A DNA stretch of 64,000 nt from Candidatus Staskawiczbacteria bacterium (lineage in GTDB: Bacteria; Patescibacteriota; Minisyncoccia; Minisyncoccales; Staskawiczbacteraceae), in contig CAISIO010000036.1 in the NCBI GenBank assembly GCA_903885445.1, forward strand, positions 37,485-101,484, written 5' to 3'. How positions within the stretch are numbered: position 1 is the stretch's first letter; the number at the start of each line of letters is the position of its first letter. Both the position numbers and the translations under genes were made by a program. Positions 1 to 64,000 of this stretch are shown piece by piece. The notes beneath the pieces are model-generated. The model made no database searches and was not told the origin of the DNA. It saw only the letters and a program-made list of their open reading frames with translations.

Positions 1-3000
1 AGTTGATGCTGCAGAAAATGTTGTCAGCTTTAAACCCGAAATTGTCACGGCATTGCTCGCGAGAAAATCGGCGGCAACGTGCACATAAGCGCTTGTAGTG
101 CTATCATATTCAACTGCCGGAGTTGCAGACATTTTACCTGCGCTAACAGCGGTTCCGCTAGCAGATGCCGAGGTTACTGTTTGATCCCAAACCGCGTTTA
201 AGCCAGCGGGAATTTTCAGCCTTATTCCATTTGTAGCAGTAATTGTCGGAGTCGATGAATCGGAGATAGTGATATCCGAGATAACAGTAGAAGGATCATT
301 TTTTGCAAATGTTTGGTCGGCTGCCGAAGCCATGGTCGCGCTGGTTACAGGATTGCTTCCCATTGCAAGATATAAAATTTGTCTTGAGGTTGCGTCGGCT
401 ATTGTATTATTTACCCTAAACGCAGTGGCGTCATTGGATACGAAATCCATTGATGAAGTCACGGTTGGGCTGGCACCCGGTGTTATTGTCTTTAAACATC
501 TTGTTCTATCTAAGTCTTGATTAGTGACCGACGGATTGGCAGCAGCGTTATCTCCAGACCAAATGCTTGCTCGCGAGGAAGAGCTTATACCAACACCGAA
601 TGATAATCTGCTTCCGCTTGTTATGGAAGTTGTTGCCGCATATCCTCCGCTTTGAAATAAGACAGCTGACGGTTGAAAGCCAGTTGTTACAGTTTGCTCA
701 CCGGTTGTTGTTGCTTGGTTGAAACTGCCAACATCATATTGTCCGCCTTTTAACGCTATGTAGTTTACATATACTGCATTCGCTGGAGCAATGGTAAAAT
801 CAAGAGTAAATCCATTAGTATCCAGCGAAACCAAAGATGCTGCCCTGGAAACAGCGCCAGCTCCGCTAACAGAGTTTATAACAGAATCTGTTCGTTGGTA
901 GCTATAAGTAGTTGATGCGGCTGTCGTTCTGTTTGAGGTACGGTTGTTTTGTTTAGCCGCGCTAGTGGCAAAACCCATACTGAATACCGAGCTCGCCGCG
1001 TCCCCGGTGGCTAAGTTTGTTGTTGTTAAGGTGTTGTCGAAAAATATCAAAGCGTCCGGCTTAAATCCTGGCGCCGTTACGCCAAATGTATGATTGACCG
1101 CCGTCGGAGTTGTGAAGCTTCCCACATAGGTATTAGTCACGTCGGTCCCGCCAATTGCTATATAATTTACTATTCTTGCGGTCGCGTCGCAGACGGTCCA
1201 ATTAAGTGTGAACCCATCGGCGTCCATGGAAACAAAATCTGCCGATGTGTTAAGGGTTGCCGTTGCTCCTTCTGTAATATTGGCGATTGCCAGCGCGTTA
1301 CTGAACCACTTCCTTTTGTTCGGGTTTGCGCCGCCGTTTGGGCCGGCTGCAGCAATTGCAGCGCGGGCGCTAGACGAAGTTGCCGCGCCAAAAAATTCAC
1401 GGGCGTTGGTTGTTGTTCCATCAGCCGCCGAATCATTTCCAAAAAACATAACCACTTTTGGCTGGAATCCGACGCCGGTTACGCCAATGGGATCAGATAC
1501 ACCACAACCTGAAACGGGTTTCGTGAAGCTTCCATATTTTACCAGCATTCCAGCAGGGTCTACTATGTAATCAATATCAACATTGCCGATAACCTTTAAA
1601 TCAAATGTATCTGTTGGAGTTTGCAGATTAGTAAGCAAAACTTTATAAGCGCTTTCTGCGCTGATGTTTTGAAATGTTGCTACTTTTTCACCCTCGGTTT
1701 GATTTCCATCTGCATCCGAGTAAACCGGATAGACTTCTATCTGCGCTGCCTGTCCCGCATTTGTCGGCCTGGCATAAATGGTATTGTCTTTTGTGTTGTC
1801 GAGTGGGTGATAGAAAGTTACCCGTATATACTCGCCATTATTGAATGTCGCCCAATTTCCATCTTTTGTCGCGACCTGGTCATACACATCTTCAAGTATG
1901 TTTTTATCGCTGTCTAAGCGGAACGCTTTTGAGATGAAGATAATCTCGAATGTCTGTTCAGACAAGTGGGGGACTGTCCATTCTACATAGTCGAGCTTGC
2001 CGTTGTTGTTGGTGTCGTAGGCGTGAAAGGTGACGTCTTGGTCGTTTTCGTTCTGCCACTTGATTTTGATTTTAGATTCCTGTCCGACTTTGAAAATCTC
2101 GGGAATGTTTGTGTAGGCAAGAACATCGGTGAGGGGGGATTGCGGGTCTTCATTCGGGGCAGAGACTGTGACCAGCTTTCCCGAGTCTGTATCTTGCTGG
2201 GTGATTTGCGGAGCAGGGGTTTCAAAGTCAATCTGGACGTTGTCGTCTGTGTTTGCAGTGTCAGGTTCTGAAGCTGGAGTTTCTTCTATGACTGTTGGAG
2301 CTTGGTCAGATGGGGAAGTGGTTTCTATGATTGGCTCGGCTGGGGTTTCGACCGGAGGTTCAGTAACCTCCGGAGCTGGTTCTGTTGTTGTCTCGATCGG
2401 TGCTTCTGCTGGAGCTTGGTCTGCCAAGTCAACATAGCTGGCGTCAGGAGCATCGATGATTGCAGGCTGGTCTGCAGAAGGCTGAATCAGCTGGCCTGCA
2501 ATCTGCTCTACGACATCTGAAGCTGCTTGTTCTAAATCAGCGAAAAGAAACTGGGTGGCTTTGGCAAAGAACCCTTTGCCGGGCTTTAGCAGATTGGCTG
2601 CTAACATCTGCCTTTCTGAAGGAGTAAGCTGGTTTTGAGGAGCGCCGCTCGACAAAATGGCGACTGCCTGGTCGTTGTTTATTGTTTTAATCTGTATATT
2701 GGCCGCGTTCTTGGGAAGTTTGATTAAGTTCTGGTTTGACGTGATGTCGCTGCGCTTAACTATCATTGTCCATTTAACGGGCTGGCCCGAGGCGACAATG
2801 GCCGAAGTGCGTTTGACTGCGACCTGCTTGATGACTGACGATTGGTCTACTCCGGGATTTGGGAAAAGAAGATTTCCTGTGATGAACAGGGAAGTGATAA
2901 CAAGTAAAAGCACCAAGGCTCCTTGGGCTGCAAAGTAGGGCTTAAAAGAGAAAGACAGTCTGGTCTTTCTAAACAAGGTGATTTCTTTGTCTCCGTACTT

Positions 3001-3018
3001 CTCGAAGAAGCTTCGCAT
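1..3018 (-). CDS. Large membrane-anchored repetitive surface protein (5'-start in window, runs off window start; partial)
   Basis: Manual minus-strand translation from ATG (3018-3016) stays open to position 1 (absent from ORF track because no in-window stop). N-terminal TM helix, Pro/Glu/Thr-rich linker, then repeated ~100-aa modules (e.g. GFTLNWTVCDATARIVNYIAIGG / GFTLDFTIAPANAVYVNYIALKGG). Confidence 0.6.
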   Translation of the reverse strand, partial: MRSFFEKYGDKEITLFRKTRLSFSFKPYFAAQGALVLLLVITSLFITGNLLFPNPGVDQSSVIKQVAVKRTSAIVASGQPVKWTMIVKRSDITSNQNLIKLPKNAANIQIKTINNDQAVAILSSGAPQNQLTPSERQMLAANLLKPGKGFFAKATQFLFADLEQAASDVVEQIAGQLIQPSADQPAIIDAPDASYVDLADQAPAEAPIETTTEPAPEVTEPPVETPAEPIIETTSPSDQAPTVIEETPASEPDTANTDDNVQIDFETPAPQITQQDTDSGKLVTVSAPNEDPQSPLTDVLAYTNIPEIFKVGQESKIKIKWQNENDQDVTFHAYDTNNNGKLDYVEWTVPHLSEQTFEIIFISKAFRLDSDKNILEDVYDQVATKDGNWATFNNGEYIRVTFYHPLDNTKDNTIYARPTNAGQAAQIEVYPVYSDADGNQTEGEKVATFQNISAESAYKVLLTNLQTPTDTFDLKVIGNVDIDYIVDPAGMLVKYGSFTKPVSGCGVSDPIGVTGVGFQPKVVMFFGNDSAADGTTTNAREFFGAATSSSARAAIAAAGPNGGANPNKRKWFSNALAIANITEGATATLNTSADFVSMDADGFTLNWTVCDATARIVNYIAIGGTDVTNTYVGSFTTPTAVNHTFGVTAPGFKPDALIFFDNTLTTTNLATGDAASSVFSMGFATSAAKQNNRTSNRTTAASTTYSYQRTDSVINSVSGAGAVSRAASLVSLDTNGFTLDFTIAPANAVYVNYIALKGGQYDVGSFNQATTTGEQTVTTGFQPSAVLFQSGGYAATTSITSGSRLSFGVGISSSSRASIWSGDNAAANPSVTNQDLDRTRCLKTITPGASPTVTSSMDFVSNDATAFRVNNTIADATSRQILYLAMGSNPVTSATMASAADQTFAKNDPSTVISDITISDSSTPTITATNGIRLKIPAGLNAVWDQTVTSASASGTAVSAGKMSATPAVEYDSTTSAYVHVAADFLASNAVTISGLKLTTFSAAST

Positions 3019-3045
3019 TTTTGGTGGAATTATTTAAAAATATTT

Positions 3046-3459
3046 CTACTTGCTTGTTGTCGGTACAGGAAGGATGATAATCGAAGTTCCTTGCAACTTT
3101 CCGTTCGGCAAGAGTTTTAAAGCCACGTTGACATTGTCTCCTGCTTTAATGCTTTCAAACTGGGTGATTTGCTGTTTTGAAGAAGAGTCAAAAGAATATA
3201 TCCTGGCATCTGGCGCGGCTGTAACTACCAGGTCATCGCCCAAGGAGCTCAGCGTCAAATCCCTTCCTTGGATGCCCGATACTTTTCCGTAGGCGGTGAT
3301 GGATGAAACAACTTTTGAAGACAGGTTGGTTGCCGCTTCAACTTTTGTCTGCACGGCCGGGGATTGCTGGGGCTTTATGGCAATGCCGAGCATCAAACCC
3401 AACACAAAAACAATAACAATCGATGCTATGAAGACGACGAGTTGATTTTTGGTGTACAT
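3046..3459 (-). CDS. Hypothetical membrane-anchored protein
   Basis: ORF with N-terminal TM helix, immediately upstream (same strand) of the giant surface protein gene. Confidence 0.45.
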   Translation of the reverse strand: MYTKNQLVVFIASIVIVFVLGLMLGIAIKPQQSPAVQTKVEAATNLSSKVVSSITAYGKVSGIQGRDLTLSSLGDDLVVTAAPDARIYSFDSSSKQQITQFESIKAGDNVNVALKLLPNGKLQGTSIIILPVPTTSK

Positions 3460-3584
3460 AAAAATATTATTTAGATAAATTTTGATTTCCTAATTATATC
3501 ACTTTAAATTTTTAAAAAAACAGGGTCAAGGTGTGGATAACTATTAAAATAATATTTAACATGCTAATATAAAAAATAATCATT

Positions 3585-4244
3585 ATGGAATTTCCAATTA
3601 GAATAAATAAATACTTAAGGGATAAAGGATTGGCGTCGAGAAGGGAAGCGGACGCTCTGGTTGAAGCCGGTCAGGTTTTTGTTAACGGAAAACGCGCCGA
3701 AAACGGGACTAAGGTGAACGAAAAAGATGATGTTACTGTAAAAGGAATTAAAAAAGAATATAAATATTTGGCGTATTACAAACCAAGAGATTTGCCGACA
3801 CAGGATTTGCCCGGCAGAAAAAGCGTTATAACGGAATGGAAAAGCAAGGGGCTCTATCCGATTGGCAGACTGGACAAAAGTTCGGAAGGGTTATTGTTAC
3901 TGACAAACGACGGCAGGTTTGCGAAGGAAGTTTTGTCTAACAGCGCGAGGTGGGAAAAGGAATATCTGGTCACGGTAAAAGAACCTTTGCGGGTTGGTGT
4001 TGTCAGAATTTTTAAAGAGGGGATGGATACGCAATCGCTTGGTAAATTACTTCCTGCAAAATCAAGAATTGTAAACGACACAAAAATTCAGGTAATTTTA
4101 AACGAAGGAAAGCGCCACCAAATCCGTGTCATGTTTAATGAATTAAATTACACAATTGCCGCGCTAAAAAGAGTTCGCGTGGGCAATATTAAAATAGAAA
4201 ATTTAAAACCGGGCGAAACCCGGCCGCTTCATATTTCGCTTTAA
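3585..4244 (+). CDS. rRNA pseudouridine synthase (RsuA/RluB family; S4 domain + catalytic domain)
   Basis: N-terminal S4-like RNA-binding region (INKYLRDKGLASRREADALVEAGQVFVNGKRA) and pseudouridine synthase core (GRLDKSSEGLLLLTNDG ... GKRHQIRVMF). Confidence 0.85.
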   Translation: MEFPIRINKYLRDKGLASRREADALVEAGQVFVNGKRAENGTKVNEKDDVTVKGIKKEYKYLAYYKPRDLPTQDLPGRKSVITEWKSKGLYPIGRLDKSSEGLLLLTNDGRFAKEVLSNSARWEKEYLVTVKEPLRVGVVRIFKEGMDTQSLGKLLPAKSRIVNDTKIQVILNEGKRHQIRVMFNELNYTIAALKRVRVGNIKIENLKPGETRPLHISL

Positions 4245-4246
4245 TT

Positions 4247-6175
4247 ATGGATACGGCAATTACTGGAAAAAAATACTCCGCCAAACCCGCTGATTATATA
4301 CGAGCCATATCTCTACCGCTAATTCTGGCGGTTTTATTTGTCGCGCAAAACCATTTTTTTAATGTTTGGCTGGGACTCTATTCAAAAACATATTCTGTCA
4401 GATTGTCACTTGTCACGTTTGCGTTAGGAGTTGTTTTCTACGGCCCGGCGTTGCTTTTCAAAAAAAGATATTCTTATGTATATCTTTTTATTATTTCATT
4501 TATAATTTCTTTCGGATTTTGCGCCGAATTTTTGTATTACCAGTATGGACAAAATTTCCTTCAAGCTTCGGCGCTTAGATATATAGGAGAGGCAGGAAGC
4601 CTGGTTGGAACAATAAAAACAATGCTTTCGCCAGAGTTGCTATTATTTATCGCGAATCTCGCGGTGGTTCTGGCGGCGTATGTTTTTGGCAGAAAAAAAA
4701 CTGACGCCAAGTTTATTTTGCCGGGCTGGGAAAGAATAATTATCATTTTGGCAATGATTGCCATTGTTTTCTTTGGATATAAATATCTTTTATATACAGA
4801 AAAAAAAGAGTGGGGAAGCACCAGCCGGCTTTACACAGATGTTTACGATCTAAAGGCGCTGGTAGGTAAAATGGGAATTATGAATTTTTTTCTGGAGGAC
4901 ACTTTTAAATATATTTTGCGCGCCAATTTGGTAACTGAAAAAGATAAAGATTTTTTAAAAACTTTCGCGGGAAAAAAACCGGCGCAAATAGCCGAAGGCA
5001 AATTTTTTGGCGTTAATAAAAATAAAAATCTTATAATTATCCAAGTTGAATCATTGGAAAATGCGGTTATTAACCGGGAAATTTACGGACAGGAAATTAC
5101 TCCAAGCTTAAATCAATTGGCGAGGCATGGCTTGTATTTTAACAATTTTTACGCCCAGGTCGGGCCGGGAAACACCGCCGACACGGAATTTTCCACAATG
5201 AATTCTTTGTATCCGTTGCCAAACAGCGTTGCATTCATCGACTATGCTAAAAATACTTACAAGGCGCTGCCACAACTGCTTATAGACAACGGGTACAAGA
5301 CTTATTCTTTACACGGTGACGTGCCGACTTTTTGGAATCGCTCAAATATTTATCCCGGGCTCGGCTACCAAAAAACATTTGCCCTGAGCGATTACACCGT
5401 AACCAGGTCTGTGGGCAAGGGGCCGTCTGATTTGGGTGATGAGGATTTATTTTCGCAATCATTAGCAAGGTTGGAAAGCTTTAAGCAGCCGTTTATGGCA
5501 ACGCTTATTACAATGAGCTCCCATACTCCGTTTATTTTGCCAGACGATCTGCAGACCTTGAATCTTCCGGCTGAAACCAACCTAACACAACTGCAATGGG
5601 AATATTTGCAGGCGGTTCATTATACCGACAAAGCAATTGGCGAGTTTATAGACGGATTAAAACAAAACGGATTATATGATAATTCTTTAATAGTTATTTG
5701 GGGCGACCACGGAAGTTATACAAAAATATCTGAATTGCTAAATCAAGAAAATAAAATCCCGAGATTAGCCGATCAACAGGTGCCGATGATAATTTTAAAT
5801 TCCGGAGTAGAAAATCAGACAATAAATGAGCCTGCCAGCCAATTGGACGTTTATCCGACAATTGCGAATCTTTTGGGAATTGTTTCGCCAAAAACTGTTT
5901 TGGGCCAGGATTTATTAAATACAAAAACTCCGGTTGAAACTAATTTTAAAATCGTCTCCGGCGGAATAGACGCAATTTTAACTTCAAATTTAGCGTATCA
6001 AGCAAGCGAAGACGGCGTTTTTTCGCATGGCTCGTGCGAGTCGGTGCCCGGCGCGAAACTATTGCCCATAACCGATTGTCAAAATATCTACACCGAGCAA
6101 TCAAACAATATTAAAGCTTCAAATATAATAGTCCGCGGAAATCTGCTAAACTTTTATTCCGCCAATCTGAAGTAA
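4247..6175 (+). CDS. LtaS-family membrane sulfatase / phosphoglycerol transferase
   Basis: N-terminal multi-TM region followed by extracellular alkaline-phosphatase-superfamily sulfatase domain (LIIIQVESLEN ... GPGNTADTEFS ... WGDHG). Confidence 0.85.
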   Translation: MDTAITGKKYSAKPADYIRAISLPLILAVLFVAQNHFFNVWLGLYSKTYSVRLSLVTFALGVVFYGPALLFKKRYSYVYLFIISFIISFGFCAEFLYYQYGQNFLQASALRYIGEAGSLVGTIKTMLSPELLLFIANLAVVLAAYVFGRKKTDAKFILPGWERIIIILAMIAIVFFGYKYLLYTEKKEWGSTSRLYTDVYDLKALVGKMGIMNFFLEDTFKYILRANLVTEKDKDFLKTFAGKKPAQIAEGKFFGVNKNKNLIIIQVESLENAVINREIYGQEITPSLNQLARHGLYFNNFYAQVGPGNTADTEFSTMNSLYPLPNSVAFIDYAKNTYKALPQLLIDNGYKTYSLHGDVPTFWNRSNIYPGLGYQKTFALSDYTVTRSVGKGPSDLGDEDLFSQSLARLESFKQPFMATLITMSSHTPFILPDDLQTLNLPAETNLTQLQWEYLQAVHYTDKAIGEFIDGLKQNGLYDNSLIVIWGDHGSYTKISELLNQENKIPRLADQQVPMIILNSGVENQTINEPASQLDVYPTIANLLGIVSPKTVLGQDLLNTKTPVETNFKIVSGGIDAILTSNLAYQASEDGVFSHGSCESVPGAKLLPITDCQNIYTEQSNNIKASNIIVRGNLLNFYSANLK

Positions 6176-6255
6176 AAAAACAGGGTTTCGCTTCCCTAAG
6201 CAGAAACCCATCTGGGCCGTCACGTAAAAACAAAAAACGAAAGTATCGGCGCCGT

Positions 6256-6393
6256 CTAGCCAATCGGCAGTTTGAGGAACACCAGGAAGGCAACCACCAC
6301 TGCGACGACTCCCACGGCCACCAACACATGACGCCAGTCGATGGGAGTTCGCACAAGCGCGCCTTTCTGGTTGGCTCTCTTCTTGCTTGACAT
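6256..6393 (-). CDS. Small single-TM peptide (45 aa), GC-rich micro-island
   Basis: ATG with AAAGGAAG SD. MSSKKRANQKGALVRTPIDWRHVLVAVGVVAVVVAFLVFLKLPIG. Followed by GGGTTTC..GAAACCC hairpin + T-run (6191-6225). Preferred over overlapping track ORF 6111..6482 which looks like GC-driven junk. Confidence 0.4.
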   Translation of the reverse strand: MSSKKRANQKGALVRTPIDWRHVLVAVGVVAVVVAFLVFLKLPIG

Positions 6394-6423
6394 ACTCTTC
6401 CTTTCTCTGCCCATGTGAATGTA

Positions 6424-6666
6424 CTACGCCGTCGCCGCGGCCCTTGCGAGCAATCCGCCCGAGAAATCACGGCGATGCCCACCCTTGAGCCTGATGGTAA
6501 CCATCTCGGGATGAGCCTTTGGCGGTTCGGTCAGCTCTTCTTCTTCAAGAAGCTGTAGCCCGACAACCTCGAATGGGCCTTCGCCATGTTGCTCGGCCAA
6601 CTCGATTGGGGCGTCTTCGTCCCACACCACCTTCTCGCGGAGACTGAAACCGTATTTCACTGCCAT
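6424..6666 (-). CDS. Hypothetical small acidic protein (GC-rich island)
   Basis: 80-aa ORF with SD cagAAGGAGcgc 4 nt before ATG. Own TTGACT-16-TATTAT promoter at 6710-6737 (minus strand). Confidence 0.45.
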   Translation of the reverse strand: MAVKYGFSLREKVVWDEDAPIELAEQHGEGPFEVVGLQLLEEEELTEPPKAHPEMVTIRLKGGHRRDFSGGLLARAAATA

Positions 6667-6809
6667 TTTTGCGCTCCTTCTGTTAATTGCACAATTCCAG
6701 GTTAAACTTATAATACCTAAATTTACATATAAGTCAACTTATTAGCGCACAAAAAAAGCCACCGAAGTGACCTGTGGGGAAATAAATATTTTAATGAACT
6801 CGGATGCGC

Positions 6810-7052
6810 CTACTTCCTACGAAGGCGCCTCACCCTCTGCGGCGTGGCCTTGATCAAGGCTTCCCAGACGCTTGCAGGAAGCCCAATCGTTGGAGTGCTA
6901 CCCTCTACGAGTAGCCATTCCACCGGACCAACTTTCACCGAGAGCAACTTGTACGTTCCCGGCTCTATTGGGACTGTTGTCGGCTGAGCCTCCAATTTCC
7001 CGTCATCCGGGACCACCTCGACATTTATCTTTACCAACACTTCCACGCGCAT
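6810..7052 (-). CDS. Hypothetical small protein (GC-rich island)
   Basis: Start moved to internal ATG at 7052 preceded by AAGTAAGGAGCTGACA SD. Own TTGACT-17-TATTAT promoter upstream and hairpin+T-run terminator downstream. Confidence 0.45.
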   Translation of the reverse strand: MRVEVLVKINVEVVPDDGKLEAQPTTVPIEPGTYKLLSVKVGPVEWLLVEGSTPTIGLPASVWEALIKATPQRVRRLRRK

Positions 7053-7216
7053 TGTCAGCTCCTTACTTTTCCATTCGGTGATGATCGAAGCACATATATA
7101 TAATAACAATTTATTTTAGAAAAGTCAATAGCAAAAAAGCAGCTTACTGCAAAAAAAACAGACCACCGGCGTGCATGGTCCCATGAAGACGAGAATGTGA
7201 ATGTGCGATTGCCCGG

Positions 7217-7459
7217 CTAGTTCCGGTCGAGACTGACGTGCCCCTCGGCCTCTAGCGCATCCCAGGTTTCGGACAAAAGACCCGACTTACCATCGGCGTC
7301 GATGAGCCAGTCTTTGCCGGTCGTCGCGTCTTTCCACGGCGCCAGCCCTATGCGTTCACCAACCTGAAGACTCTTGGCTGTGACATGAGCAATGTCTCCC
7401 TTGCGGAGCACTGCCGGAATAACCAGCCTAAGCGTCCGTGCTTTCACCGTTGCAACCAT
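7217..7459 (-). CDS. Hypothetical small protein, possible AbrB/MazE-like fold (GC-rich island)
   Basis: 80-aa ORF, SD cagAAGGAGcgc. Segment RLVIPAVLRKGDIAHV resembles swapped-hairpin DNA-binding proteins (weak). Own TTGACT-17-TATTAT promoter and GACCA..TGGTC+T-run terminator. Confidence 0.45.
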   Translation of the reverse strand: MVATVKARTLRLVIPAVLRKGDIAHVTAKSLQVGERIGLAPWKDATTGKDWLIDADGKSGLLSETWDALEAEGHVSLDRN

Positions 7460-7725
7460 CTCCGCGCTCCTTCTGGTTGCGATTGCGGAAAATATTTCTT
7501 AACTATTATAATACCTTAAAGACTTCAAAAGTCAACGCTTTGTACAAAAAAACGGGGGCCGCGTGGCGACCCCTTGGAAAAAACGAAACTGGATTGGTTG
7601 TTAATGTGCTCGCTAGGCCGCCAATGCTAATCATAATTTAATAATTCGCTTGACATTTGTAAAAATTGTAATAGATTATTAATATAAGAAGTTTTAAGGT
7701 AAAAACAGGTAAAATAAGAAAAATC

Positions 7726-9276
7726 ATGAAAAACACATCTAAAGTAGGCCTCATATTATTGGCGACAGTCATTTGCCTTTGTTTCGGAGGCGCGGTTTTC
7801 GCGCAGAGCGTACCGCAAATACAAACAAACTCCGCGACAAATATTCAGAACAGTTCGGCAACGCTTAATGCCTATATAGCAAACACCGGAAATTATGGCA
7901 GTACAACTGTCTATTTTCAGTGGGGGACAACCGTATCATACGGATACCAAAGCGCTGTTATAAATCAAAATTATCCCGGGAATTTAAGCCAGCCGATAAC
8001 CGGCCTGGCTTCAGGCTCGACATACCACTTCAGAGCAGTCGCGCAAAATAATTACGGCACTGTTTTTGGCCAGGACATGACGTTCACTGCAGGCCAGTCA
8101 TACGGTAATTCTCTTGCCGCAAACGCCGGTCCGGATATATATTTAGCCCTTGGCCAAACCGCAACGCTGCAAGGCTCTGGCTACGACCCAAATGGAAGCG
8201 CTCTGAATTATTTTTGGTCATGCAACGGCGGCACATTGTCAAACCCCAATATCGCGCAACCGGTATATACGTCGACCATTTTTGCAAACTACAGCAGTCA
8301 AGCAGCATACACCTGCACGCTTACGGTTACAAACAATTATGGAAATTCAAATTCCGACAGCATGACGGTTAATATAAATACCGTTCAAACGGGTGGAGTC
8401 ACTATTCAAACAAATTCGGCGACAAATGTTTCAAATTATCAGGCAACGCTAAATGGCAATCTCGCAGTTCCTTATTTTGGCAGTTCCAATTATGTTTATT
8501 TCCAATACGGGACAACAACCAGCTATGGCACTCAGACCAATCAACAATCTTTAAGTAATTCCGGTTCGTTCAGCCGAAACATCGCCGGATTAAGCGCAGG
8601 AACAACTTATCATTTCAGAGCGGTAGCGCAAGGAAATTATGGAACAGTTTACGGCCAAGATATGACTTTTTACAGCTCTGGCACCGGAACCGGATATTAC
8701 GGCAACGGAATTCTTACTGTAAACAAAAAAGCTATCGACCTGACCTCGGGAGGATTAATCTGGGCGACATCAATAAATGCCAATCCCTCGGATGTTTTAA
8801 CTTTTGCTATAACTTTGCAGGCAAACGGCCAGGACATCCACAACGTTATAGTTAAAGATATTTTACCGGCCAATTTAATTTACAAAGGAAATCTAACCGT
8901 AAACACAAACACTAATTTTGGCGGAGACATAACTTCCGGAGTCAATATTGGAACAGTCTACTCCAGCCAGCCAATTATTGTTTCATACCAGGCGCAGGTC
9001 GCATCAGCCGGGAATTTCAGCTATGGGACCGTCACAATGAACAACAATGCAACTATTACAAGCACGGAATCGGGCGCGCAAACCGCGACCGCAAATGTTG
9101 TTGTTACAAGAACATTAGTTCAGGGAGCGGCAACGGTTTCAACCGGCCTGACAAATAACTTTTTAGCAGACTCATTTTTCCTGCCATTATTGATAATCAT
9201 CGCCAGCTTATGGTTGTATTTCTCTGGTGCAGCATTCAGTTTTGGTAAAAAAATAAAGTCTCTTATAAAAAAATAA
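7726..9276 (+). CDS. Cell-surface protein with three fibronectin-III-like repeats and a DUF11-like domain, C-terminal TM anchor
   Basis: Signal peptide, three ~110-aa repeats each containing ...YFQ[WY]GTT.SYG ... TYHFRAVAQ.NYGTV.GQDMTF, then C-terminal hydrophobic anchor. Confidence 0.6.
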   Translation: MKNTSKVGLILLATVICLCFGGAVFAQSVPQIQTNSATNIQNSSATLNAYIANTGNYGSTTVYFQWGTTVSYGYQSAVINQNYPGNLSQPITGLASGSTYHFRAVAQNNYGTVFGQDMTFTAGQSYGNSLAANAGPDIYLALGQTATLQGSGYDPNGSALNYFWSCNGGTLSNPNIAQPVYTSTIFANYSSQAAYTCTLTVTNNYGNSNSDSMTVNINTVQTGGVTIQTNSATNVSNYQATLNGNLAVPYFGSSNYVYFQYGTTTSYGTQTNQQSLSNSGSFSRNIAGLSAGTTYHFRAVAQGNYGTVYGQDMTFYSSGTGTGYYGNGILTVNKKAIDLTSGGLIWATSINANPSDVLTFAITLQANGQDIHNVIVKDILPANLIYKGNLTVNTNTNFGGDITSGVNIGTVYSSQPIIVSYQAQVASAGNFSYGTVTMNNNATITSTESGAQTATANVVVTRTLVQGAATVSTGLTNNFLADSFFLPLLIIIASLWLYFSGAAFSFGKKIKSLIKK

Positions 9277-9315
9277 ATTACACAAAAGACCTCCTCCCAA
9301 AGGCGGTCTTTTGTT

Positions 9316-9352
9316 GACTTGAAAAAAACTTACAAATAAGTATAATAAGTAA
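9316..9352 (+). promoter_or_regulatory. Sigma70-like promoter for tRNA-Ala (TTGAAA-16-TATAAT)
   Basis: acTTGAAAaaaacttacaaataagTATAATaag ending ~10 nt before tRNA 5' end. Confidence 0.45.
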
Positions 9353-9358
9353 ATATTA

Positions 9359-9429
9359 GGGCCCATAGTAAATCGGTATTACGCATCCATGGCATGGATG
9401 AGGGCCGGGTTCGATTCCCGGTGGGTCCA
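9359..9429 (+). tRNA. tRNA-Ala (anticodon GGC)
   Basis: Cloverleaf folds by hand: acceptor GGGCCCA/TGGGTCC with G3:U70 (Ala identity), D-stem GTAA/TTAC, anticodon stem CATCC/GGATG, loop AUGGCAU, T-arm CCGGG-TTCGATT-CCCGG, discriminator A. No encoded CCA. Confidence 0.85.
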
Positions 9430-9431
9430 CT

Positions 9432-10214
9432 ATGACAATTCTAGAAGCAGGGCTAGCTACAGAACACAATCATGAAGGTGAAAAAATAGACGCATTTGAG
9501 GAAGGGCAGGGGATTATGGCAAAAGTTGCTGAGATGGGTTTTGCCGGGTATGCCGAGACTTTGCCGGACTTAGCCGATGCTTTTGACTTGGAAAAACATA
9601 GGCCTCCTGAAAATATGCGCAAATGCATGTGTTGTATGGATGAAAGAACTCCTTATGGGGTCCATTTGGCCGGGAGTGGCATTCTTCTATCAGAAAAAGC
9701 CTTTAAGGAGGCGTTTGAAAAATCTGGCGCGAAATGTATTACAAGCCATAAGGGTTGTGGCGCTGCGGGAATCTATGCGAAGCAAATAGAGTCAACAGAG
9801 GATCCGGATGTTGTCGGATGGAACTGGGCCGAGGAAAGAGCCAAGGAATTAGGAATCTCGCATGAGCACCTGGAAGTTGAAAAGCCGTTCCATTTTGCGC
9901 GCGTTTGTTATTATGATGGAACGGGAAAATTTAATTACGCGGGAGTTGAGGGCTTGCCGGCGGGGTTTGTTGTCGGGAGGAAAAACATGGATGAAAAAGC
10001 GTCGTTGGCAGAATGCGGAGTGGCTGAAAGCATAGCTTTTGGAGACCACGGCTTTGGCAGGGAAATGCTAAATGAATCAAATCCGTTTTGGTTTGTGGCA
10101 ATTGGGAGTACGCCAGAAGAAACGGAAAAACTTAGAGAAGAATTGGCCGAGCTTGTCCACGCGGAGGGTAATAACATTATGATTGATGGATTTACTGCTC
10201 CGGAAGAAAAATAA
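9432..10214 (+). CDS. Hypothetical Cys-rich protein
   Basis: 260-aa ORF starting 3 nt after tRNA-Ala. Cys cluster CMCCMDER...HKGCGAAG. Higher GC than neighbours. No family recognised. Confidence 0.55.
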   Translation: MTILEAGLATEHNHEGEKIDAFEEGQGIMAKVAEMGFAGYAETLPDLADAFDLEKHRPPENMRKCMCCMDERTPYGVHLAGSGILLSEKAFKEAFEKSGAKCITSHKGCGAAGIYAKQIESTEDPDVVGWNWAEERAKELGISHEHLEVEKPFHFARVCYYDGTGKFNYAGVEGLPAGFVVGRKNMDEKASLAECGVAESIAFGDHGFGREMLNESNPFWFVAIGSTPEETEKLREELAELVHAEGNNIMIDGFTAPEEK

Positions 10215-10351
10215 ATAGAGCCGATATTTTACAAAAAACCACCAATTGGCGGTTTTTTACGTATAGTTAATACAAAGATAATACAGAAGGGATATAATTT
10301 AAAAAGAAAGGTCGCAAAAAATAATTATAATTAAAAAGTAAATTTACTAAT

Positions 10352-10552
10352 ATGTATACATTAACTTGCAAAGACATGGGAGTTGGTACGTGCGATTACG
10401 TTGCCAAAGGAAAAACTAAAGAGGAGGTAATTAGGATGTTGGAAGAGCATGCAATGAAGGAGCATCCGAAAGAAATAAAGGATATGATGGCAAAAAACAC
10501 AAAAGAAGAGGTGGAGGATATGATGGCAGATAAGATAAAGGAAGAGATGTAA
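10352..10552 (+). CDS. DUF1059-family small metal-binding protein
   Basis: 66 aa, pattern M..L.C.D.G..CD....G.T.EEV......H....H typical of DUF1059. Confidence 0.55.
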   Translation: MYTLTCKDMGVGTCDYVAKGKTKEEVIRMLEEHAMKEHPKEIKDMMAKNTKEEVEDMMADKIKEEM

Positions 10553-10639
10553 ATACTGATTTGATGGAAATAATACCCAGTAAAAACAGTCCTTTAGGGG
10601 ATTGTTTTTATTTTTTATTTTTGTTATTATTATGCTTGT

Positions 10640-11821
10640 ATGAATTATAAAAAGATAATTTGGCCGGCTGTTTTAGTTATTTGTTCGGCCGTTTTTTTGG
10701 GGCTGGGCATTTGGATAGGTGTAAATAAAATCGCGTATCATGTTCCGCAGCCGGGAACAATTGACTTTTCGCTTTTTTGGGATGCATACGGAAAGCTGAA
10801 ACAAAATTTTATTAGCCCGTCGAAAATAGATAATAATAAAATACTTTATGGCGCAATCGAAGGAATGGCAAATTCGCTGGGAGACCCTTATACCAGTTTT
10901 TTTGACCCGAGCCAGGCGCAAAGATTCCAGCAGGATTTGTCGGGTTCCTTTAACGGGATAGGAGTGGAAGTTGGAGTAAAAAAAGATGTGCTCACGGTTA
11001 TAGCTCCACTAAAAGGAACTCCGGGACAAAAGGCAGGATTAAAATCCGGAGATATGATTGTGAAAATAGACGGCAAAGATTCGTCCAATATGACAGCCGA
11101 CGAAGCGGTGAGTTTAATCCGAGGAACAAAAGGAACAACCGTGACGTTAACTATTTTAAGGGACGGCTGGACTCAGACAAAAGACATTAAAATAATCAGG
11201 GACACCATAAAAGTCCCTTCTATCGAATGGTCTCTGAAAAACAACGACGTGGCATATATACAAATCTACCAGTTTGACGACACGCTTCCTTCTGATTTTA
11301 AGAAAGCCGCGCTTGAAATTGTGCAAAGCAAGGCAAAGAAAATCGTTCTAGACTTAAGAGATAATCCCGGAGGATATCTTGCCGCCGCCCAGGAAATTGC
11401 CGGATGGTTTTTAGGAAACGGGCAAACAGTCACGATTGAGGATTTTGGGAAAGCAAAAGCGCAACAGATTTATAAGGCCGAGGGCAACTCAGATTTTGAA
11501 AATTATCCGATGGTTATTTTAATCAACGAGGGTTCAGCGTCGGCGTCGGAAATTTTGGCCGGGGCGTTAAGAGATGACCGCAACATAAAACTCATTGGAA
11601 ATAAATCTTTTGGAAAAGGATGCGTACAGGAAGTTGTTGATTTACCGGGCGGCTCGTTTTTGAAGGTGACCATTGCCAACTGGCTGACTCCAAAAGGCAG
11701 CTCAATCTCGGATATCGGGCTTACTCCGGATGTAAAGATTGATGTGACTGAAAAAGACATTCAAGACAAAAAAGACCCGCAATTGGATAAAGCTCTTGAA
11801 ATAGTAGACAACTTAAAGTAG
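10640..11821 (+). CDS. ctpA: S41-family C-terminal processing peptidase
   Basis: N-terminal TM, PDZ domain (GLKSGDMIVKIDG), S41 catalytic motifs (LDLRDNPGGYL ... ILINEGSASASEILAGAL). Confidence 0.85.
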   Translation: MNYKKIIWPAVLVICSAVFLGLGIWIGVNKIAYHVPQPGTIDFSLFWDAYGKLKQNFISPSKIDNNKILYGAIEGMANSLGDPYTSFFDPSQAQRFQQDLSGSFNGIGVEVGVKKDVLTVIAPLKGTPGQKAGLKSGDMIVKIDGKDSSNMTADEAVSLIRGTKGTTVTLTILRDGWTQTKDIKIIRDTIKVPSIEWSLKNNDVAYIQIYQFDDTLPSDFKKAALEIVQSKAKKIVLDLRDNPGGYLAAAQEIAGWFLGNGQTVTIEDFGKAKAQQIYKAEGNSDFENYPMVILINEGSASASEILAGALRDDRNIKLIGNKSFGKGCVQEVVDLPGGSFLKVTIANWLTPKGSSISDIGLTPDVKIDVTEKDIQDKKDPQLDKALEIVDNLK

Positions 11822-11856
11822 AATACAAATATTGAGCTTAACCAAAATAAAAAAAC

Positions 11857-12324
11857 ATGAAAGTAATCATATTGCAAGACGTTGAAGGTCTTGGAAAAAA
11901 ATACGAATTAAAAGAAGTGAAAAGCGGATACGCAAGGAATTTTCTGCTTCCGCAAAAATTGGCCAGGGCCGCCACAAAGCCCGCCTTAAAATGGCTGGCC
12001 GACCAAAAAGAGGTTATCGATAAAGAAGTAGAAGAAGACCTGAAAAAAGCGCAGGCATTAGCTTCAGAACTCGACGGGCTGGAAGTTAATATCGCGGTGA
12101 AGGTTGGCGACGAGGGGCAGCTTTTCGAATCTATAAACAGCCAAAAAATTGTTGAGAAATTAAAGGAGCTGGGATTTGAGATTAAAAAATCTCAGGTCAA
12201 GCTGGAAAACCCGATAAAGGATGTTGGAGAATTCCCGGTGAGCATAAGCCTAGACCATAATTTAGAGTCAGAAATAAAAGTGATAATAACAGCGGAAAAA
12301 GTTGATGGAAAAATAGAAGAATAA
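11857..12324 (+). CDS. rplI: 50S ribosomal protein L9
   Basis: [32 protein letters not shown] matches L9 N-terminus. Confidence 0.9.
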
Positions 12325-12404
12325 AAATTAAAAACCTAGCCAAGGGCTAGGTTTTTTTCTATAATGAAATTAGCGTAGCGATATAATAAATAAAAACATA
12401 AATT

Positions 12405-14027
12405 ATGCCGCCAAAATATATTTTCGTTGTGGGGGGAGTAATGTCGAGCGTGGGCAAAGGAGTTGCCTCGGCTTCAATTGGAAAAATTTTGCAGTCCCGG
12501 GGCTTTACAGTCGCCAACATAAAGTGCGATATGTATGTCAACATTGACGCGGGCACAATCAGGCCGGCCGAGCACGGAGAGGTTTTTGTGGGAGAAGACG
12601 GAGTTGAGGCAGACCAGGATTTGGGGAATTACGAACGTTTTACAAACCAAGATTGCGTCCGGGACAATTATATAACAACCGGCCAGGTTTACCAGGAAGT
12701 AATCAAGCGCGAAAGAAATCTTGAGTATGGGGGCGAAGACGTGGAAGTTGTACCTGATATTCCTAACGAAATAATAAGAAGAATCAAATCCTGCCAAAAG
12801 AAAAATAAATCTGAAATTACAATCGTTGAATTTGGCGGAACAGTGGGCGAGTATCAGTTGCTTCTGTTTTTGGAAGCGGCAAGAATGCTGAAATGGAAAG
12901 AGCCGAAAAATGTTTTCTTTGTTTTGGTGAGTTATTTGCCCACGCCTTCGCTCCTTGGCGAACAAAAGTCAAAGCCGACGCAATATGCGGTCAGGACGCT
13001 AAACTCTGCGGGAATTTCTCCTGACTTTATTTTGTGCCGAGCAGACAGACCTGTATCTGACAGCATAAAAAATACAATCAGCACAGTTTGCAGTTTGGAC
13101 AAAGAACGCATAATGTCGGCTCCAGACGTTTACTCTATTTATGACGTTTTGCTGAATTTTGAGAAAGAAAATCTTGGAGGAATAATTTTGAAGGCCATGG
13201 GATTAAAGGCAAAGCAAACAGACCTGAAAGACTGGAGAACATTTTCAGAAAAAGTTAAGAATATAAATAAAGAAGTTACCATCGGAATTGTGGGCAAATA
13301 TTTTAATTTTAAATCGTGCAGAGATACATACATTTCGGTTATCGAATCAATAAATCACGCAGCTTGGTGGCACAACGCAAAACCAAATATTGTCTGGTTA
13401 GATTCAGAAAAATATGAGAACCATCCTGAAGAGTTAAAAGAGTTAGATAAAATGGACGGGATTATTGTGCCCGGCGGATTTGGCAAACGGGGAACTGAAG
13501 GGATGATAATGGCAGCCGATTACGCCTTTAGAAAAAAGATTCCTTATTTCGGGCTTTGCCTGGGAATGCAAATTATGACAATTGCGTTCGCAAGGATGAT
13601 TTTAAAAACCGAAGATGCAAACTCAACAGAGCTCGATGCTAAAACAAAAAACCCGGTCATATCGACAATGGCAGAACAAAAAAAACTGCTAAAAGAAAAA
13701 CATTATGGCGGAACAATGAGGCTTGGCGCTTGCCCGGCAAAATTGGAGAAAAAGTCTTTAAGTTTTGAAGCTTATAAAGCTGAAAATATTTCTGAGAGAC
13801 ACAGGCACAGATATGAGTTTAACAATGATTATAGAGATGTTTTAGAAAGAAACGGCCTGAGAATAGCCGGCGTAAACCCGGAAAGAAATCTAGTTGAAAT
13901 TGTAGAAGCCGAGGACCATCCGTGGATGGTGGGCGTACAGTTCCACCCCGAGTTTAAATCAAGGCCCTTGGCGCCCCATCCGCTATTTAAAGAGTTTTTG
14001 CGGGCGGCAATAAAAAAGCAAAAATAA
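12405..14027 (+). CDS. pyrG: CTP synthase
   Basis: KYIFVVGGVMSSVGKGVASASIG synthetase N-terminus, C-terminal glutamine amidotransferase (GLCLGMQ). Confidence 0.95.
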   Translation: MPPKYIFVVGGVMSSVGKGVASASIGKILQSRGFTVANIKCDMYVNIDAGTIRPAEHGEVFVGEDGVEADQDLGNYERFTNQDCVRDNYITTGQVYQEVIKRERNLEYGGEDVEVVPDIPNEIIRRIKSCQKKNKSEITIVEFGGTVGEYQLLLFLEAARMLKWKEPKNVFFVLVSYLPTPSLLGEQKSKPTQYAVRTLNSAGISPDFILCRADRPVSDSIKNTISTVCSLDKERIMSAPDVYSIYDVLLNFEKENLGGIILKAMGLKAKQTDLKDWRTFSEKVKNINKEVTIGIVGKYFNFKSCRDTYISVIESINHAAWWHNAKPNIVWLDSEKYENHPEELKELDKMDGIIVPGGFGKRGTEGMIMAADYAFRKKIPYFGLCLGMQIMTIAFARMILKTEDANSTELDAKTKNPVISTMAEQKKLLKEKHYGGTMRLGACPAKLEKKSLSFEAYKAENISERHRHRYEFNNDYRDVLERNGLRIAGVNPERNLVEIVEAEDHPWMVGVQFHPEFKSRPLAPHPLFKEFLRAAIKKQK

Positions 14028-14066
14028 CAAAAAACCGCCCCTCGATAAGATTGGGCGGTTTTTTTA
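14028..14066 (+). terminator. Rho-independent terminator after pyrG
   Basis: AAAACCGCCC-loop-GGGCGGTTTTTTT. Confidence 0.6.
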
Positions 14067-14071
14067 AAATA

Positions 14072-14359
14072 CTATTTTGTTTTTTTGAGTTCTACAGAGA
14101 CCACTTTAGCTATTCTCCTTGCTCCATTGAAAAGTTCTTTAGATTTAGAAGAAAATTTTACCACGCCGTCTTTCATTGCGTAGATGGAATCGTCAGATCC
14201 TTTTTTGACGTTTTTGCCCAAAAGGTATCTTGTTCCGCGCTGCCTAATAATAATCATCCCCAGCTTAACTTTTTCCCCGGCATTGACCTTAATTCCAAGT
14301 CTTTGCGCGGCAGAATCTCTTCCTAACCTGGAGGAACCTCCTTGTTTCGTATGTGCCAT
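14072..14359 (-). CDS. rpmA: 50S ribosomal protein L27
   Basis: [24 protein letters not shown] ... IIIRQRGT matches L27. Confidence 0.9.
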
Positions 14360-14376
14360 TTTTTAGATATTAAAAT

Positions 14377-14559
14377 TTGTATTTTGTGTATAATAGTATG
14401 TTATCAGAAATAAGAGAGTTTGTCAAAGGCCATTTTAATGATATAATGCTATTTATAATAGTTATGCTTTTAATTCTGCTGGCGTTTGCCTCAGGATATA
14501 TAACCGCAAAATACCAGTTAAAAGCGCCAATACAAATAACAAATCAATCAAAAATATGA
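14377..14559 (+). CDS. Small hypothetical membrane protein
   Basis: 60-aa ORF with one TM helix, stop overlaps uppS start. Weak. Confidence 0.3.
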   Translation: MYFVYNSMLSEIREFVKGHFNDIMLFIIVMLLILLAFASGYITAKYQLKAPIQITNQSKI

Positions 14560-15257
14560 ATGTTCCACAGCATATAGTTTTATTTCCTGACGGCAACAGA
14601 AGATGGGCAAAACAGAAAGGCTTAAATACGTTAGAAGGCCACAAAAAGGGCTACGAAAACCTTTTGGATTTTGCCGAGTGGTGTAAAAATAGGGGAGTAA
14701 AGACTCTTACTGCTTTTGGTTTTTCAACAGAAAATTGGAACAGAAGCCCGAAAGAAGTTGATTATTTAATGAAACTGCTGGAAACCGGCCTGATAAAAAA
14801 CGTGGAGAAATATATGAAGGACGAAAAATGGCAGGAGTACGGAGTAAGGCTAAAAGTCATCGGGCAGATAGAAAGGCTGCCAAAATCCTTGCAAGAGGCA
14901 ATTAAACGCGCCGAGGAGACGACAAAAAACAATAATAAGCTTCAATTAAACCTGGCTGTAAGCTACGGAGGGAAATGGGATATTTTAAACGCGGTTAAAA
15001 AGATTGTTGAGTCGGGAGTTCCTGTAGAAAAAATAGACGAAAAATTATTTGAGAGTTATTTATCTACTGCCGGATTGCCAAACCCTGATTTGATAATAAG
15101 AGCCGGTGGAGAAATGCGAATGTCTAACTTTGTTTTGTGGCAGGCAGCTTATTCTGAATTATATTTTTCTCCAAAACTCTGGCCTGATTTTACAGAAAAA
15201 GATTTAGACGAAGCTTTAACCGAATTCGACAGAAGATCGCGCCGTTTCGGCAAATAA
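14556..15257 (+). CDS. uppS: Undecaprenyl-diphosphate synthase (cis-isoprenyl transferase)
   Basis: HIVLFPDGNRRWAKQKGL ... AFGFSTENWNRSPKEVDYLM. Confidence 0.9.
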   Translation: MNVPQHIVLFPDGNRRWAKQKGLNTLEGHKKGYENLLDFAEWCKNRGVKTLTAFGFSTENWNRSPKEVDYLMKLLETGLIKNVEKYMKDEKWQEYGVRLKVIGQIERLPKSLQEAIKRAEETTKNNNKLQLNLAVSYGGKWDILNAVKKIVESGVPVEKIDEKLFESYLSTAGLPNPDLIIRAGGEMRMSNFVLWQAAYSELYFSPKLWPDFTEKDLDEALTEFDRRSRRFGK

Positions 15258-15352
15258 AAAAGCTCGGGAATAAACTTTTCGAGGCGATGGCTGGCTCCCC
15301 TGAAAGAGAGGACCCGGAGCCGAGAAAAGATTGTTTCCGAGCTTTTTTTGCC
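15258..15352. terminator. Compound bidirectional terminator (long stem GCTCGG/CCGAGC enclosing inner GGCTCC/GGAGCC hairpin, T-runs on both strands)
   Basis: Between convergent uppS and LAGLIDADG genes. Interleaved alternative pairing CGAGGC/GCCTCG also possible. Confidence 0.5.
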
Positions 15353-15357
15353 TCGTG

Positions 15358-15852
15358 CTAATTTGTTTTTGAGAGGGCTTTTGCCATATCCAGCCATTTT
15401 GGCGCCCGTGGCTTACTTTTGTATTTTGCAGATGATTTATGGATTTCTATAAGAGAGCATATTTCATTCTTTTTCCAGCCCGCCAGCGCAAGCCCTTTGT
15501 TTTTGTAGATTATTTCCACGCCTTTTGCCCAAAGCTCAAAATCTTTCTTTTTATTTTCCGCCAAACAGTTTTTCTTAAAAAAGGGGACTACGGTCTCGGC
15601 AATGTCGCTGATTTTCTGCACAGAGAACCTTGCCTGGTCTTTTGATAAAGTAATTTCTCCACAACCGATTTCTTTTTTTATTTTCTCTAAAATTTTAATA
15701 TCATTTCTGGGCCCTGTAACAATAAATTGCGCCTTCCACCTGTAGTAAGTGGGGGAGTTGGTTCTTTCATGCCGTGTGTCTTTGCGAAACTGCAAATCAA
15801 AACATCCGTCATTGTTCACCAATTTTGCCACGCTAAATTTTTCTGCCGCCAT
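15358..15852 (-). CDS. Free-standing LAGLIDADG-family homing endonuclease
   Basis: FSVAKLVNNDGCFDLQFRK resembles the LAGLIDADG motif (L[AV]GxxDxDG.F) in a ~160-aa single-motif protein. Own TTGACA-17-TAAAAT promoter upstream. Confidence 0.6.
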   Translation of the reverse strand: MAAEKFSVAKLVNNDGCFDLQFRKDTRHERTNSPTYYRWKAQFIVTGPRNDIKILEKIKKEIGCGEITLSKDQARFSVQKISDIAETVVPFFKKNCLAENKKKDFELWAKGVEIIYKNKGLALAGWKKNEICSLIEIHKSSAKYKSKPRAPKWLDMAKALSKTN

Positions 15853-15897
15853 AAATTACTTTTTTTATATTAGATTATTTTAGTATACGTTAATTTT

Positions 15898-15911
15898 AAT
15901 TGTGCGACAAG
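15898..15911 (-). repeat. 14-bp motif copy A (CTTGTCGCACAATT, minus orientation)
   Basis: One of 8 copies of TTTGTCGCACAATA-like motif. Lies in the -35/-10 spacer of the LAGLIDADG promoter. Confidence 0.7.
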
Positions 15912-16011
15912 TCAATGTCAAGCACTGTCTTCTTTATTAGGCAATTATCATTTCGCAGGCATATATTTTTTGACTTGTTTATTAATTTTTAAAACATGAT
16001 AAACTTAAAAT

Positions 16012-16719
16012 ATGTTAAGCGAAATTTTTGTTACGTCGTCTTTTGATCAATTGAAGGATTTATTTTTTCATCAATTGACGATATTGAATATCGCGTCTGC
16101 TTATATCTTGATGTATGTTATATACAAGGCATTTGGTCGTTATGTTTATTTTAAACCCCAGGAACATGCATCGAAAATAAATCGGACATTTCTCACTTTG
16201 TCAATAATTATTGTCTCAATTAACGTTATCTGGGGGATATCAAATTATTTGCCAGTTTTATCAGAATATCGCGGGTTTTATATGTTATGTGGTCTAGTTA
16301 TCCTTATGGCTCCGCTAAGTATTATTATGGATAGAATGATTTGGAAGTATGACTCTAACGGACGCAAAGAACGAAGAGATTGGCACTATTATTATTTGCA
16401 AATATCTAGGGATTATTATAAAACCAATATCACTAAAAGCGAGCGACATGATAACTATAGTGAAACATGGGAGGAGGAGGCGGTGGAAAGTACCGAAAAG
16501 AATATTCACTCTGATGCCCTGCTAAACATACTTGCGCTAGCTTTTTTTATTGGTGTCAGCGGGAAATGGGCTTATGAAAGTGCTAAAAATTATGGATACT
16601 TATCGTACATATTTTCTATTATTATTTGCCTTACAATCTCGAGTATTTTTTTGGATCATACTGTATTTTCCTGGATATCTTACATCGAAAAAGAAGGCCG
16701 AAAATTATTCAGAAAATAA
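16012..16719 (+). CDS. Hypothetical polytopic membrane protein
   Basis: 235-aa ORF, several TM helices, very AT-rich. Confidence 0.5.
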   Translation: MLSEIFVTSSFDQLKDLFFHQLTILNIASAYILMYVIYKAFGRYVYFKPQEHASKINRTFLTLSIIIVSINVIWGISNYLPVLSEYRGFYMLCGLVILMAPLSIIMDRMIWKYDSNGRKERRDWHYYYLQISRDYYKTNITKSERHDNYSETWEEEAVESTEKNIHSDALLNILALAFFIGVSGKWAYESAKNYGYLSYIFSIIICLTISSIFLDHTVFSWISYIEKEGRKLFRK

Positions 16720-16751
16720 AAATATTTATTGACTAAAAATTAAATAAAAAT

Positions 16752-17120
16752 ATGAAATTTTTACCAAATACATCAAAAGAATATCCGCTTCGTTTATTTA
16801 TCTATTGGTTAATAATATGGGCATTGTTATTCTTGTATTCCACAGTAATAATGTTGCCCAGAATATCAAGTAATGGATATGTTGTTAGAAAAGATGTGTG
16901 TTTGGAAGAAGCCCCTGCAGGCAGATTCGGCGAATATACTAAGTGCATTGATTATGGTGATCCCTATTACGTTCCGATCGGGAAGGAGCTTATGAATAAC
17001 TTTAAAAATAATGGGGTTGGTAGTTTTTTTGTTATACTTATAGTTAGTTTTGTTTTAATGGGTGGTAAAAGATTTGAAGAGAAACAAAGTAAAATTTTAG
17101 CAGAAAAATACGGCAAATGA
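16752..17120 (+). CDS. Hypothetical membrane protein
   Basis: 122-aa ORF, 2 TM helices. Confidence 0.45.
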   Translation: MKFLPNTSKEYPLRLFIYWLIIWALLFLYSTVIMLPRISSNGYVVRKDVCLEEAPAGRFGEYTKCIDYGDPYYVPIGKELMNNFKNNGVGSFFVILIVSFVLMGGKRFEEKQSKILAEKYGK

Positions 17121-17154
17121 AAAAATATATTAAATATTAAAAATACAGAATAGT

Positions 17155-17688
17155 ATGAATAAGAATGTTATCTATCTGATCTGTGCAGTATTATTAGTTG
17201 TCACTATTTGCAGTTTATTTTTTGCATACAATAATTCTAAAAATGTAGCTGTTGTTCCTAAACAAAATTTTGGTGGGGCTAATTTTTTTATGAATAATGT
17301 ATCGCAATGTCCTGATAATGTTAGCGTTCCTGATCAATTTTCTTGTTTGTATGAACTTGCAGACGCAACCGACAAGGAAGCAAATACTCTAGCTGAAAAA
17401 CTTATTTCTCAGGCGCCTATCCGCCTGGAAGAGATAACCATAAAAAAGACTGGACCAGTTTCATTTGTATATGGCGGAAGTGGTTTTTTAACCGATTTAC
17501 CCGTACAGGTTAAAAGGGCTCAACAAGCAAAGGATGAATATATAAAAAGTGTCTGCAACTTAACTTCAATGACTATTTATGCTGGTAGCGGGATGGATTT
17601 AGAGCAAAATGCTTGTAGGTATTACTTTACCAATGAATATCTACAAATATTAAAAAGCCTAGAAGGAGGTTTAACTGTGGAAGAATAA
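17155..17688 (+). CDS. Hypothetical secreted/membrane-anchored protein
   Basis: 177-aa ORF with N-terminal signal/anchor. Terminator hairpin AAAGCCACC..GGGTGGTTTTTT at 17765-17792. Confidence 0.5.
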   Translation: MNKNVIYLICAVLLVVTICSLFFAYNNSKNVAVVPKQNFGGANFFMNNVSQCPDNVSVPDQFSCLYELADATDKEANTLAEKLISQAPIRLEEITIKKTGPVSFVYGGSGFLTDLPVQVKRAQQAKDEYIKSVCNLTSMTIYAGSGMDLEQNACRYYFTNEYLQILKSLEGGLTVEE

Positions 17689-17728
17689 TTGAATGAAAAA
17701 GATATTTAATGTTAGTTTCGAGGACTTT

Positions 17729-17742
17729 CATTGTGCGACAGA
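17729..17742 (-). repeat. 14-bp motif copy B (TCTGTCGCACAATG, minus orientation, imperfect)
   Basis: Between stop of 17155..17688 and its terminator hairpin. Confidence 0.6.
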
Positions 17743-17805
17743 TTGAATGTACAGACTAAATAAAAGCCACCTTTTACTTTGGGTGGTTTTTTGGTAGAAT
17801 CATTT

Positions 17806-18151
17806 TAAGGAAGGAGGTGCGGTATGAAGAAACGCCGCGCTGCCTAAAAGAGGTCCGGAGTGGTGATCTCTCTCATAGCCCGTAAGGCTACAACAAGGCA
17901 AACGGCAAGTTCAAAGGTTCTCTTGCTACTTGTTGCGCGGAATAGCGTTGTACCCTCGTGAGAGATGTTAAACCAAGCTGCCTTCGGGAGATGGCAATCC
18001 CAACAGAGAGAAGGTAAACAACGAGAGGCTAACCATGCCTTTGGCCATGCATGCTGGCCCAGGTAAAGAGACAATTGTTCTCAGCACAGAGGAGCTAATG
18101 ATATGCTCTTCTACTTTCATGGGCGTGCATCTCTGTCCGCCCGTTTTTTTT
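17806..18151 (+). ncRNA. Candidate GC-rich structured RNA (~345 nt), class unknown
   Basis: Extended -10 TGGTAGAAT at 17792-17800. GC-rich segment with many nested helices (e.g. GAUCUCUCUCAU/GUGAGAGAUG, CAACAAG/CUUGUUG enclosing GCAAG/CUUGC, GGCCA/UGGCC, GAGGAGC/GCUCUUC, UUCG tetraloop). Ends in GGGCG..CGCCC + T8 terminator at 18121-18151. Only ORFs are a 7-codon MKKRRAA after AAGGAGG and an antisense junk ORF. Confidence 0.4.
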
Positions 18152-18164
18152 AATATATTGCGTT

Positions 18165-18767
18165 ATGAAAGAAGGGAAAAAATTTGGTGGGACTTTTTTG
18201 TTTTTCGATACGGAGACTACCGGGTTGCCGCTTAATTGGCGCGCGCCCGTAGATGATTTTTCTAATTGGCCCAGGATGGTGCAGATAGCTTGGGTGCTTT
18301 ATAAGGATGGAGTTAAACTTAGCAGCAGTAATTTTATAATTATGCCCGAAGGTTTTGAAATACCGGCTGAATCCTCAAAAATTCACGGCATAACAACTGA
18401 GCGAGCTAAAAAAGACGGCGTTTCTTTGCTGAAAGTTTTGAAGCAATTCCAAGGTTGCGCGGCAAAAGCAGACTTCTTGGTTGCTCATAATATGAGTTTT
18501 GACCAAATGATTGTCGGCGCAGAATTATTAAGAATGAATATGCAAAATTTCCTTGTTGCAAAAGACAGAATTTGTAATATGGAAATTTCTACAAATTTTT
18601 GCGCAATCTCAAGCGTGAACGGATACGGCGGTTACAAATGGCCCAAGCTTTCAGAACTCCACATGAAATTATTCGGCACGGAATTTGAAGATTCCCACAA
18701 TGCTATGGCCGACGTAGAGGCTACGGCAAAATGTTTTTGGGAAATGAAAAACCGCGGCATAATATAA
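18165..18767 (+). CDS. DEDDh 3'-5' exonuclease (DNA polymerase III epsilon/DnaQ-like)
   Basis: Exo I FFDTETTG, Exo II HNMSFDQ, Exo III HNAMADVEAT. Confidence 0.8.
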   Translation: MKEGKKFGGTFLFFDTETTGLPLNWRAPVDDFSNWPRMVQIAWVLYKDGVKLSSSNFIIMPEGFEIPAESSKIHGITTERAKKDGVSLLKVLKQFQGCAAKADFLVAHNMSFDQMIVGAELLRMNMQNFLVAKDRICNMEISTNFCAISSVNGYGGYKWPKLSELHMKLFGTEFEDSHNAMADVEATAKCFWEMKNRGII

Positions 18768-18795
18768 AAAAAGAGGGAATTGAGCCCTCTTTTTT

Positions 18796-18819
18796 ATCGG
18801 CTCAACGCGTTGACCCGAT
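18796..18819. other. Candidate dif-like tyrosine-recombinase core site (9-6-9: ATCGGCTCA-ACGCGT-TGACCCGAT)
   Basis: Near-perfect inverted arms around a 6-bp spacer, 13 nt from the xer gene stop, at the point where gene orientation flips. Confidence 0.4.
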
Positions 18820-18831
18820 GGATTGTTATGA

Positions 18832-19803
18832 TTATTTTTTATCAGGGTCGGAGTGGAATTGGTGGTGGATATCGCGGAGGCGCTTGTTGGTTACGTGCGT
18901 GTAGATTTGAGTGGTGGCGATGTTTGAGTGGCCTAGAAATTCTTGGATGCTGCGCAAGTCAACGCCTTGGTTTAACAAATCTGTCGCGTAGCTGTGGCGC
19001 AAAGTATGCGGAGTGGTGAAGATTGGCACGCCTGAAAGCAGAGCGTATTTTTTTACCATTCTTTCTATAGATCGCGGAGTAAGACGGGAGTCGGTGTTAT
19101 CGGCCTTATCGCGGAAGTTTATAAACAAGGCTTTTTGGTTGGCGTGCTTAACATCATTTCTTATTTCTAAATATTTTCTGATAAAGCCCAACGCGCGTTC
19201 AGAAAAATAAACAACTCGAGGTTTTCCGCCTTTGCCAATAACACCAAGCTCCATATCTTTTTTATCTTTTAAACTGTTAAACTGCTCAAGATTTAAAGAA
19301 ACCAGTTCGGCGATGCGAAGCCCTGTTGAGAAAAACGCCTCCAAAATAGCCCGGTCGCGGGTGCTTATATCGTCTTTTGGCTCTATGGAAGATAAAAGCT
19401 TACCAATCTGCTCTAAACTAAGGAATTTTATGCTTTTTAAGCCCCTGTCAGGCTTTGAGAGCGATATTTTGTCAGGGGGCAGTGAAAGTACGTCTTTTGC
19501 CACAAAGTAGCCTAAAAAGGCCCTTAAGGCGATTAAATAGTAGTTTTGGGTGCCTTTAGACAGCAATTTGCCGGTAGTTGGGCTAGGCGTGCGGGAAAGG
19601 TATAAACGGTAGGTCCAAACATGGTCAGAGGTCAGCTGATGGGGGAGTAAAGAGGATAATTTGTCCTGGTCTAGCCAATGAAAAAATTTCCCCAGATAAT
19701 TTTTATAATTCTCCTGAGTATTTTTTCTCAAACCTTTTTCAACTTCGCAATAATCTAAAAAATCTTGCAGATGTTCTTTTATTGGTTTTGTTGAGTTTTG
19801 CAT
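18832..19803 (-). CDS. Tyrosine site-specific recombinase, XerC/XerD family
   Basis: 323 aa. N-terminal core-binding domain, C-terminal catalytic domain with R...HTLRHSYAT...LGHSNIATTQIYTHV (R-H-R-Y signature region). Confidence 0.85.
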   Translation of the reverse strand: MQNSTKPIKEHLQDFLDYCEVEKGLRKNTQENYKNYLGKFFHWLDQDKLSSLLPHQLTSDHVWTYRLYLSRTPSPTTGKLLSKGTQNYYLIALRAFLGYFVAKDVLSLPPDKISLSKPDRGLKSIKFLSLEQIGKLLSSIEPKDDISTRDRAILEAFFSTGLRIAELVSLNLEQFNSLKDKKDMELGVIGKGGKPRVVYFSERALGFIRKYLEIRNDVKHANQKALFINFRDKADNTDSRLTPRSIERMVKKYALLSGVPIFTTPHTLRHSYATDLLNQGVDLRSIQEFLGHSNIATTQIYTHVTNKRLRDIHHQFHSDPDKK

Positions 19804-19945
19804 TTTTCCGGATTTTTAGAAGCACCACCTTAGATAACGTCGCTTTACCTACATTTTGCGACATAGCCTATATACTAATAATAGCCGTCCCCTAGACCCG
19901 TGTCAACACTCAAAAGCCTTAAAAGACGACCTAAACTACAACTTA

Positions 19946-20320
19946 TTATTTAACAGCCGGAGCTTGGGCCGGCTGGACTGCGCAATTATTATTTTCTCCC
20001 GGATGTAAAATGCTATCTGCAATTCCGGAAAAATAATTTCCAATTTTTGTTGAAATATTTTCTGAAACTTTATTTTTTTCTTGCGTGATTTCATTTTTTA
20101 TCACGTCTCCCCTCTTCTGCACCTCCCCGCTTATGGTCGGGTATACTTTAGACATAACCCAATTAGACCCTTTTGCCGCGTATGCCTGGACTTGGCTTTC
20201 GGCTCCCGAAATAAGGTTTTTCCCAAATTCCCTTGTGTATGCCTGCTGGCCCAAAAAAACAACAGCCAATATAACAGCTATGATTACAATATACTTTATA
20301 AAGCCTTGCTGATTGTCCAT
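19946..20320 (-). CDS. Hypothetical membrane-anchored protein
   Basis: 124-aa ORF, N-terminal TM. Confidence 0.5.
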   Translation of the reverse strand: MDNQQGFIKYIVIIAVILAVVFLGQQAYTREFGKNLISGAESQVQAYAAKGSNWVMSKVYPTISGEVQKRGDVIKNEITQEKNKVSENISTKIGNYFSGIADSILHPGENNNCAVQPAQAPAVK

Positions 20321-20379
20321 ATAAAAAAATTTATAAGTTATTTGTATATTATATCACTCCCCTTTTTTACAAGCAAAAG

Positions 20380-20393
20380 TTTGTCGCACAATA
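20380..20393 (+). repeat. 14-bp motif copy C (TTTGTCGCACAATA; 22/23 identical with copy F over TTTGTCGCACAATAAGATA[G/A]ACC)
   Basis: Direct sequence comparison. Confidence 0.75.
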
Positions 20394-20489
20394 AGATAGA
20401 CCAAAACTTAAAGCGATTCTTAAAAAAGTTTGGGCGGCTGCTTTGGTAAGCAGCCGCCCCGAGAATCTGATGGTCAGATCCCCCCGTTG

Positions 20490-20654
20490 TCACCGTGAAG
20501 GTGACGTTGATGTGGCCGGCGTGATGCCGGCGTTTTCCAGGGCTTTTGCGATGCCCTGGCTGTGATCGCCCTGCATCTGGGTTGTTCTGCCAACTGCCCA
20601 AGCTCCGATGCAGAGCCCCGTGGCAATCACCAACATCGCAAGAATCCATTTCAT
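20490..20654 (-). CDS. Small secreted peptide (54 aa, signal peptide), GC-rich micro-island
   Basis: MKWILAMLVIATGLCIGAWAVG signal-like N-terminus. Terminator GGGCGGCTGC..GCAGCCGCCC + T-run at 20410-20455. Preferred over out-of-frame track ORF 20338..20649. Confidence 0.45.
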   Translation of the reverse strand: MKWILAMLVIATGLCIGAWAVGRTTQMQGDHSQGIAKALENAGITPATSTSPSR

Positions 20655-20769
20655 ATTCTGCCCTTTCGTTCGTGGTTCTATTGTGATTCAGCCTAGATTA
20701 ATTATAACATATTAATATAGTCATGTCAAGTAAATAAAAACACCCTGCGCGGGTGCTCTTACTTGCCGA

Positions 20770-20783
20770 TTTGTCGCACAATA
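20770..20783 (+). repeat. 14-bp motif copy D (TTTGTCGCACAATA)
   Basis: 8 nt beyond stop of 20792..21358 (minus) and before its CACCC..GGGTG terminator. Confidence 0.75.
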
Positions 20784-20791
20784 GAGTATTT

Positions 20792-21358
20792 TTACTGCCT
20801 TATTTCTTCCGCGCTTACGATATGGCGGGAATTTTTTAAAACTCTCAGTTGATATTGTATAGAGGGTCTATTTGCATCGTATTCGTTTTTACCTAAGGAT
20901 TTAAGATCGGAATTGTCGTAATAACCGCAAAAGACATCATAAGTATCGCCATTTATATCTATGCAGCGAGTGCAGGCGAGATTTCTGGGGTTATGCGGGC
21001 ACCAATGCAGGCTGATTTTGGCGGTTATTTTTGTTTGGTTTAGGCCGAAACCGTCCATGAAATAATTACTGAGCATCCATCCGAACAATAAAATACACAA
21101 CACGCTAGCGGTTAAAAATATTATTGAGAATTGCAGTTCATCCTTATTCTTTTTCTTTTTTTTCAGCAGAACAACCGCATAAAGCAATCCAAAAATTGAG
21201 GCGGCGAAAAAAACAATGTAAATAATGTTTTCGAAAAGCAGCGCTAATAGCTGGTATTTGCTAAACGGCAACAACAAAAAACCCAGCGCGCACGATGCCA
21301 AAAATGTGAGAATAAAAATCCATAACCCCCAAACTAAAGCCCTTCCTTTTGCAGTCAT
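20792..21358 (-). CDS. Hypothetical membrane protein with Cys-rich C-terminal domain
   Basis: 188-aa ORF, 3 TM helices then CPHNPRNLACTRCIDINGDTYDVFCGYYD. Confidence 0.5.
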   Translation of the reverse strand: MTAKGRALVWGLWIFILTFLASCALGFLLLPFSKYQLLALLFENIIYIVFFAASIFGLLYAVVLLKKKKKNKDELQFSIIFLTASVLCILLFGWMLSNYFMDGFGLNQTKITAKISLHWCPHNPRNLACTRCIDINGDTYDVFCGYYDNSDLKSLGKNEYDANRPSIQYQLRVLKNSRHIVSAEEIRQ

Positions 21359-21359
21359 A

Positions 21360-22856
21360 TTATTTATTTAATAATTCTTTTGCCCTGTTGATTCTCTCCA
21401 GTGTTTTTTCTCTGCCTAAAATATCGGCTATTTCAAAGGGGCTTGGTGAAAAGCTTTTTCCGGATAATGCCACGCGCAGCGGCCACAAAAGGTAACCTTT
21501 ATTTTTTTCCGGATAGCCTTTTTCCAGATTAAATTTTTCCGAGCCGGCGAATAATTCTTTCTCCAGATTTTTTATGTCCCATTTTTTTATCGCAGATAAT
21601 ATTTTTTCGGAGAAAACCAAGGAATCTTTTATGTCGTTATCCCCCATCTTCTGCCACTTCAGTAAATCCTTATCGTAAATTAATTTGTCAGGAAAAAATA
21701 AATCTGCCAGCTCGGAAATCTCCGATAACTTCTTCATTCTTGTCCGCGAAACCTCAACAATTTTTTCCAGTTTATGTTCCGATGATTGGCCTTCAACTAA
21801 AAGCCCCGACTCCTTTAGGTATGGTATGCAAAGTTCAGTCAGTTTTTCTATCGGTTTTTCGCGGATATAAAAACCATTTAAGAAATCCAGTCTTTGCAAA
21901 TTAAATACAGCGCCGGCTTTCTGAACTTTTTCAATTGAAAATTCTTTTATAAGTTGTTGCAGGGTGAATATTTCTTTTTCAGTCCCCGGATTCCATCCGA
22001 GCAAAACCATAAAATTAACCATGGCCTCCGGCAAGTATCCTTTGCTGTGATAATCAGATAAAGCTACGTCTCCCTGGCGCTTGGACATCTTGCTTTTATC
22101 CATATTCAACATAAGCGGCAAGTGCGCGTATATTGGCTGATAAAAACCAAGCGCTTCCTGTAAAAGTATCTGGCGTGGCGTATTTGATAAATGTTCCTCC
22201 CCTCTTATCACATGGCTTATTTGCATTAAAAAATCATCAACCACAACCGCGAAGTGGTATAAAGGAGTCCTTAAATTTTTTGCTATCACTATATCCCCCA
22301 GTAGGCCTGCGTCAAATTCAACTTCTTGGCGGATTAAATCAGTAAATTTAATTTTTTTGTTTTCGACTCTAAATCTTATGACAGAAGATTTTCCGTCAGC
22401 AAGGTTTTTCTGTACAGCCTCTGCTGATAAATGAGCGCACGCCCCGTCATATTTTGGAGCCAGTCCCCTGCTCATCTGTTCCTGGCGCTTAGCTTCAAGC
22501 TCTTCCTCTGCGCAAAAACAATAATAAGCTTTATTATTTCCTAAAAGCTCTTTTAAATATTTTTCATAAATGTCCAGCCGCTGTGTTTGTTTATACGGAC
22601 CAAAATCTCCGCCAATATCCGGGCCTTCATCCCATTCAATTCCCAGCCATTTTAGCTCTTCGAGTATTTCATCGGTCCATCTTTGTTCAGATCTTTGCAG
22701 GTCTGTGTCTTCTATGCGCAAAATAAATTTTCCTTTATTTTTTTTTGCAAATAAATAATTAAATAGCGCGGACCTCGAACCGCCAACATGCAACGGTCCC
22801 GTTGGGGACGGCGCAAAACGTACTCTAACTTTTTTATCTTCTATTTTCTTTGGCAT
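21360..22856 (-). CDS. gltX: Glutamyl-tRNA synthetase
   Basis: Class I HIGH-like PSPTGPLHVGG and KMSKR (KMSKRQGDV) motifs. Confidence 0.9.
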   Translation of the reverse strand: MPKKIEDKKVRVRFAPSPTGPLHVGGSRSALFNYLFAKKNKGKFILRIEDTDLQRSEQRWTDEILEELKWLGIEWDEGPDIGGDFGPYKQTQRLDIYEKYLKELLGNNKAYYCFCAEEELEAKRQEQMSRGLAPKYDGACAHLSAEAVQKNLADGKSSVIRFRVENKKIKFTDLIRQEVEFDAGLLGDIVIAKNLRTPLYHFAVVVDDFLMQISHVIRGEEHLSNTPRQILLQEALGFYQPIYAHLPLMLNMDKSKMSKRQGDVALSDYHSKGYLPEAMVNFMVLLGWNPGTEKEIFTLQQLIKEFSIEKVQKAGAVFNLQRLDFLNGFYIREKPIEKLTELCIPYLKESGLLVEGQSSEHKLEKIVEVSRTRMKKLSEISELADLFFPDKLIYDKDLLKWQKMGDNDIKDSLVFSEKILSAIKKWDIKNLEKELFAGSEKFNLEKGYPEKNKGYLLWPLRVALSGKSFSPSPFEIADILGREKTLERINRAKELLNK

Positions 22857-22863
22857 ATTTAAT

Positions 22864-24012
22864 TTAGTCTAACATTAAAAATTCTAGAATTTCACGGGCA
22901 AGCGCGCGCGCCGCCAATGGTTTCGCAAAGGCCAGCGCTGATTGTTTCATTGCTTCAAGCTTTTCGGGGTGTAAAAATAATAGTTGTATATTTTCTAAAA
23001 AGAAATTCGGCGTAAGATTTTCCTGTTCAATCACCATAGCAGCTCCGGTCTGGGCATAGACGTATGCATTTTTCGACTGGTGGTCTCCGGCTGCTGATGG
23101 AAGCGGTATCAAAATGCTCGGCTTGCCAACTGCCGCAATTTCAAAAATAGAGCCTGCGCCAGATCGCGAGATTATAAGGTCAGCCGCCTTGTACGCGTGT
23201 TTCATTTTTTCTTCGTCTAAAAATCCAATTGGGTGGTAATACCTGTCCAGCTCTTGGTCTTTTTCTTCATCTTCCACAACCTGCGCCTCAGCTGATTCCT
23301 CTTTTAAATTTGCCGTTCCGGTGAGATGTATTATTTCGTAATCTTTCAGCAAAGCATTTAAAATTTCTAAAACAAAATCATTGATAGCCTCAGCCCCCTG
23401 CGAACCGCCCATTATCAAAAATACCGGCTTGGAAAGGGACAAATTAAACATTTCCGCGGCCATTTTTTCATCGCCGTCCAAAATTTCTTTGCGTATCGGA
23501 TTTCCGGTTAATATCGTTTTTTCTGGATTAAAATATTCTGTCTTGGGAAAAGAAACGAATATTTTTTTAGCCCACTTTGCGGTGGTTTGGTTTGAAAGCC
23601 CCGGCACAACATCTGATTCGTGTAAAAACACTGGGATTTTCAAAAATCTTGCGGAATAAGTTACAGCAATTGACCCAGAGCCTCCTTTGCTGAAAACTAA
23701 ATCAGGCTTAATCATCAAAAGCATGAAAAAACTTTGAATTACACCCAGGGGAATTTTAAATAGAATATCCACAAAGTTCTGCCACGCAAAATATCTCCTA
23801 ATTTTCCCCGATATGATTGTCTTTATTACAAAATCTTCTTGTGAAAGTAGAATCTGGCTAAAATCATCTTTGGGGCCCAAATAATAAAACTCCAAATCCC
23901 CGCCTTGCTGCGAGGCAGGTTTTTTAGGATAAATTCTTCGTATTTCTCTGGCGATGGCGACAAGCGGAAAAACGTGCCCGCCGGTTCCGCCGCCCGTAAA
24001 TAAAATCTTCAT
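22864..24012 (-). CDS. murG: UDP-N-acetylglucosamine--N-acetylmuramyl-(pentapeptide) pyrophosphoryl-undecaprenol GlcNAc transferase
   Basis: MKILFTGGGTGGHVFP N-terminus, glycosyltransferase family 28 layout. Confidence 0.9.
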   Translation of the reverse strand: MKILFTGGGTGGHVFPLVAIAREIRRIYPKKPASQQGGDLEFYYLGPKDDFSQILLSQEDFVIKTIISGKIRRYFAWQNFVDILFKIPLGVIQSFFMLLMIKPDLVFSKGGSGSIAVTYSARFLKIPVFLHESDVVPGLSNQTTAKWAKKIFVSFPKTEYFNPEKTILTGNPIRKEILDGDEKMAAEMFNLSLSKPVFLIMGGSQGAEAINDFVLEILNALLKDYEIIHLTGTANLKEESAEAQVVEDEEKDQELDRYYHPIGFLDEEKMKHAYKAADLIISRSGAGSIFEIAAVGKPSILIPLPSAAGDHQSKNAYVYAQTGAAMVIEQENLTPNFFLENIQLLFLHPEKLEAMKQSALAFAKPLAARALAREILEFLMLD

Positions 24013-24013
24013 T

Positions 24014-25141
24014 TTATGTATTTTTTGAAATATTTAATAAAAGCCCGACCCCAATTAGTTCAATAACCAGGTGCGAACCGCCGTAAGAAAAAAATGGCAA
24101 AGGAATCCCGGCCAGCGGAAAAATACCAGCGACAGAAGATATATTTATAAATGCCTGGAAGGTTATCCAAAATACAATGCCAGTAGCTGTAAGTTTTGAA
24201 AACCGGTCGCCTGAATTTTTGGCGATTTTAATGCCCAACCAGAAAAATAAAATAAAAATGACAATTAGCGCGATACATCCGACGGCCCCAGTCTCTTCGC
24301 CCATTATAGCAAAAATTGAGTCAGACATCGCCTGCGGCAACGCTCCAAATTTTTCCACCGACATTCCCAGTCCTTTCCCAAAAACTCCGCCCGAACCAAG
24401 CGAAATTAACGACTGGCGCAACTGGTATCCTTTTCCCAAAGGGTCGGAGTCCGGATGCAAGAAAATCAGCCATCGATTCAAGCGGTATGGCTCAAACTTT
24501 ATCAAAAATAGTAAAATGCTAGCGCCCGAAAAAGTCACAAGCAGGGTGTGCCAAAAAGGAGTCTTGGCGGAAAAATATAAGACGAGCAGCGTTATGGAAA
24601 TAATGCCGAGCGTACTGGCATCATTTTGAAAAATCAGCGCGATAGCAATCAACCCAAGAAAAATTAGAAAAGGAACAAGTATATATATTATATTATGATA
24701 ACCTTTTTTTGTGCGAGATTTCCAGTCTCCGGACCCGGTTTCCGATAATTTAGAGGCAATCCAGGCGGAAAGATACAGAATTGCGGTAATTTTTAAAAAT
24801 TCCGACGGCTGTATGTTGGCAACCCCAAGATGAATCCATCGGCTGGCTCCGTTTGCGCTAGACCCGATTCCGGGCAAAAAAACCACAAACAAAAAGCCAA
24901 GGTTTAACAATACAAAAAGCCAGGCCCATTTCTTTAGAAAACTTAAAGGGATTTTATACGCAATAAACCCCAAAACAGCCGCCGGCAAAAATCCGAACAA
25001 TAGTTGGTGAAGTAGATAATAATTAGTTGTGCCGAATTTTTTTAATGATTCGGGAGCTGACATGCAAGCTAAAAACAAAAGGCTGAAACAAAGCAGAAAA
25101 ACGACTAAAAAAAATAAAAAATAATTAAACGGGTTCTTCAT
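24014..25141 (-). CDS. ftsW: SEDS-family cell division/elongation protein FtsW/RodA
   Basis: 10-TM SEDS topology, located between murD and murG. Confidence 0.85.
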   Translation of the reverse strand: MKNPFNYFLFFLVVFLLCFSLLFLACMSAPESLKKFGTTNYYLLHQLLFGFLPAAVLGFIAYKIPLSFLKKWAWLFVLLNLGFLFVVFLPGIGSSANGASRWIHLGVANIQPSEFLKITAILYLSAWIASKLSETGSGDWKSRTKKGYHNIIYILVPFLIFLGLIAIALIFQNDASTLGIISITLLVLYFSAKTPFWHTLLVTFSGASILLFLIKFEPYRLNRWLIFLHPDSDPLGKGYQLRQSLISLGSGGVFGKGLGMSVEKFGALPQAMSDSIFAIMGEETGAVGCIALIVIFILFFWLGIKIAKNSGDRFSKLTATGIVFWITFQAFINISSVAGIFPLAGIPLPFFSYGGSHLVIELIGVGLLLNISKNT

Positions 25142-26439
25142 TTTAAATCTTTGACAGCTTTTACAAATTGCGCGCCTCTGTCAAATTCATTTTTAAACAA
25201 ATTAAAACTTGAGGCAGCCGGGGAAAGCGCCACTAAATCCCCCGCCTCCGCGAGCTCAGCGGCTTTTTTAACAGCTTCCTGCATTGAAGAAGCGGCATTC
25301 ACTTTTGCGTAATCGCCCAAAGCTTCTTTTATTTTATCAGACCCGCTACCAGGCAGTAAAATCAGCCCGACAGACCTTTCTTCTATTTTTTCTGCCATAG
25401 CCCTATAATCGACTCCTTTATAAACTCCTCCGCATATTAAAAATATTTTTCCCGAAGGATATTCTTCCGAAAAAGAATCTATAGCCGAAATTACGGCCTG
25501 TGGTATTGTGGCTGTCGTATCATTGAAATATTTTACTCCATTAACTTCTTTTACAAACTCCTGGCGATTCGGTACGCCCTTAAAACTTTTCAATGATTTC
25601 TTTATGTTTTCTGCCGGAACTTTCAACAATTTTGCAACCTCAATCGCCGCTGAAAGATTTGATAAATTATGTTTCCCGAATAATCTTAATCCTTTTGCCT
25701 CAACATCTTTCGGGAAGAATATAACCTTAGATCCCGCTTCTTTCGCAAACTCGCGGGAGGTCGGGTCATCGGCGCTTAAAACCAAAAAATCTTTTTCTGC
25801 CTGATATTTAAAGATGATTTTTTTGGCCTCAATATATCCTGCCATGCCCGCATACCTGTTTAGATGGTCGGGCATTATGTTTGTTATTACGGCAATCTGC
25901 GGACTTTGTTTTAAATCCTCCAGCTCAAAACTGGAAAGTTCCAGGATAACTTTGTCGTTCTTTTTTATTTTTGCCAAAAGCTCCAGCGGAGACACTCCAA
26001 TGTTGCCCGCCAAGAAAATTCTTTTATACTTTGATTTCAGCAGGTGATAAATCAGCGATGCTGTGGTTGATTTTCCCTTTGTGCCGGTTACGCCTATGAT
26101 AAAAGCTTTTGATAATTTAAAAAACAAACTGACGTCGGTTTCTATTTGAATGTTATTCTTCCGCGCGACTTCTAAATATGGGGACGTGCTTGGAACATCG
26201 GGATTTTTTATAATTAAGCCGGCCGACAGAAAATCTTTTTCTTCGTGGCCGCCAAGCGCATACCTGATTTTTAACCTTTTTAATTTTTCAACAGATTCTT
26301 TCAACTGCTCTTTTGTTTTTAAATCTGTGACCAAAACGTCCGCGCCTTGTTTGCAGAAGAATTTCGCAACTCCAACTCCCCCGCCGTTTAAGCCGAGCCC
26401 CATTATTAAAACCTTTTTATTTTTAAATAATTTAGTCAT
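25138..26439 (-). CDS. murD: UDP-N-acetylmuramoylalanine--D-glutamate ligase
   Basis: Mur ligase P-loop GVTGTKGKSTTASLI, central and C-terminal Mur ligase domains. Confidence 0.9.
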   Translation of the reverse strand: MTKLFKNKKVLIMGLGLNGGGVGVAKFFCKQGADVLVTDLKTKEQLKESVEKLKRLKIRYALGGHEEKDFLSAGLIIKNPDVPSTSPYLEVARKNNIQIETDVSLFFKLSKAFIIGVTGTKGKSTTASLIYHLLKSKYKRIFLAGNIGVSPLELLAKIKKNDKVILELSSFELEDLKQSPQIAVITNIMPDHLNRYAGMAGYIEAKKIIFKYQAEKDFLVLSADDPTSREFAKEAGSKVIFFPKDVEAKGLRLFGKHNLSNLSAAIEVAKLLKVPAENIKKSLKSFKGVPNRQEFVKEVNGVKYFNDTTATIPQAVISAIDSFSEEYPSGKIFLICGGVYKGVDYRAMAEKIEERSVGLILLPGSGSDKIKEALGDYAKVNAASSMQEAVKKAAELAEAGDLVALSPAASSFNLFKNEFDRGAQFVKAVKDLK

Positions 26440-27229
26440 CGAATGGGTCGTTTATAATTGGATTTATTTTTTTCTTAAAACAGAGTCGGTTAATCTCCTT
26501 CAAGTCGTATGGTTCGTCCGAAAAGAAAAACTTATGGCCGCTCCCCTGCTTTAATTTCTTAGCCAGTAGCGGGTTTTCTTTCAGATACTTTTTAATTTCT
26601 TTTGCCGTGCTCTCAGCCGGATTTATTATTTTCACTTTTGAACCCATAACTTTTTTGATTACGCCTTCCAGCAAGGGGTAATGTGTGCAGGCAAGAACTA
26701 AAACATCCACATTATTGGCTTTTATTTTTTTAAGATATTCTCTTACCAGTTTTTCGGTTACCGCGCCTTTAGTAAAACCCATCTCAACCATCGGAACAAA
26801 CAGCGGACATGCTTGCGAATAAATTTTCAAGGATGGATCTAGTTTTTTCAACCTATCGCTCCAAGCATTACTTTTTATTGTGCCGGGCGTTCCTATTACG
26901 CCAACTTTCTTGTTTTTTGTATTTATTATGACATCTTTTGCGGCAAAACTTATCATGTCAAAAATTGGCACGCCCTTATATTTACTTCTCAGAAAATCAG
27001 CGGCCCAGGCAGACGATGTGTTGCAGGCGATTACGATAATTTTCGCTTTTTTATTCAACAACCAGCCGGTTGTTTTTCCTGAATATTTTTTTACAAAATC
27101 AGCTCCCTTCGTGCCGTAAGGAAGCCTGGCGGTATCTCCAAAATAAATTATTTGTTTGCCGGGAAGATATTTAAAAATCTCTTTTACAACAGTTAAACCT
27201 CCCACGCCCGAATCAAAAATTCCTATCAT
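26432..27229 (-). CDS. murI: Glutamate racemase
   Basis: MIGIFDSGVGGLTV, CNTSSA, ACTHYPLL motifs. Confidence 0.9.
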   Translation of the reverse strand: MIGIFDSGVGGLTVVKEIFKYLPGKQIIYFGDTARLPYGTKGADFVKKYSGKTTGWLLNKKAKIIVIACNTSSAWAADFLRSKYKGVPIFDMISFAAKDVIINTKNKKVGVIGTPGTIKSNAWSDRLKKLDPSLKIYSQACPLFVPMVEMGFTKGAVTEKLVREYLKKIKANNVDVLVLACTHYPLLEGVIKKVMGSKVKIINPAESTAKEIKKYLKENPLLAKKLKQGSGHKFFFSDEPYDLKEINRLCFKKKINPIINDPFDD

Positions 27230-27270
27230 ATTTTTATTCTTCAGTATATCAAAAATTTTGCGTTAATCAA

Positions 27271-27299
27271 ACCGCCCGAGGCAGTTGGCCACGGGCGGT
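27271..27299. terminator. Hairpin terminator ACCGCCCG-aggcagttggcca-CGGGCGGT (copy 1 of a repeated terminator)
   Basis: Near-identical copy at 28519-28547. The pair brackets gene 27311..28450. Confidence 0.55.
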
Positions 27300-27310
27300 A
27301 TTTAGTTAAA

Positions 27311-28450
27311 CTATTTAGCTTCCGCATCCAATACTTTTTGGAGTCCGTCTCGCGGCTGAACCTTACCATCAGTCATAGCGTTAAGCACGTCACTTAATTT
27401 CACGGTTAGAGGGGTTTTATCGTGTAAGGGCTTAATCCACATATTTTCTCTCACTTTTCTCCCCTGAGGAAATTCTTCATTTAGGGGTCCTGCCGTATTT
27501 ATAAAAAAGTTTTGTTCCTTGGGATTCCAGATAACATATGCTCCGCAGCCATACCCGCGAGCGGCATCAAATCCGGCCCCGACAGTTTTGCCGAGATCTA
27601 TGACAATTCTGCCGTAACGGTCTGAATCAACGACCATGCCATCTTTATCCATTTCTGCAAGTCTGGCTAATGACGAATCGACAATTTTTTTCTGCTCTTT
27701 GCTTCTTCCTACAAGTCCCATTCTCTGCAAGCCAACCAGAGATAGGAGTTTTGTGGGACTTCGTCCGTCCTTAAAGTAATCCACGAGATCGCTGGGGTCA
27801 ATAAATCTTTGCAGGCCAAGAACTGTTAGATATGAATTTTTAAAATCTTCTTTTGTCCTAGGATAACTGCCCGTATCAACCTGGGTTACAAACTCAACTA
27901 ATTTATCCAAATGTTCCTCTCTTTTTAACAATCCGAGTTTAATCAGCGTCTCATAGGCAACTTTTGTGGCGGATGAATCACTGCCGGATTCTGGCGCATG
28001 ATGGTCCATAAAAGCAGTTTTACCGCCATCTTCTATGACCAGCCCTTCTTTGTCTCCGGTGTCCAAGTTAATTCTTCCTTCAACGGACGAACTTGGAGCC
28101 ACATATTTAACATCCTTTACATCTATTCCGGCCAGTTTCAACATAAGCATGCTAGACTTACCATCCAAATCCGTGAATGGTAAAATCGTTGTTTGCTTGG
28201 TTTTCGCATCGACGCGCGTTATTCCATGTACGGCAAATTCTCGCCATAATTCTCTTGTTTTTTTTATAAATTGTTTGTCGCCTTCTTGCTCTGTGTCTGC
28301 TGCAAGCTCGCTGTAATCGCTAACCCTGGCGATTGTAATTTCTGCGGCATCTCTTGAGGTTTTGTTTTTTAATTCCGGCTCTTCTGCGCCAGACTGTAAG
28401 TCTTCGTTTGTTGGCTCATCAGGATGTCTCGACTCTTTTGATTCACTCAT
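27311..28450 (-). CDS. Hypothetical protein (acidic N-terminus; weak DHH-like motif)
   Basis: 379-aa ORF, GC higher than neighbours. AFMDHHAPESG might hint at DHH phosphoesterase, but other motifs not seen. Confidence 0.5.
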   Translation of the reverse strand: MSESKESRHPDEPTNEDLQSGAEEPELKNKTSRDAAEITIARVSDYSELAADTEQEGDKQFIKKTRELWREFAVHGITRVDAKTKQTTILPFTDLDGKSSMLMLKLAGIDVKDVKYVAPSSSVEGRINLDTGDKEGLVIEDGGKTAFMDHHAPESGSDSSATKVAYETLIKLGLLKREEHLDKLVEFVTQVDTGSYPRTKEDFKNSYLTVLGLQRFIDPSDLVDYFKDGRSPTKLLSLVGLQRMGLVGRSKEQKKIVDSSLARLAEMDKDGMVVDSDRYGRIVIDLGKTVGAGFDAARGYGCGAYVIWNPKEQNFFINTAGPLNEEFPQGRKVRENMWIKPLHDKTPLTVKLSDVLNAMTDGKVQPRDGLQKVLDAEAK

Positions 28451-28518
28451 TTTATTATTTTGCTTATTTAATTTTATTAATATATATTAAAATGAAACAA
28501 ATTTAAAAGCAAACAAAA

Positions 28519-28547
28519 ACCGCCTGCGGCAGTTGGCCACGGGCGGT
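28519..28547. terminator. Hairpin terminator ACCGCCTG-cggcagttggcca-CGGGCGGT (copy 2)
   Basis: Shares 20-nt identical core GGCAGTTGGCCACGGGCGGT with copy at 27271-27299. Confidence 0.55.
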
Positions 28548-28563
28548 TTTTATATAAGAAAAT

Positions 28564-29967
28564 TTATACAGTGGAAGAAAGGCGTCTAAAAACGACGACG
28601 AATAAAAGCACCAATACGAGCCCGGCTAGAATCCATATATACCAGCGCTTTAAAAATCCCAAAAAGCCCGTTGTGGCCGGGGCGGCAACAACTGCGGCAA
28701 CAACTGCGGCAACCGGCTGGCTCGGACTAAAATCTAACGAGACATTATCTGTCTGGCCGTTGCTTGATGCAATTGCCTGTTTTGCTGACGCTGTTGAAAT
28801 TGTTTGAGTTTTTCCCTCAAAATTAACTAATTTTGTTGTTGATGGAGCAATTGACCCAACGTTGATTCCGGTTATTATATCACCGGCAACCGAAACTCCG
28901 TTAATCTGCAAATTTCCCAAAGAAGAAATCTCGCTTGGGATATTTGCTGAAACGTTGACGTTATCTATTTGAGTTGTTGAATTATTTAACAATGAAATCA
29001 TAAATAAAACCTGGCCGTTAGACCCGACTTGCGCTGCTTTTTGCCATTGGGTTGAACTGGCGTCTTGCTTGGCAAAAAATGAAACAGAAATTGTGCTGAC
29101 AGCCGGGGTGGTATTTATTTTACAGTCGTTCGGGCAGTTGGTTATCGTTTCTCCTGAATTTGGTTCGCAAAACCCGTTTCCGCAACTTATTTTTACTGGC
29201 ACGGGAGTTGGCGTTGGAGTTACAACTGGCGCATTAGCAACGCACACATTTGTTTTACACGTGCTATCGGCTCCACAATTTTTGTATAATCCGCTAGCAG
29301 CTCCCAGTGAGTCATACCAGTAAAGCGAATTACCATAACATGCTGTTCTGTAATGGGCTACATAATTATTGTAAGGCTGAATTGGAGCTGGCTGGACGTA
29401 TGCGGCGCATTGTCCGTACTGGCAAGCTTGTCCGATGGTGCAACTAGAAAATAAATCTTGTTTATTGTCGCATGAATCGTACCAATAAACGCTGTTTCCC
29501 GAGCAAAGCTTATAGGCGTGATAAGTGCAGCTGCTGCTGTTATTATTATAGTTATTAGAATTGCTGTTGTAGTTGTAGCTGTTGTAGTTGTAGCTGTTGT
29601 AGTTATAATTATTGCTGTAACCGTTGTAAGAGCAGGCATTATTAGAGCAACCGCTTTGGCAGGACTGGGCCAAGTCTTGCTGGTTTCCGCATGAGTCGTA
29701 CCAGTACAAATTATTGCCCTGGCAGGATTCATATGAATGGTAAGAGCAATTATTATTGCAAGAATTATTGTTGCATCCGTTTGGGCAGTATTGCGCTAAA
29801 TCCTGCATATTTCCGCAAGAATCCAGCCAATATAAACTATTCCCAATACACCCTTGTTGGGCGTGGTAATAGCAACCAGTGTATTGCGCGCTGGCAACAC
29901 TTGGCATAGCTAGAGCTGAAACAAAAATTACTAATGCGAGAACGCCGATAGTTATTAACTTATTCAT
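28564..29967 (-). CDS. Secreted Cys-rich repeat protein with Asn/Tyr/Ser low-complexity region and C-terminal TM anchor
   Basis: Signal peptide. At least 4 modules C..H...C.GN.[LV]YW.DSC[GD]N.QDL...C..G..C. (NYNSY)n stretch. C-terminal hydrophobic anchor + RRLSSTV. Confidence 0.6.
   Translation of the reverse strand: MNKLITIGVLALVIFVSALAMPSVASAQYTGCYYHAQQGCIGNSLYWLDSCGNMQDLAQYCPNGCNNNSCNNNCSYHSYESCQGNNLYWYDSCGNQQDLAQSCQSGCSNNACSYNGYSNNYNYNSYNYNSYNYNSNSNNYNNNSSSCTYHAYKLCSGNSVYWYDSCDNKQDLFSSCTIGQACQYGQCAAYVQPAPIQPYNNYVAHYRTACYGNSLYWYDSLGAASGLYKNCGADSTCKTNVCVANAPVVTPTPTPVPVKISCGNGFCEPNSGETITNCPNDCKINTTPAVSTISVSFFAKQDASSTQWQKAAQVGSNGQVLFMISLLNNSTTQIDNVNVSANIPSEISSLGNLQINGVSVAGDIITGINVGSIAPSTTKLVNFEGKTQTISTASAKQAIASSNGQTDNVSLDFSPSQPVAAVVAAVVAAPATTGFLGFLKRWYIWILAGLVLVLLFVVVFRRLSSTV
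29563..29607. repeat. 15-bp in-frame tandem repeat x3 (GCTGTTGTAGTTGTA) inside 28564..29967
   Basis: Encodes (YNYNS)3 on the minus strand. Confidence 0.7.
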
Positions 29968-30083
29968 AATTTTTACAGTTTGAATAATCCTATATTAAAA
30001 TACATTAAGTAATAATTAATAACTTTACCATTTTATATATAAAAAGTCAAGCAAAAACACCGCTTCGCGGTGCTTCCTATTAG

Positions 30084-30155
30084 TGCTCCCGCCGGGACTC
30101 GAACCCGGAACCAATAGCTTAAAAGGCTACTGCTCTACCATTGAGCTACAGGAGC
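30084..30155 (-). tRNA. tRNA-Lys (anticodon UUU)
   Basis: Minus-strand cloverleaf: acceptor GCTCCTG/CGGGAGC, D-arm GCTC-AATGGTA-GAGC, anticodon stem GTAGC/GCTAT loop CUUUUAA, T-arm CCGGG-TTCGAGT-CCCGG. Confidence 0.85.
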
Positions 30156-30171
30156 GTTATTTTATATTATC

Positions 30172-31278
30172 TTATAATCCCTCTTTTTTCAATTCGTCCA
30201 GCAGTTCTTTCTGCCTTCTTGATAATTTTTTTGGGGTTTTGACTTTTAACTCAATATACATATTTCCTCTTCCATATCCGCCAAAATGTGGAATTCCTTT
30301 GCCTGAAATACGTAGAACCTTGCCAGATTCTGTTCCCGAGGGCACTTCCAGTAAAATATTTGTACCTTCCAATGATTTGATTTCTGTTTCAGCTCCCAAT
30401 GCCGCTTGCGAAAAACTTATATCCGATTCGGCAAACAAATCGTCTCCCCTTCTCTCAAAAACCGAATGTTTTTTTACAAATATTCTTACAAATAAATTTC
30501 CTGCCTTTGCTCCTTTTCTGCCCGCCTCCCCCTTTCCATCGGCTCTAATCACCTGGTTTGTGTCAATTCCAGCCGGAATATGTATTTCAATTGTTTCTTG
30601 GCCCTTTGTTCTGCCTTCGCCCCTGCAAACATTGCACGGCTTTTCGGGAATTGTCCCTTCGCCTTTGCATTCCGGGCAGGTTGCCAGTGTTGTGTAAGAA
30701 CCAAAAACAGTTTTTTTGACTTGCTGAACTTGCCCTGTTCCCCTGCACGAAAAACATTCTTTTACTTTACTTCCCGGTTCAGCTCCGGTTCCAGTACATC
30801 TGTGGCACGTTACATTCTTTGCCAGCTCAATTTTTTCAACCGATTCCTTTAAAACTCTCTCCAAATCTATCTCCAAATCAACCTGTATGTCTTTTCCTTT
30901 TCTGGCATCTTTTTTGTTTGACCTTCTGCCCCCTCCAAATCCCCCGCCAAAAAATTCCTCAAAAATATCTCCCACATTCTCAAAATCAAATTCCACGCCT
31001 TCTTGGCCTTGAGATTTATTACCCCAAGCCCAATTAAATCCCTGTCCTTCAAATGGATTGCCTCCTCCTTGCTGGCCATCAAAAACCCGGCCGTATTGGT
31101 CGTATTGCGCGCGTTTTGCGGTATCTGAAAGCACCTGGTACGCTTCGTTTATCTCCTTAAATTTCTTCTCATCTCCGCCTTTGTCAGGATGATATTTATG
31201 CGCCAGTTTATGAAATGCTTTTTTTACTTCGTCTTGAGAAGCACCTTTCGTGATTCCAAGAATTTCGTAATAATCCAT
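30172..31278 (-). CDS. dnaJ: Chaperone DnaJ
   Basis: J-domain starting MDYYEILGI (start trimmed from track ORF that overlaps dnaK), G/F region, four CxxCxGxG zinc-finger repeats. Confidence 0.85.
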
Positions 31279-31366
31279 AGTGTAGAGAGCCAAATAATTT
31301 TTTCGAGGAGAGGGTGCCCCGCTAGAGAGGCTCTCCCCGCAGAAAAAATTCATTTGGCGAACGAAA

Positions 31367-33262
31367 TTATTTTTGTTCTGTGTATTTTCCTTCTTCGGCT
31401 TTTGGCTCGTCGCCATCTTTTGGTTTTTCTTCTCCTGTTGGAGGAGTTTGTTGCGGTCCTTGCTGCTTATACAGCTCCGCTCCAATTTTCTGTATTGCCT
31501 CAGAAAGCTCTTTGGTTTTAGATTTTATATCGTCTATATTATCACCTTTTTGAGCTTCCTTCAAGGCGCTTATTTTATCCTCAATCCCCTTTTTATCCTC
31601 CGCTTTAATTTTATCACCCGAGTCTTTTATAGTCTTCTCACAGGTATAAACCAGAGTGTCGGCAGCATTTTTAGCTTCAATAGATTCCTGTTTTTTCTTG
31701 TCATCGGCAGCGTGTATTTCCGCGTCTTTTTTCATTTTCTCAATTTCTTCCTTTGAAAGTCCTGCTGAACCTTCAATCTTAATAGATTGCGATTTGCCGG
31801 TTGCCTTATCTTTTGCCGAAACATTCAAAATTCCGTTTGCATCAATATCAAAAGCAACTTCAACTTGCGGTAATCCTCTTGGAGCTGGCGGTATTCCATC
31901 AAGAATAAATCTTCCAAGAGTTTTGTTATCTTGCGCCATTGGCCTCTCTCCCTGCAAAACATGTATTTCCACACTTGTTTGGCTGTCGGCAGCAGTTGAA
32001 AACACTTGGTTTTTGGCAGTTGGCACAGTTGTATTTTTCGCAATCAAAATAGTATCAACTCCGCCAAATGTCTCTATTCCAAGCGAGAGAGGCGTTACGT
32101 CTAGCAACAAAACATCTCTCACTTCGCCTTGCATAATTCCGCCTTGTATGGCCGCTCCAATTGCCACAACCTCGTCTGGGTTTACTTCTTTGTTGGGCTC
32201 TTTGCCAAAGTACTTTTTAACTTCTTCCTGCATTTTGGGCATTCTTGTCTGCCCTCCTACTAATACGACTTCGTTTATATCTTTTGGCTCAAGCTTTGCT
32301 TCCTGCATCGTCTTTTTGATTAGTTCAATAGACTTTTCAATATAATCGCCCACCATTGATTCCAAATTTGCCCTGGTCAGTTTCAAATCCAAGTGTTTTG
32401 GCCCATTTTGGTCGCTTGTAATAAACGGCAAGTTAATTTGTGCTTCCAAAGAAGACGACAATTCAATCTTCGCTTTTTCAGCTGCTTCCTTAATTCTCTG
32501 CAAAGCCAAATTATCTTTCTGCAAATCAACTCCGTTGTCTTTCTTAAATTCTTTCACAATCCAATCCATAATCCTCTGGTCAAAATCATCTCCGCCCAAG
32601 TGCGTGTCTCCGCCGGTTGCTTTCACTTCAACTGTTTCAGCGCAAACGTCCAAAATAGATATATCAAAAGTTCCTCCGCCAAAATCATAAACAACAATTT
32701 TTTCGTCTTTCTTTTTGTTCAGCCCGTAAGCCAAAGCCGCCGCTGTTGGTTCGTTGATAACTCTTTTTACATTAAACCCCGCGATTTCTCCCGCAATCTT
32801 CGTAGCTTTTCTTTGCGAGTCGTCAAAATATGCCGGGCAAGTAATAATTGCCTCGGTTATAGTCTCGCCAATTTTTGCTTCGGCGTCTGCTTTCAATTTC
32901 TGCAAAATCATTGCCGAGATTTCTGCCGGGTTCAGCCATTTGTCTCCCATTTTCACATCCACTCCGCCGTCAGCAGATTCTCTAATTTCATAAGGCAATA
33001 ATTTTTTATCTCTCTGCACTTCCGCGTCTGTAAACTTTCTTCCAATCAATCTTTTAACCGAAAAAATCGTGTTGTGCGGATTTGTAACCGCCTGCCTCTT
33101 GGCAAGCACGCCAACCACGCGTTCCCCTGACTTCGTTATAGCCACAATAGACGGAGTAGTTCGTGCTCCCTCCTTATTCTCCACAATTTTCGCCTCCCCC
33201 GACTCCACCACCGCCATCGCCGAAAACGTCGTACCTAAGTCTATTCCTAAAATTTTGCTCAT
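31367..33262 (-). CDS. dnaK: Chaperone DnaK (Hsp70)
   Basis: GIDLGTT..S, DLGGGTFD, full Hsp70 architecture. Confidence 0.95.
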
Positions 33263-33311
33263 ATGTTTTTAAAAATTTATTTAATTACTATTTATTATTT
33301 TTGTTGGGATT

Positions 33312-34061
33312 TTATTTTAGATCATCCAGCATTCTATTCGCCGTTTTATAATCAATCTTTCCGGCTTCAAACTTTGCTCTAATCTCATGTATTTTTTTTA
33401 CTGATTCATTCGTTCCCTCTATTATTTTCCTTATTTTTTCATTTGATGCACCTGCTTCTTTTATGGCTTTTTCCTTCATTGCTTCCATCTCTTTCTCAAA
33501 TTTTTTTTCTCTTATTGCAATATCCTCGTCCCCTTTTTTCCTAATCTCATCCAAGCGCTGTTCCTTCCTTGCATTAGCCATTTGCCTTAATGCATCACGA
33601 GTTTCTTGTTGTATTTTCCTATCTTTAATCCTTCTATATGGTTCTATTTCAAAACTTATTAACTCTTCTAATGTCATATCTTTTGCCGCTTCTAACATTT
33701 CGTGTGATTTTTCTTCATCCGCAGTTTTTAATAATTCGCCCGCCTTCACTTCAGCATCTTCCATTATTTTGTCTAATTCCTTTGTAGCATCCGCTATTAT
33801 TGCTACATTTTTTTCCTTAATTTTAGCTAATTCTTCCTCGTTTTCCTTCGCTTTTTCTTCCGCCTTTTTCCATATTTCATCTAACTCTTTCGTGGCTTCA
33901 GTCACTATTTCTTTATTTCTTTTCCTAATCTTAGATAATTCCTCGTTCTCGGATGACGATGCTGTCGGCCCTAAGTCTCCCGCCAAAAAATCTGTCTTTG
34001 GTTCTTGATCGCCTTGTCCTAGCTCTGGCTCATTTTCAAAACTTGGATTTTCAATTGACAT
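33312..34061 (-). CDS. Hypothetical coiled-coil protein (Lys/Glu-rich) upstream of dnaK
   Basis: 249-aa ORF, heptad-like K/E-rich repeats. Confidence 0.5.
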   Translation of the reverse strand: MSIENPSFENEPELGQGDQEPKTDFLAGDLGPTASSSENEELSKIRKRNKEIVTEATKELDEIWKKAEEKAKENEEELAKIKEKNVAIIADATKELDKIMEDAEVKAGELLKTADEEKSHEMLEAAKDMTLEELISFEIEPYRRIKDRKIQQETRDALRQMANARKEQRLDEIRKKGDEDIAIREKKFEKEMEAMKEKAIKEAGASNEKIRKIIEGTNESVKKIHEIRAKFEAGKIDYKTANRMLDDLK

Positions 34062-34150
34062 ATATTTTTAGATTATTTTATTTGTTTAATATTTTCTACG
34101 GCTATTCCACTTTTTCTTGGAATAGCTTTAGGTTGTCTTTGGTTATCATA

Positions 34151-34168
34151 TGATAACCGGAAAGTATA
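34151..34168. promoter_or_regulatory. Perfect 18-bp palindrome GGTTATCATATGATAACC (candidate operator)
   Basis: Located ~90 nt upstream of 33312..34061. Confidence 0.35.
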
Positions 34169-34260
34169 CTGCATAGTGGTGCGTTTTCCTTAAAATCATA
34201 ATTTTTATTTTGATTTGCTTGGTGCAGTTTATTGACGACCGATTAAAATCTGTCCGCAGG

Positions 34261-35250
34261 TTAATTAGAAAGCAGGTTTGTGATAATTTTGACGATTTTG
34301 TCTTTTTCTGCGGGATTACTTATGGCAATCAAAAGCGAAAGCGCGGTTAAGGCGTTGTCATTTATTTTCTTTTCGTTGTTGTCTTTGTAAAGGTAATTAT
34401 TTTTGTCTAAATAATAAACAAACAAGAACGATGCGATTCTTTTGTTTCCGTCAACAAATGGGTGGTCTTTTATTATAAAGTATAACAAATGAGACGCCTT
34501 TTCTTCAATGCTCGAGTATAATTCCTTTTTATCAAATGTCTGCAAAATATTCCCCAAAATTGCTTTAAATTTATCTTCATATTCCTGGCCAAAAATTTCG
34601 CCTGCTTGTTTCTTCTCTATCAACTTTTTTTTAATTTCCTTAATAATTTCAGCTGATTTTCCGTAATTTAAAACAAACTTTCCTTTGCCGGTTTTCAGCA
34701 ACGAAACTTTTTCCTTGTCATATTGCTCGAGCAATGTTAAGGTTTTTGAATAATCCGCCAACAAACTCAAAATCTCCTGCTCTTGCCCCGCAAGTAACTC
34801 GTGCTTTGATTTTTCCTGTAAAAACAAAATTGACGACTGCAATTCCTTAAATTTATTTTCTGATTGCAGAAGTTTTTTCTCGTTTATCACAAACCCATCT
34901 ACGATATAGCTCCGTAGTGTTTTGGTTGTCCATTTTCTAAATTCTATTGCAACCTTTGAATTTGTCCTATACCCGACTCCCAGGATAACATCAAGCGAGT
35001 AAGATATAATAGGTTTATCAGAATTTGCATTATGCATTTTTTGCATATTGCTTTTTTCTTCAATTTCGCCGTCTCTAAATATGTTTTTTATGTGACGAGA
35101 AACCACCGATTGGTCAACGCCAAAAAGATTTACTATCTGCGCTTGTGTAGCCCAAATAGTTTCCCGCGCAAAATCTCCCCGAAGCTCAATAGCTCCAGAT
35201 TTTGCCTGATAAATAATTATTTCTCCTTTTTTTAATTCCTCTTTTTTCAT
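34261..35250 (-). CDS. Fic/DOC-family protein with N-terminal RhuM-like domain
   Basis: Fic motif HPFVDGNKR near C-terminus. N-terminal region resembles RhuM/virulence-protein family. Confidence 0.8.
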   Translation of the reverse strand: MKKEELKKGEIIIYQAKSGAIELRGDFARETIWATQAQIVNLFGVDQSVVSRHIKNIFRDGEIEEKSNMQKMHNANSDKPIISYSLDVILGVGYRTNSKVAIEFRKWTTKTLRSYIVDGFVINEKKLLQSENKFKELQSSILFLQEKSKHELLAGQEQEILSLLADYSKTLTLLEQYDKEKVSLLKTGKGKFVLNYGKSAEIIKEIKKKLIEKKQAGEIFGQEYEDKFKAILGNILQTFDKKELYSSIEEKASHLLYFIIKDHPFVDGNKRIASFLFVYYLDKNNYLYKDNNEKKINDNALTALSLLIAISNPAEKDKIVKIITNLLSN

Positions 35251-35254
35251 CTAA

Positions 35255-35623
35255 TTATTTTGTCGCTTTTTTGGCTTCGTTAATTTTTGCTTGGGCTTTT
35301 AGAATTTGTTTTATTGCTGTTGCCGGAACTTTTTGGTCAAGCTGGATTTGGATTCTTTTTTGGCCTAGTGTATAGCCATCTTTCTCAAGCATCTCGCGGT
35401 CTTTATCTTGAAGATCTGAACCAAAGCCAAGGGCAACGTGATTCTTGTACTCGGCAAAGTGCGCAAGGGTGCCGTGATATTTGTAAAACGGAAAGCCGTA
35501 GCTTATTCCTTCTTCTACTTTTGGGACGGCAGACTTTACTATTTTCCGTATTTCTTCAAGTATCGGCCTGGCTTTGCTACCCGAATTGGCAATATATGAA
35601 TCAACGTCTTTTGGCACTGTCAT
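35255..35623 (-). CDS. DUF1801 (YdhG-like) domain protein
   Basis: 122-aa, pattern ...GISYGFPFYKYHGTLAHFAEYKNHVALGF. Confidence 0.5.
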   Translation of the reverse strand: MTVPKDVDSYIANSGSKARPILEEIRKIVKSAVPKVEEGISYGFPFYKYHGTLAHFAEYKNHVALGFGSDLQDKDREMLEKDGYTLGQKRIQIQLDQKVPATAIKQILKAQAKINEAKKATK

Positions 35624-35665
35624 ATATTTTAATAACTTTTAATTACCATATTTTTGCCTGTCGCG

Positions 35666-35687
35666 CAGGTTAACCATGGTTAACCTG
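35666..35687. promoter_or_regulatory. Perfect 22-bp palindrome CAGGTTAACCATGGTTAACCTG
   Basis: Overlaps stop codon of 35680..35943 and lies 43 nt upstream of 35255..35623. Confidence 0.35.
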
Positions 35688-35943
35688 AAATTGCTTTTTT
35701 GACATCGCTGATTTTTATTCCCATCAAGGGAGAAGATTTGGATTCTGCGACGAATAAGGTACCGACTTCAAGTCCCTCAATAAAAACTGCGTTCGTTCTT
35801 GTCTCTCCATTTGGCTCCAAAACGGTTAATTCTGCCTTAATCCCCTTTTCAAACGCCGATTCTAATGCGTCCAAAATTTCTTCCCGGGTTTGTTCTTTCT
35901 CCTGTTCGCCTTCAAAATTTTCTCGGCTCTGTTGCTCTGACAT
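35680..35943 (-). CDS. Hypothetical acidic protein
   Basis: 87-aa ORF. Confidence 0.4.
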   Translation of the reverse strand: MSEQQSRENFEGEQEKEQTREEILDALESAFEKGIKAELTVLEPNGETRTNAVFIEGLEVGTLFVAESKSSPLMGIKISDVKKAISG

Positions 35944-35948
35944 GTTAT

Positions 35949-36224
35949 TTAGAATCCAACCTTGGGCTCTTCCGTGGTGCTTTTTGGCATGCTTGGTAGT
36001 TGGGTTTTTATTTCGCCGAATTTTTTCTCGTATCCTTCTATTTGTTGCTTTAGTAATAAATAAATCCTTTTGGCGTGCTTGGGAGTTGCCACGAATTGCC
36101 TGCCCTGGTTTGCCGAGGCTATCAAAAACCTGAACATTTCCTCCTCAAACCCAATATTCATCAAGGTAATCATATACGAATTTGGATCTACATTTAACTG
36201 CATCTGCGGTTTTTCTTTTTCCAT
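35949..36224 (-). CDS. DUF3467-like protein
   Basis: ...ATPKHAKRIYLLLKQQIEGYEKKFGEI resembles DUF3467 C-terminal signature. Confidence 0.45.
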   Translation of the reverse strand: MEKEKPQMQLNVDPNSYMITLMNIGFEEEMFRFLIASANQGRQFVATPKHAKRIYLLLKQQIEGYEKKFGEIKTQLPSMPKSTTEEPKVGF

Positions 36225-36241
36225 TTATCTATTTTTTAATT

Positions 36242-36784
36242 TTATAAATATTTTAACATTATGTACTCGCCGATAAGCTTGCCTTTGTACTGGATTTGCT
36301 TTGGAATTTTGGCGACAATCTTAAATCCCATCTTTTTGTAAAGCCCAATTGCCGGTTTATTATTAACATAAACCTCAAGCTTTATAATTTTAGGCGCAGG
36401 TTTTAGCTCTTTCTTTGCAAGTTTTATAACTTCCTGTGTTAAAAACTTTCCCAGCCCCAAGCCTCTTTAGCCTTCTCTGATTACTATTCCAAATCTGCCA
36501 ACGTGGTTTAGTCGCCATCTTTCCTGCTGTATGCCGGCGGTTCCAACGATTTCATTGTTTGATTCGGCTACCAAGTATGCGTGCGTTTTATTATTTACCG
36601 AAGCTAAAACCCCTTTCAGAAATGCCTTTTCACCCTTTAAATCAATTTCTTTATTCATAGACAGCTTAGCGTCTTCGCGGACCGTAGAGTTTATAAAATC
36701 TTGGAATTTTTTAGCGTTTCTTAAATCGGCTTGGCAAACCGTCCTTATGGTTATTTTTTTATTCCCAAATATCTTCGTTGTCAT
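36242..36784 (-). pseudogene. GNAT N-acetyltransferase interrupted by in-frame TAA (36464-36466)
   Basis: Track ORFs 36467..36784 (N-terminal half) and 36242..36460 (C-terminal half with ...FLTQEVIKLAKKELKPAPKIIKLEVYVNNKPAIGLYKKMGF) are in the same frame separated by one stop. Confidence 0.55.
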
Positions 36785-36786
36785 AA

Positions 36787-37209
36787 CTATTTCGCAACTT
36801 TAACTCTTGCGGGCAGGCGCATTCCTTTTTGCCAAATCTTTCTGCGCCATGGCCGGTAATAATAATCTCTTACTTCGCTTTTATACTCCCTAAAAAACCT
36901 ATCGACATCAAACGACGGAGCTGGTCCATGTTTGTGCTCTTTAAAATGTATGCAATTCTCAAACAGCATATCTCCAGTTCTGACTTTATACTTTTCCTCA
37001 AACTTTTCTTTAAAAATATTCACGAATCCGTAAACTGCCACCAGCCAAACAAGCCGGCCTACTCTTCCCTCGTCTTTGTGGTTAATAAAATGCTGATCCA
37101 CGTGCCGTCTAAAATGAGCAATGAGCTCGTCTTCATCGCACGTTTTGGCAATTTCTTTGCACCATTTTGCGTATTCCCTATTCACGTTAATTTTTGCCTT
37201 GCTTGGCAT
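36787..37209 (-). CDS. Hypothetical protein
   Basis: 140-aa ORF, His/Trp-rich, no family recognised. Confidence 0.45.
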   Translation of the reverse strand: MPSKAKINVNREYAKWCKEIAKTCDEDELIAHFRRHVDQHFINHKDEGRVGRLVWLVAVYGFVNIFKEKFEEKYKVRTGDMLFENCIHFKEHKHGPAPSFDVDRFFREYKSEVRDYYYRPWRRKIWQKGMRLPARVKVAK

Positions 37210-37215
37210 AAAATT

Positions 37216-37725
37216 TTATTTACTTATTTTTACCTTGGCTACGCGAATTATTTTCCCGTCCATTGTGTAGCCTTTTTGGGTTTCTTCAACGATAGTGCCA
37301 GGTTTGCCCCCCTTCGCCAAGGCTTCGGAGGGGCTAATCTCCTCGACCACCTCGTGGAAATTAGGGTCAAACGGCTTTCCGACAGTTTCTATAGGCTCAA
37401 TTCCCTCCTTTGAAAGAAAACTGGCTAATTGGTTTTTGATTTGGTTAAATCCATTTATCCATTTATTTTCCTTTAATTCCTCGGGAACATGCGACTCCGC
37501 CAAGTAAATATTATCTAAAATTGGAATTATCTTTAAAATTATTTCCGTATTTGCGTATTTAGCCAGTTCGCCAATTCTTTCCATTTCATCCTTTTTGTAG
37601 TTTATAAAATCAGCCCGCTCTCTTTTCCAGCCGTTTAAATATTCCTCGCACTTTGCTTTGGCTTGCGCCAGCTCTTCCCTCACCTTTTCTTCTTCTGTTA
37701 AATTTTTTTTATCTTCTTCTGCCAT
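37216..37725 (-). CDS. grpE: Nucleotide exchange factor GrpE
   Basis: Coiled-coil N-terminus, GrpE signature region. Confidence 0.85.
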   Translation of the reverse strand: MAEEDKKNLTEEEKVREELAQAKAKCEEYLNGWKRERADFINYKKDEMERIGELAKYANTEIILKIIPILDNIYLAESHVPEELKENKWINGFNQIKNQLASFLSKEGIEPIETVGKPFDPNFHEVVEEISPSEALAKGGKPGTIVEETQKGYTMDGKIIRVAKVKISK

Positions 37726-37726
37726 A

Positions 37727-38221
37727 TTAAAATTGTGATAACTTTTTAATTATTTGGTTAATTATATTCATATCTTGCCCGAAAGATGTTTTTGACGAGC
37801 CAAGAATATTTAAAATCTCAAATAAATCCTCACCCTCGGGCATATTGGAAATAGACAAAGTCATAGACGTTTCAGTAAGCGAGCTCATCAACTCTTGCGT
37901 TAAACGCATTTCCTGCTCTATCTGTTGGTGCGCTGATCTGATTTGTCGCACAATAAAACTGGCGAATTCATTCTCTTTTTCTTCGGCAATTTTTTCTGAT
38001 AAATATTTATAAGCTTTTTTGGTTGGGACCCTCCCCGCTGAAGTGTGGGGCTGTTCTATAAATCCCTGCTTGGCTAAAACCTGCAAATCATTTCTTATTG
38101 TTGCTCCACAAACATCCAAATCCGTAACCTTTTTTAAGGCCTTAGAGCTCACAGGTTCAGCTGTGCTTATATATTCTTTAACCAGAAATTCCAAAAGTTT
38201 TTCTTGTCTGTTTGTAATCAT
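37727..38221 (-). CDS. hrcA: HrcA-like heat-inducible repressor (short, 164 aa: winged-helix N-terminal domain only)
   Basis: ITNRQEKLLEFLVKEYISTAEPVSSKAL...ATIRNDLQVLAKQGFIEQPHTSAGRVPT matches HrcA N-terminus. Operon position upstream of grpE. Confidence 0.7.
   Translation of the reverse strand: MITNRQEKLLEFLVKEYISTAEPVSSKALKKVTDLDVCGATIRNDLQVLAKQGFIEQPHTSAGRVPTKKAYKYLSEKIAEEKENEFASFIVRQIRSAHQQIEQEMRLTQELMSSLTETSMTLSISNMPEGEDLFEILNILGSSKTSFGQDMNIINQIIKKLSQF
37943..37956 (+). repeat. 14-bp motif copy E (TTTGTCGCACAATA) inside hrcA coding sequence
   Basis: Encodes ...FIVRQIR... on the minus strand. Confidence 0.7.
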
Positions 38222-38243
38222 ACTTTATATTTGTATCTTACTT

Positions 38244-38270
38244 TTATCACTCGCCCTTGTCAAGTGCTAA
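38244..38270. promoter_or_regulatory. CIRCE-like inverted repeat TTATCACTC-N9-AAGTGCTAA
   Basis: Matches CIRCE consensus TTAGCACTC-N9-GAGTGCTAA at 7+8 of 9 positions per half. 23 nt upstream of hrcA start. Confidence 0.5.
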
Positions 38271-38434
38271 AACGCTTTTCTGTCTAAAAATTGTAAAAAA
38301 AGAAGCGATCCAGCTCGCGTGTGCGTGTGGACCGCTATTACTGCGGATGATCGCGTGCATGCCTAATGGCGCGCACATATTCTCTCCTTTGTGCCTTGTA
38401 GCACGGTTTCAGACTCTGGCAGGATTTGCCAGTC

Positions 38435-38521
38435 CTATTTCACTCTTCGCTTTGTGTACTTCTTGCGGCGAAGCCTGTTTCGTCTCGGCGCTCCTGCAAG
38501 TCGGCGAACCATCCTTCTCAT
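38435..38521 (-). CDS. Very basic 28-aa peptide (MRRMVRRLAGAPRRNRLRRKKYTKRRVK)
   Basis: GGAGGAAGAAACG-ATG SD. TTGACT-17-TATTAT promoter ~65 nt upstream. GC-rich. Coding status unproven. Confidence 0.3.
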   Translation of the reverse strand: MRRMVRRLAGAPRRNRLRRKKYTKRRVK

Positions 38522-38716
38522 CGTTTCTTCCTCCGAAAGGTGGCAGAAATGTGTCGCGAACAACAAAAACGAAGTATTATTTGATAATAATACCGCTGGC
38601 AAAAAAACTAGTCAATTGTTTATAACTTTTTGTAAAGAAAAAAGGCGACCCGGGCACCCTCACGGTGAGGATGTCCAGGTCGCCCTAAAGATTGGGCTTG
38701 CAGCCCGACGTTCAGG

Positions 38717-38878
38717 CTACGCGCCGGACTGGTCGGCCAGGCGGGTGATCTTCTTGACCATGCCCATGTTGTCGGCGGCGTCGGCGGCAGGCGGATCGTT
38801 GTTGCGCCGGGTAGTCGCCTGATTGTTGGCATCCAGCAGATCCGCGCCCAGGGTACGATGCGTGCGTCGTCGGTTCAT
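38717..38878 (-). CDS. Small hypothetical protein (53 aa), GC-rich micro-island
   Basis: AGGAGA SD. TTGACA-17-TACGAT promoter with ~90-nt leader. Strong terminator GGCGACC..GGGTCGCC + T-run at 38640-38700. Confidence 0.4.
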   Translation of the reverse strand: MNRRRTHRTLGADLLDANNQATTRRNNDPPAADAADNMGMVKKITRLADQSGA

Positions 38879-39041
38879 GGTCGGTGTCTCCTAAGGAGCC
38901 GAAAGGTGCAGTGATGCGCCTAACCTTACACAGGTCAGTGTGTCTACACAATATAGGCACACGCGCATCGGTTGTTTATATTATCGTAGCTCCAACAAAA
39001 AACCGTGTCAAGAGTTAATAAAATTAACACAATGGCTGGAA

Positions 39042-40226
39042 TCACGCTTTTACTATTTTTTTAGAGAAGATTAGAAGCGAGATTACGGCAACTCCTGCCA
39101 TAATGGCGCCAAAGTAAAATGGAACTTGAGCTCCGAATTTGTCCCAAAGAAGCCCCGCAAAAAAACTGGCAGGGAGAGTTGTTAGCCCAACTGCCATGCC
39201 GTAAATGCCGAAGGCTCTGCCCCTGTGGTCGGGATTTACTATATCTGCCAGCAAAGCTTTTGAAACTCCCTGGCTTATGGCGTAGTAAATCCCATAGAAA
39301 CCATATAAAGCCCAGATTAAGATTGCGTGGGTGGAAACGGCAAATCCAAGATAAACCAAAGCATAGGCAAACCAGCCGATAATCAAAGTTGGAATTCTGC
39401 CAATTTTATCAGACAGCGAACCAAACGGAACCGCCGCCAGCGCGTAAACAAAATTAAAAAGCGCAATTACCAAAGGAATTTCCAGCAAAGTGATGCCGAG
39501 GTTTTTCGCGCGTAAAATTAAAAATGCGTCAGACGAGTTGCCTAAAGTGAAAATAATCACTATGGTTATAAAAATATAAAAATTTGCAGGAAGTTTGCCT
39601 TTTGCCGTGATAATTTCGGTTTTTGTAATTTGCGTTTTTGGGATTTCTCTTAATCTAAATACAAGCAACAAAGTTATGACTAAAGGTATTGCCGAAAAAA
39701 ACAAAATTTTATGATAAAGCGCGTTGCTGTTTTGGAAAATCCATAAAAGGAAAAATAAAATCAAAGGCCCGGCAACAGAGCCCAAAGTATCAAGCATTGT
39801 GGCGATGCCGAAACTCTTTCCACGGACATTTCTTTCTGACGAGCCAGCGATTAAAACATCTTTTGGAGGTTCTTTAATCCCCTTTCCCGATCCGTCTAAT
39901 AAGCGCAATCCGATGACCGAACCAATTGAAGTAAAAAAAACCAGCAAAACCCTGCCGAGCATTGATAAAAAATATCCAAGAAAAATTATAGGTTTTTGTT
40001 TTTTGAATTTGTCAGATAAAAAACCTGCTACAATGGCAAAAAAGTTTGCGCTGGCTGTAACGATACCTTCGGCAATGCCGACGACAGTTTTGTCAAAACC
40101 TAAAACAGAAGTTAAATAAACCGGCAAAATCGGCGAAAAAATATCCTGGCTTATCCCCCCAAAAAAACTTAAAAGCCCCACATACCAGATGTTTTTATTT
40201 TTCACCATATTTTTTCCTTGTTCCAT
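39042..40226 (-). CDS. MFS transporter
   Basis: 12-TM major facilitator topology. Confidence 0.8.
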   Translation of the reverse strand: MEQGKNMVKNKNIWYVGLLSFFGGISQDIFSPILPVYLTSVLGFDKTVVGIAEGIVTASANFFAIVAGFLSDKFKKQKPIIFLGYFLSMLGRVLLVFFTSIGSVIGLRLLDGSGKGIKEPPKDVLIAGSSERNVRGKSFGIATMLDTLGSVAGPLILFFLLWIFQNSNALYHKILFFSAIPLVITLLLVFRLREIPKTQITKTEIITAKGKLPANFYIFITIVIIFTLGNSSDAFLILRAKNLGITLLEIPLVIALFNFVYALAAVPFGSLSDKIGRIPTLIIGWFAYALVYLGFAVSTHAILIWALYGFYGIYYAISQGVSKALLADIVNPDHRGRAFGIYGMAVGLTTLPASFFAGLLWDKFGAQVPFYFGAIMAGVAVISLLIFSKKIVKA

Positions 40227-40240
40227 ATTCTGCTATTTTA

Positions 40241-40606
40241 TCACTTTCCTGGTTTGAGGTCTAAACACACAGAGTTTATGCAATAACGTTTTCCGGTTTC
40301 TGTCGGGCCATCATTAAAAACATGGCCTAAGTGCGAACCGCATTTTGAACAAATTATTTCTGTGCGATTTCCATCTTTTTGTTGTTTGATAGAGCCTTCA
40401 ATGGCCTTGTCAAAACTTGGCCAGCCCGTTCCAGAATCAAACTGCGCATCGGCAACGAACAATGGATTTCCACAATAAGAACAAACATAGGTACCATCTT
40501 CTGTTTTATGTACATACTTACCGGTGAATGGCGCTTCTGTCCCCTTCTCTACCATTACTTTATATTGTTCCGGCGTGAGTTTGTTTTTTAGTTCTTTTTC
40601 TGCCAT
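40241..40606 (-). CDS. msrB: Peptide methionine-R-sulfoxide reductase
   Basis: Two CxxC pairs and ...GWPSF... SelR signature. Confidence 0.9.
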   Translation of the reverse strand: MAEKELKNKLTPEQYKVMVEKGTEAPFTGKYVHKTEDGTYVCSYCGNPLFVADAQFDSGTGWPSFDKAIEGSIKQQKDGNRTEIICSKCGSHLGHVFNDGPTETGKRYCINSVCLDLKPGK

Positions 40607-40610
40607 AATT

Positions 40611-41171
40611 TTAAATATTTTTTAGAAGTTTTGCAAAATTCTTTTTAACCTTTTCTAATTTGGGGTTTATAACTACCCGGCAGTAGGCTTCTTCAGGATG
40701 TTTCTCGTAATAATCTCTGTGTTCGGGTTCTGCTTGATAAAAAATTCCTAACGGAGCCACATGCGTCACAATAGGCTTTCCGTGAGTTGTTGAGAAATTA
40801 ATTTGTTCAATAATTTTTTTAGCTTTTGCTTCCTGCTCTTTCGTTGTGCACAAAATCACTGAGCGATATTGCTCGCCCACATCATTGCCCTGCTTGTTTA
40901 CTGTTGTGGAGTCGTGGCTTGCAAAAAATACTGTCAACAAGTCTTCAAGCGAAATTTTATGGGGATCATAAACAACCTTAACAACCTCTGCGTGCCCGGT
41001 TGTTCCCGAGCGAACCTCCTCATAATCCGGACTCTCTGTGCGCCCTCCAGCGTAACCCGGCTCGACCGAGATGACTCCTTTTAACATTTTAAATACCGCC
41101 TCGGTGCACCAAAAGCATCCTCCTCCGAATACAATCGTTTCATGGCTATAATCTTCAGTAAAAATGCCCAT
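40611..41171 (-). CDS. msrA: Peptide methionine-S-sulfoxide reductase
   Basis: GGCFWC active-site motif. Confidence 0.9.
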   Translation of the reverse strand: MGIFTEDYSHETIVFGGGCFWCTEAVFKMLKGVISVEPGYAGGRTESPDYEEVRSGTTGHAEVVKVVYDPHKISLEDLLTVFFASHDSTTVNKQGNDVGEQYRSVILCTTKEQEAKAKKIIEQINFSTTHGKPIVTHVAPLGIFYQAEPEHRDYYEKHPEEAYCRVVINPKLEKVKKNFAKLLKNI

Positions 41172-41244
41172 AGATTTATTTTACGCTTTTTACATTAGTA
41201 TTACGTTAAACGCCACAAAAAAAGCGCCCTTTGGCGCTTTTTAA

Positions 41245-41487
41245 TTAGTGGTGGTCCTGTCCGTCGCTGTCGTGGTCGCAATCGCAATCTTCGCATTCGC
41301 ATTCTTGCTTGCGCATAAAATGACCCCATCCGCACATCGGGCACTTGCCCTTGCGCATCATCATTTTTATTCCGGCGGCTATAAAAAATATTGCCCAGAA
41401 AAATCCCCAGAAGCTTCCGTTCATTATTCCTAACGTGTTCAGCAGGATTGCCAAACCTAATGCAATAATTAGCGCTGCAAAAAACAT
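41245..41487 (-). CDS. Small membrane protein with Cys/His/Asp-rich C-terminal tail
   Basis: 2 TM helices then CPMCGWGHFMRKQECECEDCDCDHDSDGQDHH. Confidence 0.45.
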   Translation of the reverse strand: MFFAALIIALGLAILLNTLGIMNGSFWGFFWAIFFIAAGIKMMMRKGKCPMCGWGHFMRKQECECEDCDCDHDSDGQDHH

Positions 41488-41534
41488 AAATTTATTTAAT
41501 TTAATATTATTAAATAATTATATCACCTAATAAT

Positions 41535-43079
41535 TTACACTTCAACGAAGGTTTCTTCGCCGGTGTGGCCGGTCATCATTCTCTCCTTGGAAACTATTAT
41601 AAACAGAGAAAGCACCGAACCAATGAACAATAAAATTGAGGCGACAGTAAAAACCGGCTTGTACGCGTCAATTTGCGCTTTTAAAATAATCAGCTCCACG
41701 GCCTGCTGGTATATTGTCGGATTTATAATTTTTATAGCGCTATGATAGGCGGTGTTTAAAATATTAGCGTTAGTCGCGTTAGTTAGTATCGTACCGAAAA
41801 CCGCAATTCCGAAAGCACCCGCGATATTTCTGCCAAGCGCCAGTATAGATGAGGCAATTCCCATTTCTTCATTTGGCACAACCGCTGCAATGACCGAGGT
41901 TCTTTGCGCCATTCCAAAACCCAAACCCATAGCCATCACCGAAAGCGGGATGATTACATCTATGATGGTTGACCGCGGATCTAAAAAAGAAAACATGTAT
42001 ACTCCCATTGCCGCTACAAAAGTACTGATGAAAATAACTAATCTTGGCTGTATTTTACCTGTTAGGCTTCCTCCTATTGCCGAAGATATAACCATAAAGA
42101 ATGCCATCGGTATAAATATGTATCCGGTTTTTGTGGCGTCAAAACCCAAATATGTTTCAACAAAAATTGGGATTAAAAATACAGCTCCCATCAAAGCCAT
42201 AAAAACAACAAAGTTATTTACCAGAGTATTAACAAAAACGCTGTTTTTAAAAAACTTAAGGTCAACGATCGGTTCTTTTGCTTTTGCTTCGATATACAAA
42301 AATATGAAAGTAAATAAAATGGTGACAAAATAACAAACAACGCTTTGGTAAGCAAACCATCCCCAAACATTTCCCTGGTCAAGAACCAAAACCAGCGCCG
42401 AAAGCGCGCCCCCAAGACTAATCGCGCCCCACCAGTCAAAGTGTATTGTTTTGTGCTCTGACACAGATTCTCTTACAAATATAAACGCCATTATTAAGCC
42501 GACAATTCCAACAGGAATGTTTAGCAAAAATATTGACCTCCAGCCGAAAATATCAATCATCGGGCCTCCGATTAACGGGCCGAATACCGAGGCGGCCGCA
42601 AAGGAGACGGACCACAAGCCCAAAGCCTGCGCGCGTTCTTTTCCGTTTGCAAAAGTTACAGCCAAGATTGCCATTGCTGTGGGGTAATCAGCCGAGCCGG
42701 CAATTGCTTGAATAACCCTGAAAACAAGCATAGAGCTCAGGTTCCAGGCAAAACCCGCCAATGCCGAGCCAAAAATAAAAATTGAAAATCCTAAAATATA
42801 AACTTTTTTTCTGCCGATTGTGTCTCCAAGTTTTCCCCAAATGGGAACAAAAACCGCGTTAGCTAAAATATACGCGGTCGCAATCCAGCTGGCGGAGGTG
42901 ACTGTAATTTTAAAGTCGGTAATTATTTTTGGCAGGGCCAAATTCACAATTGTTTGGTCCAGTCTGCCCAAAAAAGTTCCGATGATTACGGTCAGTAATA
43001 CCAGCCACTTAAAATTTTTGTGAGTTTCCTCAATCATTTGGATTTTATTTGTAAATCCAAAGCTTTGCAGACATCCCAT
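41535..43079 (-). CDS. MFS drug exporter, DHA2 (14-TMS, EmrB/QacA-like)
   Basis: 514 aa, 14 predicted TM helices, MFS motifs. Confidence 0.8.
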   Translation of the reverse strand: MGCLQSFGFTNKIQMIEETHKNFKWLVLLTVIIGTFLGRLDQTIVNLALPKIITDFKITVTSASWIATAYILANAVFVPIWGKLGDTIGRKKVYILGFSIFIFGSALAGFAWNLSSMLVFRVIQAIAGSADYPTAMAILAVTFANGKERAQALGLWSVSFAAASVFGPLIGGPMIDIFGWRSIFLLNIPVGIVGLIMAFIFVRESVSEHKTIHFDWWGAISLGGALSALVLVLDQGNVWGWFAYQSVVCYFVTILFTFIFLYIEAKAKEPIVDLKFFKNSVFVNTLVNNFVVFMALMGAVFLIPIFVETYLGFDATKTGYIFIPMAFFMVISSAIGGSLTGKIQPRLVIFISTFVAAMGVYMFSFLDPRSTIIDVIIPLSVMAMGLGFGMAQRTSVIAAVVPNEEMGIASSILALGRNIAGAFGIAVFGTILTNATNANILNTAYHSAIKIINPTIYQQAVELIILKAQIDAYKPVFTVASILLFIGSVLSLFIIVSKERMMTGHTGEETFVEV

Positions 43080-43695
43080 TTTTCAATTCCGGGTATTGGC
43101 TTATATCAAACCGGGCCTTAATGTCAAAATCGTTTTCCTGCCTGGCGCCGGAAATATTAAAAACAATATCGCCCGAGTTGGCAGTAGGATTTATCTGGTC
43201 AACAATCCCAGGATATTGTTTTGACCCGAAGGCATCAACCGTAAAAATAGCTGTTTGCCCAATTTTAATATCCTTCAGCCCTTTATCTTCCTGGACCTGG
43301 CCCACAACCCTCAAATCTTCACGATTCATCATCGTGGCAACCGGCTGTCCCGGCCCGAAAGAAGCTCCGGCATTTGTGTTTATAGATAGAATCTGGCCCA
43401 CCGAAGGCGCTTTAATAAGCTCGTTCCCTACTCTTGCTATTGGAGCAGATATCTGCACGTTGTCTCCAATATTAACGAAAACTTCCTGTAATATTCCTCC
43501 AACCGCTGGAGATAAATTTATAACCGGCGCAGAAATGGTTGAATTTTCTATGTAAACTCTGCTAGAAGCGATACTCCAATATATAAGCCCGCCCGCTCCA
43601 ACTAAAATTATCACGGCAATGCCGGCAACAATTAATATTTTGTTACGTGTATTTTTTACTATTTTTTGTTCGGTTCCTTCTATATTATTTTCCAT
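43045..43695 (-). CDS. HlyD-family periplasmic adaptor (short, EmrA-like)
   Basis: N-terminal TM anchor, biotinyl/lipoyl-like and beta-barrel segments. Confidence 0.6.
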   Translation of the reverse strand: MENNIEGTEQKIVKNTRNKILIVAGIAVIILVGAGGLIYWSIASSRVYIENSTISAPVINLSPAVGGILQEVFVNIGDNVQISAPIARVGNELIKAPSVGQILSINTNAGASFGPGQPVATMMNREDLRVVGQVQEDKGLKDIKIGQTAIFTVDAFGSKQYPGIVDQINPTANSGDIVFNISGARQENDFDIKARFDISQYPELKNGMSAKLWIYK

Positions 43696-43699
43696 AGTT

Positions 43700-45142
43700 T
43701 TAATAGGCTAATACTCTTTCGCCCAATTTTAATCCTGAAATAATTTCAACATTTTTATCGTCGCTGAGCCCAATCGAAACCTCTCTTGTTTCTTTCTTTG
43801 GATTTCCGCTGTCAACGATTACGAAATACTTGTTATTATTTTGTATAACTGCTGATTTGGGAACCAGCAAAACATTTGTGTGAGTTTCAGAAACTAGAAT
43901 TATATTCGCAGTCATACCCGGTTTTATTGAGCTATCTTGGCTTTTAAATTTTAGCTTTGCTCCATAAGCCGACACGCCGTTTATAATTGTGGGCGCCGAA
44001 TCAATGGAAATAATTGTGGCCGGGAAAACAGCGTTAGTTCCAAAGGCATCAAGCGTTACATTTGCTTGGCCGCCAACTTTTGCGTTAGTTAAATCTATTT
44101 CGGAAATATTGGTATTTATTTCTAAATTATTATTTGAGATTGTTATAACGGGAACATTTGAAGAAACAATCTGTCCTAAAACAATGTTATCTTTATCCAC
44201 CTGGCCTGCAAATAGCGCCCAAATTACTGTCTTTGAAATTTGAGTTTTTATGGCGCCAATGTTTGCCTGCGCCGCTTCAATCTGCGCGTCCGTCGTGCTT
44301 ATTGTCGCGGAATTATTAACCTTTTGCGCCGAAATTGCTTGTATATTGGCGGAAGTAGTAATAATTTCTAAATTAATATTTGTCTTTGCCGCGCTTATGC
44401 CCGCTCTTTCCGTAGAAGCCATTGACGGGTCAATCGGCAAAGCGTTGACCGAATCGCCCACATTTTGCAAAGCAATTTGCGAAGCTGAAAGCGCTCTATC
44501 TATATTTTCCTGCGTCGGGCTATTTATTGCATCCTGGACCAATCCAAAAGCCCCGCCATTTAATTGGCTTATCGCCTGCGATGTCCAAGATCCGGCGTCC
44601 GGGCGGCCAAGCAAAGAATTAACTGCCCTTGCTTTCACGTCCTGCAGGGCGATGTTTTGCTGATTTTGGGCGGTAAAATGGCTGTATTGTATGTCGGAAA
44701 TTGTAAGCAAAATATCCTTTGCCGCGGTTACAGATTTTTGCACGGCGCTCAAACTGCCAGCATAAAGAGTTTGCAGGCTTGCGCTTGTTTTGCTTTGTAC
44801 GGTGTCTATGTTCAAAGCGTCCAATTGTGCTTGCGCTTGTTTTAATTGGGATTGCAAAACCGAGCTGTCGATTGCCGCAAGAGCCTGCCCGCTATAAATT
44901 TTGGCGCCGACTTTTACATAATTTGCCACAATCCTTCCCTGTGTTTCAAAAGCCAAGTCAACTCCTTGGGAGGCTCGTACCTGCCCTGTTAAATTTATTC
45001 TTTCTGTAACGTCGCCATTTTTTGCCTCGACTGAAAATATTTTTATTGGCGAATTACTGCCGAAAATAAAATATAAAACCACGGCAATTATGATTACCGC
45101 GATTGCAATTCCGGCTATTAATAAATTTTTAGGTATTTTCAT
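43700..45142 (-). CDS. HlyD-family membrane-fusion protein with long coiled-coil hairpin
   Basis: N-terminal TM anchor, long alpha-helical region, C-terminal beta-barrel domain. Confidence 0.65.
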   Translation of the reverse strand: MKIPKNLLIAGIAIAVIIIAVVLYFIFGSNSPIKIFSVEAKNGDVTERINLTGQVRASQGVDLAFETQGRIVANYVKVGAKIYSGQALAAIDSSVLQSQLKQAQAQLDALNIDTVQSKTSASLQTLYAGSLSAVQKSVTAAKDILLTISDIQYSHFTAQNQQNIALQDVKARAVNSLLGRPDAGSWTSQAISQLNGGAFGLVQDAINSPTQENIDRALSASQIALQNVGDSVNALPIDPSMASTERAGISAAKTNINLEIITTSANIQAISAQKVNNSATISTTDAQIEAAQANIGAIKTQISKTVIWALFAGQVDKDNIVLGQIVSSNVPVITISNNNLEINTNISEIDLTNAKVGGQANVTLDAFGTNAVFPATIISIDSAPTIINGVSAYGAKLKFKSQDSSIKPGMTANIILVSETHTNVLLVPKSAVIQNNNKYFVIVDSGNPKKETREVSIGLSDDKNVEIISGLKLGERVLAY

Positions 45143-45183
45143 AATTTTTTATTATATTACAAAATTGAGGCATTGTCAATGTA

Positions 45184-45578
45184 ATAATACAAAAAAAATC
45201 GGCCACGGGAGGGGGCATTCTCCCGTGGCCTTACTGCACGGCCGAGGGACGACCGCATGCTTGCCCAGCGTAACGGCTGGGCTGACGTTTGAAAGGAACT
45301 GCTGGCAGTACTATGCCAAGCAAAGATGGTAAATAAAACAGTTGACGGGTGAGTTCCGGCGGTAATGCGTTGCGGGAATGTATTCCTGGTGCGCGGGTCC
45401 GCATTCCTCCGCTCGCCGCGCTGTGCCCGGAAACATAAGATTCCCACGGAGACCTTGCATTCGCCGCTTCACGATGCCGGGGGTTGGATTCTGCCCGTAG
45501 TGCGTGACCGATTGGGGGCCATCGTTGCCCATTTTGACCACATGGGTCCGTATCGGCACCCGCCAACTGTCTCTCAAC
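45184..45578 (-). ncRNA. Candidate GC-rich structured RNA (~395 nt), class unknown
   Basis: Minus-strand TTGACG-17-TAGATT promoter (45586-45614). Transcript ends at GGCCACGGGAG..CTCCCGTGGCC + T8 terminator (45190-45221). Many local and long-range helices (UUCCGG/CCGGAA enclosing GCGCGG/CCGCGC; UGGCA/UGCCA; CCCAGC/GCUGGG). All overlapping ORFs in 4 frames look like GC-driven junk. Confidence 0.4.
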
Positions 45579-45636
45579 TAATTCAAATCTACTACAACAA
45601 AAAAGCGCCGTCAAGCGCATCTTTGTTTTAATTTTT

Positions 45637-46134
45637 CTATTTTCCGTTAATAGAAAGCATATCGATTTCAAATACCAAGGTTGAGTTTGCGGGAATCAGC
45701 GGACTCGGGCTTCTCTCTCCGTAGGCTAATTCTGGTGGAATTGTCAGTTTTCTTTTTTCGCCGACCTTCATTCCCAAAACCCCCAAATTCCAGCCCTGTA
45801 TAACCTGGCCGGGCAATGAAAACTCAAAAGGCGTTCTTCCCGGGTTAAGGCTTGAATCAAACGGTGTTCCGTCCGTTAAAGTTCCCGAGTAATTTACTGT
45901 GACTGAATCTCCATTTTTTGCTCCCTCGCCAGTCCCCTGTTTTAAAATTTCTACTTTCATACCTTGTATCATAAAATTATTTGAATTGTTTGAATTAATA
46001 TTTTGCTCAGCCGCCGCATTTTTTTTCATGCGTTCGTCTGTAGTTGATTTATCCCAGGCCAACCAAATTACGCCGATTATCGCAATTAACATTACTACTA
46101 TTATGATGCTTAATATTATAGATATTTTATTCAT
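45637..46134 (-). CDS. FKBP-type peptidyl-prolyl cis-trans isomerase (membrane-anchored)
   Basis: FKBP domain motifs ...VTVNYSGTLTDGTPFDSS...GWNLGVLGMKVGEKRKLTIPPELAYG...LVFEIDML. Confidence 0.85.
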   Translation of the reverse strand: MNKISIILSIIIVVMLIAIIGVIWLAWDKSTTDERMKKNAAAEQNINSNNSNNFMIQGMKVEILKQGTGEGAKNGDSVTVNYSGTLTDGTPFDSSLNPGRTPFEFSLPGQVIQGWNLGVLGMKVGEKRKLTIPPELAYGERSPSPLIPANSTLVFEIDMLSINGK

Positions 46135-46138
46135 GATT

Positions 46139-46579
46139 TTATTTATTATTTGAACTTGGCATACATTTTGGGTCGCTTCTTATTTGGATTGACTGGGCCG
46201 TAAAACTGCCATCAGAGTTAGGAGCGCCCGTAACGTTTACCAGCTGGCAGTTCCCTGGCAGTAAATTACCCGCGTTTCCCAGGATCAACTGCTGTATTTG
46301 CGTTGTGTTTGAATAAAAAACAATTTTTGATCCGCCTGCAGGCAAGCTTACAGTAATACTGTTGCTGTCTTTGCTAATAAGGCTTCCTGAAACAAAATTA
46401 CCACCAGCTCCAGCTCCCGCGATTCCTGTTCTATTTGCCCTTGCCCCCTGGAAGTTAGCGGCTGAAAAGGCCGGGCGCGCATTTTGGCTTTTACCGTAAA
46501 GCATTCCCCCATAAAAAGCCCCGCCGGCCACGACGACCAAAACAATTGTCGAAACTATTATCATATTTTTTTTGCCCAT
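46139..46579 (-). CDS. Hypothetical secreted protein
   Basis: 146-aa ORF with N-terminal TM/signal. Confidence 0.4.
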   Translation of the reverse strand: MGKKNMIIVSTIVLVVVAGGAFYGGMLYGKSQNARPAFSAANFQGARANRTGIAGAGAGGNFVSGSLISKDSNSITVSLPAGGSKIVFYSNTTQIQQLILGNAGNLLPGNCQLVNVTGAPNSDGSFTAQSIQIRSDPKCMPSSNNK

Positions 46580-46609
46580 GAATTTTTTGATTTATTAATT
46601 AATATTATA

Positions 46610-47842
46610 CTACTCATATCTTAAAGCTTCAATTGGATTGAGTTTTGCGGCTCTTTTGGCAGGATAATATCCAAAGACAATTCCAATGCCCGCTGAAACC
46701 GCAACCGCCAAAATTATTGAAAATAAAGAAACCTGCGTCTGGTAAAAATTAAAGTATTTAATTCCCCACGAAATTATCCAGCCCAAAAAAACCCCCACTA
46801 ATCCGCCCGTAAACGTTAAAACCACAGCTTCTGTCAAAAATTGCAAAGTTATATCTTTGGCTTTAGCTCCAATTGCTTTGCGAAGGCCAATTTCTTTTGT
46901 TCTTTCTGTGACAGTTGTAAGCATCATATTCATAATTCCAATTCCGCCCACCAGCAAAGAGATTCCCGCAATTGCTCCAAGCAGAATTGTTAAAGTTTGG
47001 CTTACGCTGGAAATGCTTGATAGTATATCCGCCTGGTTTTGCACCGTAAAATCAGCCATCGTCGAGTCGGCAATATTGTGGCGCTCCAACAACAAACTGG
47101 TAACATCATTTTGCGCCCCTGTCATTAAATTAGAGCTGGAAATTTGTAAATCTATTTCTGATAAATATTTATTTCCCGTAAAATATCTTTGCGAAACCGT
47201 ATATGGAATATAAATCCTGTCATCCTGATTTTGGAACCCGCTTCCGCCTTTTGCTTTTGTAACTCCAATAACCTGAAATTCCATTTTGTTAATTTTTATA
47301 GTCTGCCCAATCGCGTCGCTTGGAACAGCATCGGTTCCAAATAAATCAACCACAACTGTCGGACCAATAACCGCGACTCTTGAAACATTATCAACGTCTT
47401 GTGAAGAAATAAAAACTCCTTGGTCAACGCCCAAGTTCCTCACTTCTGGATACGTGTCGCCAGTTCCCATTATGGAAGTGTTTGTGTTATTTCCTTTGTA
47501 AACCACCTGGTATCTGCCTGAAACCTCGGGGGCCATATATTGGACAGACAAAACTTGGCTGGCGATGGCGTTTGCGTCATCAACCGTAAGCGACTGGGCT
47601 GTTCCGCCGGCCGAACGCACTCCCGCTCCAAAGGTTCTAGCGGCGCCCGGAGTTATCATTAGAAGATTAGACCCGGTTGATTCAATGCTTGCCTGTATAG
47701 AGCTTGTCGCGCCCTGCCCTACTGACACCATCACAATTACCGAGCTTATTCCAATTACAATACCTAAAATCGTAAGCCCGGTTCTGGCCTTGTTCGACGT
47801 CAATGCTAAAAATGTTTCCTCTAACGTGTCAGATAATTTCAT
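46610..47842 (-). CDS. macB: ABC transporter permease, MacB/FtsX family
   Basis: N-terminal TM, periplasmic MacB_PCD-like domain, C-terminal FtsX 3-TM domain. Confidence 0.8.
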   Translation of the reverse strand: MKLSDTLEETFLALTSNKARTGLTILGIVIGISSVIVMVSVGQGATSSIQASIESTGSNLLMITPGAARTFGAGVRSAGGTAQSLTVDDANAIASQVLSVQYMAPEVSGRYQVVYKGNNTNTSIMGTGDTYPEVRNLGVDQGVFISSQDVDNVSRVAVIGPTVVVDLFGTDAVPSDAIGQTIKINKMEFQVIGVTKAKGGSGFQNQDDRIYIPYTVSQRYFTGNKYLSEIDLQISSSNLMTGAQNDVTSLLLERHNIADSTMADFTVQNQADILSSISSVSQTLTILLGAIAGISLLVGGIGIMNMMLTTVTERTKEIGLRKAIGAKAKDITLQFLTEAVVLTFTGGLVGVFLGWIISWGIKYFNFYQTQVSLFSIILAVAVSAGIGIVFGYYPAKRAAKLNPIEALRYE

Positions 47843-47843
47843 T

Positions 47844-48536
47844 TTATCTTTTCTTGTGGTCTTTTGAGTCGCTTGTTATAAGCCCGTCTTTTATAAAAAT
47901 AATCCTGTCAGCATGCTCTGCCACATCGTGTTCGTGCGTGATAAGTATAATAGTCCTTCCGTGTTCTTTATTTAATTTTCTGAAAGTTTCCAAAACAATT
48001 TCACCGGTTTTTGAATCCAGGTTTCCCGTCGGTTCGTCAGCTAAAATCAAAGTCGGATTATTAACCAGAGCCCTGGCAATTGCGACTCTTTGGATTTGTC
48101 CGCCCGATAATTGATTCGACAAGTGATCAAAATATTCCTCGTCCAGCCCGGCTGCTTTTAATGATGCCCTGGCTCTTTTTTCGCGTTCTATTTTTTCGAC
48201 GCCGGTATAAACCAATGGCAAGGATACGTTTCGCAAGGCTGTTGCTCTTGGCAAAAGATTAAATGCCTGGAAAACAAAACCGATTTTATTTTTTCTTATG
48301 TCAGCCAATTCGTCTTCGTTCAAGGTCGAAACGTCTTTGCCGTCTAAAAAATAGGATCCTGTTGTGGGCGTATCCAGGCATCCTAAAATGTGCATTAGAG
48401 TCGACTTCCCGGAACCGGAGGGTCCCATTATTGCCACAAACTCGCCGTCTTTTATATTAAAACTCACACCGGAAAGAGCTTGAAACCCAACGGTTCCTGT
48501 TTGGTAAATTTTTACGATATTTTTAATTTCAATCAC
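47844..48536 (-). CDS. ABC transporter ATP-binding protein
   Basis: Walker A GPSGSGKST, signature LSGGQIQRVAIARAL, Walker B ILADEPTGNLD. Confidence 0.9.
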   Translation of the reverse strand: MIEIKNIVKIYQTGTVGFQALSGVSFNIKDGEFVAIMGPSGSGKSTLMHILGCLDTPTTGSYFLDGKDVSTLNEDELADIRKNKIGFVFQAFNLLPRATALRNVSLPLVYTGVEKIEREKRARASLKAAGLDEEYFDHLSNQLSGGQIQRVAIARALVNNPTLILADEPTGNLDSKTGEIVLETFRKLNKEHGRTIILITHEHDVAEHADRIIFIKDGLITSDSKDHKKR

Positions 48537-48545
48537 GTTTGATTC

Positions 48546-50306
48546 TTAATTTCCCGGTCTTCCCCCTGCTCCTCCGCCGATAAATAAGCCTCTGGTTGCT
48601 CCCGTTGCTCCGCCGGCTGTTCTGTTTGCACTTGAAGCGGCGCTGGTGGCAGCAGCGGTTGTAGTACCGGCAATTGTTCTTACGACAACTTGGTCTCCTG
48701 CGGATAATCCTGAGGTTATTTCCGTATTTGTACCGTCGGCAACTCCAATTTGGACGGTTTTTTGTATTGGAGCTATTGCGGGAATAAATCCTTGGCTTGC
48801 TGTCGCGCTTGTCAAATCCTGTTTCTGGCTAAGAACCAAAACATAGCTAACCGCGCCTCTGGATTTAACCGCGCTATTGGGGACAGTTAAAACATTTTGC
48901 GCGGTGTTTGTGATTACGCTGGCCGTTACGCTCATTCCCGGTTTTATTCTGTCGTCTTGCGTATCAAAAGTAATTTGCACATTATAATTCACCACGCCTT
49001 GGCTGACGGTTCCTATGGTGTCTGTTCCCGTAACATGGCCGGCAATGCTCAAACCGTCAATTGCATCAAAAGTAAGAATTGCTTTCTGCCCCACTTTTAT
49101 TTTCGTAATGTCAACTTCGCTCAAGGAAATTTGGGTCATTTCGGTTTGTGTTATAAAAGTTATGGCAGATGTTCCCGAAGAAATTGTGTCGCCTTTTTTC
49201 ACGCTGACAGCTCCCACGACTCCGTCAAAGGGCGCGTAAATATAATAATTTGCGAGAGCGGCTTTCGCGTTATTGAGCGAGTTCTGGCTGTTTTGAAGCG
49301 ATAGCTGCTGGGACTGCAAGTCCAAATCCGAATTTGTGATGGCGCTTTGGTCGTTTTTTATTGTATTTTGAGCATTTAATAAAGTAATAATGTCCGAATT
49401 AGTCTTGCTTGCGTCGCTGTTTACCGATGAAAGATGGGTTGCCGCTCCTGCTGGTATTTTTATGTTGTATTTAGTTAAAGTATCAATATAAAATTGGATA
49501 AGGTTGTTGGTATCTTTTATCGCCTGGGAAATATCTTTTGTAGTATTGTATGTTTCGGTAATTAAGGAATCAATGGTTGTGTTATCAGAAAATCTTGTTG
49601 TTGCTTTATAGTCATTGAAATTTTTTGTATATTCGTCGGAAGCTGTTTTATAAGACTTCACCAGGCTATTTTTAAATGTTAAAGAATTTTCGTCATAATT
49701 GTATGCGCCATATGTATAGTAGTCGATATTTTGCTGGTAGCCATTAAAAGTGTTTCCGTAGATAATGCCCTGCAAATCAGTCATAACCGTCGGTAAATCG
49801 GTGAAAATATTTGAAATTGTATTGTATCCCGACTGGTAATCCTGGTTTAAAGCGTCAATTGCGTTTTGTTTGTTCTGCGGAACGCTCAACAACGGGTCGC
49901 CCTCCAATTTTTTTAGAGAAATTTGCGTTGACTGAAGGCTTGATTCGGCGCTTGTTATTGTTTTTTGCGCTTCAGTTGTGTCCAGCTCAAGTAAAAGAGT
50001 CCCTCTTGCAACCTTCTGGCCGGAAACCGCATTTAAATAAACAATTCTCCCGGACGCGCCCGAGCCCGGTGAAAGGGTCATTTGATTGGAAGCTGAAACC
50101 TGGCCTGTTCCGGAAACCGAGGAAATTATTGTCCCGTTTTCGGCCGAAGCTAAAACATAACGGGTTTGCCCGCTTGTGTTGGTTGAAGATGCGCGCCACC
50201 AATATCCGCCGGCCAACAAACACAAAATTATAATTATGCTGATTATTTTATGCTTGAATATAAAATTTTTGAAAAATCCGGCTATTTTTTTAATAGCATT
50301 CATCAT
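48546..50306 (-). CDS. Efflux periplasmic adaptor subunit (HlyD/MacA-like) with Gly/Ala/Thr-rich C-terminal tail
   Basis: N-terminal anchor, coiled-coil, beta-barrel segments. Operon with ABC ATPase/permease. Confidence 0.7.
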   Translation of the reverse strand: MMNAIKKIAGFFKNFIFKHKIISIIIILCLLAGGYWWRASSTNTSGQTRYVLASAENGTIISSVSGTGQVSASNQMTLSPGSGASGRIVYLNAVSGQKVARGTLLLELDTTEAQKTITSAESSLQSTQISLKKLEGDPLLSVPQNKQNAIDALNQDYQSGYNTISNIFTDLPTVMTDLQGIIYGNTFNGYQQNIDYYTYGAYNYDENSLTFKNSLVKSYKTASDEYTKNFNDYKATTRFSDNTTIDSLITETYNTTKDISQAIKDTNNLIQFYIDTLTKYNIKIPAGAATHLSSVNSDASKTNSDIITLLNAQNTIKNDQSAITNSDLDLQSQQLSLQNSQNSLNNAKAALANYYIYAPFDGVVGAVSVKKGDTISSGTSAITFITQTEMTQISLSEVDITKIKVGQKAILTFDAIDGLSIAGHVTGTDTIGTVSQGVVNYNVQITFDTQDDRIKPGMSVTASVITNTAQNVLTVPNSAVKSRGAVSYVLVLSQKQDLTSATASQGFIPAIAPIQKTVQIGVADGTNTEITSGLSAGDQVVVRTIAGTTTAAATSAASSANRTAGGATGATRGLFIGGGAGGRPGN

Positions 50307-50322
50307 AAGTTGAGTGTTAAAA

Positions 50323-50790
50323 TTATTTATTTTGTGGAACGGCCAGAGGAGCTGGCATTACTCTTATGAGTTGCGCTTCAATTTGTCCGGTTGCATTGGG
50401 CTGGCCGATTACAACCAGATTATCGCCAATTTTAAGGTCAGTTATTTTTTCGCTTTTATTCTGAAATTTTATGCTAACATCTTCGTCCGCGATTATAACT
50501 TTTTCAACGCCGTCCTTGCCTTTTATGGTCAGGCTCGTTCCTTCAATTTTTATTATCTGTCCGAATACGCCGTTGCCGGGAGTGAATCCCCTTCCCGCTG
50601 GGTCCCCCAAAAACCCTCCCTGAGGACCGCCGAAATTACTGTGATAGGCTTCTGCCCATCTGAAAGAAAAATCTGCCCGCCTTGTCCCGGTATAAACTCC
50701 CATTCCGAAAACAAAAACTAGAACAATCAGGCCCGCTACGCTCAAAATTACTATCTTAAATGTTTTTGATTCTAAAATATTATTTTGCAT
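50323..50790 (-). CDS. Hypothetical secreted protein
   Basis: 155-aa ORF with N-terminal TM. Confidence 0.4.
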   Translation of the reverse strand: MQNNILESKTFKIVILSVAGLIVLVFVFGMGVYTGTRRADFSFRWAEAYHSNFGGPQGGFLGDPAGRGFTPGNGVFGQIIKIEGTSLTIKGKDGVEKVIIADEDVSIKFQNKSEKITDLKIGDNLVVIGQPNATGQIEAQLIRVMPAPLAVPQNK

Positions 50791-51157
50791 ATATTATTGT
50801 TTTTACGTTTCTAGTAAGAGATCTGGCTGATTGCAAAAGCGTTAGTACTACCGCCAAAAATACCGCCAAGCTTATCGCCGGCAATGTTTCCAGCAACATA
50901 AGAGTAAAACTTCTCCAATATACTGCCACCGATGAAAAGTCAGAGAATATCAAGGAAAAGAAATTAAAAAATCCTGACTGCGCAAAGTCGGCAGAAACCA
51001 TTCTAAAAGCAGGGATAAACCCAATTACCGATGCCGCCAGAGTGGCTGAAAACAAAATAACTTTTCTCCAAATTAAAACACGCTCTTCATGATGAATGCG
51101 TTTCATAATTTTTTCCAGCAAATTCCCCGGTGGCTCAATTTGGAGTTGCGAGTTCAT
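50780..51157 (-). CDS. Putative anti-sigma factor (membrane protein)
   Basis: Immediately downstream of ECF sigma gene, single TM, 125 aa. Confidence 0.4.
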   Translation of the reverse strand: MNSQLQIEPPGNLLEKIMKRIHHEERVLIWRKVILFSATLAASVIGFIPAFRMVSADFAQSGFFNFFSLIFSDFSSVAVYWRSFTLMLLETLPAISLAVFLAVVLTLLQSARSLTRNVKTIIYAK

Positions 51158-51207
51158 AACTAATATCTAATACGCAAGACAATTGCGTTTTGGTTTGTCA
51201 ACTGCAT

Positions 51208-51765
51208 TTAATTTTGCTTGATGTTCTTTCTCATATTGCCCAGCACCCTGCGATACCTGCTTTTTACCGTATTTATAGACTCATTGAATTCCTCGGCGAT
51301 CTCCTTAAAGCTCATTCCGTCGGTATGGCGCATTGTTATAATTTTCTGTTCATTTTGGGTAAGAGTTCCCATGACAGCCATCACGGTCTTTTCATCGCTT
51401 AACTTTTCTATTAAATTTAACGGTTTTGCGGCGATATTATCAACCAGCGGATTCTGGCCTTTCTCATTTTCAAATTTTGAAAACGGTATGGACTTTTTCT
51501 TTCGCAAGAAATCTATAGATGTATTTTTAGCTATCTGGAAAACCCACGGTTTAAAGTTTTTTTTCTGGTCAAACTTTTTTAAATTTTTCCAAACTTTCAC
51601 GAAAACTTCCTGCGTTATGTCTTCGGCGTCTGTTTGGCTCCCAACATTATTATACACAAAACTGTAAATCAGTTTCAAATATTTTGCAATCAAAATCTCC
51701 AGCGCGCTTCCGTCGCCATTTAGATACTTCTTTATTAATTCACTATCCAGCAAAATTTCCGACAT
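51208..51765 (-). CDS. ECF-type sigma-70 family RNA polymerase sigma factor
   Basis: Region 2 (...DAEDITQEVFVKVWKNL...) and region 4 HTH (...MSFKEIAEEFNESINTVKSRYRR...). Confidence 0.8.
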   Translation of the reverse strand: MSEILLDSELIKKYLNGDGSALEILIAKYLKLIYSFVYNNVGSQTDAEDITQEVFVKVWKNLKKFDQKKNFKPWVFQIAKNTSIDFLRKKKSIPFSKFENEKGQNPLVDNIAAKPLNLIEKLSDEKTVMAVMGTLTQNEQKIITMRHTDGMSFKEIAEEFNESINTVKSRYRRVLGNMRKNIKQN

Positions 51766-52258
51766 AATAATTATTTAAAATGCTCCAAGCGCGCTGCGAG
51801 TGTACCTGGCTGAAAAGAGACGTCGCGTCTTGACCGCAATAAGGAATTATTTGGCCCGGTCCGCCAGGATGTATTGGTATGTAGCTTGTTGCATTATAAA
51901 CTTTGTTATTTATTATAAGCCAGCAATTGCTTGAACTATTGTGTGTTGCAATTTGAGATGCCGTTATTCCCGAGGGCGTTGGCGTTGGAATGGGTGTAGG
52001 TGTAGGCGTGGGTATAGGAGTTGGGATTGGCGTTGGGACAGGAGTTGGCGCGGGCGTCGGCCCATCGTCGCCAGACTCGTCATCGCCAGTTTGGACTATA
52101 ACAGGAGTTGTTTTCGGCGGTAAATTTACATTTTGGTTGCTTGTTAATACTGGCGCATTCACAGCATTTTTTGAACTCATAAAAACTCCGGCGCCGAGCA
52201 CCGCGACAACCGCGACTATAAATATCATCAGCGAAATTGTAACTATATTCTTTAACAT
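51743..52258 (-). CDS. Secreted cytochrome b5-like heme-binding domain protein with Pro/Thr-rich linker
   Basis: N-terminal TM, (PTP)n linker, C-terminal ...HNSSSNCWLIINNKVYNATSYIPIHPGGPG... (HPGG heme-binding motif). Confidence 0.55.
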   Translation of the reverse strand: MLKNIVTISLMIFIVAVVAVLGAGVFMSSKNAVNAPVLTSNQNVNLPPKTTPVIVQTGDDESGDDGPTPAPTPVPTPIPTPIPTPTPTPIPTPTPSGITASQIATHNSSSNCWLIINNKVYNATSYIPIHPGGPGQIIPYCGQDATSLFSQVHSQRAWSILNNYYVGNFAG

Positions 52259-52317
52259 ATTATTTTCAGTTAATACTATCTATGCTGACTGGCAATCATA
52301 GCACGTTGGGCAAGATA

Positions 52318-53643
52318 TTAGTAGAGCTGGAACTCTTCAATGTGTATCTGCTTTTCTAGCGCTCCTTGCGCCAAAAACTGCTTTTTCATTGTGTCCATCA
52401 TGATTGCCGGCCCGCAAATTAAGATATCCCTCTCCATTAAGTCCTGCGTTTTTTCTTTAATCGCATCTGCTGTCAAAAATCCCATTGCTTTTGATATCCA
52501 AATAGTTGCATTCAAATTTTCATTTAGGCCGGCGATTTCCTGTATTTCATCTGCAAACGCAAGGCAATTTTCATCTTTAATAGAATAATACAAATCAATT
52601 TTATATTCACTGTCTTTTTCGTCCAAGCTTCTCAACATGCTCAAAAATGGAGTAATCCCGATTCCGCCAGCCACCCAAACCTGTTTTTTGTTGCTATGGT
52701 TTCTAAAATTAAAAACCCCAAACGGCCCTTCTATTTTTACCAAGTCTCCAACTTTCAAGCTTCCAAGTTTGTCTGTGTAGTCTCCCAATTCTTTTACGGC
52801 AATCTTCAACGGAGATCCCGTATTGGAGCTGAACGAAAACGGGTGCAATTCCCTTGATAATTCCTTGCTATAAAATTTAATAAATCCAAATTGTCCTGAT
52901 GTAAATTTAATCTCCTTGCCCACCGGTTTAAATTCTATTTCCCATATTTTATCTGGCAATAATTTTATATCTTTTACAGTATATCTCAAAACTTTAACTA
53001 AATAATCTGCAAATAAAGTCCTGTAAAAGAAAGCAACAATTGCGGTAATTCCCAGGACTAAAAAGTATGTTCTTAGCCCATTATTAAATGATAAGTCTGA
53101 CTTGATTAAGAAAGTATGAAAAATGGCGAAAACATATGCCAGCCCCAAAAATTTGTGCGTAAACCGCCAAACCTGGTATTTTATTTTTGTGTAAAAAGTG
53201 ATTACAAGCGTAATTATCATAACAAGAAGCCCGATTGTGCCGAAATTCTGCGCCCAATTTGCTCCGGGCAACAAAAACAAAGCTCCTTGCCTAAAAGAAA
53301 TCAAAAGATAATTATAAGCTAGGAAAAGCGGATGAAATAGCAATAAGATAAGCGCCACTCCGCCAAAAAAATGATGGGCGGTATATGCGTCGTTAATTCC
53401 TTTGAAAAATCTCTCAAAGATTTTCAAGCGCGCAGATAAAATTATAACCAAAGAAAACATCGCCATTCCGCAAAGCCCAAAAACATCGCCAATGTCCTTG
53501 GCGAAAACCGATAAACTAGAAAACATAAACTTCAATGGCGAACCATAAGGATTTCCAAAAAGCCAAAATAACAGAGGTGCCAAAGATAAAATAGATATTA
53601 TCCACCAGCCTGAATTTTGTAAAATTCTATTTGCTTTAATCAT
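52318..53643 (-). CDS. Ferric-reductase/NADPH-oxidase-like flavocytochrome (TM heme domain + FAD + NAD(P)H binding)
   Basis: 6-TM ferric reductase domain with conserved His, FAD-binding HPFS (HPFSFSS), NAD-binding GGIGITP. Confidence 0.7.
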   Translation of the reverse strand: MIKANRILQNSGWWIISILSLAPLLFWLFGNPYGSPLKFMFSSLSVFAKDIGDVFGLCGMAMFSLVIILSARLKIFERFFKGINDAYTAHHFFGGVALILLLFHPLFLAYNYLLISFRQGALFLLPGANWAQNFGTIGLLVMIITLVITFYTKIKYQVWRFTHKFLGLAYVFAIFHTFLIKSDLSFNNGLRTYFLVLGITAIVAFFYRTLFADYLVKVLRYTVKDIKLLPDKIWEIEFKPVGKEIKFTSGQFGFIKFYSKELSRELHPFSFSSNTGSPLKIAVKELGDYTDKLGSLKVGDLVKIEGPFGVFNFRNHSNKKQVWVAGGIGITPFLSMLRSLDEKDSEYKIDLYYSIKDENCLAFADEIQEIAGLNENLNATIWISKAMGFLTADAIKEKTQDLMERDILICGPAIMMDTMKKQFLAQGALEKQIHIEEFQLY

Positions 53644-53707
53644 TTATTCAAAATTACGAACAATTAAAAGCCGTACTTAGTATTACGGCTTTTTACGTGA
53701 ATTTGGT

Positions 53708-53926
53708 CTACTTTCCATCATCCTTTGCCTCGACTTCTTTTTTGATTTCCTCAAACTCGTTTTCTATTTGTTTCAATCTTTCCTTACTTTCTTTTATCAA
53801 AACCACCGCCTCTTTAACTTTTGCCAAGCCCTCTTCCACATCCACTTCTTCCCTATTATCAAACCAGTCCGATATCTCCGAAAGTTTTTTCAGATTATTA
53901 TTTAGATTGTTAGTTTCTTTTGCCAT
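53708..53926 (-). CDS. xseB: Exodeoxyribonuclease VII small subunit
   Basis: 72-aa helical protein immediately downstream of xseA, XseB-like pattern. Confidence 0.7.
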   Translation of the reverse strand: MAKETNNLNNNLKKLSEISDWFDNREEVDVEEGLAKVKEAVVLIKESKERLKQIENEFEEIKKEVEAKDDGK

Positions 53927-53941
53927 TTTTATTTTATATTT

Positions 53942-55126
53942 TTATTTAATTTCTTTCACTTCTGAAACAATTATACCATCAGAAACTTTTATATTCACGT
54001 CTTGCCCGATTTTTGTGTCGCTTGTCTTCCTGACTATTTTCCCGCCAACCGACGCAATACTATATCCTAGCTTTAAATTCCTTTCGGGATTATTAAGATT
54101 TACCACTTTCTCTATTCCATTCAGTTTTTCGCGTGTTTTGTCGCACAATAAGATAAACCCTGTAAAATAGCTTTCCATTTGCTTATCCAAATTGGCGCCA
54201 ATATTCAAGATATTGTTTTTAAAATTCTGCAAAGATATTTTAAACTTGTTTTCAATTGTTTTATACTTTTCAAAAATCAGCCCATAACTGGCAAAAATTT
54301 TCCTTTCAAACCTTTCCAGCAACAACAACGCCTGTTCCCACGATTCATTCAGCAAATTAGCCACGGCAGTTGGAGTTGATTCGCTTCTGTCAGCTGCCAT
54401 TGCAACAAGCGGAACATCTTTATCGTGCCCAATTCCCACCAGCACCGGCACAGGAAACCCCACCACCTCGCGCACCAGCAGTTCATTGTTAAAAGGCATC
54501 AGCGATTCCATTGACCCGCCCCCTCTGATAATAACCAGCACATCAATATCTTTTTTTCTAAATGTTTTAATTGACTCCAGCAAATCTTCCACCGCCCCCT
54601 GCCCCTCAACCCTTGAATCAATCATTTTAATATCAAACCCAAACTTGCCAATATTATTTAAAAAGTCGTGTATGACCGCCCCTTGTTTTGAGGTAATCAC
54701 CCCAATTTTGTGCGGATATTTTGGAATTGCCCTTTTATTCTCCAAATCAAAAAGCCCTTCTTTGGCCAGCTTGTTTTTCAATTCATCGTACTGTTTTTTT
54801 ATATCGCCCTCGCCAGCCAATTCAATTGTATCTGCAATAAAAGACAGCCTCCCGTTTGGAGCATAAATCTCCGGCGCTCCATAAGCCACAATTTTCTTCC
54901 CCGGCTCCAAAGTAATCCCAAACAATCTATACTTTGAGCTCCACATTATGCAATTCAACATCGTCCCATCTTTCTCATCCTTCAAAGTAAAATACATATG
55001 CCCTGTTGGCCCAGCCTTAGCCTCGCCCACCTCCCCCACAATCCTCGCCTTCATCCACTTCAAATCCGCATTAACCACCGTAATAAACTCCGATACAGAA
55101 TAAATTTTATCCTTTTCAATTTCCAT
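53942..55126 (-). CDS. xseA: Exodeoxyribonuclease VII large subunit
   Basis: N-terminal OB-fold (tRNA_anti-like) and ExoVII large-subunit catalytic region. Confidence 0.85.
   Translation of the reverse strand: MEIEKDKIYSVSEFITVVNADLKWMKARIVGEVGEAKAGPTGHMYFTLKDEKDGTMLNCIMWSSKYRLFGITLEPGKKIVAYGAPEIYAPNGRLSFIADTIELAGEGDIKKQYDELKNKLAKEGLFDLENKRAIPKYPHKIGVITSKQGAVIHDFLNNIGKFGFDIKMIDSRVEGQGAVEDLLESIKTFRKKDIDVLVIIRGGGSMESLMPFNNELLVREVVGFPVPVLVGIGHDKDVPLVAMAADRSESTPTAVANLLNESWEQALLLLERFERKIFASYGLIFEKYKTIENKFKISLQNFKNNILNIGANLDKQMESYFTGFILLCDKTREKLNGIEKVVNLNNPERNLKLGYSIASVGGKIVRKTSDTKIGQDVNIKVSDGIIVSEVKEIK
54137..54150 (+). repeat. 14-bp motif copy F (TTTGTCGCACAATA) inside xseA coding sequence
   Basis: Encodes ...FILLCDKT... 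on the minus strand. 22/23 identical to copy C over 23 nt. Confidence 0.7.
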
Positions 55127-55234
55127 AGTTGATTTATTCTATCAGAATTTTGCTAAATAAAAAAGTTATTTATTCAAAAAAATAGTGCTAATGACGTCGC
55201 CGTCAGAAGCACCTACTAACATCGCGAAGAAGCC

Positions 55235-55834
55235 TCATTGTTTATACTGCCGTTGACGCCTGACGAGGGTGATAGTGCCCAAACCGAGTAGTACAATCGT
55301 CGCTGGCTCGGGTATAGCTACGCCCTCTATTCGATAATCAACAGTTAGATAAAAGTCTGTCCAAATCCCATCATGTTGACCGTTTTCTCCTGGGATATCT
55401 ATTGTAAGATACTCAACAGTAGCGCTTATACTGTCAATTCGGTATCCTTGCAGGTCATGACCATTGCCGTCGCATATAGACATCCAAATATCCCATTTAC
55501 TTGGGTCATCGGATGTAAAAAGGATTGGCATAATCATTGAGTCATCAATGCCGTCCGTTGCAAATGCGACGAATGCCGCAAAATTAGGGTCATTGTCTCT
55601 GTTAGCGATAAAGGTCTTCCCTACATCCTGGATGCCAACGGTTATGTCCAAAATTGGGGGAGAGATTGGATTATCGCCCCATTGATCACCAACGAAGATG
55701 GCTGTATTTATCTCGTGGACGATGCGGTGCATGCCGAACCCCCCATCGAAGGAATACGTCTCGATGACTTCCGCTGGGGAAACGCCGGAACAGAGCAGAC
55801 AGGTTGCCATAACCATAGTTGTGCAAGCCTTCAT
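55235..55834 (-). CDS. Secreted protein with PEP-CTERM-like C-terminal sorting signal (GC-rich)
   Basis: Signal peptide. C-terminus ...IPEPATIVLLGLGTITLVRRQRQ (PEP + hydrophobic span + Arg cluster). TTGACT-17-TATTAA promoter and AAGGAGA SD. Confidence 0.5.
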   Translation of the reverse strand: MKACTTMVMATCLLCSGVSPAEVIETYSFDGGFGMHRIVHEINTAIFVGDQWGDNPISPPILDITVGIQDVGKTFIANRDNDPNFAAFVAFATDGIDDSMIMPILFTSDDPSKWDIWMSICDGNGHDLQGYRIDSISATVEYLTIDIPGENGQHDGIWTDFYLTVDYRIEGVAIPEPATIVLLGLGTITLVRRQRQYKQ

Positions 55835-55972
55835 CAGTATTCTCCTTACAAGGGACTCTTCGTGACAACTTGTCGCGATAGATAATTAATACAACAAAAT
55901 ATGATTATAGTCAAACAAAAAACCGCCAATGGCGGTTTTGTTTTTGAACTAATCTTACGATTGTTAACGTGT

Positions 55973-56377
55973 TTATTCTTTTTTTTCTTCTACTTCCTCC
56001 GCTTTAACAAACTTCAATTCTTGTTTTTTAAAATTCACTAAAGCAATATGAGAGGAAAATAATTCAACGCCGCAAATTGCTTCTGTGGATTTTGGATTAT
56101 CAATCATAGAAGCTAATACCTGCTTTTCTACTCCGTCTACTATTACTTTTACGGAAAAATATAATACTGGTATCGGATAGCCATTAGCAAGCTCTGCTTC
56201 TCCTACGGAAGACAATTGTGCTCCTATGTCAATTAAATCAAGGATAGGTAAAGACAAACTTCCAGAATGGCCTGTATCAAATAACGCAGTTATTTGTTTT
56301 TTGTAGCCTTCTTTACTGCCGCTGATTTCTATGACAACCTTCGGGCTACCATCGCGTGCGTCAAAAATTCCAATCAT
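55973..56377 (-). CDS. Retropepsin-like (clan AA) aspartic protease
   Basis: ALFDTGHSGSLSLP contains the D-T/S-G active-site motif in a ~130-aa protein. Confidence 0.65.
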   Translation of the reverse strand: MIGIFDARDGSPKVVIEISGSKEGYKKQITALFDTGHSGSLSLPILDLIDIGAQLSSVGEAELANGYPIPVLYFSVKVIVDGVEKQVLASMIDNPKSTEAICGVELFSSHIALVNFKKQELKFVKAEEVEEKKE

Positions 56378-56378
56378 A

Positions 56379-56681
56379 TTACTGATAGCAAGGATTAAAA
56401 TTCAAGGAATAGCGGGAAGCTTTGTCCCCCTGTCCTATCCTTCTTATAAACATTATTTGGGTGGGGAATTCTTTTTTTGCCGAAGCAATTGCCTCGTCGG
56501 TTGTGTTCCCAATAAATTGTTTTCCCGAATTAACTTCAATAACTATATATTTACCATTCTGTATGGGTTCCAAAGCATTCTTAAGCCCATCATAAATCTT
56601 ATTTCCCTTGTCAATTATTTCTTGTATATTAGTCGGAGGTTTTGGTTGAGTTGGTTTTTCTTCTGGATTTGGATTTGTCAT
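56379..56681 (-). CDS. Hypothetical protein (DUF often paired with retropepsin-like proteases)
   Basis: 100-aa ORF abutting the protease gene. Confidence 0.4.
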   Translation of the reverse strand: MTNPNPEEKPTQPKPPTNIQEIIDKGNKIYDGLKNALEPIQNGKYIVIEVNSGKQFIGNTTDEAIASAKKEFPTQIMFIRRIGQGDKASRYSLNFNPCYQ

Positions 56682-56691
56682 AATTTTGTGT

Positions 56692-56916
56692 TTACTCCTC
56701 TATTATAAATTTTGAAATATCGTAAAGTTTTGATTTAACCTTGACGCCACCTTCGCATTCTAATACGCACATTCTGTGTTGATTGGTTGCGTCAGACTGG
56801 TACCCTTTATTTTTTACTTTTTCCGCGCATAGAACCGTTTTACCCAATAACTGAAATAAAAGTATCCAGCCGTGCTCATTAACGTAAAAACAGACTTTTT
56901 TCTTTTTGCTATCCAT
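56692..56916 (-). CDS. Hypothetical small Cys-containing protein
   Basis: 74-aa ORF, overlaps upstream ORF by 8 nt. Confidence 0.35.
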   Translation of the reverse strand: MDSKKKKVCFYVNEHGWILLFQLLGKTVLCAEKVKNKGYQSDATNQHRMCVLECEGGVKVKSKLYDISKFIIEE

Positions 56917-57106
56917 TTAATTCCTTTATTCTTTTCTCTTTTGTGAAATCACTGAGAACTTCTTCTACTTGATCGGCAGGTATTTTTAAGCTCAATACTA
57001 TATCAAAAGCACTTAAGGTTTTTACTCCATTAGTTTTTTCTTTCGCAATAAAATCAGCTACCTCTGTTTTAGCTTTTTTTATAGATAATTTTCTAAATTT
57101 CAACAT
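56909..57106 (-). CDS. Hypothetical small protein
   Basis: 65-aa ORF, translationally coupled to 56692..56916. Confidence 0.35.
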   Translation of the reverse strand: MLKFRKLSIKKAKTEVADFIAKEKTNGVKTLSAFDIVLSLKIPADQVEEVLSDFTKEKRIKELNG

Positions 57107-57293
57107 GGGAATTATTTTATTATTTTATCACAAAGCCCGTTTGTTAGACACTGTGGATAACTTTTTTTGCCAGAGATTTCTATGTTTATCACAAATATAT
57201 GGCGAAGTCAACACCTATTATTACGTATTATTTTAAATTTTAGATTAAATTTTTTTTGATAGCTTTCGTCGCCAAATTGATTTATTCTGTCTA

Positions 57294-57800
57294 TTATATT
57301 TTTATTTTTTCTTTGGCGGATTGGAGCAGGGCTAAATCTCGGGTGACCATATATGGGCCGTCTAGAACTATTGGTTTGCTTTCCTTAACTTTTTTTATTG
57401 CTTCATCAAGCGAAACCCAAACTGTTTCGAAACCTTCCTCGGCTTCATCTTTTTCCAAATGTGGAACGCCTTTTTCTCCAACAAGCTCGGCAATATAGCA
57501 ATATGAAATCTGTTTTAGATTAAATTCCTTTCTGTATTCCACGGTCAAACCCAATTCACCGGTAATTTTAACATTGCATCCAATTTCCTCCAAACATTCC
57601 CGTTTTAAAGCTTCTTCTTTTGTTTCGCCCTTTTCAATTCCTCCGCCGGGTAATTTATAATAAAAAGTTTTTGTTGCGTGAAGCAAAGCAACTAATTTAT
57701 TGCTATCAAAAACAATCGCCCTCGCCGCCTCGCGAATTTTATATCCATCCGCCTCCTCATCCGAAACATTTCTAATATTGATTAACTTAATCTGCTCCAT
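57294..57800 (-). CDS. NUDIX hydrolase
   Basis: Nudix box GGGIEKGETKEEALKRECLEEIG. Confidence 0.8.
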   Translation of the reverse strand: MEQIKLINIRNVSDEEADGYKIREAARAIVFDSNKLVALLHATKTFYYKLPGGGIEKGETKEEALKRECLEEIGCNVKITGELGLTVEYRKEFNLKQISYCYIAELVGEKGVPHLEKDEAEEGFETVWVSLDEAIKKVKESKPIVLDGPYMVTRDLALLQSAKEKIKI

Positions 57801-57804
57801 TGAG

Positions 57805-57824
57805 TTATTTTACTCTTTATCTAT
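57805..57824. repeat. Conserved promoter module copy R1 (revcomp ATAGATAAAGAGTAAAATAA)
   Basis: Same 20-mer found at 60345 and 62462, each immediately upstream of a minus-strand AT-rich enzyme gene. Confidence 0.7.
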
Positions 57825-57901
57825 ATTTTTGCAAAAAAAATCCCCAACGCGCTTTGATCTGCGTGGGGACATGAGACATTCAGTTGCACCGGGTGGCGCA
57901 A

Positions 57902-58405
57902 CTACTTGACGACGTATTCCTCGAAGTTCTCCTTGGGCGGATTGGGCTTGGTCTTGAACGGCGCCCAGTTGAACTTCGAACTTGAAGCGTTGTACTCCCT
58001 GGCCAGGTTGTTCCGTTGGGAAGCAACAGCGATGAGATCTTCCCTCGCTTGCTGACGCTCCCTATTGAACTGGACCTGGATGTGGGGTGGCCACTTGGAC
58101 CTGTCGTCGCCGTAGCTCTTGTACTGCTCGTCCACCGACGAGCCCCGCTTCTCGAACATGACGATGTCCTGGTCCATCTTCTTTATGCGGGCGTTCTGGT
58201 CGATGAACCATTCGTACTTCTCGAGCGCGGCCTTGGGGCCGAACTCCTGCTGGGCGACCACCGCCGCCTCGCCGAACCAGCCGAAGCCGTATCCGATGAC
58301 GCCCACGACCACGGAAAACGCCACCACGAAAAGGATGACCTTCCAGGTGATGGACCAAGGACCCTTCTCCGCCGCTTGCTGATACCCATTCCAGTTGTTG
58401 CTCAT
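57902..58405 (-). CDS. Hypothetical membrane-anchored protein (GC-rich)
   Basis: 167-aa ORF with N-terminal TM. Terminator CCCCAACGC..GCGTGGGG + T-run at 57839-57875. Confidence 0.4.
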   Translation of the reverse strand: MSNNWNGYQQAAEKGPWSITWKVILFVVAFSVVVGVIGYGFGWFGEAAVVAQQEFGPKAALEKYEWFIDQNARIKKMDQDIVMFEKRGSSVDEQYKSYGDDRSKWPPHIQVQFNRERQQAREDLIAVASQRNNLAREYNASSSKFNWAPFKTKPNPPKENFEEYVVK

Positions 58406-58456
58406 GCGATTCTCCTGTTCCCGAGGTTAATTGTTCCGTTCTGGTGCCCGTTCGTC

Positions 58457-59155
58457 CTACTTCTTCTCCGCCTCGACCTTGAACTTGCCCTCCTTGATTC
58501 TCAGTTGCTCCTCCTGCTGGAGTTGCCAGTCGTGAGCGGCCTTGCTCATGTTGTACATACCCGTCACCTCGTCTTGTGGGTTGACGAGATCAATAGGGTA
58601 ATCGGTGATCAGGTAACCAATGCCGCCCGCCGTACCATACTGATGGTATCTGTGCATGGCGTCGAACCAGTAAATGTAGTTGTCCGATTCTCCACGGGTT
58701 CCGTCGGGGCCGATGGCCTCGTCTGTGAGAAAACCCTTATAGCTCGGTAGGCTGCTGGTGACCACGTTTTGACCATCAGCAACATAGTGCTTCGGTTCCA
58801 ACCGCTTGTTGGAACTGGTGACCTTGCAAGCCACCGGCATCCGCTTGATGATTTTGCCGTCCAGGGCCATCAAGTGAATCCACATCACCTTGGTGGGGTC
58901 ATTGGTCACCGCAATGCGGTCGTTGATGTTCTGCTGTTCGACCGTGTTGCCTCTGGAGTTCAGCGGTACTTTGACTGGAGAAGCTTGCTTGGCACCACTT
59001 GCCGATTCTTCGATCCTCCGATTATCGCACCCGCTCTGGCCTTGCCCTACCATCAGGCAGAGCACTCCGAACACAACCATTATTGTCGCCTTGCGCATGT
59101 TTGCGCTCCTTTCCAACTTCTCACGAGATTGTATGGACAAACCCCGCCATTTCAA
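58457..59155 (-). CDS. Hypothetical lipoprotein-like protein (GC-rich)
   Basis: Probable true start at internal MRKATIMVVFGVLCLMVGQGQSGC (signal + Cys). Confidence 0.4.
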   Translation of the reverse strand: MKWRGLSIQSREKLERSANMRKATIMVVFGVLCLMVGQGQSGCDNRRIEESASGAKQASPVKVPLNSRGNTVEQQNINDRIAVTNDPTKVMWIHLMALDGKIIKRMPVACKVTSSNKRLEPKHYVADGQNVVTSSLPSYKGFLTDEAIGPDGTRGESDNYIYWFDAMHRYHQYGTAGGIGYLITDYPIDLVNPQDEVTGMYNMSKAAHDWQLQQEEQLRIKEGKFKVEAEKK

Positions 59156-59326
59156 TGGCGAGATAAAACGAGGGGCTAGGACTTTTCTGCTAAAATGTCT
59201 CCTTTCAGATTTACAACGAACCGATTAGACAGCCACAAGCTGTCTAACTTACACTTTGGATTATAGCACTATTTATTATTAATGTCAACAGACGTAAAAC
59301 CAAAAAGCCGAGATAAAATCTCGGCG

Positions 59327-59340
59327 ATTGTCGCACAACA
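59327..59340 (+). repeat. 14-bp motif copy G (ATTGTCGCACAACA)
   Basis: Between stop of 59349..59870 and its GCCGAGAT..ATCTCGGC terminator. Confidence 0.7.
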
Positions 59341-59348
59341 AGATTATT

Positions 59349-59870
59349 TTATAAATTATATTCCCAGAAGGGTTGCCATTTGAAGGGAGTTTTTACGCAA
59401 TCTTCAAGAGTTTTGCCGGTCAGAGTATCTAATCCGAATTGAGTTGCGCGGTGGCCGACAACTAAAATTATCTTATCGGGATATTTTTGTTTCAATTCTT
59501 TAAAAAATTCTTGAACCCTTGTTATCGCCTGCTCATAGCTCTCGCCTTTTGGGAAAGGCATTTTTATTCTTTCTGCTTTCATTTTATCAACAATATTTTT
59601 GGGTTTGCCGTTAAAATCTCCGTAATTTAATTCGCGCAATCTTTTATCAATGATAACAGGAATTTTTTCTCTAAATGCAATTTTAACAGTATCTATTGCC
59701 CTAATTAAATCCGAGCAACAAATAATATCAAATTTTATATCTCCCAAAGCATTTTCCAGCTTTTTTGATTGTTGCACGCCCAACGGAGATAACTCAATAT
59801 TGTTCCAGCCGGAAGCTATGTCTTTTTCGTTATCAGTTGTTGTTGAATGGGTCGCAAAATATATCTTCAT
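59349..59870 (-). CDS. Histidine-phosphatase (phosphoglycerate-mutase-like) superfamily protein
   Basis: 173-aa, fold-level resemblance only (catalytic RHG replaced by THS at N-terminus), so assignment is tentative. Confidence 0.45.
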   Translation of the reverse strand: MKIYFATHSTTTDNEKDIASGWNNIELSPLGVQQSKKLENALGDIKFDIICCSDLIRAIDTVKIAFREKIPVIIDKRLRELNYGDFNGKPKNIVDKMKAERIKMPFPKGESYEQAITRVQEFFKELKQKYPDKIILVVGHRATQFGLDTLTGKTLEDCVKTPFKWQPFWEYNL

Positions 59871-60325
59871 AATGAATTTTCTTTGACCAGCTCTATCCTG
59901 GGCTCGCCGTCGCCGAAATAATTTTCTTTTTGCTCTTTTATTACAAAACCAAATGAAAGATAAATTTTCAGCGCGCCACTGTTTTCGGGATGCGTTACCA
60001 GCTCAATTCTTTTCATATTTTTCAGTTCTTCCAGCAAAAGCCGGGTTGCCTCCCGCCCAATCCCCTGTTTTTGAAATTGCGGGTCAATGGCAAGTCCCGA
60101 GATATAAGCAACGCCATCGGGCTTTATCTCGTAAGATGCGTCTCCGACAATTTTGCCATCACGCAAAATAAGATAAACCACTGCGTTATTTTTATTAAAA
60201 ACTTCTTCCCACCCTTTTTCTGTAATCTCAGCAGAATAGTTTTTGATGCCAATCAGCTTCTTTTCAATCTCTATCAAAACCGGAATGTCTTTAATTGTCG
60301 CTTTTTTAAAAATTATCTCCGCCAT
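59867..60325 (-). CDS. GNAT-family N-acetyltransferase
   Basis: Motif A ...QFQKQGIGREATRLLL... Confidence 0.8.
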   Translation of the reverse strand: MAEIIFKKATIKDIPVLIEIEKKLIGIKNYSAEITEKGWEEVFNKNNAVVYLILRDGKIVGDASYEIKPDGVAYISGLAIDPQFQKQGIGREATRLLLEELKNMKRIELVTHPENSGALKIYLSFGFVIKEQKENYFGDGEPRIELVKENSL

Positions 60326-60344
60326 AAAAATCTTTATTGTTCTG

Positions 60345-60406
60345 TTATTTTACTCTTTATCTATTTCTTTTCAATCACCGCCATCGGGTCAACGAACTGA
60401 CCCGAT
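60345..60406. repeat. Promoter module + 24-bp palindrome, copy R2/P2 (ATCGGGTCA-ACGAAC-TGACCCGAT at 60383-60406)
   Basis: ~62 bp near-identical to 62462-62523. Confidence 0.75.
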
Positions 60407-60503
60407 AAAATTTGCAAGAAAAATGGCCCGGCAACCAGCATCCTTGCTGGTCATCGGGCCTTTGTGTCGCGCTCGCTATATGCGAGCAAAACCTGTTAGA
60501 GGA

Positions 60504-60878
60504 CTAACCCTCCTCATCGTCCTCGTCGAGGGGTCTGTCTTTCTTGCCTTCATCCTCATCGTCATCTTCCTCGTCCTCGTCATCGTCGGGGAAGAGACTC
60601 CAGTCTTCCTCTTCCTCGTCGTCGTCATCGTCAAGGTTCTGATCCAGGAGGTTCCCCTCGGCGAGCTCTCGGGCGGTCGCGGCGAGCCACTCACGGAGTT
60701 CTTCCGGCGTGACGCCCATCTCCTTGGCAGCACGGAGGAAAAGCTCTTTGTCGAGTTCCTCGGTACTGTCGTTCAAGGGAAGATCTTCGCCAGGGTATTT
60801 CTCCGGCTTCAGCTCCTTCTCTTTCCAGTTCCACTCGTCCACCGCCAGGCCAATCGTCTCAATCCTTGCCTTGTCCAC
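60504..60878 (-). CDS. Hypothetical highly acidic protein (GC-rich), paralog of 61192..61536
   Basis: GTG start with AAGGAGA SD. Shares ...VDEWNWKEKE...LFLRAAKEMGVTPEELREW... with neighbour. Poly-D/E tail. Terminator at 60420-60470. Confidence 0.45.
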   Translation of the reverse strand: MDKARIETIGLAVDEWNWKEKELKPEKYPGEDLPLNDSTEELDKELFLRAAKEMGVTPEELREWLAATARELAEGNLLDQNLDDDDDEEEEDWSLFPDDDEDEEDDDEDEGKKDRPLDEDDEEG

Positions 60879-61191
60879 GTCAGTCTCCTTTTCTCGGCGC
60901 TACTTGTCCTTGTGTTATCGCCAACAGTTGCTCTGGCGCTTCAGCGGCGGTTAAGGCAACTGTTTTCGTACTATGAATATAATATCATATATAGAAATTA
61001 CGTCAATATTAAAATCAAACAAAAAGTACGGTAGCCTAAGAGCACGATTTCGCTATCTTAATGCGGATTAAATTAGTCCGCATCGCGGTTTTCTGCTAAG
61101 CCTTAATTCGCGCAAAAAAATCCCCGAGCACGCGATGATCTGCGTGTCCGGGGTCCCTTCTCGCCTTGCTGAAGCGAGAACTTACGACAAT

Positions 61192-61536
61192 TCATGCTCC
61201 CGCGCCTCGTCGGTCAGCTCTCTTCCCACACTGTTGGTCGGAGCGAGCGCGGCAAGGATGTCCGTCTGTGCTGAGCATATCAGCTATGCGCAGTGGACTC
61301 ACGTTTGGAGAAGGCGCTCCGAGCGGTCCGCACAGATCCTCCTCGAACCAATTGTGTAGTTCGTCTGGTTCGATGCTCATTTCCCGGGCCGCGCGGAGAA
61401 ACAATTTCCTGTTTTCCCCCTCAGTGTTGACGGTCAGTGCAGGAATGGCATTGGGAAAGTCTTTTCCCACTTGCTCCTTATCGTTCCATTCTTTCACCAG
61501 CCTTTCAATGTCGCCGAAACGCACATGTGTCATCAT
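61192..61536 (-). CDS. Hypothetical protein (GC-rich), paralog of 60504..60878
   Basis: AAGGAGA SD. ...VKEWNDKEQV...LFLRAAREMSIEPDELHNW... Confidence 0.45.
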   Translation of the reverse strand: MMTHVRFGDIERLVKEWNDKEQVGKDFPNAIPALTVNTEGENRKLFLRAAREMSIEPDELHNWFEEDLCGPLGAPSPNVSPLRIADMLSTDGHPCRARSDQQCGKRADRRGAGA

Positions 61537-61655
61537 GATTGTCTCCTTTTTCGGCCTATGCTCGTCGCACGTTATTTATATATAAAATACCACATATAAA
61601 AATGTGTGTCAATAAAAATAAAAGCAAACAAAAAGCCGATATTGAAGTGTCGGCT

Positions 61656-61669
61656 TTTGTCGCACAATA
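61656..61669 (+). repeat. 14-bp motif copy H (TTTGTCGCACAATA)
   Basis: Between stop of HIT gene (61673) and its GCCGACA..TCGGC terminator. Confidence 0.75.
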
Positions 61670-61672
61670 TAA

Positions 61673-62128
61673 TTATTTTAGCAAAGCTATGATTTTATTT
61701 TTTTCTTCCTCGGATAAATCTTTGTATAACGGGTCTTTGAATTTTTCAGCTTTTTCTTGGAGCTCGTCCTGAAAATCTCTTGGCAAAAGATGAAAATGCA
61801 CGTGGCCAACATGCGTTTGGCTGTTTTTTACGTAGGGTTTAAAGTTTTGCCTGATATCGCACCCCGATGATAATTTTTCCAGTATCTTTCCCTGAAACTC
61901 CACAAGCAAATCAAAAATTTCGCTTTGTTCTTCTTTTGTCAGCTGGGAAATACTTGTGACATGCCTTTTAGGAATAATAAGTGTGTGCCCCGCAACCAAT
62001 CTTGGATTGCTCAAAATAACATAAGCATTCTCTGTCTCTTTAATAGTCCTGTCTTCCTTGTATATATTGCAAAACGGACAATCCATAATTTTATTTTCCA
62101 TTATTGATATACTTTGATAATTTTTCAA
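61673..62128 (-). CDS. HIT-family nucleotide hydrolase/transferase
   Basis: Histidine triad HVGHVHFHLLPR, ...HTLIIPKRHV... Confidence 0.8.
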   Translation of the reverse strand: MKNYQSISIMENKIMDCPFCNIYKEDRTIKETENAYVILSNPRLVAGHTLIIPKRHVTSISQLTKEEQSEIFDLLVEFQGKILEKLSSGCDIRQNFKPYVKNSQTHVGHVHFHLLPRDFQDELQEKAEKFKDPLYKDLSEEEKNKIIALLK

Positions 62129-62456
62129 TCATATCAGGCGAATCATCGTATTCTATAAAATTCTCGGTTAATTTGCCGATGGATTTTGAATATTTGCTTC
62201 CCGTCTTGAAAATGCAGACAACCGGTATGTTAAAAACATCAGCCCAGCCCAATTCAATGCCTTGCCCCGTTGAAGAAAATGATATTTCAGCCACCACAAG
62301 GTTGCTATCTTTAATTATATCTTTTGTGATAACGTCTTTGCCATTCTCGTGAGGAAAAGATATTTCATGCTGTTTATTTATCTCCGAATTTCTAAGCGGA
62401 ATATATATCTGATTTTCAAAATCAAAACTGCTTGAGTGGCTAACAAATATTTTCAT
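62091..62456 (-). CDS. Nucleoside 2-deoxyribosyltransferase-like protein
   Basis: 121-aa flavodoxin-like fold pattern MKIFVSHSS...VVAEIS...GQGIELGWADVFNIPVV. Confidence 0.5.
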   Translation of the reverse strand: MKIFVSHSSSFDFENQIYIPLRNSEINKQHEISFPHENGKDVITKDIIKDSNLVVAEISFSSTGQGIELGWADVFNIPVVCIFKTGSKYSKSIGKLTENFIEYDDSPDMIEKLSKYINNGK

Positions 62457-62461
62457 ATTGC

Positions 62462-62523
62462 TTATTTTACTCTTTATCTATTTCTTTTCAACCGATGCCA
62501 TCGGGTCAACGAACTGACCCGAT
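62462..62523. repeat. Promoter module + 24-bp palindrome, copy R3/P3 (ATCGGGTCA-ACGAAC-TGACCCGAT at 62500-62523)
   Basis: Near-identical to 60345-60406. Additional nested palindrome CCGATGCCATCGG. Confidence 0.75.
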
Positions 62524-62596
62524 AAAACAGGCAAAAAAAACAGCTTCACTCCAAGTGAGCCTTGATGTGAAGCCTGCGTCGCAACGAAGCGTCCGC

Positions 62597-62965
62597 CTAG
62601 AGGGCGAGCTTCTTGCACAATCGTGCGACATCACTGCTGACCTGCAATGCCCTGGCGCAGAACTCCTCTGGGCTTTTGCCCTCCTTGGCGGCCAGCTTTG
62701 CGATTACATCCTGCCTAAGGGAGTGAGTTTTGGCGATGACCTTCCCGGGTACGTCTGGCGAAACGCCAAGCGTAACGGCAATCTGGTCCAGGGTCGGCAT
62801 GGCACCGCCGGCTACCAGAACCTTCAAGGTCAAGTATCCTACGACGGCCCGGGACTGCTTGCCCCGATCCACTGGCGGACTCGCGGCCGGCTTAGCCTCG
62901 GTTTCGACTTCTGTTCCATTGGGCATGTTGCACCATTCCTTTTCTGTGGCCAATTGTTGCGACAC
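62597..62965 (-). CDS. Hypothetical small protein with possible HTH (GC-rich)
   Basis: ...PTLDQIAVTLGVSPDVPGKVIAK resembles a helix-turn-helix. Terminator GCTTCAC..GTGAAGC + T8. Confidence 0.4.
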   Translation of the reverse strand: MSQQLATEKEWCNMPNGTEVETEAKPAASPPVDRGKQSRAVVGYLTLKVLVAGGAMPTLDQIAVTLGVSPDVPGKVIAKTHSLRQDVIAKLAAKEGKSPEEFCARALQVSSDVARLCKKLAL

Positions 62966-63083
62966 CTATATTTAATATAATCTCTGTAGGTTTTCTGTCA
63001 ACATGAAAAAATCTCAAATGAGTAGAATTACGCGAATAATTTTACAAAAAAATGCCCCTTAATTTTTATCAAGGGGCTGAAAG

Positions 63084-63944
63084 TCACAAAAGATCAGAGA
63101 GCAAATCCACAAAGCGCGAGCTGGGGCCCTCTAACCCTTTAACTTGCCTGCTTAAGTCTCCGCATCGCACAACTCTCGAGGAGCATTTCTCGATTTCCTC
63201 AAACAGAGCGATAGTTTGGGACAGGCAAAACCGAGAAAACGATAATTGGAATTTGGACGGAATAGATGCCCATTCCCCGGGACGCCCGAACGGGAAAATG
63301 TATGGCACGCCTATATTTTCCCCCGTGTTAAGCAGGCGGCCTGAAAGTGGCACGCCCGGATAGAAATCCCGCTCGCACAGTTCGTCTATTACGCCGTTGT
63401 ACAGGCGCACATAACGGGTTTCACATCCCATATCGGCCAGTTTGTTCCTTCCCTCAGCGATTGCAATTCCTATGCAAACAACGGGAACTCGTATGCCTGC
63501 TCTGTTGAGAAGGTCAATCACCCGGCTTATGGAAACGCCCGAATAGACTACATCATCAACAAGGACGACCTCTCGCGTGTTGGATTCCCTAAGCTGCCGT
63601 ATTTGTTTAAGCACCGGGTCAGACCCTGCTCTGCGTCCTATCCCCCTGTCTTTGCCCTGTTCGTCAACTAAGCGGGCAACCTTAATTGTTAACTGCGCGG
63701 GGAAGTACGCTTCGTCCAGAGATACAGTGGCTAATCCAAGACTGAAAATAATCCGATTAAGTCCTTCTGTAATCTCGGCCTCTCCGACGAATTCAAAGCC
63801 CGTAAACATCCTCCGCATAAATTCGGAGAAGTCCCGGCGCAACTCGTCGAAAAATTGTTGCGGGGGCAGGATAAATCCTTTTTCGCGCGCCCATTTTTCC
63901 AGCAAAAGATGGATGTCCTCGGAGACAACATAAGGAATGCTCAT
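63084..63944 (-). CDS. Phosphoribosyltransferase-domain protein (GC-rich)
   Basis: Type I PRTase PRPP-binding motif EVVLVDDVVYSGVSISRVIDLL. Confidence 0.5.
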   Translation of the reverse strand: MSIPYVVSEDIHLLLEKWAREKGFILPPQQFFDELRRDFSEFMRRMFTGFEFVGEAEITEGLNRIIFSLGLATVSLDEAYFPAQLTIKVARLVDEQGKDRGIGRRAGSDPVLKQIRQLRESNTREVVLVDDVVYSGVSISRVIDLLNRAGIRVPVVCIGIAIAEGRNKLADMGCETRYVRLYNGVIDELCERDFYPGVPLSGRLLNTGENIGVPYIFPFGRPGEWASIPSKFQLSFSRFCLSQTIALFEEIEKCSSRVVRCGDLSRQVKGLEGPSSRFVDLLSDLL

Positions 63945-64000
63945 CGGTCTCTCCTAAAAAGTGTTGTAAAAGTCCAATCCCTCCAGAAGTAACAAAAAAT

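Follow-up and report, generated by a model that had tools for sequence, protein, structure and literature searches.

A probably horizontally acquired islet of three moron-like cassettes for orphan small proteins in a Candidatus Staskawiczbacteria genome

How did a GC-rich run of small genes come to lie between two host genes that are neighbours in related genomes, and what does it encode? We address this question in a 64-kb window (the whole stretch of DNA analysed, 64,000 nucleotides) from Candidatus Staskawiczbacteria, an uncultured, ultra-small member of the CPR/Patescibacteria. Bacteria of the CPR rely on other cells and carry very small, streamlined genomes. The run occupies positions 6176..7645 on the minus strand, between the stop codon of an LtaS-like gene (6175) and the promoter (TTGACA, 7650) of a gene for a PKD-domain surface protein. 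The left-hand neighbour encodes a Sulfatase-family membrane protein (LtaS-like; Pfam PF00884, E 1e-46), both flanking genes run opposite to the minus-strand cassettes, and the housekeeping neighbours within the window comprise a pseudouridine synthase, the sulfatase/LtaS-like protein, tRNA-Ala, an S41 peptidase, ribosomal protein L9, CTP synthase and UppS. The segment is probably a horizontally acquired, lineage-specific insertion of three autonomous, moron-like cassettes for orphan small proteins.

Three ORFs of exactly 80 codons, as an earlier sequence-only reading had counted them, are followed on the minus strand by a fourth of 45. ORF1 (7217..7459) specifies an orphan protein with a pI of 6.7, ORF2 (6810..7052) a basic one (pI 9.6) that ends in the C-terminal tail RVRRLRRK, and ORF3 (6424..6666) an acidic orphan (pI 4.95, 15 D+E). 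ORF4 (6256..6393; pI 11.7) combines a basic N-terminus with one hydrophobic, single-pass helix some 20 residues long (VLVAVGVVAVVVAFLVFLKL). Its start lies 30 nt beyond the stop codon of ORF3, with no terminator in between; ORF4 is therefore predicted to be co-transcribed with ORF3, while having its own ribosome-binding site, AGGAAG (6397..6402); the description of a co-transcribed 45-aa transmembrane peptide was thus borne out. Units 1 and 2 are monocistronic, and ORF3-ORF4 is the sole pair. Reading the sequences by eye, we saw no N-terminal hydrophobic segment in ORF1-3, and for this reason export of ORF2 is not expected. The suggestion of secreted or membrane peptides as the function gains no support; ORF4 is the only one of the four products that is plausibly membrane-inserted.

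The four ORFs are coding in character and foreign in composition. Their GC content is 0.56-0.59, compared with 0.41 for the whole window and 0.40-0.44 for the flanking genes, and their GC3 is 0.64-0.72 against about 0.40 in the flanking genes. By codon position, the four ORFs average approximately 0.65/0.42/0.65 (0.65/0.46/0.64 in ORF1), as opposed to 0.44/0.35/0.40 in the flanking genes. The inter-ORF spacers contain 36-47% GC, and the high GC is therefore found in the coding parts; what had been described as a 1.5-kb segment of clearly higher GC holds for the ORFs (56-59%), but not for the DNA between them. Given this composition, stop-free frames of 80 codons have P = 0.026-0.049 each. ORF1 and ORF3, for which no homologue was found, are taken as probable real proteins from their composition, ORF length and translation signals.

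Consensus matches provide each of the ORF1-3 units with a full set of predicted expression signals, so that each appears self-contained. The predicted minus-strand promoters are P1 (7508..7535, TTGACT-16-TATTAT), P2 (7100..7128, TTGACT-17-TATTAT, with a TG before the -10 element) and P3 (6710..6737, TTGACT-16-TATTAT). The exact TTGACT-16/17-TATTAT pattern occurs four times in the 64-kb window, compared with 0.02 expected from shuffles; the fourth copy (38615-38587) lies inside another GC-rich islet, and all four copies are thus located in GC-rich islets. A Shine-Dalgarno sequence, AAGGAG, precedes the ATG by 7 nt in ORF1 (7467..7472), by 6 nt in ORF2 (7059..7064) and by 7 nt in ORF3 (6674..6679), all on the minus strand. 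Putative intrinsic terminators on the same strand close the units: T1 (7150..7181, a hairpin and T8), T2 (6749..6773, a hairpin and T-run) and T3 (6174..6198, a hairpin and T-run), the last of which would end the ORF3-ORF4 transcript only a few bases away from the stop codon of the LtaS-like gene. A narrower delimitation puts T1 at 7181-7160, T2 at 6773-6756 and T3 at 6198-6181. The promoters, Shine-Dalgarno sites and terminators of the sequence-only reading are all where it had placed them. The ribosome-binding context cagAAGGAGcgc is indeed common to units 1 and 3. One minor correction applies: unit 2 carries ATTGACTT, not GTTGACTT.

The island is also bounded by predicted terminators, as had been proposed, with T3 on one side and an 'orphan' intrinsic terminator (7547..7573, minus strand; an 8-bp stem with 7 G-C pairs, then a T-run) on the other. 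This element, more narrowly 7573-7555, lies upstream of unit 1 and P1 and has no same-strand gene upstream of it. It is preceded by CACATTAACA and TTTCGTTTTTT, the same motifs that follow the stop codons of ORF1/ORF3 and ORF4, and could be what is left of a lost unit, or act as an insulator. Downstream of the ORFs there are no inverted repeats other than the short terminator hairpins with their T-runs. Two candidate att sites were considered and set aside: the 11-nt exact direct repeat TTTCGTTTTTT, found near both ends of the island (at 6232 and at 7578), and the motif CACATTCACA that follows the ORF stops are, by our own estimate, both at chance level for a 2-kb region.

Comparison with relatives places the island as an insertion. 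The gene order rsuA-ltaS-PKD gene is conserved across Staskawiczbacteria MAGs, and in three related Staskawiczbacteria genomes the gap between the LtaS-like and PKD genes is only 100 bp (L013), 50 bp (L016) or 57 bp (L011). Because the flanking genes are adjacent in these three relatives, the island is a lineage-specific insertion, and no GC-rich segment occurs at this site in any relative examined; the presence/absence comparison that had been suggested as a check thus finds the site empty. Together with the foreign composition and codon usage and the self-contained units, this agrees with the proposal of horizontally acquired small-protein cassettes. No integrase, transposase or significant flanking repeat was found at the island, nor was a donor or vector. 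The nearest tyrosine recombinase (18832-19803) is 11 kb off and, with Phage_integrase and N-terminal SAM-like domains, looks like a housekeeping XerC/D-type enzyme by its domain make-up.

Homologues of the island proteins are nearly absent. Profile searches with the four peptides, which had been proposed as a check, gave no match to Pfam, PHROG, NCBIfam or PADLOC models, PDB sequence searches gave none either, and a six-frame Pfam check of the plus strand revealed no antisense or out-of-frame pieces of known genes. When ORF1, ORF2 and ORF3 were compared with 5.8 billion protein clusters by a word-indexed search, each matched only itself. Searches with blastn and tblastn found nothing in phage records for the ORF1-3 proteins or the island DNA, and nothing in plasmid records for the island DNA or for P0008, a protein that a HMMER search identified as the sole true homologue of ORF2 (51% identity, E 2e-13, full-length). 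P0008 is encoded on a 2076-nt contig (ENA ERZ1426829) with a DUF763 gene as neighbour. The second HMMER match of ORF2, a 2021-aa repetitive Gram-positive surface protein, is a probable false positive. IMG/VR contained no relatives of the ORF1 or ORF2 family and the JGI metagenomes none of the ORF2 family; scans of both also found nothing for the paralogue family at 60.5/61.2 kb. The statement that these peptides belong to no recognisable family therefore stands as far as family models go, but ORF2 does have one homologue, itself uncharacterised.

The predicted fold of ORF2 is a six-strand small beta-barrel with a C-terminal helix (pLDDT 82, pTM 0.69). The top Foldseek matches of this model are SH3 domains and the SH3b-like domains of endolysins and S-layer proteins, all of them weak (best E 0.25 in PDB and 0.05 in BFVD; TM 0.4-0.5), and ORF2 differs from such barrels by its C-terminal helix, a further strand and the basic tail. 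The single-sequence model of ORF1 is of low confidence (pLDDT 52) and shows mostly beta structure with one C-terminal helix. A motif-based assignment of ORF1 and ORF2 to AbrB/MazE-like 'GD-box' barrels was abandoned because neither Pfam nor Foldseek supported it.

What, then, are the three units to one another and to the cell? In arrays of immunity or anti-defence genes, duplicated copies diverge very fast, and the three 80-aa genes could likewise be tandem paralogues that arose by duplication of one promoter-gene-terminator unit and then diverged quickly, a possible but doubtful origin. All three ORFs are identical in length, the promoters share the idiosyncrasies TTGACT and GGTATTATAA, and the ribosome-binding context is identical in units 1 and 3. 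ORF1 and ORF2 have in common the motif W-L-x(5-8)-G-L-x4-W-[DE]-A-L, an hhalign E-value of 0.031 and, in the C-terminal half, a similar order of predicted strands and helix; ORF1 aligned to P0008 gives a local score of z = 3.2, which 1.2% of shuffles reach. However, these statistics are marginal and post hoc, BLASTP produced no alignment at E <= 100 for any ORF pair, ORF3 gives no signal against ORF1 or ORF2, and the unit DNA is unalignable outside the regulatory motifs, so that paralogy within ORF1-3 is at most marginal and would concern ORF1 and ORF2. Duplication of this kind is compatible with horizontal acquisition of the founder unit. That the units are instead structured non-coding RNA genes with incidental ORFs is scarcely credible. 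The promoter and terminator on each unit and the high GC, a usual mark of RNA genes where the genome is AT-rich, would suit such genes, and the same window does hold a genuine candidate for a structured-RNA gene, a GC-rich non-coding segment (45195-45590) with a folding z-score of -4.0. The three units themselves score only -0.75, -1.44 and -1.03, with no excess RNA structure, and Rfam has no match at E <= 1 within 6000-7800; every unit has a canonical Shine-Dalgarno site correctly spaced from the ATG of a stop-free 80-codon frame, GC by codon position is of coding type, and ORF2 is conserved as a protein and has a confident fold. Toxin-antitoxin or addiction modules, for instance with ORF4 as a small membrane toxin and ORF3 as its protein partner, are a better but still improbable alternative. 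ORF3 and ORF4 are closely spaced and apparently co-transcribed, ORF4 is short and basic with a single hydrophobic helix in the manner of membrane-active small toxins, and the island is accessory and acquired. Yet no product matches a toxin, antitoxin or defence model at E <= 1 (Pfam, NCBIfam, PADLOC), ORF1 and ORF2 form monocistronic units that each end in a terminator, and a strong constitutive promoter on each unit is atypical of autoregulated toxin-antitoxin operons. Type II modules are two-gene operons in which a toxin or antitoxin domain can be recognised; here no product matches a Pfam, NCBIfam or PADLOC model at E <= 1-10, and only ORF3-ORF4 are paired. Translation of type I-like small membrane toxins is repressed by an antisense or overlapping RNA; the promoter scan found no antisense promoter opposite ORF4, and no overlapping gene was seen. 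The earlier idea of addiction or immunity-like modules accordingly finds no footing in the family models for any of the four products or in the layout of units 1 and 2.

Two further explanations draw on the same contigs. The sharp difference in composition between island and flanks, and the chimeric ends that do occur in short contigs of the same project, are what foreign DNA misjoined into the contig by assembly or binning would leave behind. Such an artefact is most improbable: separate ENA assemblies reproduce the left junction (L002, L003 and L005), the right junction (L036) and the internal unit order (L001 and L004) at 99.7-100% identity across five samples, and the LtaS-like stop codon and the surface-gene promoter are both left intact. 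Some of these contigs could alternatively be taken to mean that foreign GC-rich DNA is being actively captured at the island, with strain variants that carry spliced gene fragments. In L036, window positions 7687-7271 (100% identical) are joined, at a break inside ORF1 at position 7270, to the N-terminus of KdpC (Pfam PF02669, E 2e-7). In L004, the C-terminal end of a 2-oxoacid:ferredoxin oxidoreductase beta subunit (PDB 5c4i_C, E 2e-8) continues in frame, at position 6864, into the final 16 codons of ORF2, which unit 3 then follows, and both foreign pieces are GC-rich and in the same orientation. However, L005 is a third contig with unrelated sequence at its end, here inside the LtaS-like gene, and foreign ends therefore look like a general property of short, low-coverage contigs (chimeric reads or assemblies). 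The foreign pieces are also ordinary housekeeping genes, unlike the resident orphan ORFs, their junctions show neither recombinase nor repeat, and the 'seen in 2 samples' flag, which all contigs carry alike, lends no independent support. We consider active capture very unlikely.

The island is not alone in the window. Similar GC-rich islets of orphan units are found at 38.3-39.0, 57.9-59.2, 60.5-61.5 and 62.6-63.0 kb, giving at least five within 64 kb as compared with essentially none in approximately 120 kb from eleven relatives. The Staskawiczbacteria genome could be repeatedly populated by uncharacterised 'cellular morons', GC-rich ready-made cassettes without phage, integrase or transposase context, which could be delivered or captured by some uncharacterised mechanism; we regard this broader idea as improbable. 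If it were true, the ENA contigs in which ORF1 and ORF2 are joined to foreign GC-rich gene fragments would be snapshots of that mechanism at work.

Returning to the acquired cassettes that we favour, each would have a near-consensus sigma-70-type promoter of its own for transcription, a strong Shine-Dalgarno site for translation and an intrinsic terminator at its end, and with these signals in use its expression would be independent of, and insulated from, the flanking host genes. ORF2 is modelled as a soluble small beta-barrel and ORF1 probably resembles it, while ORF3 would be an acidic soluble protein made from one mRNA with the ORF4 membrane peptide, in which a basic N-terminus precedes a C-terminal hydrophobic helix. 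We infer an accessory role for these products. Most morons and islet orphans take part in conflicts or other interactions that involve phages, hosts or neighbours; such a role here is a tentative and rather unlikely assignment. With genomes so streamlined, genes that CPR bacteria acquire and strongly express are good candidates for factors that interact with hosts, phages or competitors, and this islet offers four compact, clearly delimited and, as predicted, probably highly expressed small proteins that can be directly synthesised and tested.

The closest counterparts are phage 'morons', a concept that reportedly goes back to Juhala and Hendrix. A moron has its own promoter and terminator, deviates in GC and stands out as an addition when related genomes are compared (Cumby et al. 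2012, PMC3594210). The island resembles these in several ways: by its predicted signals, each unit holds essentially a single gene between a promoter and an intrinsic terminator of its own; the GC of the ORFs (0.56-0.59) is unlike that of the neighbours; the island is added between two genes that adjoin each other in the relatives L013, L016 and L011; and its small products are accessory or uncharacterised. It differs in having three tandem units in a CPR host and in lying in a cellular chromosome between LtaS-like and PKD genes, with no phage genes near it and no PHROG match among its proteins. Since the island is chromosomal with housekeeping flanks and is not a prophage, the term applies by analogy only; moron architecture (promoter, gene, terminator, foreign GC) here occurs in a CPR chromosome rather than in a prophage, and at more than one place in that genome. 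Integron cassette arrays are likewise tandem, compact single-gene units in the same orientation that encode unrelated small orphan proteins. Their cassettes, however, are promoterless, depend on a common Pc promoter and end in attC beside intI/attI, whereas the island units have predicted promoters and terminators of their own and the nearest tyrosine recombinase is distant. Orphan immunity-gene arrays of interbacterial defence and polymorphic-toxin systems are similarly tandem, small, fast-diverging, acquired and of differing GC, but the island lacks a known immunity family match and a toxin or secretion-system context, and paralogy of its ORFs is not demonstrated. With ORFan islets in bacterial chromosomes the island shares lineage specificity, unusual composition and codon usage, short genes that lack homologues, and undisrupted flanking genes; it differs in the unusually complete and uniform predicted expression signals on every gene, in being GC-rich relative to its host and in having several like it within 64 kb. 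On present evidence the islet is an ordinary kind of probably horizontally acquired orphan-gene islet rather than a new kind of system.

On the minus strand of positions 5800–8000, three consecutive units each carry a promoter, a Shine–Dalgarno (SD) site AAGGAG, an 80-aa ORF and a hairpin-plus-T-run terminator, as the sequence-only reading had described. Unit 1 extends from a TTGACT-16-TATTAT promoter (7535–7508) through its SD (7472–7467) and ORF1 (7459–7217) to its terminator (7181–7160), and is followed by unit 2, with promoter TTGACT-17-TATTAT (7128–7100), SD (7064–7059), ORF2 (7052–6810) and terminator (6773–6756). Unit 3 has promoter TTGACT-16-TATTAT (6737–6710), SD (6679–6674) and ORF3 (6666–6424) and includes a second ORF of 45 aa, ORF4 (6393–6256), with its own SD-type site AGGAAG (6402–6397); no terminator was found in the interval between the two. 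Its terminator (6198–6181) comes to within a few bases of the stop codon of the LtaS-like gene, which is convergent with unit 3. The earlier sequence description is accurate except in unit 2, which reads ATTGACTT, not GTTGACTT. An additional minus-strand terminator (7573–7555) lies 5′ of the unit 1 promoter, with no gene preceding it. Besides these three promoters, the 64-kb window has one more exact TTGACT-16/17-TATTAT match, in a different GC-rich islet; shuffles would lead one to expect 0.02 such matches, compared with the four observed. A stretch of 20 nt spanning the ribosome-binding site is common to units 1 and 3. On the same strand, the motif CACATT[CA]ACA (10–11 nt; 7599–7609, 7196–7206 and 6414–6424) lies 1–12 nt past the ORF1 and ORF3 stops and in the stretch 5′ of unit 1, and TTTCGTTTTTT is common to this upstream stretch and the region after ORF4. 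The upstream stretch could be a relic of a lost unit, although its motifs are statistically within chance.

The units lie between two plus-strand genes. The left neighbour encodes a 642-aa LtaS-like membrane protein of the Sulfatase family (4247–6175; Pfam E 1e-46) and is preceded by an S4/pseudouridine synthase gene; on the right is a PKD-domain protein gene (7726–9276), then tRNA-Ala. A search with the LtaS-like protein, keeping one genome per species, returned 11 Candidatus Staskawiczbacteria/Magasanikbacteria MAGs at 67–74% identity, which places the window in this CPR lineage. The sequence-only reading had proposed looking for the island in related genomes, and there it is absent: the gap between the flanking genes is 100, 50 and 57 bp in three relatives (L013, L016 and L011, respectively) and contains the PKD gene promoter, and no relative examined has a GC-rich tract 3′ of the LtaS-like gene. 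The window keeps both edges intact, the stop codon of the LtaS-like gene and, 1.47 kb further on, the promoter of the PKD gene (TTGACA at 7650). Because the flanking genes are adjacent in relatives and no GC-rich tract is found there, the segment is a lineage-specific insertion. An assembly error is ruled out: short ENA contigs from separate assemblies of five further samples in this project show the left junction (L002, L003 and L005), the right junction (L036) and the internal order (L001 and L004) again, at 99.7–100% identity.

Three of these six contigs end in unrelated sequence. L036 switches within ORF1 to a KdpC N-terminus (nt 418–561; Pfam E 2e-7), and the start of L004 (nt 1–174) encodes the C-terminus of a 2-oxoacid:ferredoxin oxidoreductase beta subunit (PDB 5c4i_C, E 2e-8), which runs in frame into the final 16 codons of ORF2. 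The third, L005, switches within the LtaS-like gene to 31 nt (589–619) unlike any relative's LtaS-like protein. Such ends could be strain variants, but they are probably low-coverage chimaeras of reads or assembly: one of the three breaks, that of L005, is not in the island, and the genes joined on are ordinary housekeeping ones.

As the sequence-only reading had noted, the segment has a higher GC content (56–59% in the ORFs compared with 41% in the window). GC at codon positions 1/2/3 is about 0.65/0.42/0.65 in ORF1–4 and 0.44/0.35/0.40 in the flanking genes. Given this composition, the chance of a stop-free 80-codon frame is 0.026–0.049 per ORF, and all three such frames open 6–7 nt past a canonical SD site. 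The three transcripts fold with no excess stability over shuffles (z = −0.75, −1.44 and −1.03), whereas a GC-rich control segment of the same window (45195–45590, minus) reaches z = −4.0, and an Rfam search of the island gave no match at E ≤ 1. The SD-led coding frames, shuffle-like folding and empty Rfam search lead us to reject structured RNAs; by composition and signals, the units resemble mRNAs. The control segment itself (~390 nt, ~60% GC) has a promoter TTGACG...TAGATT near 45614–45586, a strong terminator and a predicted fold with a long-range closing helix (MFE −161.6 against −137.7 ± 5.9 kcal/mol shuffled; 0/100 shuffles). No ribosome-binding site or ORF was found in it, nor an Rfam match above threshold, and we regard it as a candidate for a new structured non-coding RNA.

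None of ORF1–4 has a match in Pfam, PHROGs, PADLOC or NCBIfam, and searches of 5.8 billion protein clusters with ORF1 and ORF3 returned the queries alone. Phage records yielded no match to ORF1–3 (tblastn) or the island DNA (blastn), and plasmid records none to the island DNA or to P0008, a homologue of ORF2. IMG/VR has no relatives of ORF1 or of the ORF2 family, and the JGI metagenomes none of the ORF2 family. The earlier statement that the 80-aa ORFs belong to no recognisable family thus stands, with a single homologue of ORF2 as the exception: HMMER, run in full against 1.84 billion representatives, recovered P0008 (51% identity over the full length, E 2e-13), whose gene adjoins a DUF763 gene on a 2-kb ENA contig. 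An AlphaFold model of ORF2 from the two-sequence alignment is confident (pLDDT 82, pTM 0.69) and shows a small six-stranded barrel, then a helix (residues 60–68) and a last strand; the basic tail is RVRRLRRK. In Foldseek it comes closest to SH3 domains and to SH3b-like domains of bacteria, all of them weak matches (E ≥ 0.25 in PDB, ≥ 0.05 in BFVD; TM 0.4–0.5), so we go no further than to describe ORF2 as a predicted small β-barrel that has a basic tail and weakly resembles SH3 domains. ORF3 is acidic (pI 4.95). ORF4, the TM peptide anticipated after the third unit, is basic (pI 11.7) and has one 20-residue hydrophobic helix close to its C-terminus, so it is probably membrane-anchored.

The three 80-aa genes might have arisen by tandem duplication and fast divergence. 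ORF1 and ORF2 share W-L...G-L-x4-W-[DE]-A-L at an equal relative position (hhalign E 0.031), ORF1 scores a local z of 3.2 against P0008, and all three genes have equal length and common promoter and ribosome-binding-site idiosyncrasies; ORF1 modelled alone, at low confidence (pLDDT 52), has an element order in its C-terminal half like that of ORF2. However, BLASTP detects no relationship among ORF1–3, the unit DNA does not align beyond the regulatory motifs and ORF3 gives no kinship signal, and we keep this origin as a secondary, rather unlikely reading. The feature is real and well delimited, and we think it probable that it represents three expression cassettes, each autonomous and encoding orphan small proteins, which would have been acquired horizontally and have entered a CPR genome between two conserved neighbouring genes. 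Absence from relatives, deviant GC and the units' own promoters and terminators agree with the acquired cassettes originally proposed. The idea of an addiction module fared worse, with only the ORF3–ORF4 pairing and the toxin-like look of ORF4 in its favour. Our best guess, held with low confidence, is an accessory role of the products in conflict or interaction.

Further GC-rich segments of the window bear orphan genes with strong predicted promoters and no convincing match in Pfam, NCBIfam or PADLOC. The islet at 38250–39040 (minus), which holds the fourth promoter (TTGACT-17-TATTAT), encodes ORFs of 53 and 28 aa, and perhaps a third, in two or three promoter–SD–small ORF–terminator units; its 28-aa peptide is extremely basic, MRRMVRRLAGAPRRNRLRRKKYTKRRVK, and cacctttcgg is common to both 5′ leaders. 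It lies between an MFS transporter gene and a gene for a 164-aa HrcA-like protein (37727–38221, minus), which matches in Pfam an N-terminal winged-helix DNA-binding domain (residues 2–77) and a DeoR-like HTH and nothing else; typical HrcA proteins are much longer. Elsewhere, a free-standing LAGLIDADG homing-endonuclease gene (15358–15852, minus; Pfam E 7e-15) is flanked by uppS and genes without assigned function. GC-rich ORFs of 167 and 232 aa occupy 57902–59155 (minus), and paralogous GC-rich genes lie at 60504–60878, 61192–61536 and probably 62597–62965 (minus), with the motif VKEWN...LFLRAAxEMG..PEEL; searches of JGI metagenomes and IMG/VR, made with this family alone among these genes, gave no relatives. 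Across 57900–63000 (minus), AT-rich host-like genes are interleaved with the GC-rich orphans. A 79-nt repeat (60345–60423 and 62462–62540, 90% identical; partial third copy at 57804–57834) contains a palindrome, ATCGGGTCAACG..TGACCCGAT, then a promoter and 5′ leader (TTGAAA-16-TAAAAT) common to three AT-rich operons, each of which lies just 3′ of GC-rich orphan genes; a further copy of the palindrome, at 18792–18821, adjoins a tyrosine recombinase gene. In ~120 kb of the eleven relatives we found five short tracts of at least 53% GC, none 3′ of the LtaS-like gene. Several islets here against few tracts there suggest a possible genome-level phenomenon, and GC-rich orphan insertions may be a property of this genome and not of this single site. 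On this basis the genome could have been repeatedly populated by moron-like GC-rich orphan cassettes, which we regard as improbable.

Among known systems, an integron array does not fit: the island's cassettes have promoters of their own, and one has to go 11 kb to reach a tyrosine recombinase, which in our reading of its domains is XerC/D-like. By definition (PMC3594210), phage morons bring a promoter and a terminator of their own, differ in GC from their surroundings and are extra segments between genes that lie side by side in relatives. The island resembles them in all three features and differs in its setting, a cellular chromosome rather than a phage, with ribosomal protein L9, CTP synthase, UppS, an S41 peptidase and tRNA-Ala as housekeeping neighbours. 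We would therefore class the island as an orphan-gene islet acquired by horizontal transfer, one that by its organisation would work like a moron but lies outside the moron class in the strict sense.

Follow-up and report, generated by a model that had tools for sequence, protein, structure and literature searches.

The locus examined here raises the question of which protein reads a short, strand-polarised motif that recurs along the window (the whole stretch of 64,000 nucleotides that was analysed) and reverses its orientation at the putative replication terminus.

Copies of the motif in the window

A scan of both strands identified eight exact copies of the 10-mer TGTCGCACAA in the window, located at 15900(-), 17731(-), 20382(+), 20772(+), 37944(+), 54139(+), 59329(+), and 61658(+). 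The 14-mer TTTGTCGCACAATA was found to be exact at 20380, 20770, 37942, 54137, and 61656 and to have two mismatches at 15898, 17729, and 59327, and the counts of the 10-mer and the 14-mer were reached in 0 of 100 dinucleotide shuffles of the window. The eight copies reported in the initial annotation were thus reproduced, the observation being even stronger than claimed, and the positions given for them were correct except for 37943, which was off by one. Their division into two minus-strand copies on the left and six plus-strand copies on the right also held, all eight being polar with the flip at 19.8 kb. A ninth, degenerate match, TTTGTCGCGCAAAA, is present at 4337(+) within a sulfatase gene in the "wrong" orientation and is probably due to chance.

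Copy A (CTTGTCGCACAATT; 15898–15911, minus strand) lies in the promoter region of a head-on LAGLIDADG gene (15358–15852, minus strand), and copy B (TCTGTCGCACAATG; 17729–17742, minus strand) lies 40 nt past the stop codon of a plus-strand gene (17155–17688), ahead of a hairpin and a T-run. The exact 14-mers C (20380–20393) and D (20770–20783), both on the plus strand, are located, respectively, 3 nt upstream of the −35 element, on the sense strand, in the promoter of a 124-aa gene and 8 nt past the stop codon of a minus-strand gene (20792–21358), ahead of a terminator hairpin. Copies E (37942–37955) and F (54137–54150), which are also exact and on the plus strand, are the two that were said to be within coding sequence, and they do lie in a short hrcA-like gene (37727–38221), where copy E encodes F-I-V-R-Q-I, and in xseA (53942–55126); copies C and F share 22 of 23 nt, as had been noted. 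Copy G (ATTGTCGCACAACA; 59327–59340, plus strand) is 8 nt past the stop codon of a minus-strand His_Phos gene (59349–59870) and abuts a terminator hairpin (59325–59307), and copy H (exact; 61656–61669, plus strand) is 3 nt past that of a minus-strand HIT gene (61673–62128) and likewise abuts a hairpin. The shared context of stop codon, motif, and terminator that had been proposed for B, D, G, and H is therefore found at D, G, and H and is looser at B.

Replichore polarity in related loci

The distribution of the motif was determined in 80 related metagenomic loci (697 kb), each with the orthologous xer gene at its centre. The 10-mer occurred 73 times on the minus strand and once on the plus strand upstream of this gene, and 95 times on the plus strand and five times on the minus strand downstream of it. 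When the 12-mer was counted with at most one mismatch, 215 copies were polar and nine anti-polar, and, after clustering by flanks, 177 contexts were polar and seven anti-polar (96% polar), including 52 of 52 polar among those more than 1.5 kb from xer; a few anti-polar copies are located 3′ of the LAGLIDADG gene. In 37 of 37 long loci, xer is the point of convergence of both GC skew and gene orientation. Thus, the replichore-linked strand polarity claimed by the initial annotation, with its flip at the putative terminus, was confirmed in the window and in the ~80 loci.

The orientation is set by the replichore and not by transcription. About 60 copies just past the head-on xer gene keep the replichore polarity, as do the 22 of 70 distal copies that adjoin or sit inside head-on genes, and the orientation flips in the locus L104 though all genes there share one strand. 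The density of the motif is 3.1 per kb at 0–250 bp past xer and 1.4 per kb at 500–1000 bp upstream of it, the latter being the conserved peak of which copy C is the orthologue, against a background of ~0.1 per kb. Tandem clusters in the same orientation adjoin xer, and copies reach at least 42 kb from dif. In 58 kb from relatives that are ~55% identical in one protein, there were no copies of the motif, which weighs against the reading favoured below.

The terminus, the dif-like site, and the xer gene

The GC skew in the window flips at ~20 kb, with a cumulative G−C maximum at 19663 and a plateau at 19599–19884. A dif-like site of canonical 11-6-11 form, ACGTCGCTTTA-CCTACA-TTTTGCGACAT (19837–19864, plus strand), lies inside this plateau at less than 200 bp from the maximum, is unique in the window, and coincides with the flip of the motif. 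It is in the 5′ leader of a gene for a Xer-family tyrosine recombinase of 323 aa (18832–19803, minus strand) and almost all of the loci L121–L194 keep it at 20–40 bp upstream of xer. The Xer protein matched the NCBIfam models of XerD, XerC, and XerA at 1e-56 to 1e-66, each below the equivalog cut-off, and also matched XerA and XerD in the PDB; the xer orthologues in L104, L114, and L121–L194 are 89–93% identical.

Likeness of the motif to an arm of dif

The consensus of the motif is wTT-TGTCGCA[C/T]AAT-AAAA. Among 180 unique copies, conservation is only ~58% for the 5′ TT, versus 96/87/74/73/66% for T-A-A-A-A on the 3′ side; the element is asymmetric and no palindromic operator, and the palindromic TTGT-N3-ACAA core suggested earlier could not be upheld. 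The flanks of the copies are unrelated, so the motif does not terminate a longer repeat of a mobile element.

The conserved dif arm TGTCGCAAAAT and the motif TGTCGCACAAT agree at 10 of 11 positions, for which we estimated a chance probability of ~3e-4, and the right arm of the dif-like site in the window, read on the minus strand as ATGTCGCAAAA(T), shares 10 of its 11 positions with the motif. In most lineages, the motif has one systematic base difference from its own dif arm (C/T versus A), and a different reader is therefore possible. XerC of E. coli has the arm GGTGCGCATAA. In the distant relative L199, in which Xer is 58% identical, dif is GGTTCGCATAA-TTATAG-TTAAGCGCACC, each arm of which agrees with that E. 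coli arm at 10 of 11 positions. The polar copies in L199 (7/7) are all of the T variant GTCGCATAAT, which resembles the L199 dif arm TTCGCATAAT, TCGCATAAT being common to both; the motif variant changes in concert between lineages. Because the motif is a near-copy of a dif arm, a Xer recombinase, and not the FtsK gamma domain or a RecBCD/AddAB-type enzyme, is its likely reader, as suggested by sequence similarity and gene adjacency.

The intragenic copies, found in all three reading frames, indicate that the motif is under selection at the DNA level. One position in gltX carries either a perfect 12-mer, and then the altered peptide (A/G)LLLCD, or a sequence with at least four mismatches, and copy E is kept at 14 of 14 positions in the hrcA orthologue of L065, the surroundings of which are ~73% identical.

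The LAGLIDADG gene and the bracketed blocks

The LAGLIDADG gene beside copy A is single-domain and free-standing (Pfam LAGLIDADG_1), syntenic, and conserved, being present in 27 related loci, including L199, with an identity of 59–81%. Its product matches meganucleases in the PDB and keeps the acidic residue. The gene is always preceded by one or two motif copies; promoter-like TTGACA-17-TAAAAT and TTGTCG-17-TATACT overlap copy A, which has orthologues upstream of the gene in L104 and many of L121–L200. It is possible that the LAGLIDADG protein is an alternative binder of the motif or that the gene is simply regulated. The bracketing of a 1.8-kb AT-rich block by copies A and B and of a 54-aa gene by copies C and D, as initially described, was corroborated by relatives without these blocks: in L104, two copies separated by 25 bp occupy the equivalent of 15898/17729 and one copy that of 20380/20770. 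The interval from xer to the LAGLIDADG gene is 0–8 kb long, depending on the locus, and motif copies are interspersed in it.

Proposed role as polarised Xer half-sites and its alternatives

The reading that we favour, with a probability of about 0.45, is that the motif may represent dispersed, replichore-polarised copies of the conserved arm of dif, which would serve as Xer half-sites gating translocation to dif. Each copy is supposed to be bound asymmetrically by one monomer of the single Xer recombinase. The outer end, 5′-TTGTCGC, faces dif in all copies, and the inner end on the central-region side, AAT-AAAA, faces the origin; by this shared orientation, machines moving from origin to terminus, for which FtsK pumping toward dif, SMC-ScpAB, and the replisome are candidates, would all meet the same permissive face, and movement away from dif would meet the blocking outer face. 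The array may thereby act as one-way gates that funnel translocation to dif, with the dense, often tandem copies directly flanking the module of the 124-aa gene, dif, and xer as a possible backstop. A half-site carrying a monomer of XerD or Cre is a 3–5-fold better stop for FtsK arriving at the outer face than at the inner face (PMC2800217), and this asymmetry predicts the orientation of the motif as observed. Furthermore, XerD on dif-like XDS in the terminus of B. subtilis unloads SMC, according to the accounts of Karaboja et al (2021) in PMC11840125 and PMC10945525. Neither FtsK nor SMC is encoded in the window or the related loci. About 70% of the copies are intergenic, and 36% of the intergenic ones are no more than 15 nt from a sense stop codon; the half-site model accounts for this placement only as the use of a "free slot", which counts against it. 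The window also contains G-rich heptamers, GGGGATT among them, with a skew of 100%, so that a classical KOPS could coexist and leave the motif with another role.

That the motif is itself a classical KOPS/SRS guide read by the FtsK gamma domain, its likeness to the dif arm being incidental or parking FtsK at dif, seems unlikely. The motif shows over-representation and, in the dif region, the skew of at least 90% and the density of at least one copy per 40 kb by which KOPS candidates were defined (PMC3384302), and 5′-TATTGTGCGACA-3′ on the leading strand points to dif as KOPS does. However, the motif has 12–15 conserved positions and is not purine-rich, whereas KOPS, SRS, and the L. lactis motifs are G/A-rich words of 7–8 bp; its over-representation of ~1000-fold is unlike that of KOPS; the agreement with the dif arm is not predicted; and the skewed G-rich heptamers are more conventional candidates. 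Of the KOPS/Chi-like behaviour claimed initially, the polar distribution therefore stands and the sequence, 12–15 bp against 5–8 bp, does not. A Chi-like hotspot for a RecBCD/AddAB-type enzyme would agree with the over-representation, the co-orientation with replication, and a spacing of ~1 per 8–10 kb, but appears highly improbable, as the motif is far longer than any known Chi (5–8 nt), its skew of 96% is far above that of Chi (~75%), the clustering at xer/dif and the likeness to the dif arm are left unexplained, and no RecBCD or AddAB genes were seen. We also regard as quite improbable a Ter-like fork trap, in which a motif-bound Xer or LAGLIDADG protein arrests forks one way and fusion is confined to the 2-kb dif/xer interval. 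It would fit the near-absolute polarity flipping at the terminus, the innermost, often tandem copies flanking dif/xer, and the GC-skew switch inside this interval, as well as the candidate binder gene adjoining sites that overlap its own promoter, comparable to tus-TerB and rtp-TerI, in which Ter sites overlap the promoter of the adjacent binder gene. Nevertheless, sites spaced ~10 kb apart over a distance of at least 42 kb are far denser than in known Ter systems, no Tus/RTP homologue was seen in the window, a LAGLIDADG homodimer is expected to need a pseudo-palindrome of ~20 bp and not an asymmetric motif of ~15 bp, and neither Xer nor LAGLIDADG proteins are known to us to act as fork barriers.

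An attachment site for cassettes similar to IMEX or pdif modules, the copies having been left by Xer-mediated insertion of mobile DNA, could explain the two bracketed blocks, the pair and the single copy in L104, and the punctuated interval between xer and the LAGLIDADG gene. This is very unlikely, given that a half-site alone is conserved without a second arm or central region, that copies lie inside the conserved housekeeping genes hrcA, xseA, and gltX and as far as 42 kb from dif, that active direct repeats would delete essential genes, and that polarity over both replichores is not predicted. We give scant credence to an element acting at the level of transcription, be it the operator of a GntR/FadR regulon or an RNA motif of 3′-UTRs or terminators, to which the fit of the core to TNGT-N3-ACNA, the position close to stop codons and often ahead of a terminator hairpin, and the overlap of one copy with the LAGLIDADG promoter would correspond. 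The operator alternative of the initial annotation fails because the motif is asymmetric, with a weakly conserved 5′ half, is mostly located within genes or at their 3′ ends, and has an orientation bound to the replichore, even beside head-on genes, that is inverted past xer; moreover, the intragenic copies occur in three frames, the motif had no match in Rfam, and a stable downstream hairpin is present at only 28% of copies. Least probable of all is a DUS/USS-like uptake sequence for natural competence, on which CPR bacteria are thought to rely, although the 12-mer is hugely over-represented in coding and intergenic DNA, occurs preferentially near terminators, and comes in "dialects" that are specific to lineages (the C and the T variant). 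Uptake sequences known to us lack replichore polarity, whereas 96% of the copies here are polar with the orientation flipping at dif, and neither the likeness to the dif arm nor the clustering at xer is predicted.

Comparison with known systems

As in XerS/difSL and XerH/difH, a single Xer-family gene with dif directly upstream is located at the GC-skew switch, but the recombinase here scores best against the XerD/XerC/XerA models, below their equivalog cut-offs, and the dispersed polar half-sites are without counterpart there. Asymmetric sites flipping across the terminus, and a candidate binder gene beside sites that overlap its promoter, are shared with Ter/Tus and Ter/RTP, from which the array differs by an order of magnitude higher density and the lack of a Tus/RTP homologue in the window. 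Known fork traps comprise ~10 sites of 16–23 bp. To our knowledge, no natural genome-wide array of recombinase half-sites has been described. The block at the outer face has a precedent in the work of Graham et al (2010) (PMC2800217), which was an in vitro dissection of dif and loxP; here, the outer face is toward dif on both arms.

KOPS, SRS, and the L. lactis motif GAAGAAG are likewise over-represented and convergent on dif, with at least 90% of the copies in the dif region sharing one strand and a comparable spacing of 1 per 10–16 kb, but KOPS are purine-rich words of 7–8 bp for the FtsK gamma domain (PMC3384302), in contrast to the present motif, which has 12–15 specific positions, is not rich in purines, is similar to a recombinase arm, and is ~70% intergenic. 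The array is best read as closest in molecular nature to the XDS of B. subtilis and KOPS-like in outcome. According to what PMC11840125 and PMC10945525 relate of Karaboja et al (2021), XDS are also dispersed, dif-like Xer half-sites in the terminus region apart from dif and act on an origin-to-terminus machine without recombination, which is shown for XDS and proposed here. The present array is strictly replichore-polar. Unlike XDS, the motif is similar to the XerC-type arm of a dif that serves a single recombinase, and its copies, which are written into genes and reach at least 42 kb from dif, are far denser, at ~1 per 10 kb and with peaks on either side of dif.

A predicted Xer/dif module at the terminus

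At ~20 kb, the GC skew of the window changes from positive (left) to negative (right), and the cumulative G-C curve peaks at 19663, on a plateau spanning 19599-19884. Within this plateau falls a 28-bp dif-like site (19837-19864, ACGTCGCTTTA-CCTACA-TTTTGCGACAT), which has the classical 11-6-11 architecture, is unique in the window, and is located directly upstream of the start of xer (18832-19803, minus strand), a gene for a Xer-family tyrosine recombinase. Read in the orientation of xer, the site is A[T/C]GTCGCAAAA-TGTAGG-TAAA[G/C]CG..., and nearly all related metagenomic loci keep it, at a distance of 20-40 bp upstream of xer and 3' of a TTGAC-N17-TATTAT promoter (in the window, TTGACA-17-TATTAT at 19906-19878). 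The window xer was 89-91% identical to the genes of two lake MAGs labelled Candidatus Staskawiczbacteria (loci L104 and L114), and several further loci were syntenic with the window, which places the organism near these within the Patescibacteria (CPR). At L199, one of two distant relatives with a 58-59% identical Xer, the equivalent site is GGTTCGCATAA-TTATAG-TTAAGCGCACC, each arm of which matches the E. coli XerC arm, GGTGCGCATAA, at 10/11 positions. The best model scores of the recombinase were those of XerD, XerC, and XerA, all below the equivalog cut-offs, and its structure matches were XerA and XerD. We regard xer and the dif-like site as a predicted single-recombinase Xer/dif module at the terminus, and it may be an undescribed CPR type of Xer/dif.

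Motif copies in the window

The exact 10-mer TGTCGCACAA was found eight times in the 64 kb, that is, once per 8 kb, on the minus strand at 15900 and 17731 and on the plus strand at 20382, 20772, 37944, 54139, 59329, and 61658, and five of these eight places carry the exact 14-mer TTTGTCGCACAATA. All eight copies (8/8) are on the leading strand and point to dif, the furthest lying 42 kb from it. The copy number and the strand split of the initial annotation (two minus-strand copies to the left and six plus-strand copies to the right) were thus reproduced by the 10-mer search, and its coordinates agreed for all copies but one, which was off by one. In the comparison with shuffled controls, run on the window, the observed numbers of the 10-mer and the 14-mer were reached by 0/100 dinucleotide-preserving shuffles. 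The local contexts that had been described for the copies also held: on the sense strand of the adjoining gene, four follow a stop codon and precede a hairpin, and two are within genes, one in the HrcA-like gene (37944, plus strand; a 164-aa wHTH gene) and one in the coding sequence of xseA (54139, plus strand). A degenerate match with two mismatches (TTTGTCGCGCAAAA, 4337-4350, plus strand), within a sulfatase-family gene and wrongly oriented for the left replichore, is probably a chance occurrence.

The window genes are ordinary chromosomal ones, including those for CTP synthase, UppS, GltX, MurG, FtsW, MurD, DnaJ/DnaK, a short HrcA, and XseA. The HrcA homologue (37727-38221, minus strand; 164 aa) has an N-terminal wHTH without the usual C-terminal domain, and its gene is upstream of dnaK/dnaJ with several other genes between. 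An AT-rich stretch (~36.5% GC) between the chaperone genes and hrcA holds a RhuM/Fic-domain gene (34261-35250, minus strand), which may be horizontally acquired and toxin-like.

Polarity in related loci

A metagenome scan with the Xer protein gave 80 loci (697 kb), which were oriented with xer on the plus strand; the polarity evidence covers the 64-kb window and these 20-kb loci around xer. The motif was conserved there, and the exact 10-mer was present as 73 minus-strand copies versus one plus-strand copy upstream of xer and as 95 plus-strand versus five minus-strand copies downstream. With the 12-mer TGTCGCACAATA, the number of polar copies (minus strand to the left of dif, plus strand to the right) versus anti-polar copies was 145 versus 5 at zero mismatches and 70 versus 4 at one mismatch, resulting in 215/224 (96%) polar copies at up to one mismatch. 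At two mismatches, polarity was gone (54 versus 62), and the anti-polar class consisted mostly of the dif arm itself. After the clustering of copies by their flanks, 177 of 184 contexts were polar and 7 were anti-polar, and all contexts more than 1.5 kb from xer were polar (52/52). The few anti-polar copies are all no more than 1 kb from xer and, where their position could be assigned, are mostly just 3' of a head-on LAGLIDADG gene. Among the loci with long flanks, the GC skew was positive to the left of xer in 37/37, and to the right it was negative wherever the right flank was appreciable, save for two loci at about zero. The flip of orientation across the terminus claimed by the initial annotation is therefore present in the relatives as well as in the window.

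By itself, the skew is weak evidence, since genes run in the direction of replication (95% and 88% of coding sequence on the two sides of xer), and many ordinary words of the window such as GGGGATT are likewise 100% skewed. The orientation of the motif could, however, be separated from that of transcription. The xer gene is head-on, yet the copy that most loci have just past its stop keeps the replichore orientation and not the one antisense to the upstream gene. At L104, the motif flips across xer and all genes stay on one strand. Among the copies more than 1.5 kb from xer, 70/70 were polar, including 22 beside or inside head-on genes. G-rich heptamers are also on the leading strand throughout the window (GGGGATT 15/15, GAGGAAG 12/12), and these are candidates for conventional KOPS-like words, with a skew confounded by the 90-95% co-directional genes.

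A scan of genome contigs with the exact 14-mer gave mostly chance matches in all phyla; Patescibacteria were enriched, with ~22 of 120 loci among the matches listed, and it yielded the syntenic relatives L104, L114, L065, L025, L028, and L008. Six of the 22 Patescibacteria loci among the matches listed map to the region of the 64-kb window; in the remainder, polarity mostly agrees with the local GC skew, and some are coding-sequence coincidences. No copy was found in the 58 kb of L201-L204, loci at 55%-identical homologues of the right-end gene of the window, a result uninformative on the genome-wide distribution in this lineage.

Anatomy of the motif and its likeness to the dif arm

The logo of 180 unique copies reads w-A-T-T-TGTCGCACAA-T(96%)-A(87%)-A(74%)-A(73%)-A(66%), with 12 invariant or near-invariant positions and a 3' A-tract, and it is not purine-rich. 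The 5' TT was only ~58% conserved and the 3' half 96-100%, and the information content was ~0 outside positions -3 to +14. The motif is therefore an asymmetric word of ~15 bp, and the palindromic TTGT-N3-ACAA core proposed at first does not hold. The motif tolerates any base at position 1, T in place of C at position 8 (30 polar copies), and T in place of A at position 12.

Comparison of the motif TGTCGCACAAT with the conserved dif arm TGTCGCAAAAT revealed a match at 10/11 positions, for which we estimate a chance probability, for either dif arm, of ~3e-4. The seven T-variant copies at L199 all read GTCGCATAAT, with two to the left of xer on the minus strand and five to the right on the plus strand, and they have TCGCATAAT in common with the dif arm of the same locus, TTCGCATAAT. 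The T variant is also used at a further related locus, L173. These variants indicate one dialect per genome, and the dialect stays Xer-arm-like. On sequence likeness, the motif appears visibly derived from the dif arm.

Selection and gene context

Although ~88% of the sequence is coding, ~70% of the copies are intergenic. Those in genes occupy all three frames: ATT GTG CGA CAA in hrcA and xseA, TTG TGC GAC in gltX, and TGT GCG ACA in a different gene, at L058 and L074. Of the 40 relatives aligned at an orthologous position of gltX, 12 carry a perfect TATTGTGCGACA, encoding the peptide (A/G)LLLCD(K/R/T), and the other 28/40 encode mostly SLxxS(E/K)K, with at least four mismatches and no intermediates. 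The hrcA copy is identical at 14/14 positions in L065, where the surrounding region is ~73% identical. Selection thus acts on the DNA of the motif itself, and with enough strength that protein sequence is overwritten. In the positional check against stop codons, 51/141 intergenic copies were within 15 nt of a sense stop, and we infer that this position is the least constrained slot of very short intergenic regions.

The density of copies peaks at 3.1 per kb within 0-250 bp past the xer stop and at 1.4 per kb at 500-1000 bp upstream of the xer start, the latter beyond a conserved 124-aa membrane-protein gene, and has a background of ~0.1 per kb out to 10 kb. Tandem clusters in the same orientation were observed beside xer (four copies in ~100 bp at L122 and two copies 1 nt apart at L137). 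The conserved order is gltX, motif, 124-aa gene, promoter and dif, xer, motif, variable stretch, motif (one or two copies), LAGLIDADG gene, and uppS. The interval from xer to the LAGLIDADG gene is ~0-8 kb in the relatives (42 bp to 7.7 kb) and is an insertion hot spot at the terminus. Compared with L104, the 15.9-18.8 kb segment and the cassette of a 54-aa gene are insertions in the window, both bracketed by motif copies, in agreement with the bracketing noted initially.

Within the variable segment (15912-18830) are an AT-rich three-gene block, a GC-rich stretch between genes, and a gene for a DEDD/DnaQ-like exonuclease (18165-18767). The block (16012-17688) had no Pfam match and no homologue in any related locus. 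The GC-rich non-coding stretch (17800-18148, plus strand; ~340 nt) ends in a terminator (18120-18139) and folds at -117.6 kcal/mol (z-score -2.25); it matched no Rfam family even at E<=1, lacks a homologue in the related loci, and may be an uncharacterised ncRNA. The 54-aa signal-peptide-like gene (20490-20654, minus strand) is preceded by its own perfect sigma-70-type promoter at 20729-20701 and followed by a strong terminator at 20459-20432; it is flanked by two motif copies in the window, and was found only there and at L140/L141. The LAGLIDADG gene (15358-15852, minus strand) is free-standing and single-domain, with the acidic residue at the catalytic position kept (KLVNNDG). It was present in 27 of L121-L200 at 59-81% identity, vertically conserved, always head-on beside uppS, and always preceded by one or two motif copies overlapping its promoter; homing endonuclease genes do not usually behave in this way, which suggests domestication. 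A ~30-nt extension, ACTTCG[G/A]CT[T/A]CGCTCAG[T/C][G/A]CAGGCA[G/A]ATT, is common to a minority of motif copies. It directly follows the reverse-complement motif at L121 (e.g. minus strand, 5218), L125, and L130, follows it after a short spacer at L199, and occurs without the motif at L146; it may be a small repeat family carrying or targeting the motif.

Alternative explanations

The motif is real, strongly selected, replichore-polar, and converges on dif, and several known classes of element could be compared with these properties. A GntR/FadR operator, the alternative named in the initial annotation, would be a two-fold symmetric TNGT-N3-ACNA; it was rejected on the asymmetric logo (~58% conservation in the 5' half versus 96-100% in the 3' half), the location of copies mostly at gene 3' ends or in genes, and the replichore-locked orientation. 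Chi, a 5-8-nt word of RecBCD/AddAB with a moderate leading-strand skew, was rejected on the length of 12-15 nt and the skew of 96%; no RecBCD or AddAB genes were found among the window proteins scanned (64 kb of an incomplete genome). DNA uptake sequences (DUS/USS) are 9-12-mers on both strands without replichore polarity, and the motif resembles them in being over-represented with dialects but is 96% polar. An att site of an IMEX/pdif module or cassette was rejected because no conserved second arm or central region accompanies the motif, though copies bracket inserts. A terminal repeat of a mobile element (TIR, MITE, or REP), which the initial annotation had named as an outcome that would refute it, was not found in the logo, and copies have unrelated flanks, are present in housekeeping genes, and have hairpins that differ from copy to copy. 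A promoter reading, with TTGTCG as the -35 element, fits the LAGLIDADG-proximal copies only, and an RNA motif was rejected on the lack of an Rfam family match and the presence of a downstream hairpin in only ~28% of the copies.

Two further explanations would involve the terminus itself. Known Ter systems consist of ~10 sites of 16-23 bp bound by Tus or RTP. A Ter-like fork trap is compatible with the asymmetric sites flipping across the terminus and with a conserved, vertically inherited LAGLIDADG gene that has the motif in its promoter, but the sites are far denser than those of known traps, and a LAGLIDADG homodimer would require a pseudo-palindrome, which the motif is not; the window proteins scanned (incomplete genome) gave no match to a Tus or RTP family. 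It is also possible that the FtsK gamma domain reads the motif directly, as a classical KOPS, although the length, the composition, and the dif-arm similarity of the motif fit this poorly.

Proposed mechanism and significance

FtsK meeting a half-site occupied by one XerD or Cre monomer was stopped 3-5 fold more efficiently at the outer face than at the inner, central-region face (Graham et al., PMC2800217), and in B. subtilis, XerD on the dif-like XDS sites of the terminus unloads SMC independently of recombination (Karaboja 2021, as related in PMC11840125 and PMC10945525). By homology with the dif arm, the outer end of the motif is 5'-TTGTCGC and the inner end is AAT-AAAA. In the window as in the relatives, the copies of either replichore have the outer end toward dif and the inner end toward the origin, a correct prediction with 50% odds by chance, so that movers from origin to terminus would meet the permissive inner face. 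Movers leaving the dif region would meet the blocking face, with the densest, tandem copies just outside the dif/xer module. From the two precedents and this orientation, we propose that the motif could be a polar array of Xer half-sites at which FtsK and/or SMC would be gated one way or unloaded, where the binding of Xer, the gating, and the client machine are what we infer. We tentatively put at about 0.3 the probability that chromosome polarity in this CPR lineage is set, without or besides a KOPS word, by Xer monomers on ~1 polar half-dif site per 10 kb, which would act as one-way gates funnelling FtsK, SMC, or the replisome to dif and trapping it there. A motif-pattern search of the window and related loci found no FtsK- or SMC-like ORFs.

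If true, this would represent a new mechanism by which replichore direction is read and would give Xer a second role across the genome, and it is directly testable. The polarity signal is unusually long and unusually strict (96%), and, as a practical use, the motif and the dif site could help locate the terminus and orient contigs in Patescibacteria MAGs. The cell biology of CPR bacteria is almost unknown. To our knowledge, polar architecture motifs such as KOPS, Chi, and Ter come from a handful of cultivated model bacteria and nothing comparable has been described for CPR; in the literature searched, we found no polar half-dif array, nor anything comparable for Patescibacteria.

Comparison with known systems

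The finding ties together dimer resolution by Xer/dif, the unloading of SMC by XerD at XDS in Bacillus, and the in vitro roadblocks that half-site recombinases form for FtsK. In its arrangement, the module is like XerS/difSL, although its recombinase does not reach the XerC/XerD/XerA equivalog cut-offs. With KOPS/SRS, the motif shares, in the window and the 80 loci, a leading-strand skew toward dif of at least 90% and over-representation, whereas KOPS/SRS are 7-8 bp, purine-rich, and read by the FtsK gamma winged helix, and the motif has 12 near-invariant positions and is not purine-rich. Of the KOPS- or Chi-like character initially suggested, the KOPS likeness stands for the distribution, which is 96% polar and converges on dif, and neither stands for the sequence of 12-15 nt. 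Since the motif behaves like KOPS but derives, by its likeness, from a dif arm, the closest known counterparts are the XDS sites: it likewise resembles one arm of the dif site of the organism (10/11 positions, and a shared TCGCATAAT at L199). XDS are located in the terminus region; in the window and the xer loci covered here, the copies of the motif are densest beside dif/xer and are present to 42 kb.

Follow-up and report, generated by a model that had tools for sequence, protein, structure and literature searches.

A repeated palindrome and a conserved candidate Xer site flank the xer gene at a putative replication terminus of Candidatus Staskawiczbacteria

Introduction

Recombinase genes that lie beside their own recombination site have so far been documented in the unrelated XerS and XerH systems and in some archaea. 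To our knowledge, the chromosome biology of the Candidate Phyla Radiation (CPR) is almost unstudied, and a full-text literature search returned no paper linking dif or Xer with this radiation. In the XerS/difSL system of streptococci and lactococci, the dif site lies directly upstream of a single recombinase gene (PMC1914069), probably between the promoter and the open reading frame; the module maps to the terminus, and a terminator of its own follows the xer gene (PMC1914069, PMC5357621). In haloarchaea dif is found upstream of the xerA operon (PMC11840125), and in the Thermococcales it does not adjoin xerA (PMC2958812).

Here, a 64,000-nucleotide stretch of DNA from Candidatus Staskawiczbacteria (referred to as the window) was analyzed. 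An earlier note on this DNA had put forward a palindrome just 3' of a xer gene as a candidate chromosomal dif. That a dif site should adjoin a single xer gene is plausible, but the site chosen does not hold up, and a 28-mer in the xer leader fits better. On balance, and with moderate confidence, we favor the reading that the window spans the terminus, that the palindrome is a repeat and not dif, and that the leader 28-mer is the most likely Xer site.

In each of the respects named above, the locus is similar to XerS/difSL, and by analogy asymmetric binding with a strong left arm would be expected (PMC1914069, PMC5357621). It differs in that the recombinase is XerC/D/A-like and the candidate site is 28 bp arranged 11-6-11, whereas difSL is 31 bp with an 11-bp center. 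An apparently single recombinase and a 28-bp candidate site are shared with archaeal XerA/dif, in which arm complementarity is 9/11 (P. abyssi), as compared with 8-9/11 in a sister clade of the present organism; by contrast, the host here is bacterial (CPR) and the window site is without the TAA-N6-TTA core. As with dif of Escherichia coli and Bacillus subtilis, an 11-6-11 site is found at the skew switch, and 10/11 positions are shared between the sister-clade left arm (GGTTCGCATAA) and the XerC arm of E. coli (GGTGCGCATAA). In those bacteria, however, two recombinases are encoded far from dif, whereas the present locus joins one xer gene to its candidate site and has no XerD-type arm (TTATGTTAAAT).

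Results and Discussion

The xer gene and the replication terminus

The gene and its predicted promoter are as follows.

18832 to 19803, minus strand: xer, encoding a 323-aa XerC/D/A-like tyrosine recombinase (domain and family profile matches, 4a8e alignment)
19878 to 19906, minus strand: xer promoter, TTGACA-17-TATTAT (from the sequence)

The adjacent gene belongs, by its domains, with the XerC/XerD/XerA tyrosine recombinases. The protein contains Pfam domains PF00589 (Phage_integrase) and PF02899 (N-terminal SAM-like). Among solved structures, that of P. abyssi XerA (4a8e) is the nearest, and alignment to 4a8e revealed the catalytic motifs GLR, GKGGK, HxLRHS, LGHS and IYT. NCBIfam scores of 224.6 (XerD), 219.7 (XerC) and 189.4 (XerA) are all below the equivalog cutoffs, and the XerS model gave 128.5 bits against a cutoff of 267, which places the protein outside XerS. 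One xer gene was seen in each 20-kb related locus and one in the 64-kb window; in the Staskawiczbacteria sequence JBAZUH010000001.1 (738 kb), xer is at ~195 kb. An exact-protein look-up returned no identical proteins on record for the Xer, exonuclease, GNAT and His-phosphatase proteins of the window.

The cumulative G-C curve of the window reaches its maximum at 19663, on a plateau extending from 19599 to 19884. GC skew is positive to the left of xer and negative to its right in 21/21 related loci, and gene strand flips likewise, as it does in the window. To the left of xer, GC3 skew (plus strand) was +0.017 for plus-strand genes and +0.114 for minus-strand genes; the corresponding values to the right were -0.182 and -0.036. 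Third-codon skew tracks the side of xer and not the gene strand. Synteny is kept in loci with Xer identity as low as ~55%, where the blocks mur/ftsW/murG/gltX and uppS/pyrG/rplI/ctpA run toward each other and meet at xer. To the right of 19.8 kb, plus-strand ORFs are without Pfam matches and minus-strand ORFs have them; the convergent orientation described previously is real. The region looks like the replication terminus of the Candidatus Staskawiczbacteria chromosome, as had been proposed, and skew, gene strand and synteny support this conclusion.

A palindrome present in three copies

The features relevant to the palindrome are listed below.

18165 to 18767, plus strand: DEDDh (RNase_T/DnaQ-like) exonuclease gene, last gene of a block at ~15.9-18.8 kb
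18767 to 18795, unstranded: bidirectional intrinsic terminator common to the exonuclease gene and xer, -11.7/-12.5 kcal/mol
18796 to 18819, unstranded: the flagged palindrome, copy 1 of ATCGG(G/C)TCA-N6-TGACCCGAT, one arm mismatch, spacer ACGCGT
60383 to 60406, unstranded: palindrome copy 2, perfect arms, with a terminator on one side and the GNAT/His-phosphatase operon promoter on the other
62500 to 62523, unstranded: palindrome copy 3, perfect arms, with a terminator on one side and the 121-aa/HIT operon promoter on the other
60345 to 60423, unstranded: 79-nt direct repeat (promoter, palindrome and T-run), partner at 62462-62540
62462 to 62540, unstranded: second copy of the 79-nt direct repeat, partner at 60345-60423

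The 24-mer flagged by the earlier note, ATCGGCTCAACGCGTTGACCCGAT, was located at 18796-18819 and parsed as ATCGGCTCA-ACGCGT-TGACCCGAT. It is positioned as had been described, between the convergent exonuclease and xer genes, where it lies 12 nt past the xer stop codon (18832-18834) and directly abuts the terminator. The inverted 9-bp arms around a 6-bp spacer were also confirmed; because the arms are 8/9 complementary and the spacer is itself palindromic, 22/24 positions of the 24-mer are self-complementary. The 9-6-9 geometry with at least 8/9 pairing is, on its own, common in the window (27 observed versus 12 expected), and 24-nt palindromes with at least 11/12 pairs were observed three times versus 0.27 expected in the 64 kb.

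The recurrence of the same arms at two further sites in the window had gone unnoticed. Three copies of ATCGG(G/C)TCA-N6-TGACCCGAT are present at the positions listed, as compared with 0.01 expected, and each follows directly on the T-run of an intrinsic terminator in the layout TTTT-palindrome-GG. The arms are conserved at 17/18 positions, whereas neither the spacer nor the flanking sequence has been kept. Accessory operons with TTGAAA-16-TAAAAT promoters lie after copies 2 and 3, the palindromes being centered ~55 nt upstream of the start of these near-identical promoters. Both copies fall within the 79-nt duplication and, therefore, do not provide independent evidence for a promoter role.

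Copy 1 closes a lineage-specific block of ~3 kb that comprises four genes with the exonuclease gene last; for none of the genes at 16012-18767 do the related loci contain a homologue. The terminator that precedes copy 1 has the canonical form AAAAAAGAGGG-7-CCCTCTTTTTT and lies directly 3' of the exonuclease stop codon. A nearly identical hairpin follows xer in loci L001, L017, L148 and L150, and the terminator hairpin beside xer is kept in relatives that are without the palindrome.

The view that the palindrome is the chromosomal dif cut by the adjacent Xer draws on its proximity to xer, on its position within ~1 kb of the switch in skew and orientation, and on its inverted arms around a 6-bp spacer. 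It is nevertheless highly improbable. The palindrome is absent 3' of xer in 23 genome loci and in L150 and L151, where Xer is 81-94% identical; it matches reference dif sites at 8/28 positions, against a window mean of 9.3; and it is present in three copies within 64 kb, whereas a dif site would be single. Absence from relatives (including those with 92-94% Xer identity), the 8/28 match and the three copies are the reasons for which we do not regard it as dif. In addition, the palindrome lies at the edge of a lineage-specific insertion, and a conserved dif-like 28-bp site with 11-6-11 architecture exists 1 kb away in the xer leader. The absence from close relatives and the presence of such a site elsewhere are outcomes that the earlier note had itself named as counting against its reading. 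It is ~850 bp from the cumulative G-C maximum and outside the plateau.

As RNA, the palindrome would fold at -10 kcal/mol on the xer transcript and at -7.4 kcal/mol on the other strand, beside the terminator hairpin, and such hairpins are frequent in convergent intergenic regions. It could, in principle, be only an extra 3'-UTR hairpin next to the real terminator and do nothing as DNA. On the xer strand, however, the hairpin is followed by AAAAAAG and not by the U-run of an intrinsic terminator, on the opposite strand it lies beyond the U-run of the terminator, and arm conservation at 17/18 positions amid unrelated flanks is not needed for a hairpin. This explanation is accordingly considered quite unlikely.

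A more satisfactory account would have the 9-N6-9 repeat, ATCGGGTCA-N6-TGACCCGAT, serve as a putative binding site for a dimeric DNA-binding protein, with copies placed at the borders of accessory transcription units after the terminator T-run. Copy 1 beside xer is then an orphan that closes a ~3-kb block no relative has, and at the RNA level it could do no more than supply a further hairpin beside the conserved terminator.

In contig L153, a metagenomic contig from another sample, a flank of copy 2 is connected to a flank of copy 3, and the crossover falls in a 31-nt block of identity that holds the palindrome. This junction fits a recombination site as well as it fits a transcription-factor site. 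It is exactly that expected from recombination of copy 2 with copy 3, and would be explained if the palindromes were site-specific recombination sites bounding exchangeable cassettes, in the manner of pdif or integron attC sites, with copy 1 at the end of the 3-kb insert. The 9-6-9 form with conserved arms and a free spacer and the location of all copies at gene-block borders are consistent with such a role, as is the finding that the GNAT/His-phosphatase and 121-aa/HIT operons share both a common 5' end (palindrome and promoter) and a common 3' end (80% over 55 nt). However, homologous recombination or an assembly join in the 79-nt repeat yields an identical junction, which has been observed a single time; no second recombinase was seen in the window; and the palindrome arms are unlike the Xer leader arms, the pattern having no match in viral contigs or in 152 loci. 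On this evidence a cassette function is doubtful. Homologues of the 121-aa gene have unrelated neighborhoods, in which the palindrome is missing.

The Acinetobacter pdif modules (PMC12907356, PMC11705084), in which short recombinase-type inverted repeats bound accessory gene modules, may be analogous to the palindrome family and to the L153 junction. The pdif sites are dif-like and use XerC/D, whereas the palindrome arms resemble neither dif nor the leader site.

A conserved element in the xer leader

The element considered here has the following position.

19837 to 19864, minus strand: candidate dif, 11-6-11, in the xer leader (conservation, copy number, skew)

The 28-bp element reads ATGTCGCAAAA (19864-19854), TGTAGG (19853-19848) and TAAAGCGACGT (19847-19837). 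It is situated 33 nt before the xer ATG and 13 nt after the -10 hexamer, a position that is equal in all clades, and corresponds to approximately +5 to +33 of the predicted xer transcript. It is ~1 kb from the flagged palindrome and sits inside the cumulative G-C plateau; in 13/18 loci the distance between the leader site and the G-C maximum was within ~140-240 bp. The window and 21 loci each contain one exact copy of a 19-nt core, and across 24 loci a run of 21 positions hardly varies, with variable flanks. A viral contig, L152, has an exact match of 23 nt to the element. Homologous variants at the same position were found with Xer identity down to ~55% (L022, L046, L070, L144, L146 and L148). 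On these sequence grounds the element appears to be a much better dif candidate than the palindrome.

Reference dif sequences were taken from PMC3025954. The sister-clade site, GGTTCGCATAA-TTATAG-TTAAGCGCACC, resembles E. coli dif, and that of L022 agrees with it at 18/28 positions, 10/11 in the XerC arm among them. For the window site the agreement with E. coli dif is 15/28, which ranks ~200-480 among 128,000 28-mers and is equaled by 1,164 window 28-mers, so that similarity alone is not significant. Its inner arms are AAAA and TAAA, where dif typically has TAA-N6-TTA. The two arms are complementary at 7/11 positions in the window site, at 4-7/11 in sites of its clade and at 8-9/11 in those of the sister clade; reference values are 6/11 for both E. 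coli and B. subtilis and 9/11 for P. abyssi. Between clades the outer arms change together (GTCGC/GCGAC versus GTTCGC/GCGAAC). Among other 28-mers in the window, the best dif-like match was 19/28 (to B. subtilis dif, at 37494), which is no better than the chance tail.

Two other possibilities for the leader were considered and rejected. An RNA hairpin was excluded because changes in the right arm are uncompensated, and Rfam gave no match to the xer leader even at E<=1. A small upstream ORF was excluded because its ATG is replaced by ACG in L004, L009 and L012.

The element may instead be only an operator or leader of xer, read by Xer or another factor, with the true dif elsewhere in the genome. 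Positions +5 to +33 are a classic location for a repressor, the left arm is like the dispersed motif TGTCGCACAAT, which overlaps the promoter of a LAGLIDADG gene (see below), and the invariant part is limited to the left arm, the center and, of the right arm, 4 nt. Close relatives differ in the outer part of the right arm, and this variation fits a one-sided operator too. Set against this are the 11-6-11 architecture with arms that co-vary between clades, the dif-like character of the sister-clade site, the coincidence with the skew maximum, the rejection of an RNA hairpin, and the lack, within the window, of any 28-mer that is more convincingly dif-like. We regard an operator-only role as possible, though the less probable outcome.

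In the interpretation that we prefer, in which the leader 28-mer is the Xer site, Xer would have strong affinity for the invariant left arm, would bind the degenerate right arm through cooperativity, and would resolve chromosome dimers at this element. By occupying its own leader, Xer may also limit xer transcription; the same arrangement of site and promoter has been proposed for difSL-xerS (PMC1914069). If the element is dif, these bacteria rely on one recombinase of the XerC/D/A type whose gene is joined to its own site. This would be a compact pair of components amenable to testing in E. coli, and the element would furnish a precise, sequence-defined terminus marker with which to orient and check CPR assemblies.

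A dispersed polar motif and the LAGLIDADG gene

The copies of the dispersed motif considered individually, and the gene associated with it, are given below.

15358 to 15852, minus strand: conserved LAGLIDADG_1 gene, whose promoter carries the dispersed motif at 15899-15909
15899 to 15909, minus strand: dispersed motif TGTCGCACAAT, left-side orientation
17730 to 17740, minus strand: dispersed motif, left-side orientation
20382 to 20392, plus strand: dispersed motif, right-side orientation
20772 to 20782, plus strand: dispersed motif, right-side orientation, starting 9 nt past a gene stop codon and before the terminator of that gene
37944 to 37954, plus strand: dispersed motif inside an HrcA-like gene, in a frame that encodes I-V-R-Q
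54139 to 54149, plus strand: dispersed motif inside xseA, in a frame that encodes I-V-R-Q
61658 to 61668, plus strand: dispersed motif between the HIT gene stop codon and its terminator

A 14-nt motif, TTGTCGCACAATAA, inverts its orientation at the leader site. To the left, 0 copies were counted on the plus strand and 37 on the minus strand; to the right, the counts were 50 and 2, respectively. Gene orientation flips at the same place. The complement, TTATTGTGCGACAA, belongs to the G-rich (leading) strand, and on either side of the candidate dif it is directed toward that site. The motif is mostly intergenic, just after stop codons, and its few orientation exceptions flank the LAGLIDADG gene, the promoter of which contains one or two copies. 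A role as a general promoter element was rejected; wherever a copy is of the promoter type, the gene behind it is the orthologous LAGLIDADG gene. A metagenome scan with the 14-mer gave mostly chance matches in unrelated organisms, and a search of the literature for the motif string matched only primers.

The motif is comparable to KOPS/AIMS, which are read by FtsK, in that its complement is a leading-strand sequence that points at the candidate dif and inverts there. It differs in being 12-14 nt long, mostly intergenic and, in the present data, inseparable in polarity from gene orientation, whereas KOPS is a G-rich octamer. In the Tus/Ter and RTP/Ter systems, too, opposed polar sites flank the terminus. 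TerB lies in the tus promoter, and copies of the present motif lie in the promoter of the terminus-linked LAGLIDADG gene. By contrast, no Tus or RTP homologue was identified here, and site density is far higher.

Purely by inference, the LAGLIDADG protein might bind the motif. We put forward, as speculation, a self-contained Staskawiczbacteria terminus module in which promoter, dif and xer lie between opposed arrays of the 12-14-bp motif read by a dedicated protein. This would most plausibly be the LAGLIDADG protein or else Xer, the latter because the motif resembles the left arm of the Xer site. If true, such a module would represent a new Tus/Ter-like or KOPS-like system of chromosome polarity in the CPR. 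The polar motif and the palindrome-bounded operons are leads on termination, polarity and cassette turnover in very small genomes. Co-variation of the motif with the leader arm was also considered: L022 has CATAAT in both, and the idea was dropped because L146 and L148 keep CACAAT beside a type II leader.

The xer locus

The palindrome at 18796-18819 reads ATCGGCTCA-ACGCGT-TGACCCGAT and, as stated accurately in an earlier note on this DNA, lies between convergent dnaQ-like and xer genes. Given that its arms are complementary at 8 of 9 positions and that the spacer ACGCGT is itself palindromic, the 24-mer is self-complementary at 22 of 24 positions. It takes up most of the 64-nt spacer separating the two genes, the remainder being a terminator.

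Features of the xer locus
18165-18767, plus strand: RNase_T/DEDDh exonuclease gene, 200 aa
18767-18795: bidirectional terminator of textbook form, AAAAAAGAGGG-7-CCCTCTTTTTT
18796-18819: palindrome
18832-19803, minus strand: xer, tyrosine recombinase, 323 aa
19864-19837, minus strand: leader site ATGTCGCAAAA-TGTAGG-TAAAGCGACGT, ~13 nt after the promoter
19906-19878, minus strand: near-consensus xer promoter, TTGACA-17-TATTAT

The recombinase scored about equally on XerD, XerC and XerA models, below the cutoff of each, and its closest solved relatives are Pyrococcus abyssi XerA and Escherichia coli XerD. Homologues of 80-94% identity are abundant and labelled Candidatus Staskawiczbacteria (CPR/Patescibacteria lineage). 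Comparisons were made with 23 genome loci, and then with further loci for the sister Xer clade and closer relatives. In one related locus, L046, the 3' end of xer is broken at 4797-5348 by a degenerate LAGLIDADG frame with internal stops, after which a remnant of the original C-terminus (...HHQFHSGPDKK*) persists; the L046 Xer thereby ends in a newly gained tail. A patescibacterial contig, L156, encodes an FtsK with alpha, motor and gamma domains (3443-5599), so FtsK-guided Xer recombination is at least possible in patescibacteria.

Probable replication terminus

The earlier note had also placed a replication terminus here, and this claim was supported. Cumulative G-C counts in the window reached their maximum at 19663 (plateau 19599-19884). 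To the right of 19.8 kb, long ORFs lie on the minus strand, and a Pfam search of plus-strand ORFs there gave no matches. In all 21 related loci with a leader site, skew is positive to the left of xer and negative to the right, and gene strands also flip at xer. Third-codon-position skew, read on the plus strand, was +0.017 in plus-strand and +0.114 in minus-strand genes on the left, and -0.182 and -0.036, respectively, on the right. Given that the sign is the same for both gene orientations on each side, skew tracks replication side rather than coding strand; forks that travel along the G-rich strand thus meet at xer, as expected of a terminus. Synteny agrees with this position: a mur/ftsW/murG/gltX block runs into xer, an uppS/pyrG/rplI/ctpA block heads toward it from the opposite side, and between them, downstream of xer, lies a variable stretch with LAGLIDADG, Y1 transposase, PD-(D/E)XK and PIF1 genes.

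The palindrome as a proposed dif site

The palindrome was not found downstream of xer in any of the related loci examined. In L001 and L150, with Xer proteins of 94 and 92% identity, the same terminator hairpin is kept directly after the xer stop without the palindrome, which is therefore extra sequence in the window's lineage. Only 8 of 28 positions match reference dif sites (PMC3025954, PMC2958812), which is below the window average. Bare 9-6-9 geometry is not rare in the window (27 observed versus 12 expected), and palindromes as good as this one number 3, with 0.27 expected. The palindrome is poorly matched to dif and non-unique and, being absent from relatives, is refuted as the chromosomal dif on grounds set by the note that proposed it.

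The leader site as a dif candidate

A promoter like that of the window's xer lies upstream of the gene in every relative, with the leader site between promoter and start codon. Hardly any variation is seen across 24 loci in the left arm, the 6-bp centre and the opening 4 nt of the right arm, in contrast to the drifting flanks; the window and 21 loci each contain a single, exact copy of the 19-nt core. Homologous variants occupy the unchanged position in Xer lineages of only 55-68% identity.

Leader-site variants in related loci
L022: GGTTCGCATAA-TTATAG-TTAAGCGCACC
L046: AGTTCGCATAA-TTATAG-TTAAGCGAACA
L070: GGTTCGTAAAA-TGTTGG-TAAAGCGAACC
L144, L146, L148: similar sites

The outer arms change jointly between clades (GTCGC/GCGAC versus GTTCGC/GCGAAC). 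The two arms are complementary at 8-9 of 11 positions in the sister clade and at 4-7 of 11 in the window's clade, compared with 6/11, 6/11 and 9/11 for the dif sites of E. coli, Bacillus subtilis and P. abyssi, respectively. At the L022 site, 18 of 28 positions agree with E. coli dif, including 10 of 11 in the XerC arm; the window's site agrees at only 15 of 28, which is not significant alone. The site falls within the window's skew-maximum plateau, and in 13 of 18 loci the skew maximum is no more than ~140-240 bp from it.

The layout is that described for difSL-xerS, where the site was suggested to lie between promoter and ORF and in this way to permit autoregulation or shield the gene from insertions (PMC1914069); in haloarchaea, too, dif-like sites are located upstream of xerA operons (PMC11840125). 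The main alternative is that the leader site is purely an operator, with dif elsewhere. We somewhat favor the leader site as the putative dif, and it is a better candidate than the palindrome. The region probably carries a promoter-dif-xer module of the single-recombinase kind, in a new variant.

In L019 (9882-9990), the leader site is repeated 24 nt further on in inverted and partly degenerate form (CGACGGTTTACCTAgccaagATTTTaCaACAT), giving a leader of ~130 nt. A 53-kb viral contig (L152, IMGVR_UViG_3300032053_000105) has a 23-nt exact match to the xer leader site, TATGTCGCAAAATGTAGGTAAAG, at 4370-4392 inside an NAD-epimerase-like gene. Chance alone would give a 19-mer hit ~0.8 times, and the additional 4 nt have p ~0.006; the match could be an attP mimic or coincidence.

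Palindrome copies and accessory gene blocks

Perfect-arm copies, ATCGGGTCA-N6-TGACCCGAT, occur at 60383-60406 and 62500-62523 (0.01 expected by chance). All three palindromes have the form TTTT-palindrome-GG directly after a terminator. Copies 2 and 3 sit within a 79-nt direct repeat (60345-60423 and 62462-62540) that also holds a TTGAAA-16-TAAAAT promoter; the operons driven by it are both accessory (GNAT and histidine phosphatase; a 121-aa protein and HIT). Lineage-specific insertions flank xer on both sides, at 15910-18820 and 20338-21358. The former contains four genes (16012-16719, 16752-17120, 17155-17688 and the exonuclease gene) without a homologue in any related xer locus, so copy 1 closes a lineage-specific block. 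The latter contains a 188-aa gene (20792-21358), likewise without a homologue among these loci.

A 757-nt metagenomic contig from another sample (L153) links sequence left of copy 2 to sequence right of copy 3, its positions 1-757 joining window 60543..60383 to 62523..61904. Such a junction is expected from recombination between the two direct repeats, whether it arose from an excised circle, a tandem duplication or a cassette swap; the crossover lies inside a 31-nt identity block containing the palindrome. We take the palindrome to be a repeated, putative protein-binding element bordering accessory units, which would be recognized either by a transcription factor or by a recombinase acting on cassettes.

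G+C-rich small ORFs (57.9-59.2 kb, 60504-60878, 61192-61536, 62597-62965; genome 40% G+C) alternate with accessory operons (NUDIX, GNAT, HIT, PRTase) that have promoter and 3'-end blocks in common. Two of these ORFs are paralogous (LFLRAA.EM..P.EL..W), and one of the small ORFs has a long acidic tail at its end. In L148, a Y1_Tnp transposase gene (11572-12006; IS200/IS605-type or REP-associated) occupies part of the variable stretch immediately downstream of xer and may be linked to short dispersed repeats.

A dispersed polar motif

The 12-14-nt motif TTGTCGCACAATAA is strongly over-represented: the window contains 7 exact copies of its 11-mer core, TGTCGCACAAT (0.01 expected), and there are several copies per 20-kb locus.

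Polar motif copies and associated gene
15358-15852, minus strand: free-standing, well conserved LAGLIDADG_1 gene, promoter 15870-15915
15899-15909, 17730-17740, minus strand: exact core
20382-20392, 20772-20782, 37944-37954, 54139-54149, 61658-61668, plus strand: exact core
~59330, plus strand: one mismatch

The motif also occurs in related loci L001-L023, L046 and L146-L151; L144 and L145 have neither it nor the LAGLIDADG gene. With xer set on the plus strand, motif orientation is 0 plus/37 minus to the left of the leader site and 50 plus/2 minus to the right, the few exceptions flanking the LAGLIDADG gene. The usual order is gene stop, 3-15 nt, TTATTGTGCGACAA on the sense strand and a terminator hairpin; intragenic copies always use the frame encoding I-V-R-Q. 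The promoter-type copies all drive orthologues of a single LAGLIDADG gene, always 0.1 to ~7 kb from xer, with one or often two copies upstream and often an inverted copy after the stop. Given that motif polarity is confounded with gene orientation, the motif may have a KOPS- or Ter-like function or may act at 3' ends. A loose precedent comes from B. subtilis, where dispersed XerD-binding sites unload SMC at the terminus (Karaboja et al. 2021, as cited in PMC10945525). Besides the probable promoter-dif-xer module, the region contains two repeat systems, the palindrome family and the polar motif.

Two gaps of ~470 nt each, 17689-18164 and 20321-20791, lack a convincing ORF, Rfam matches even at E<=1 and a counterpart in relatives. 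The first holds one motif copy and ends in a terminator-like hairpin (18120-18139); the second holds two copies.
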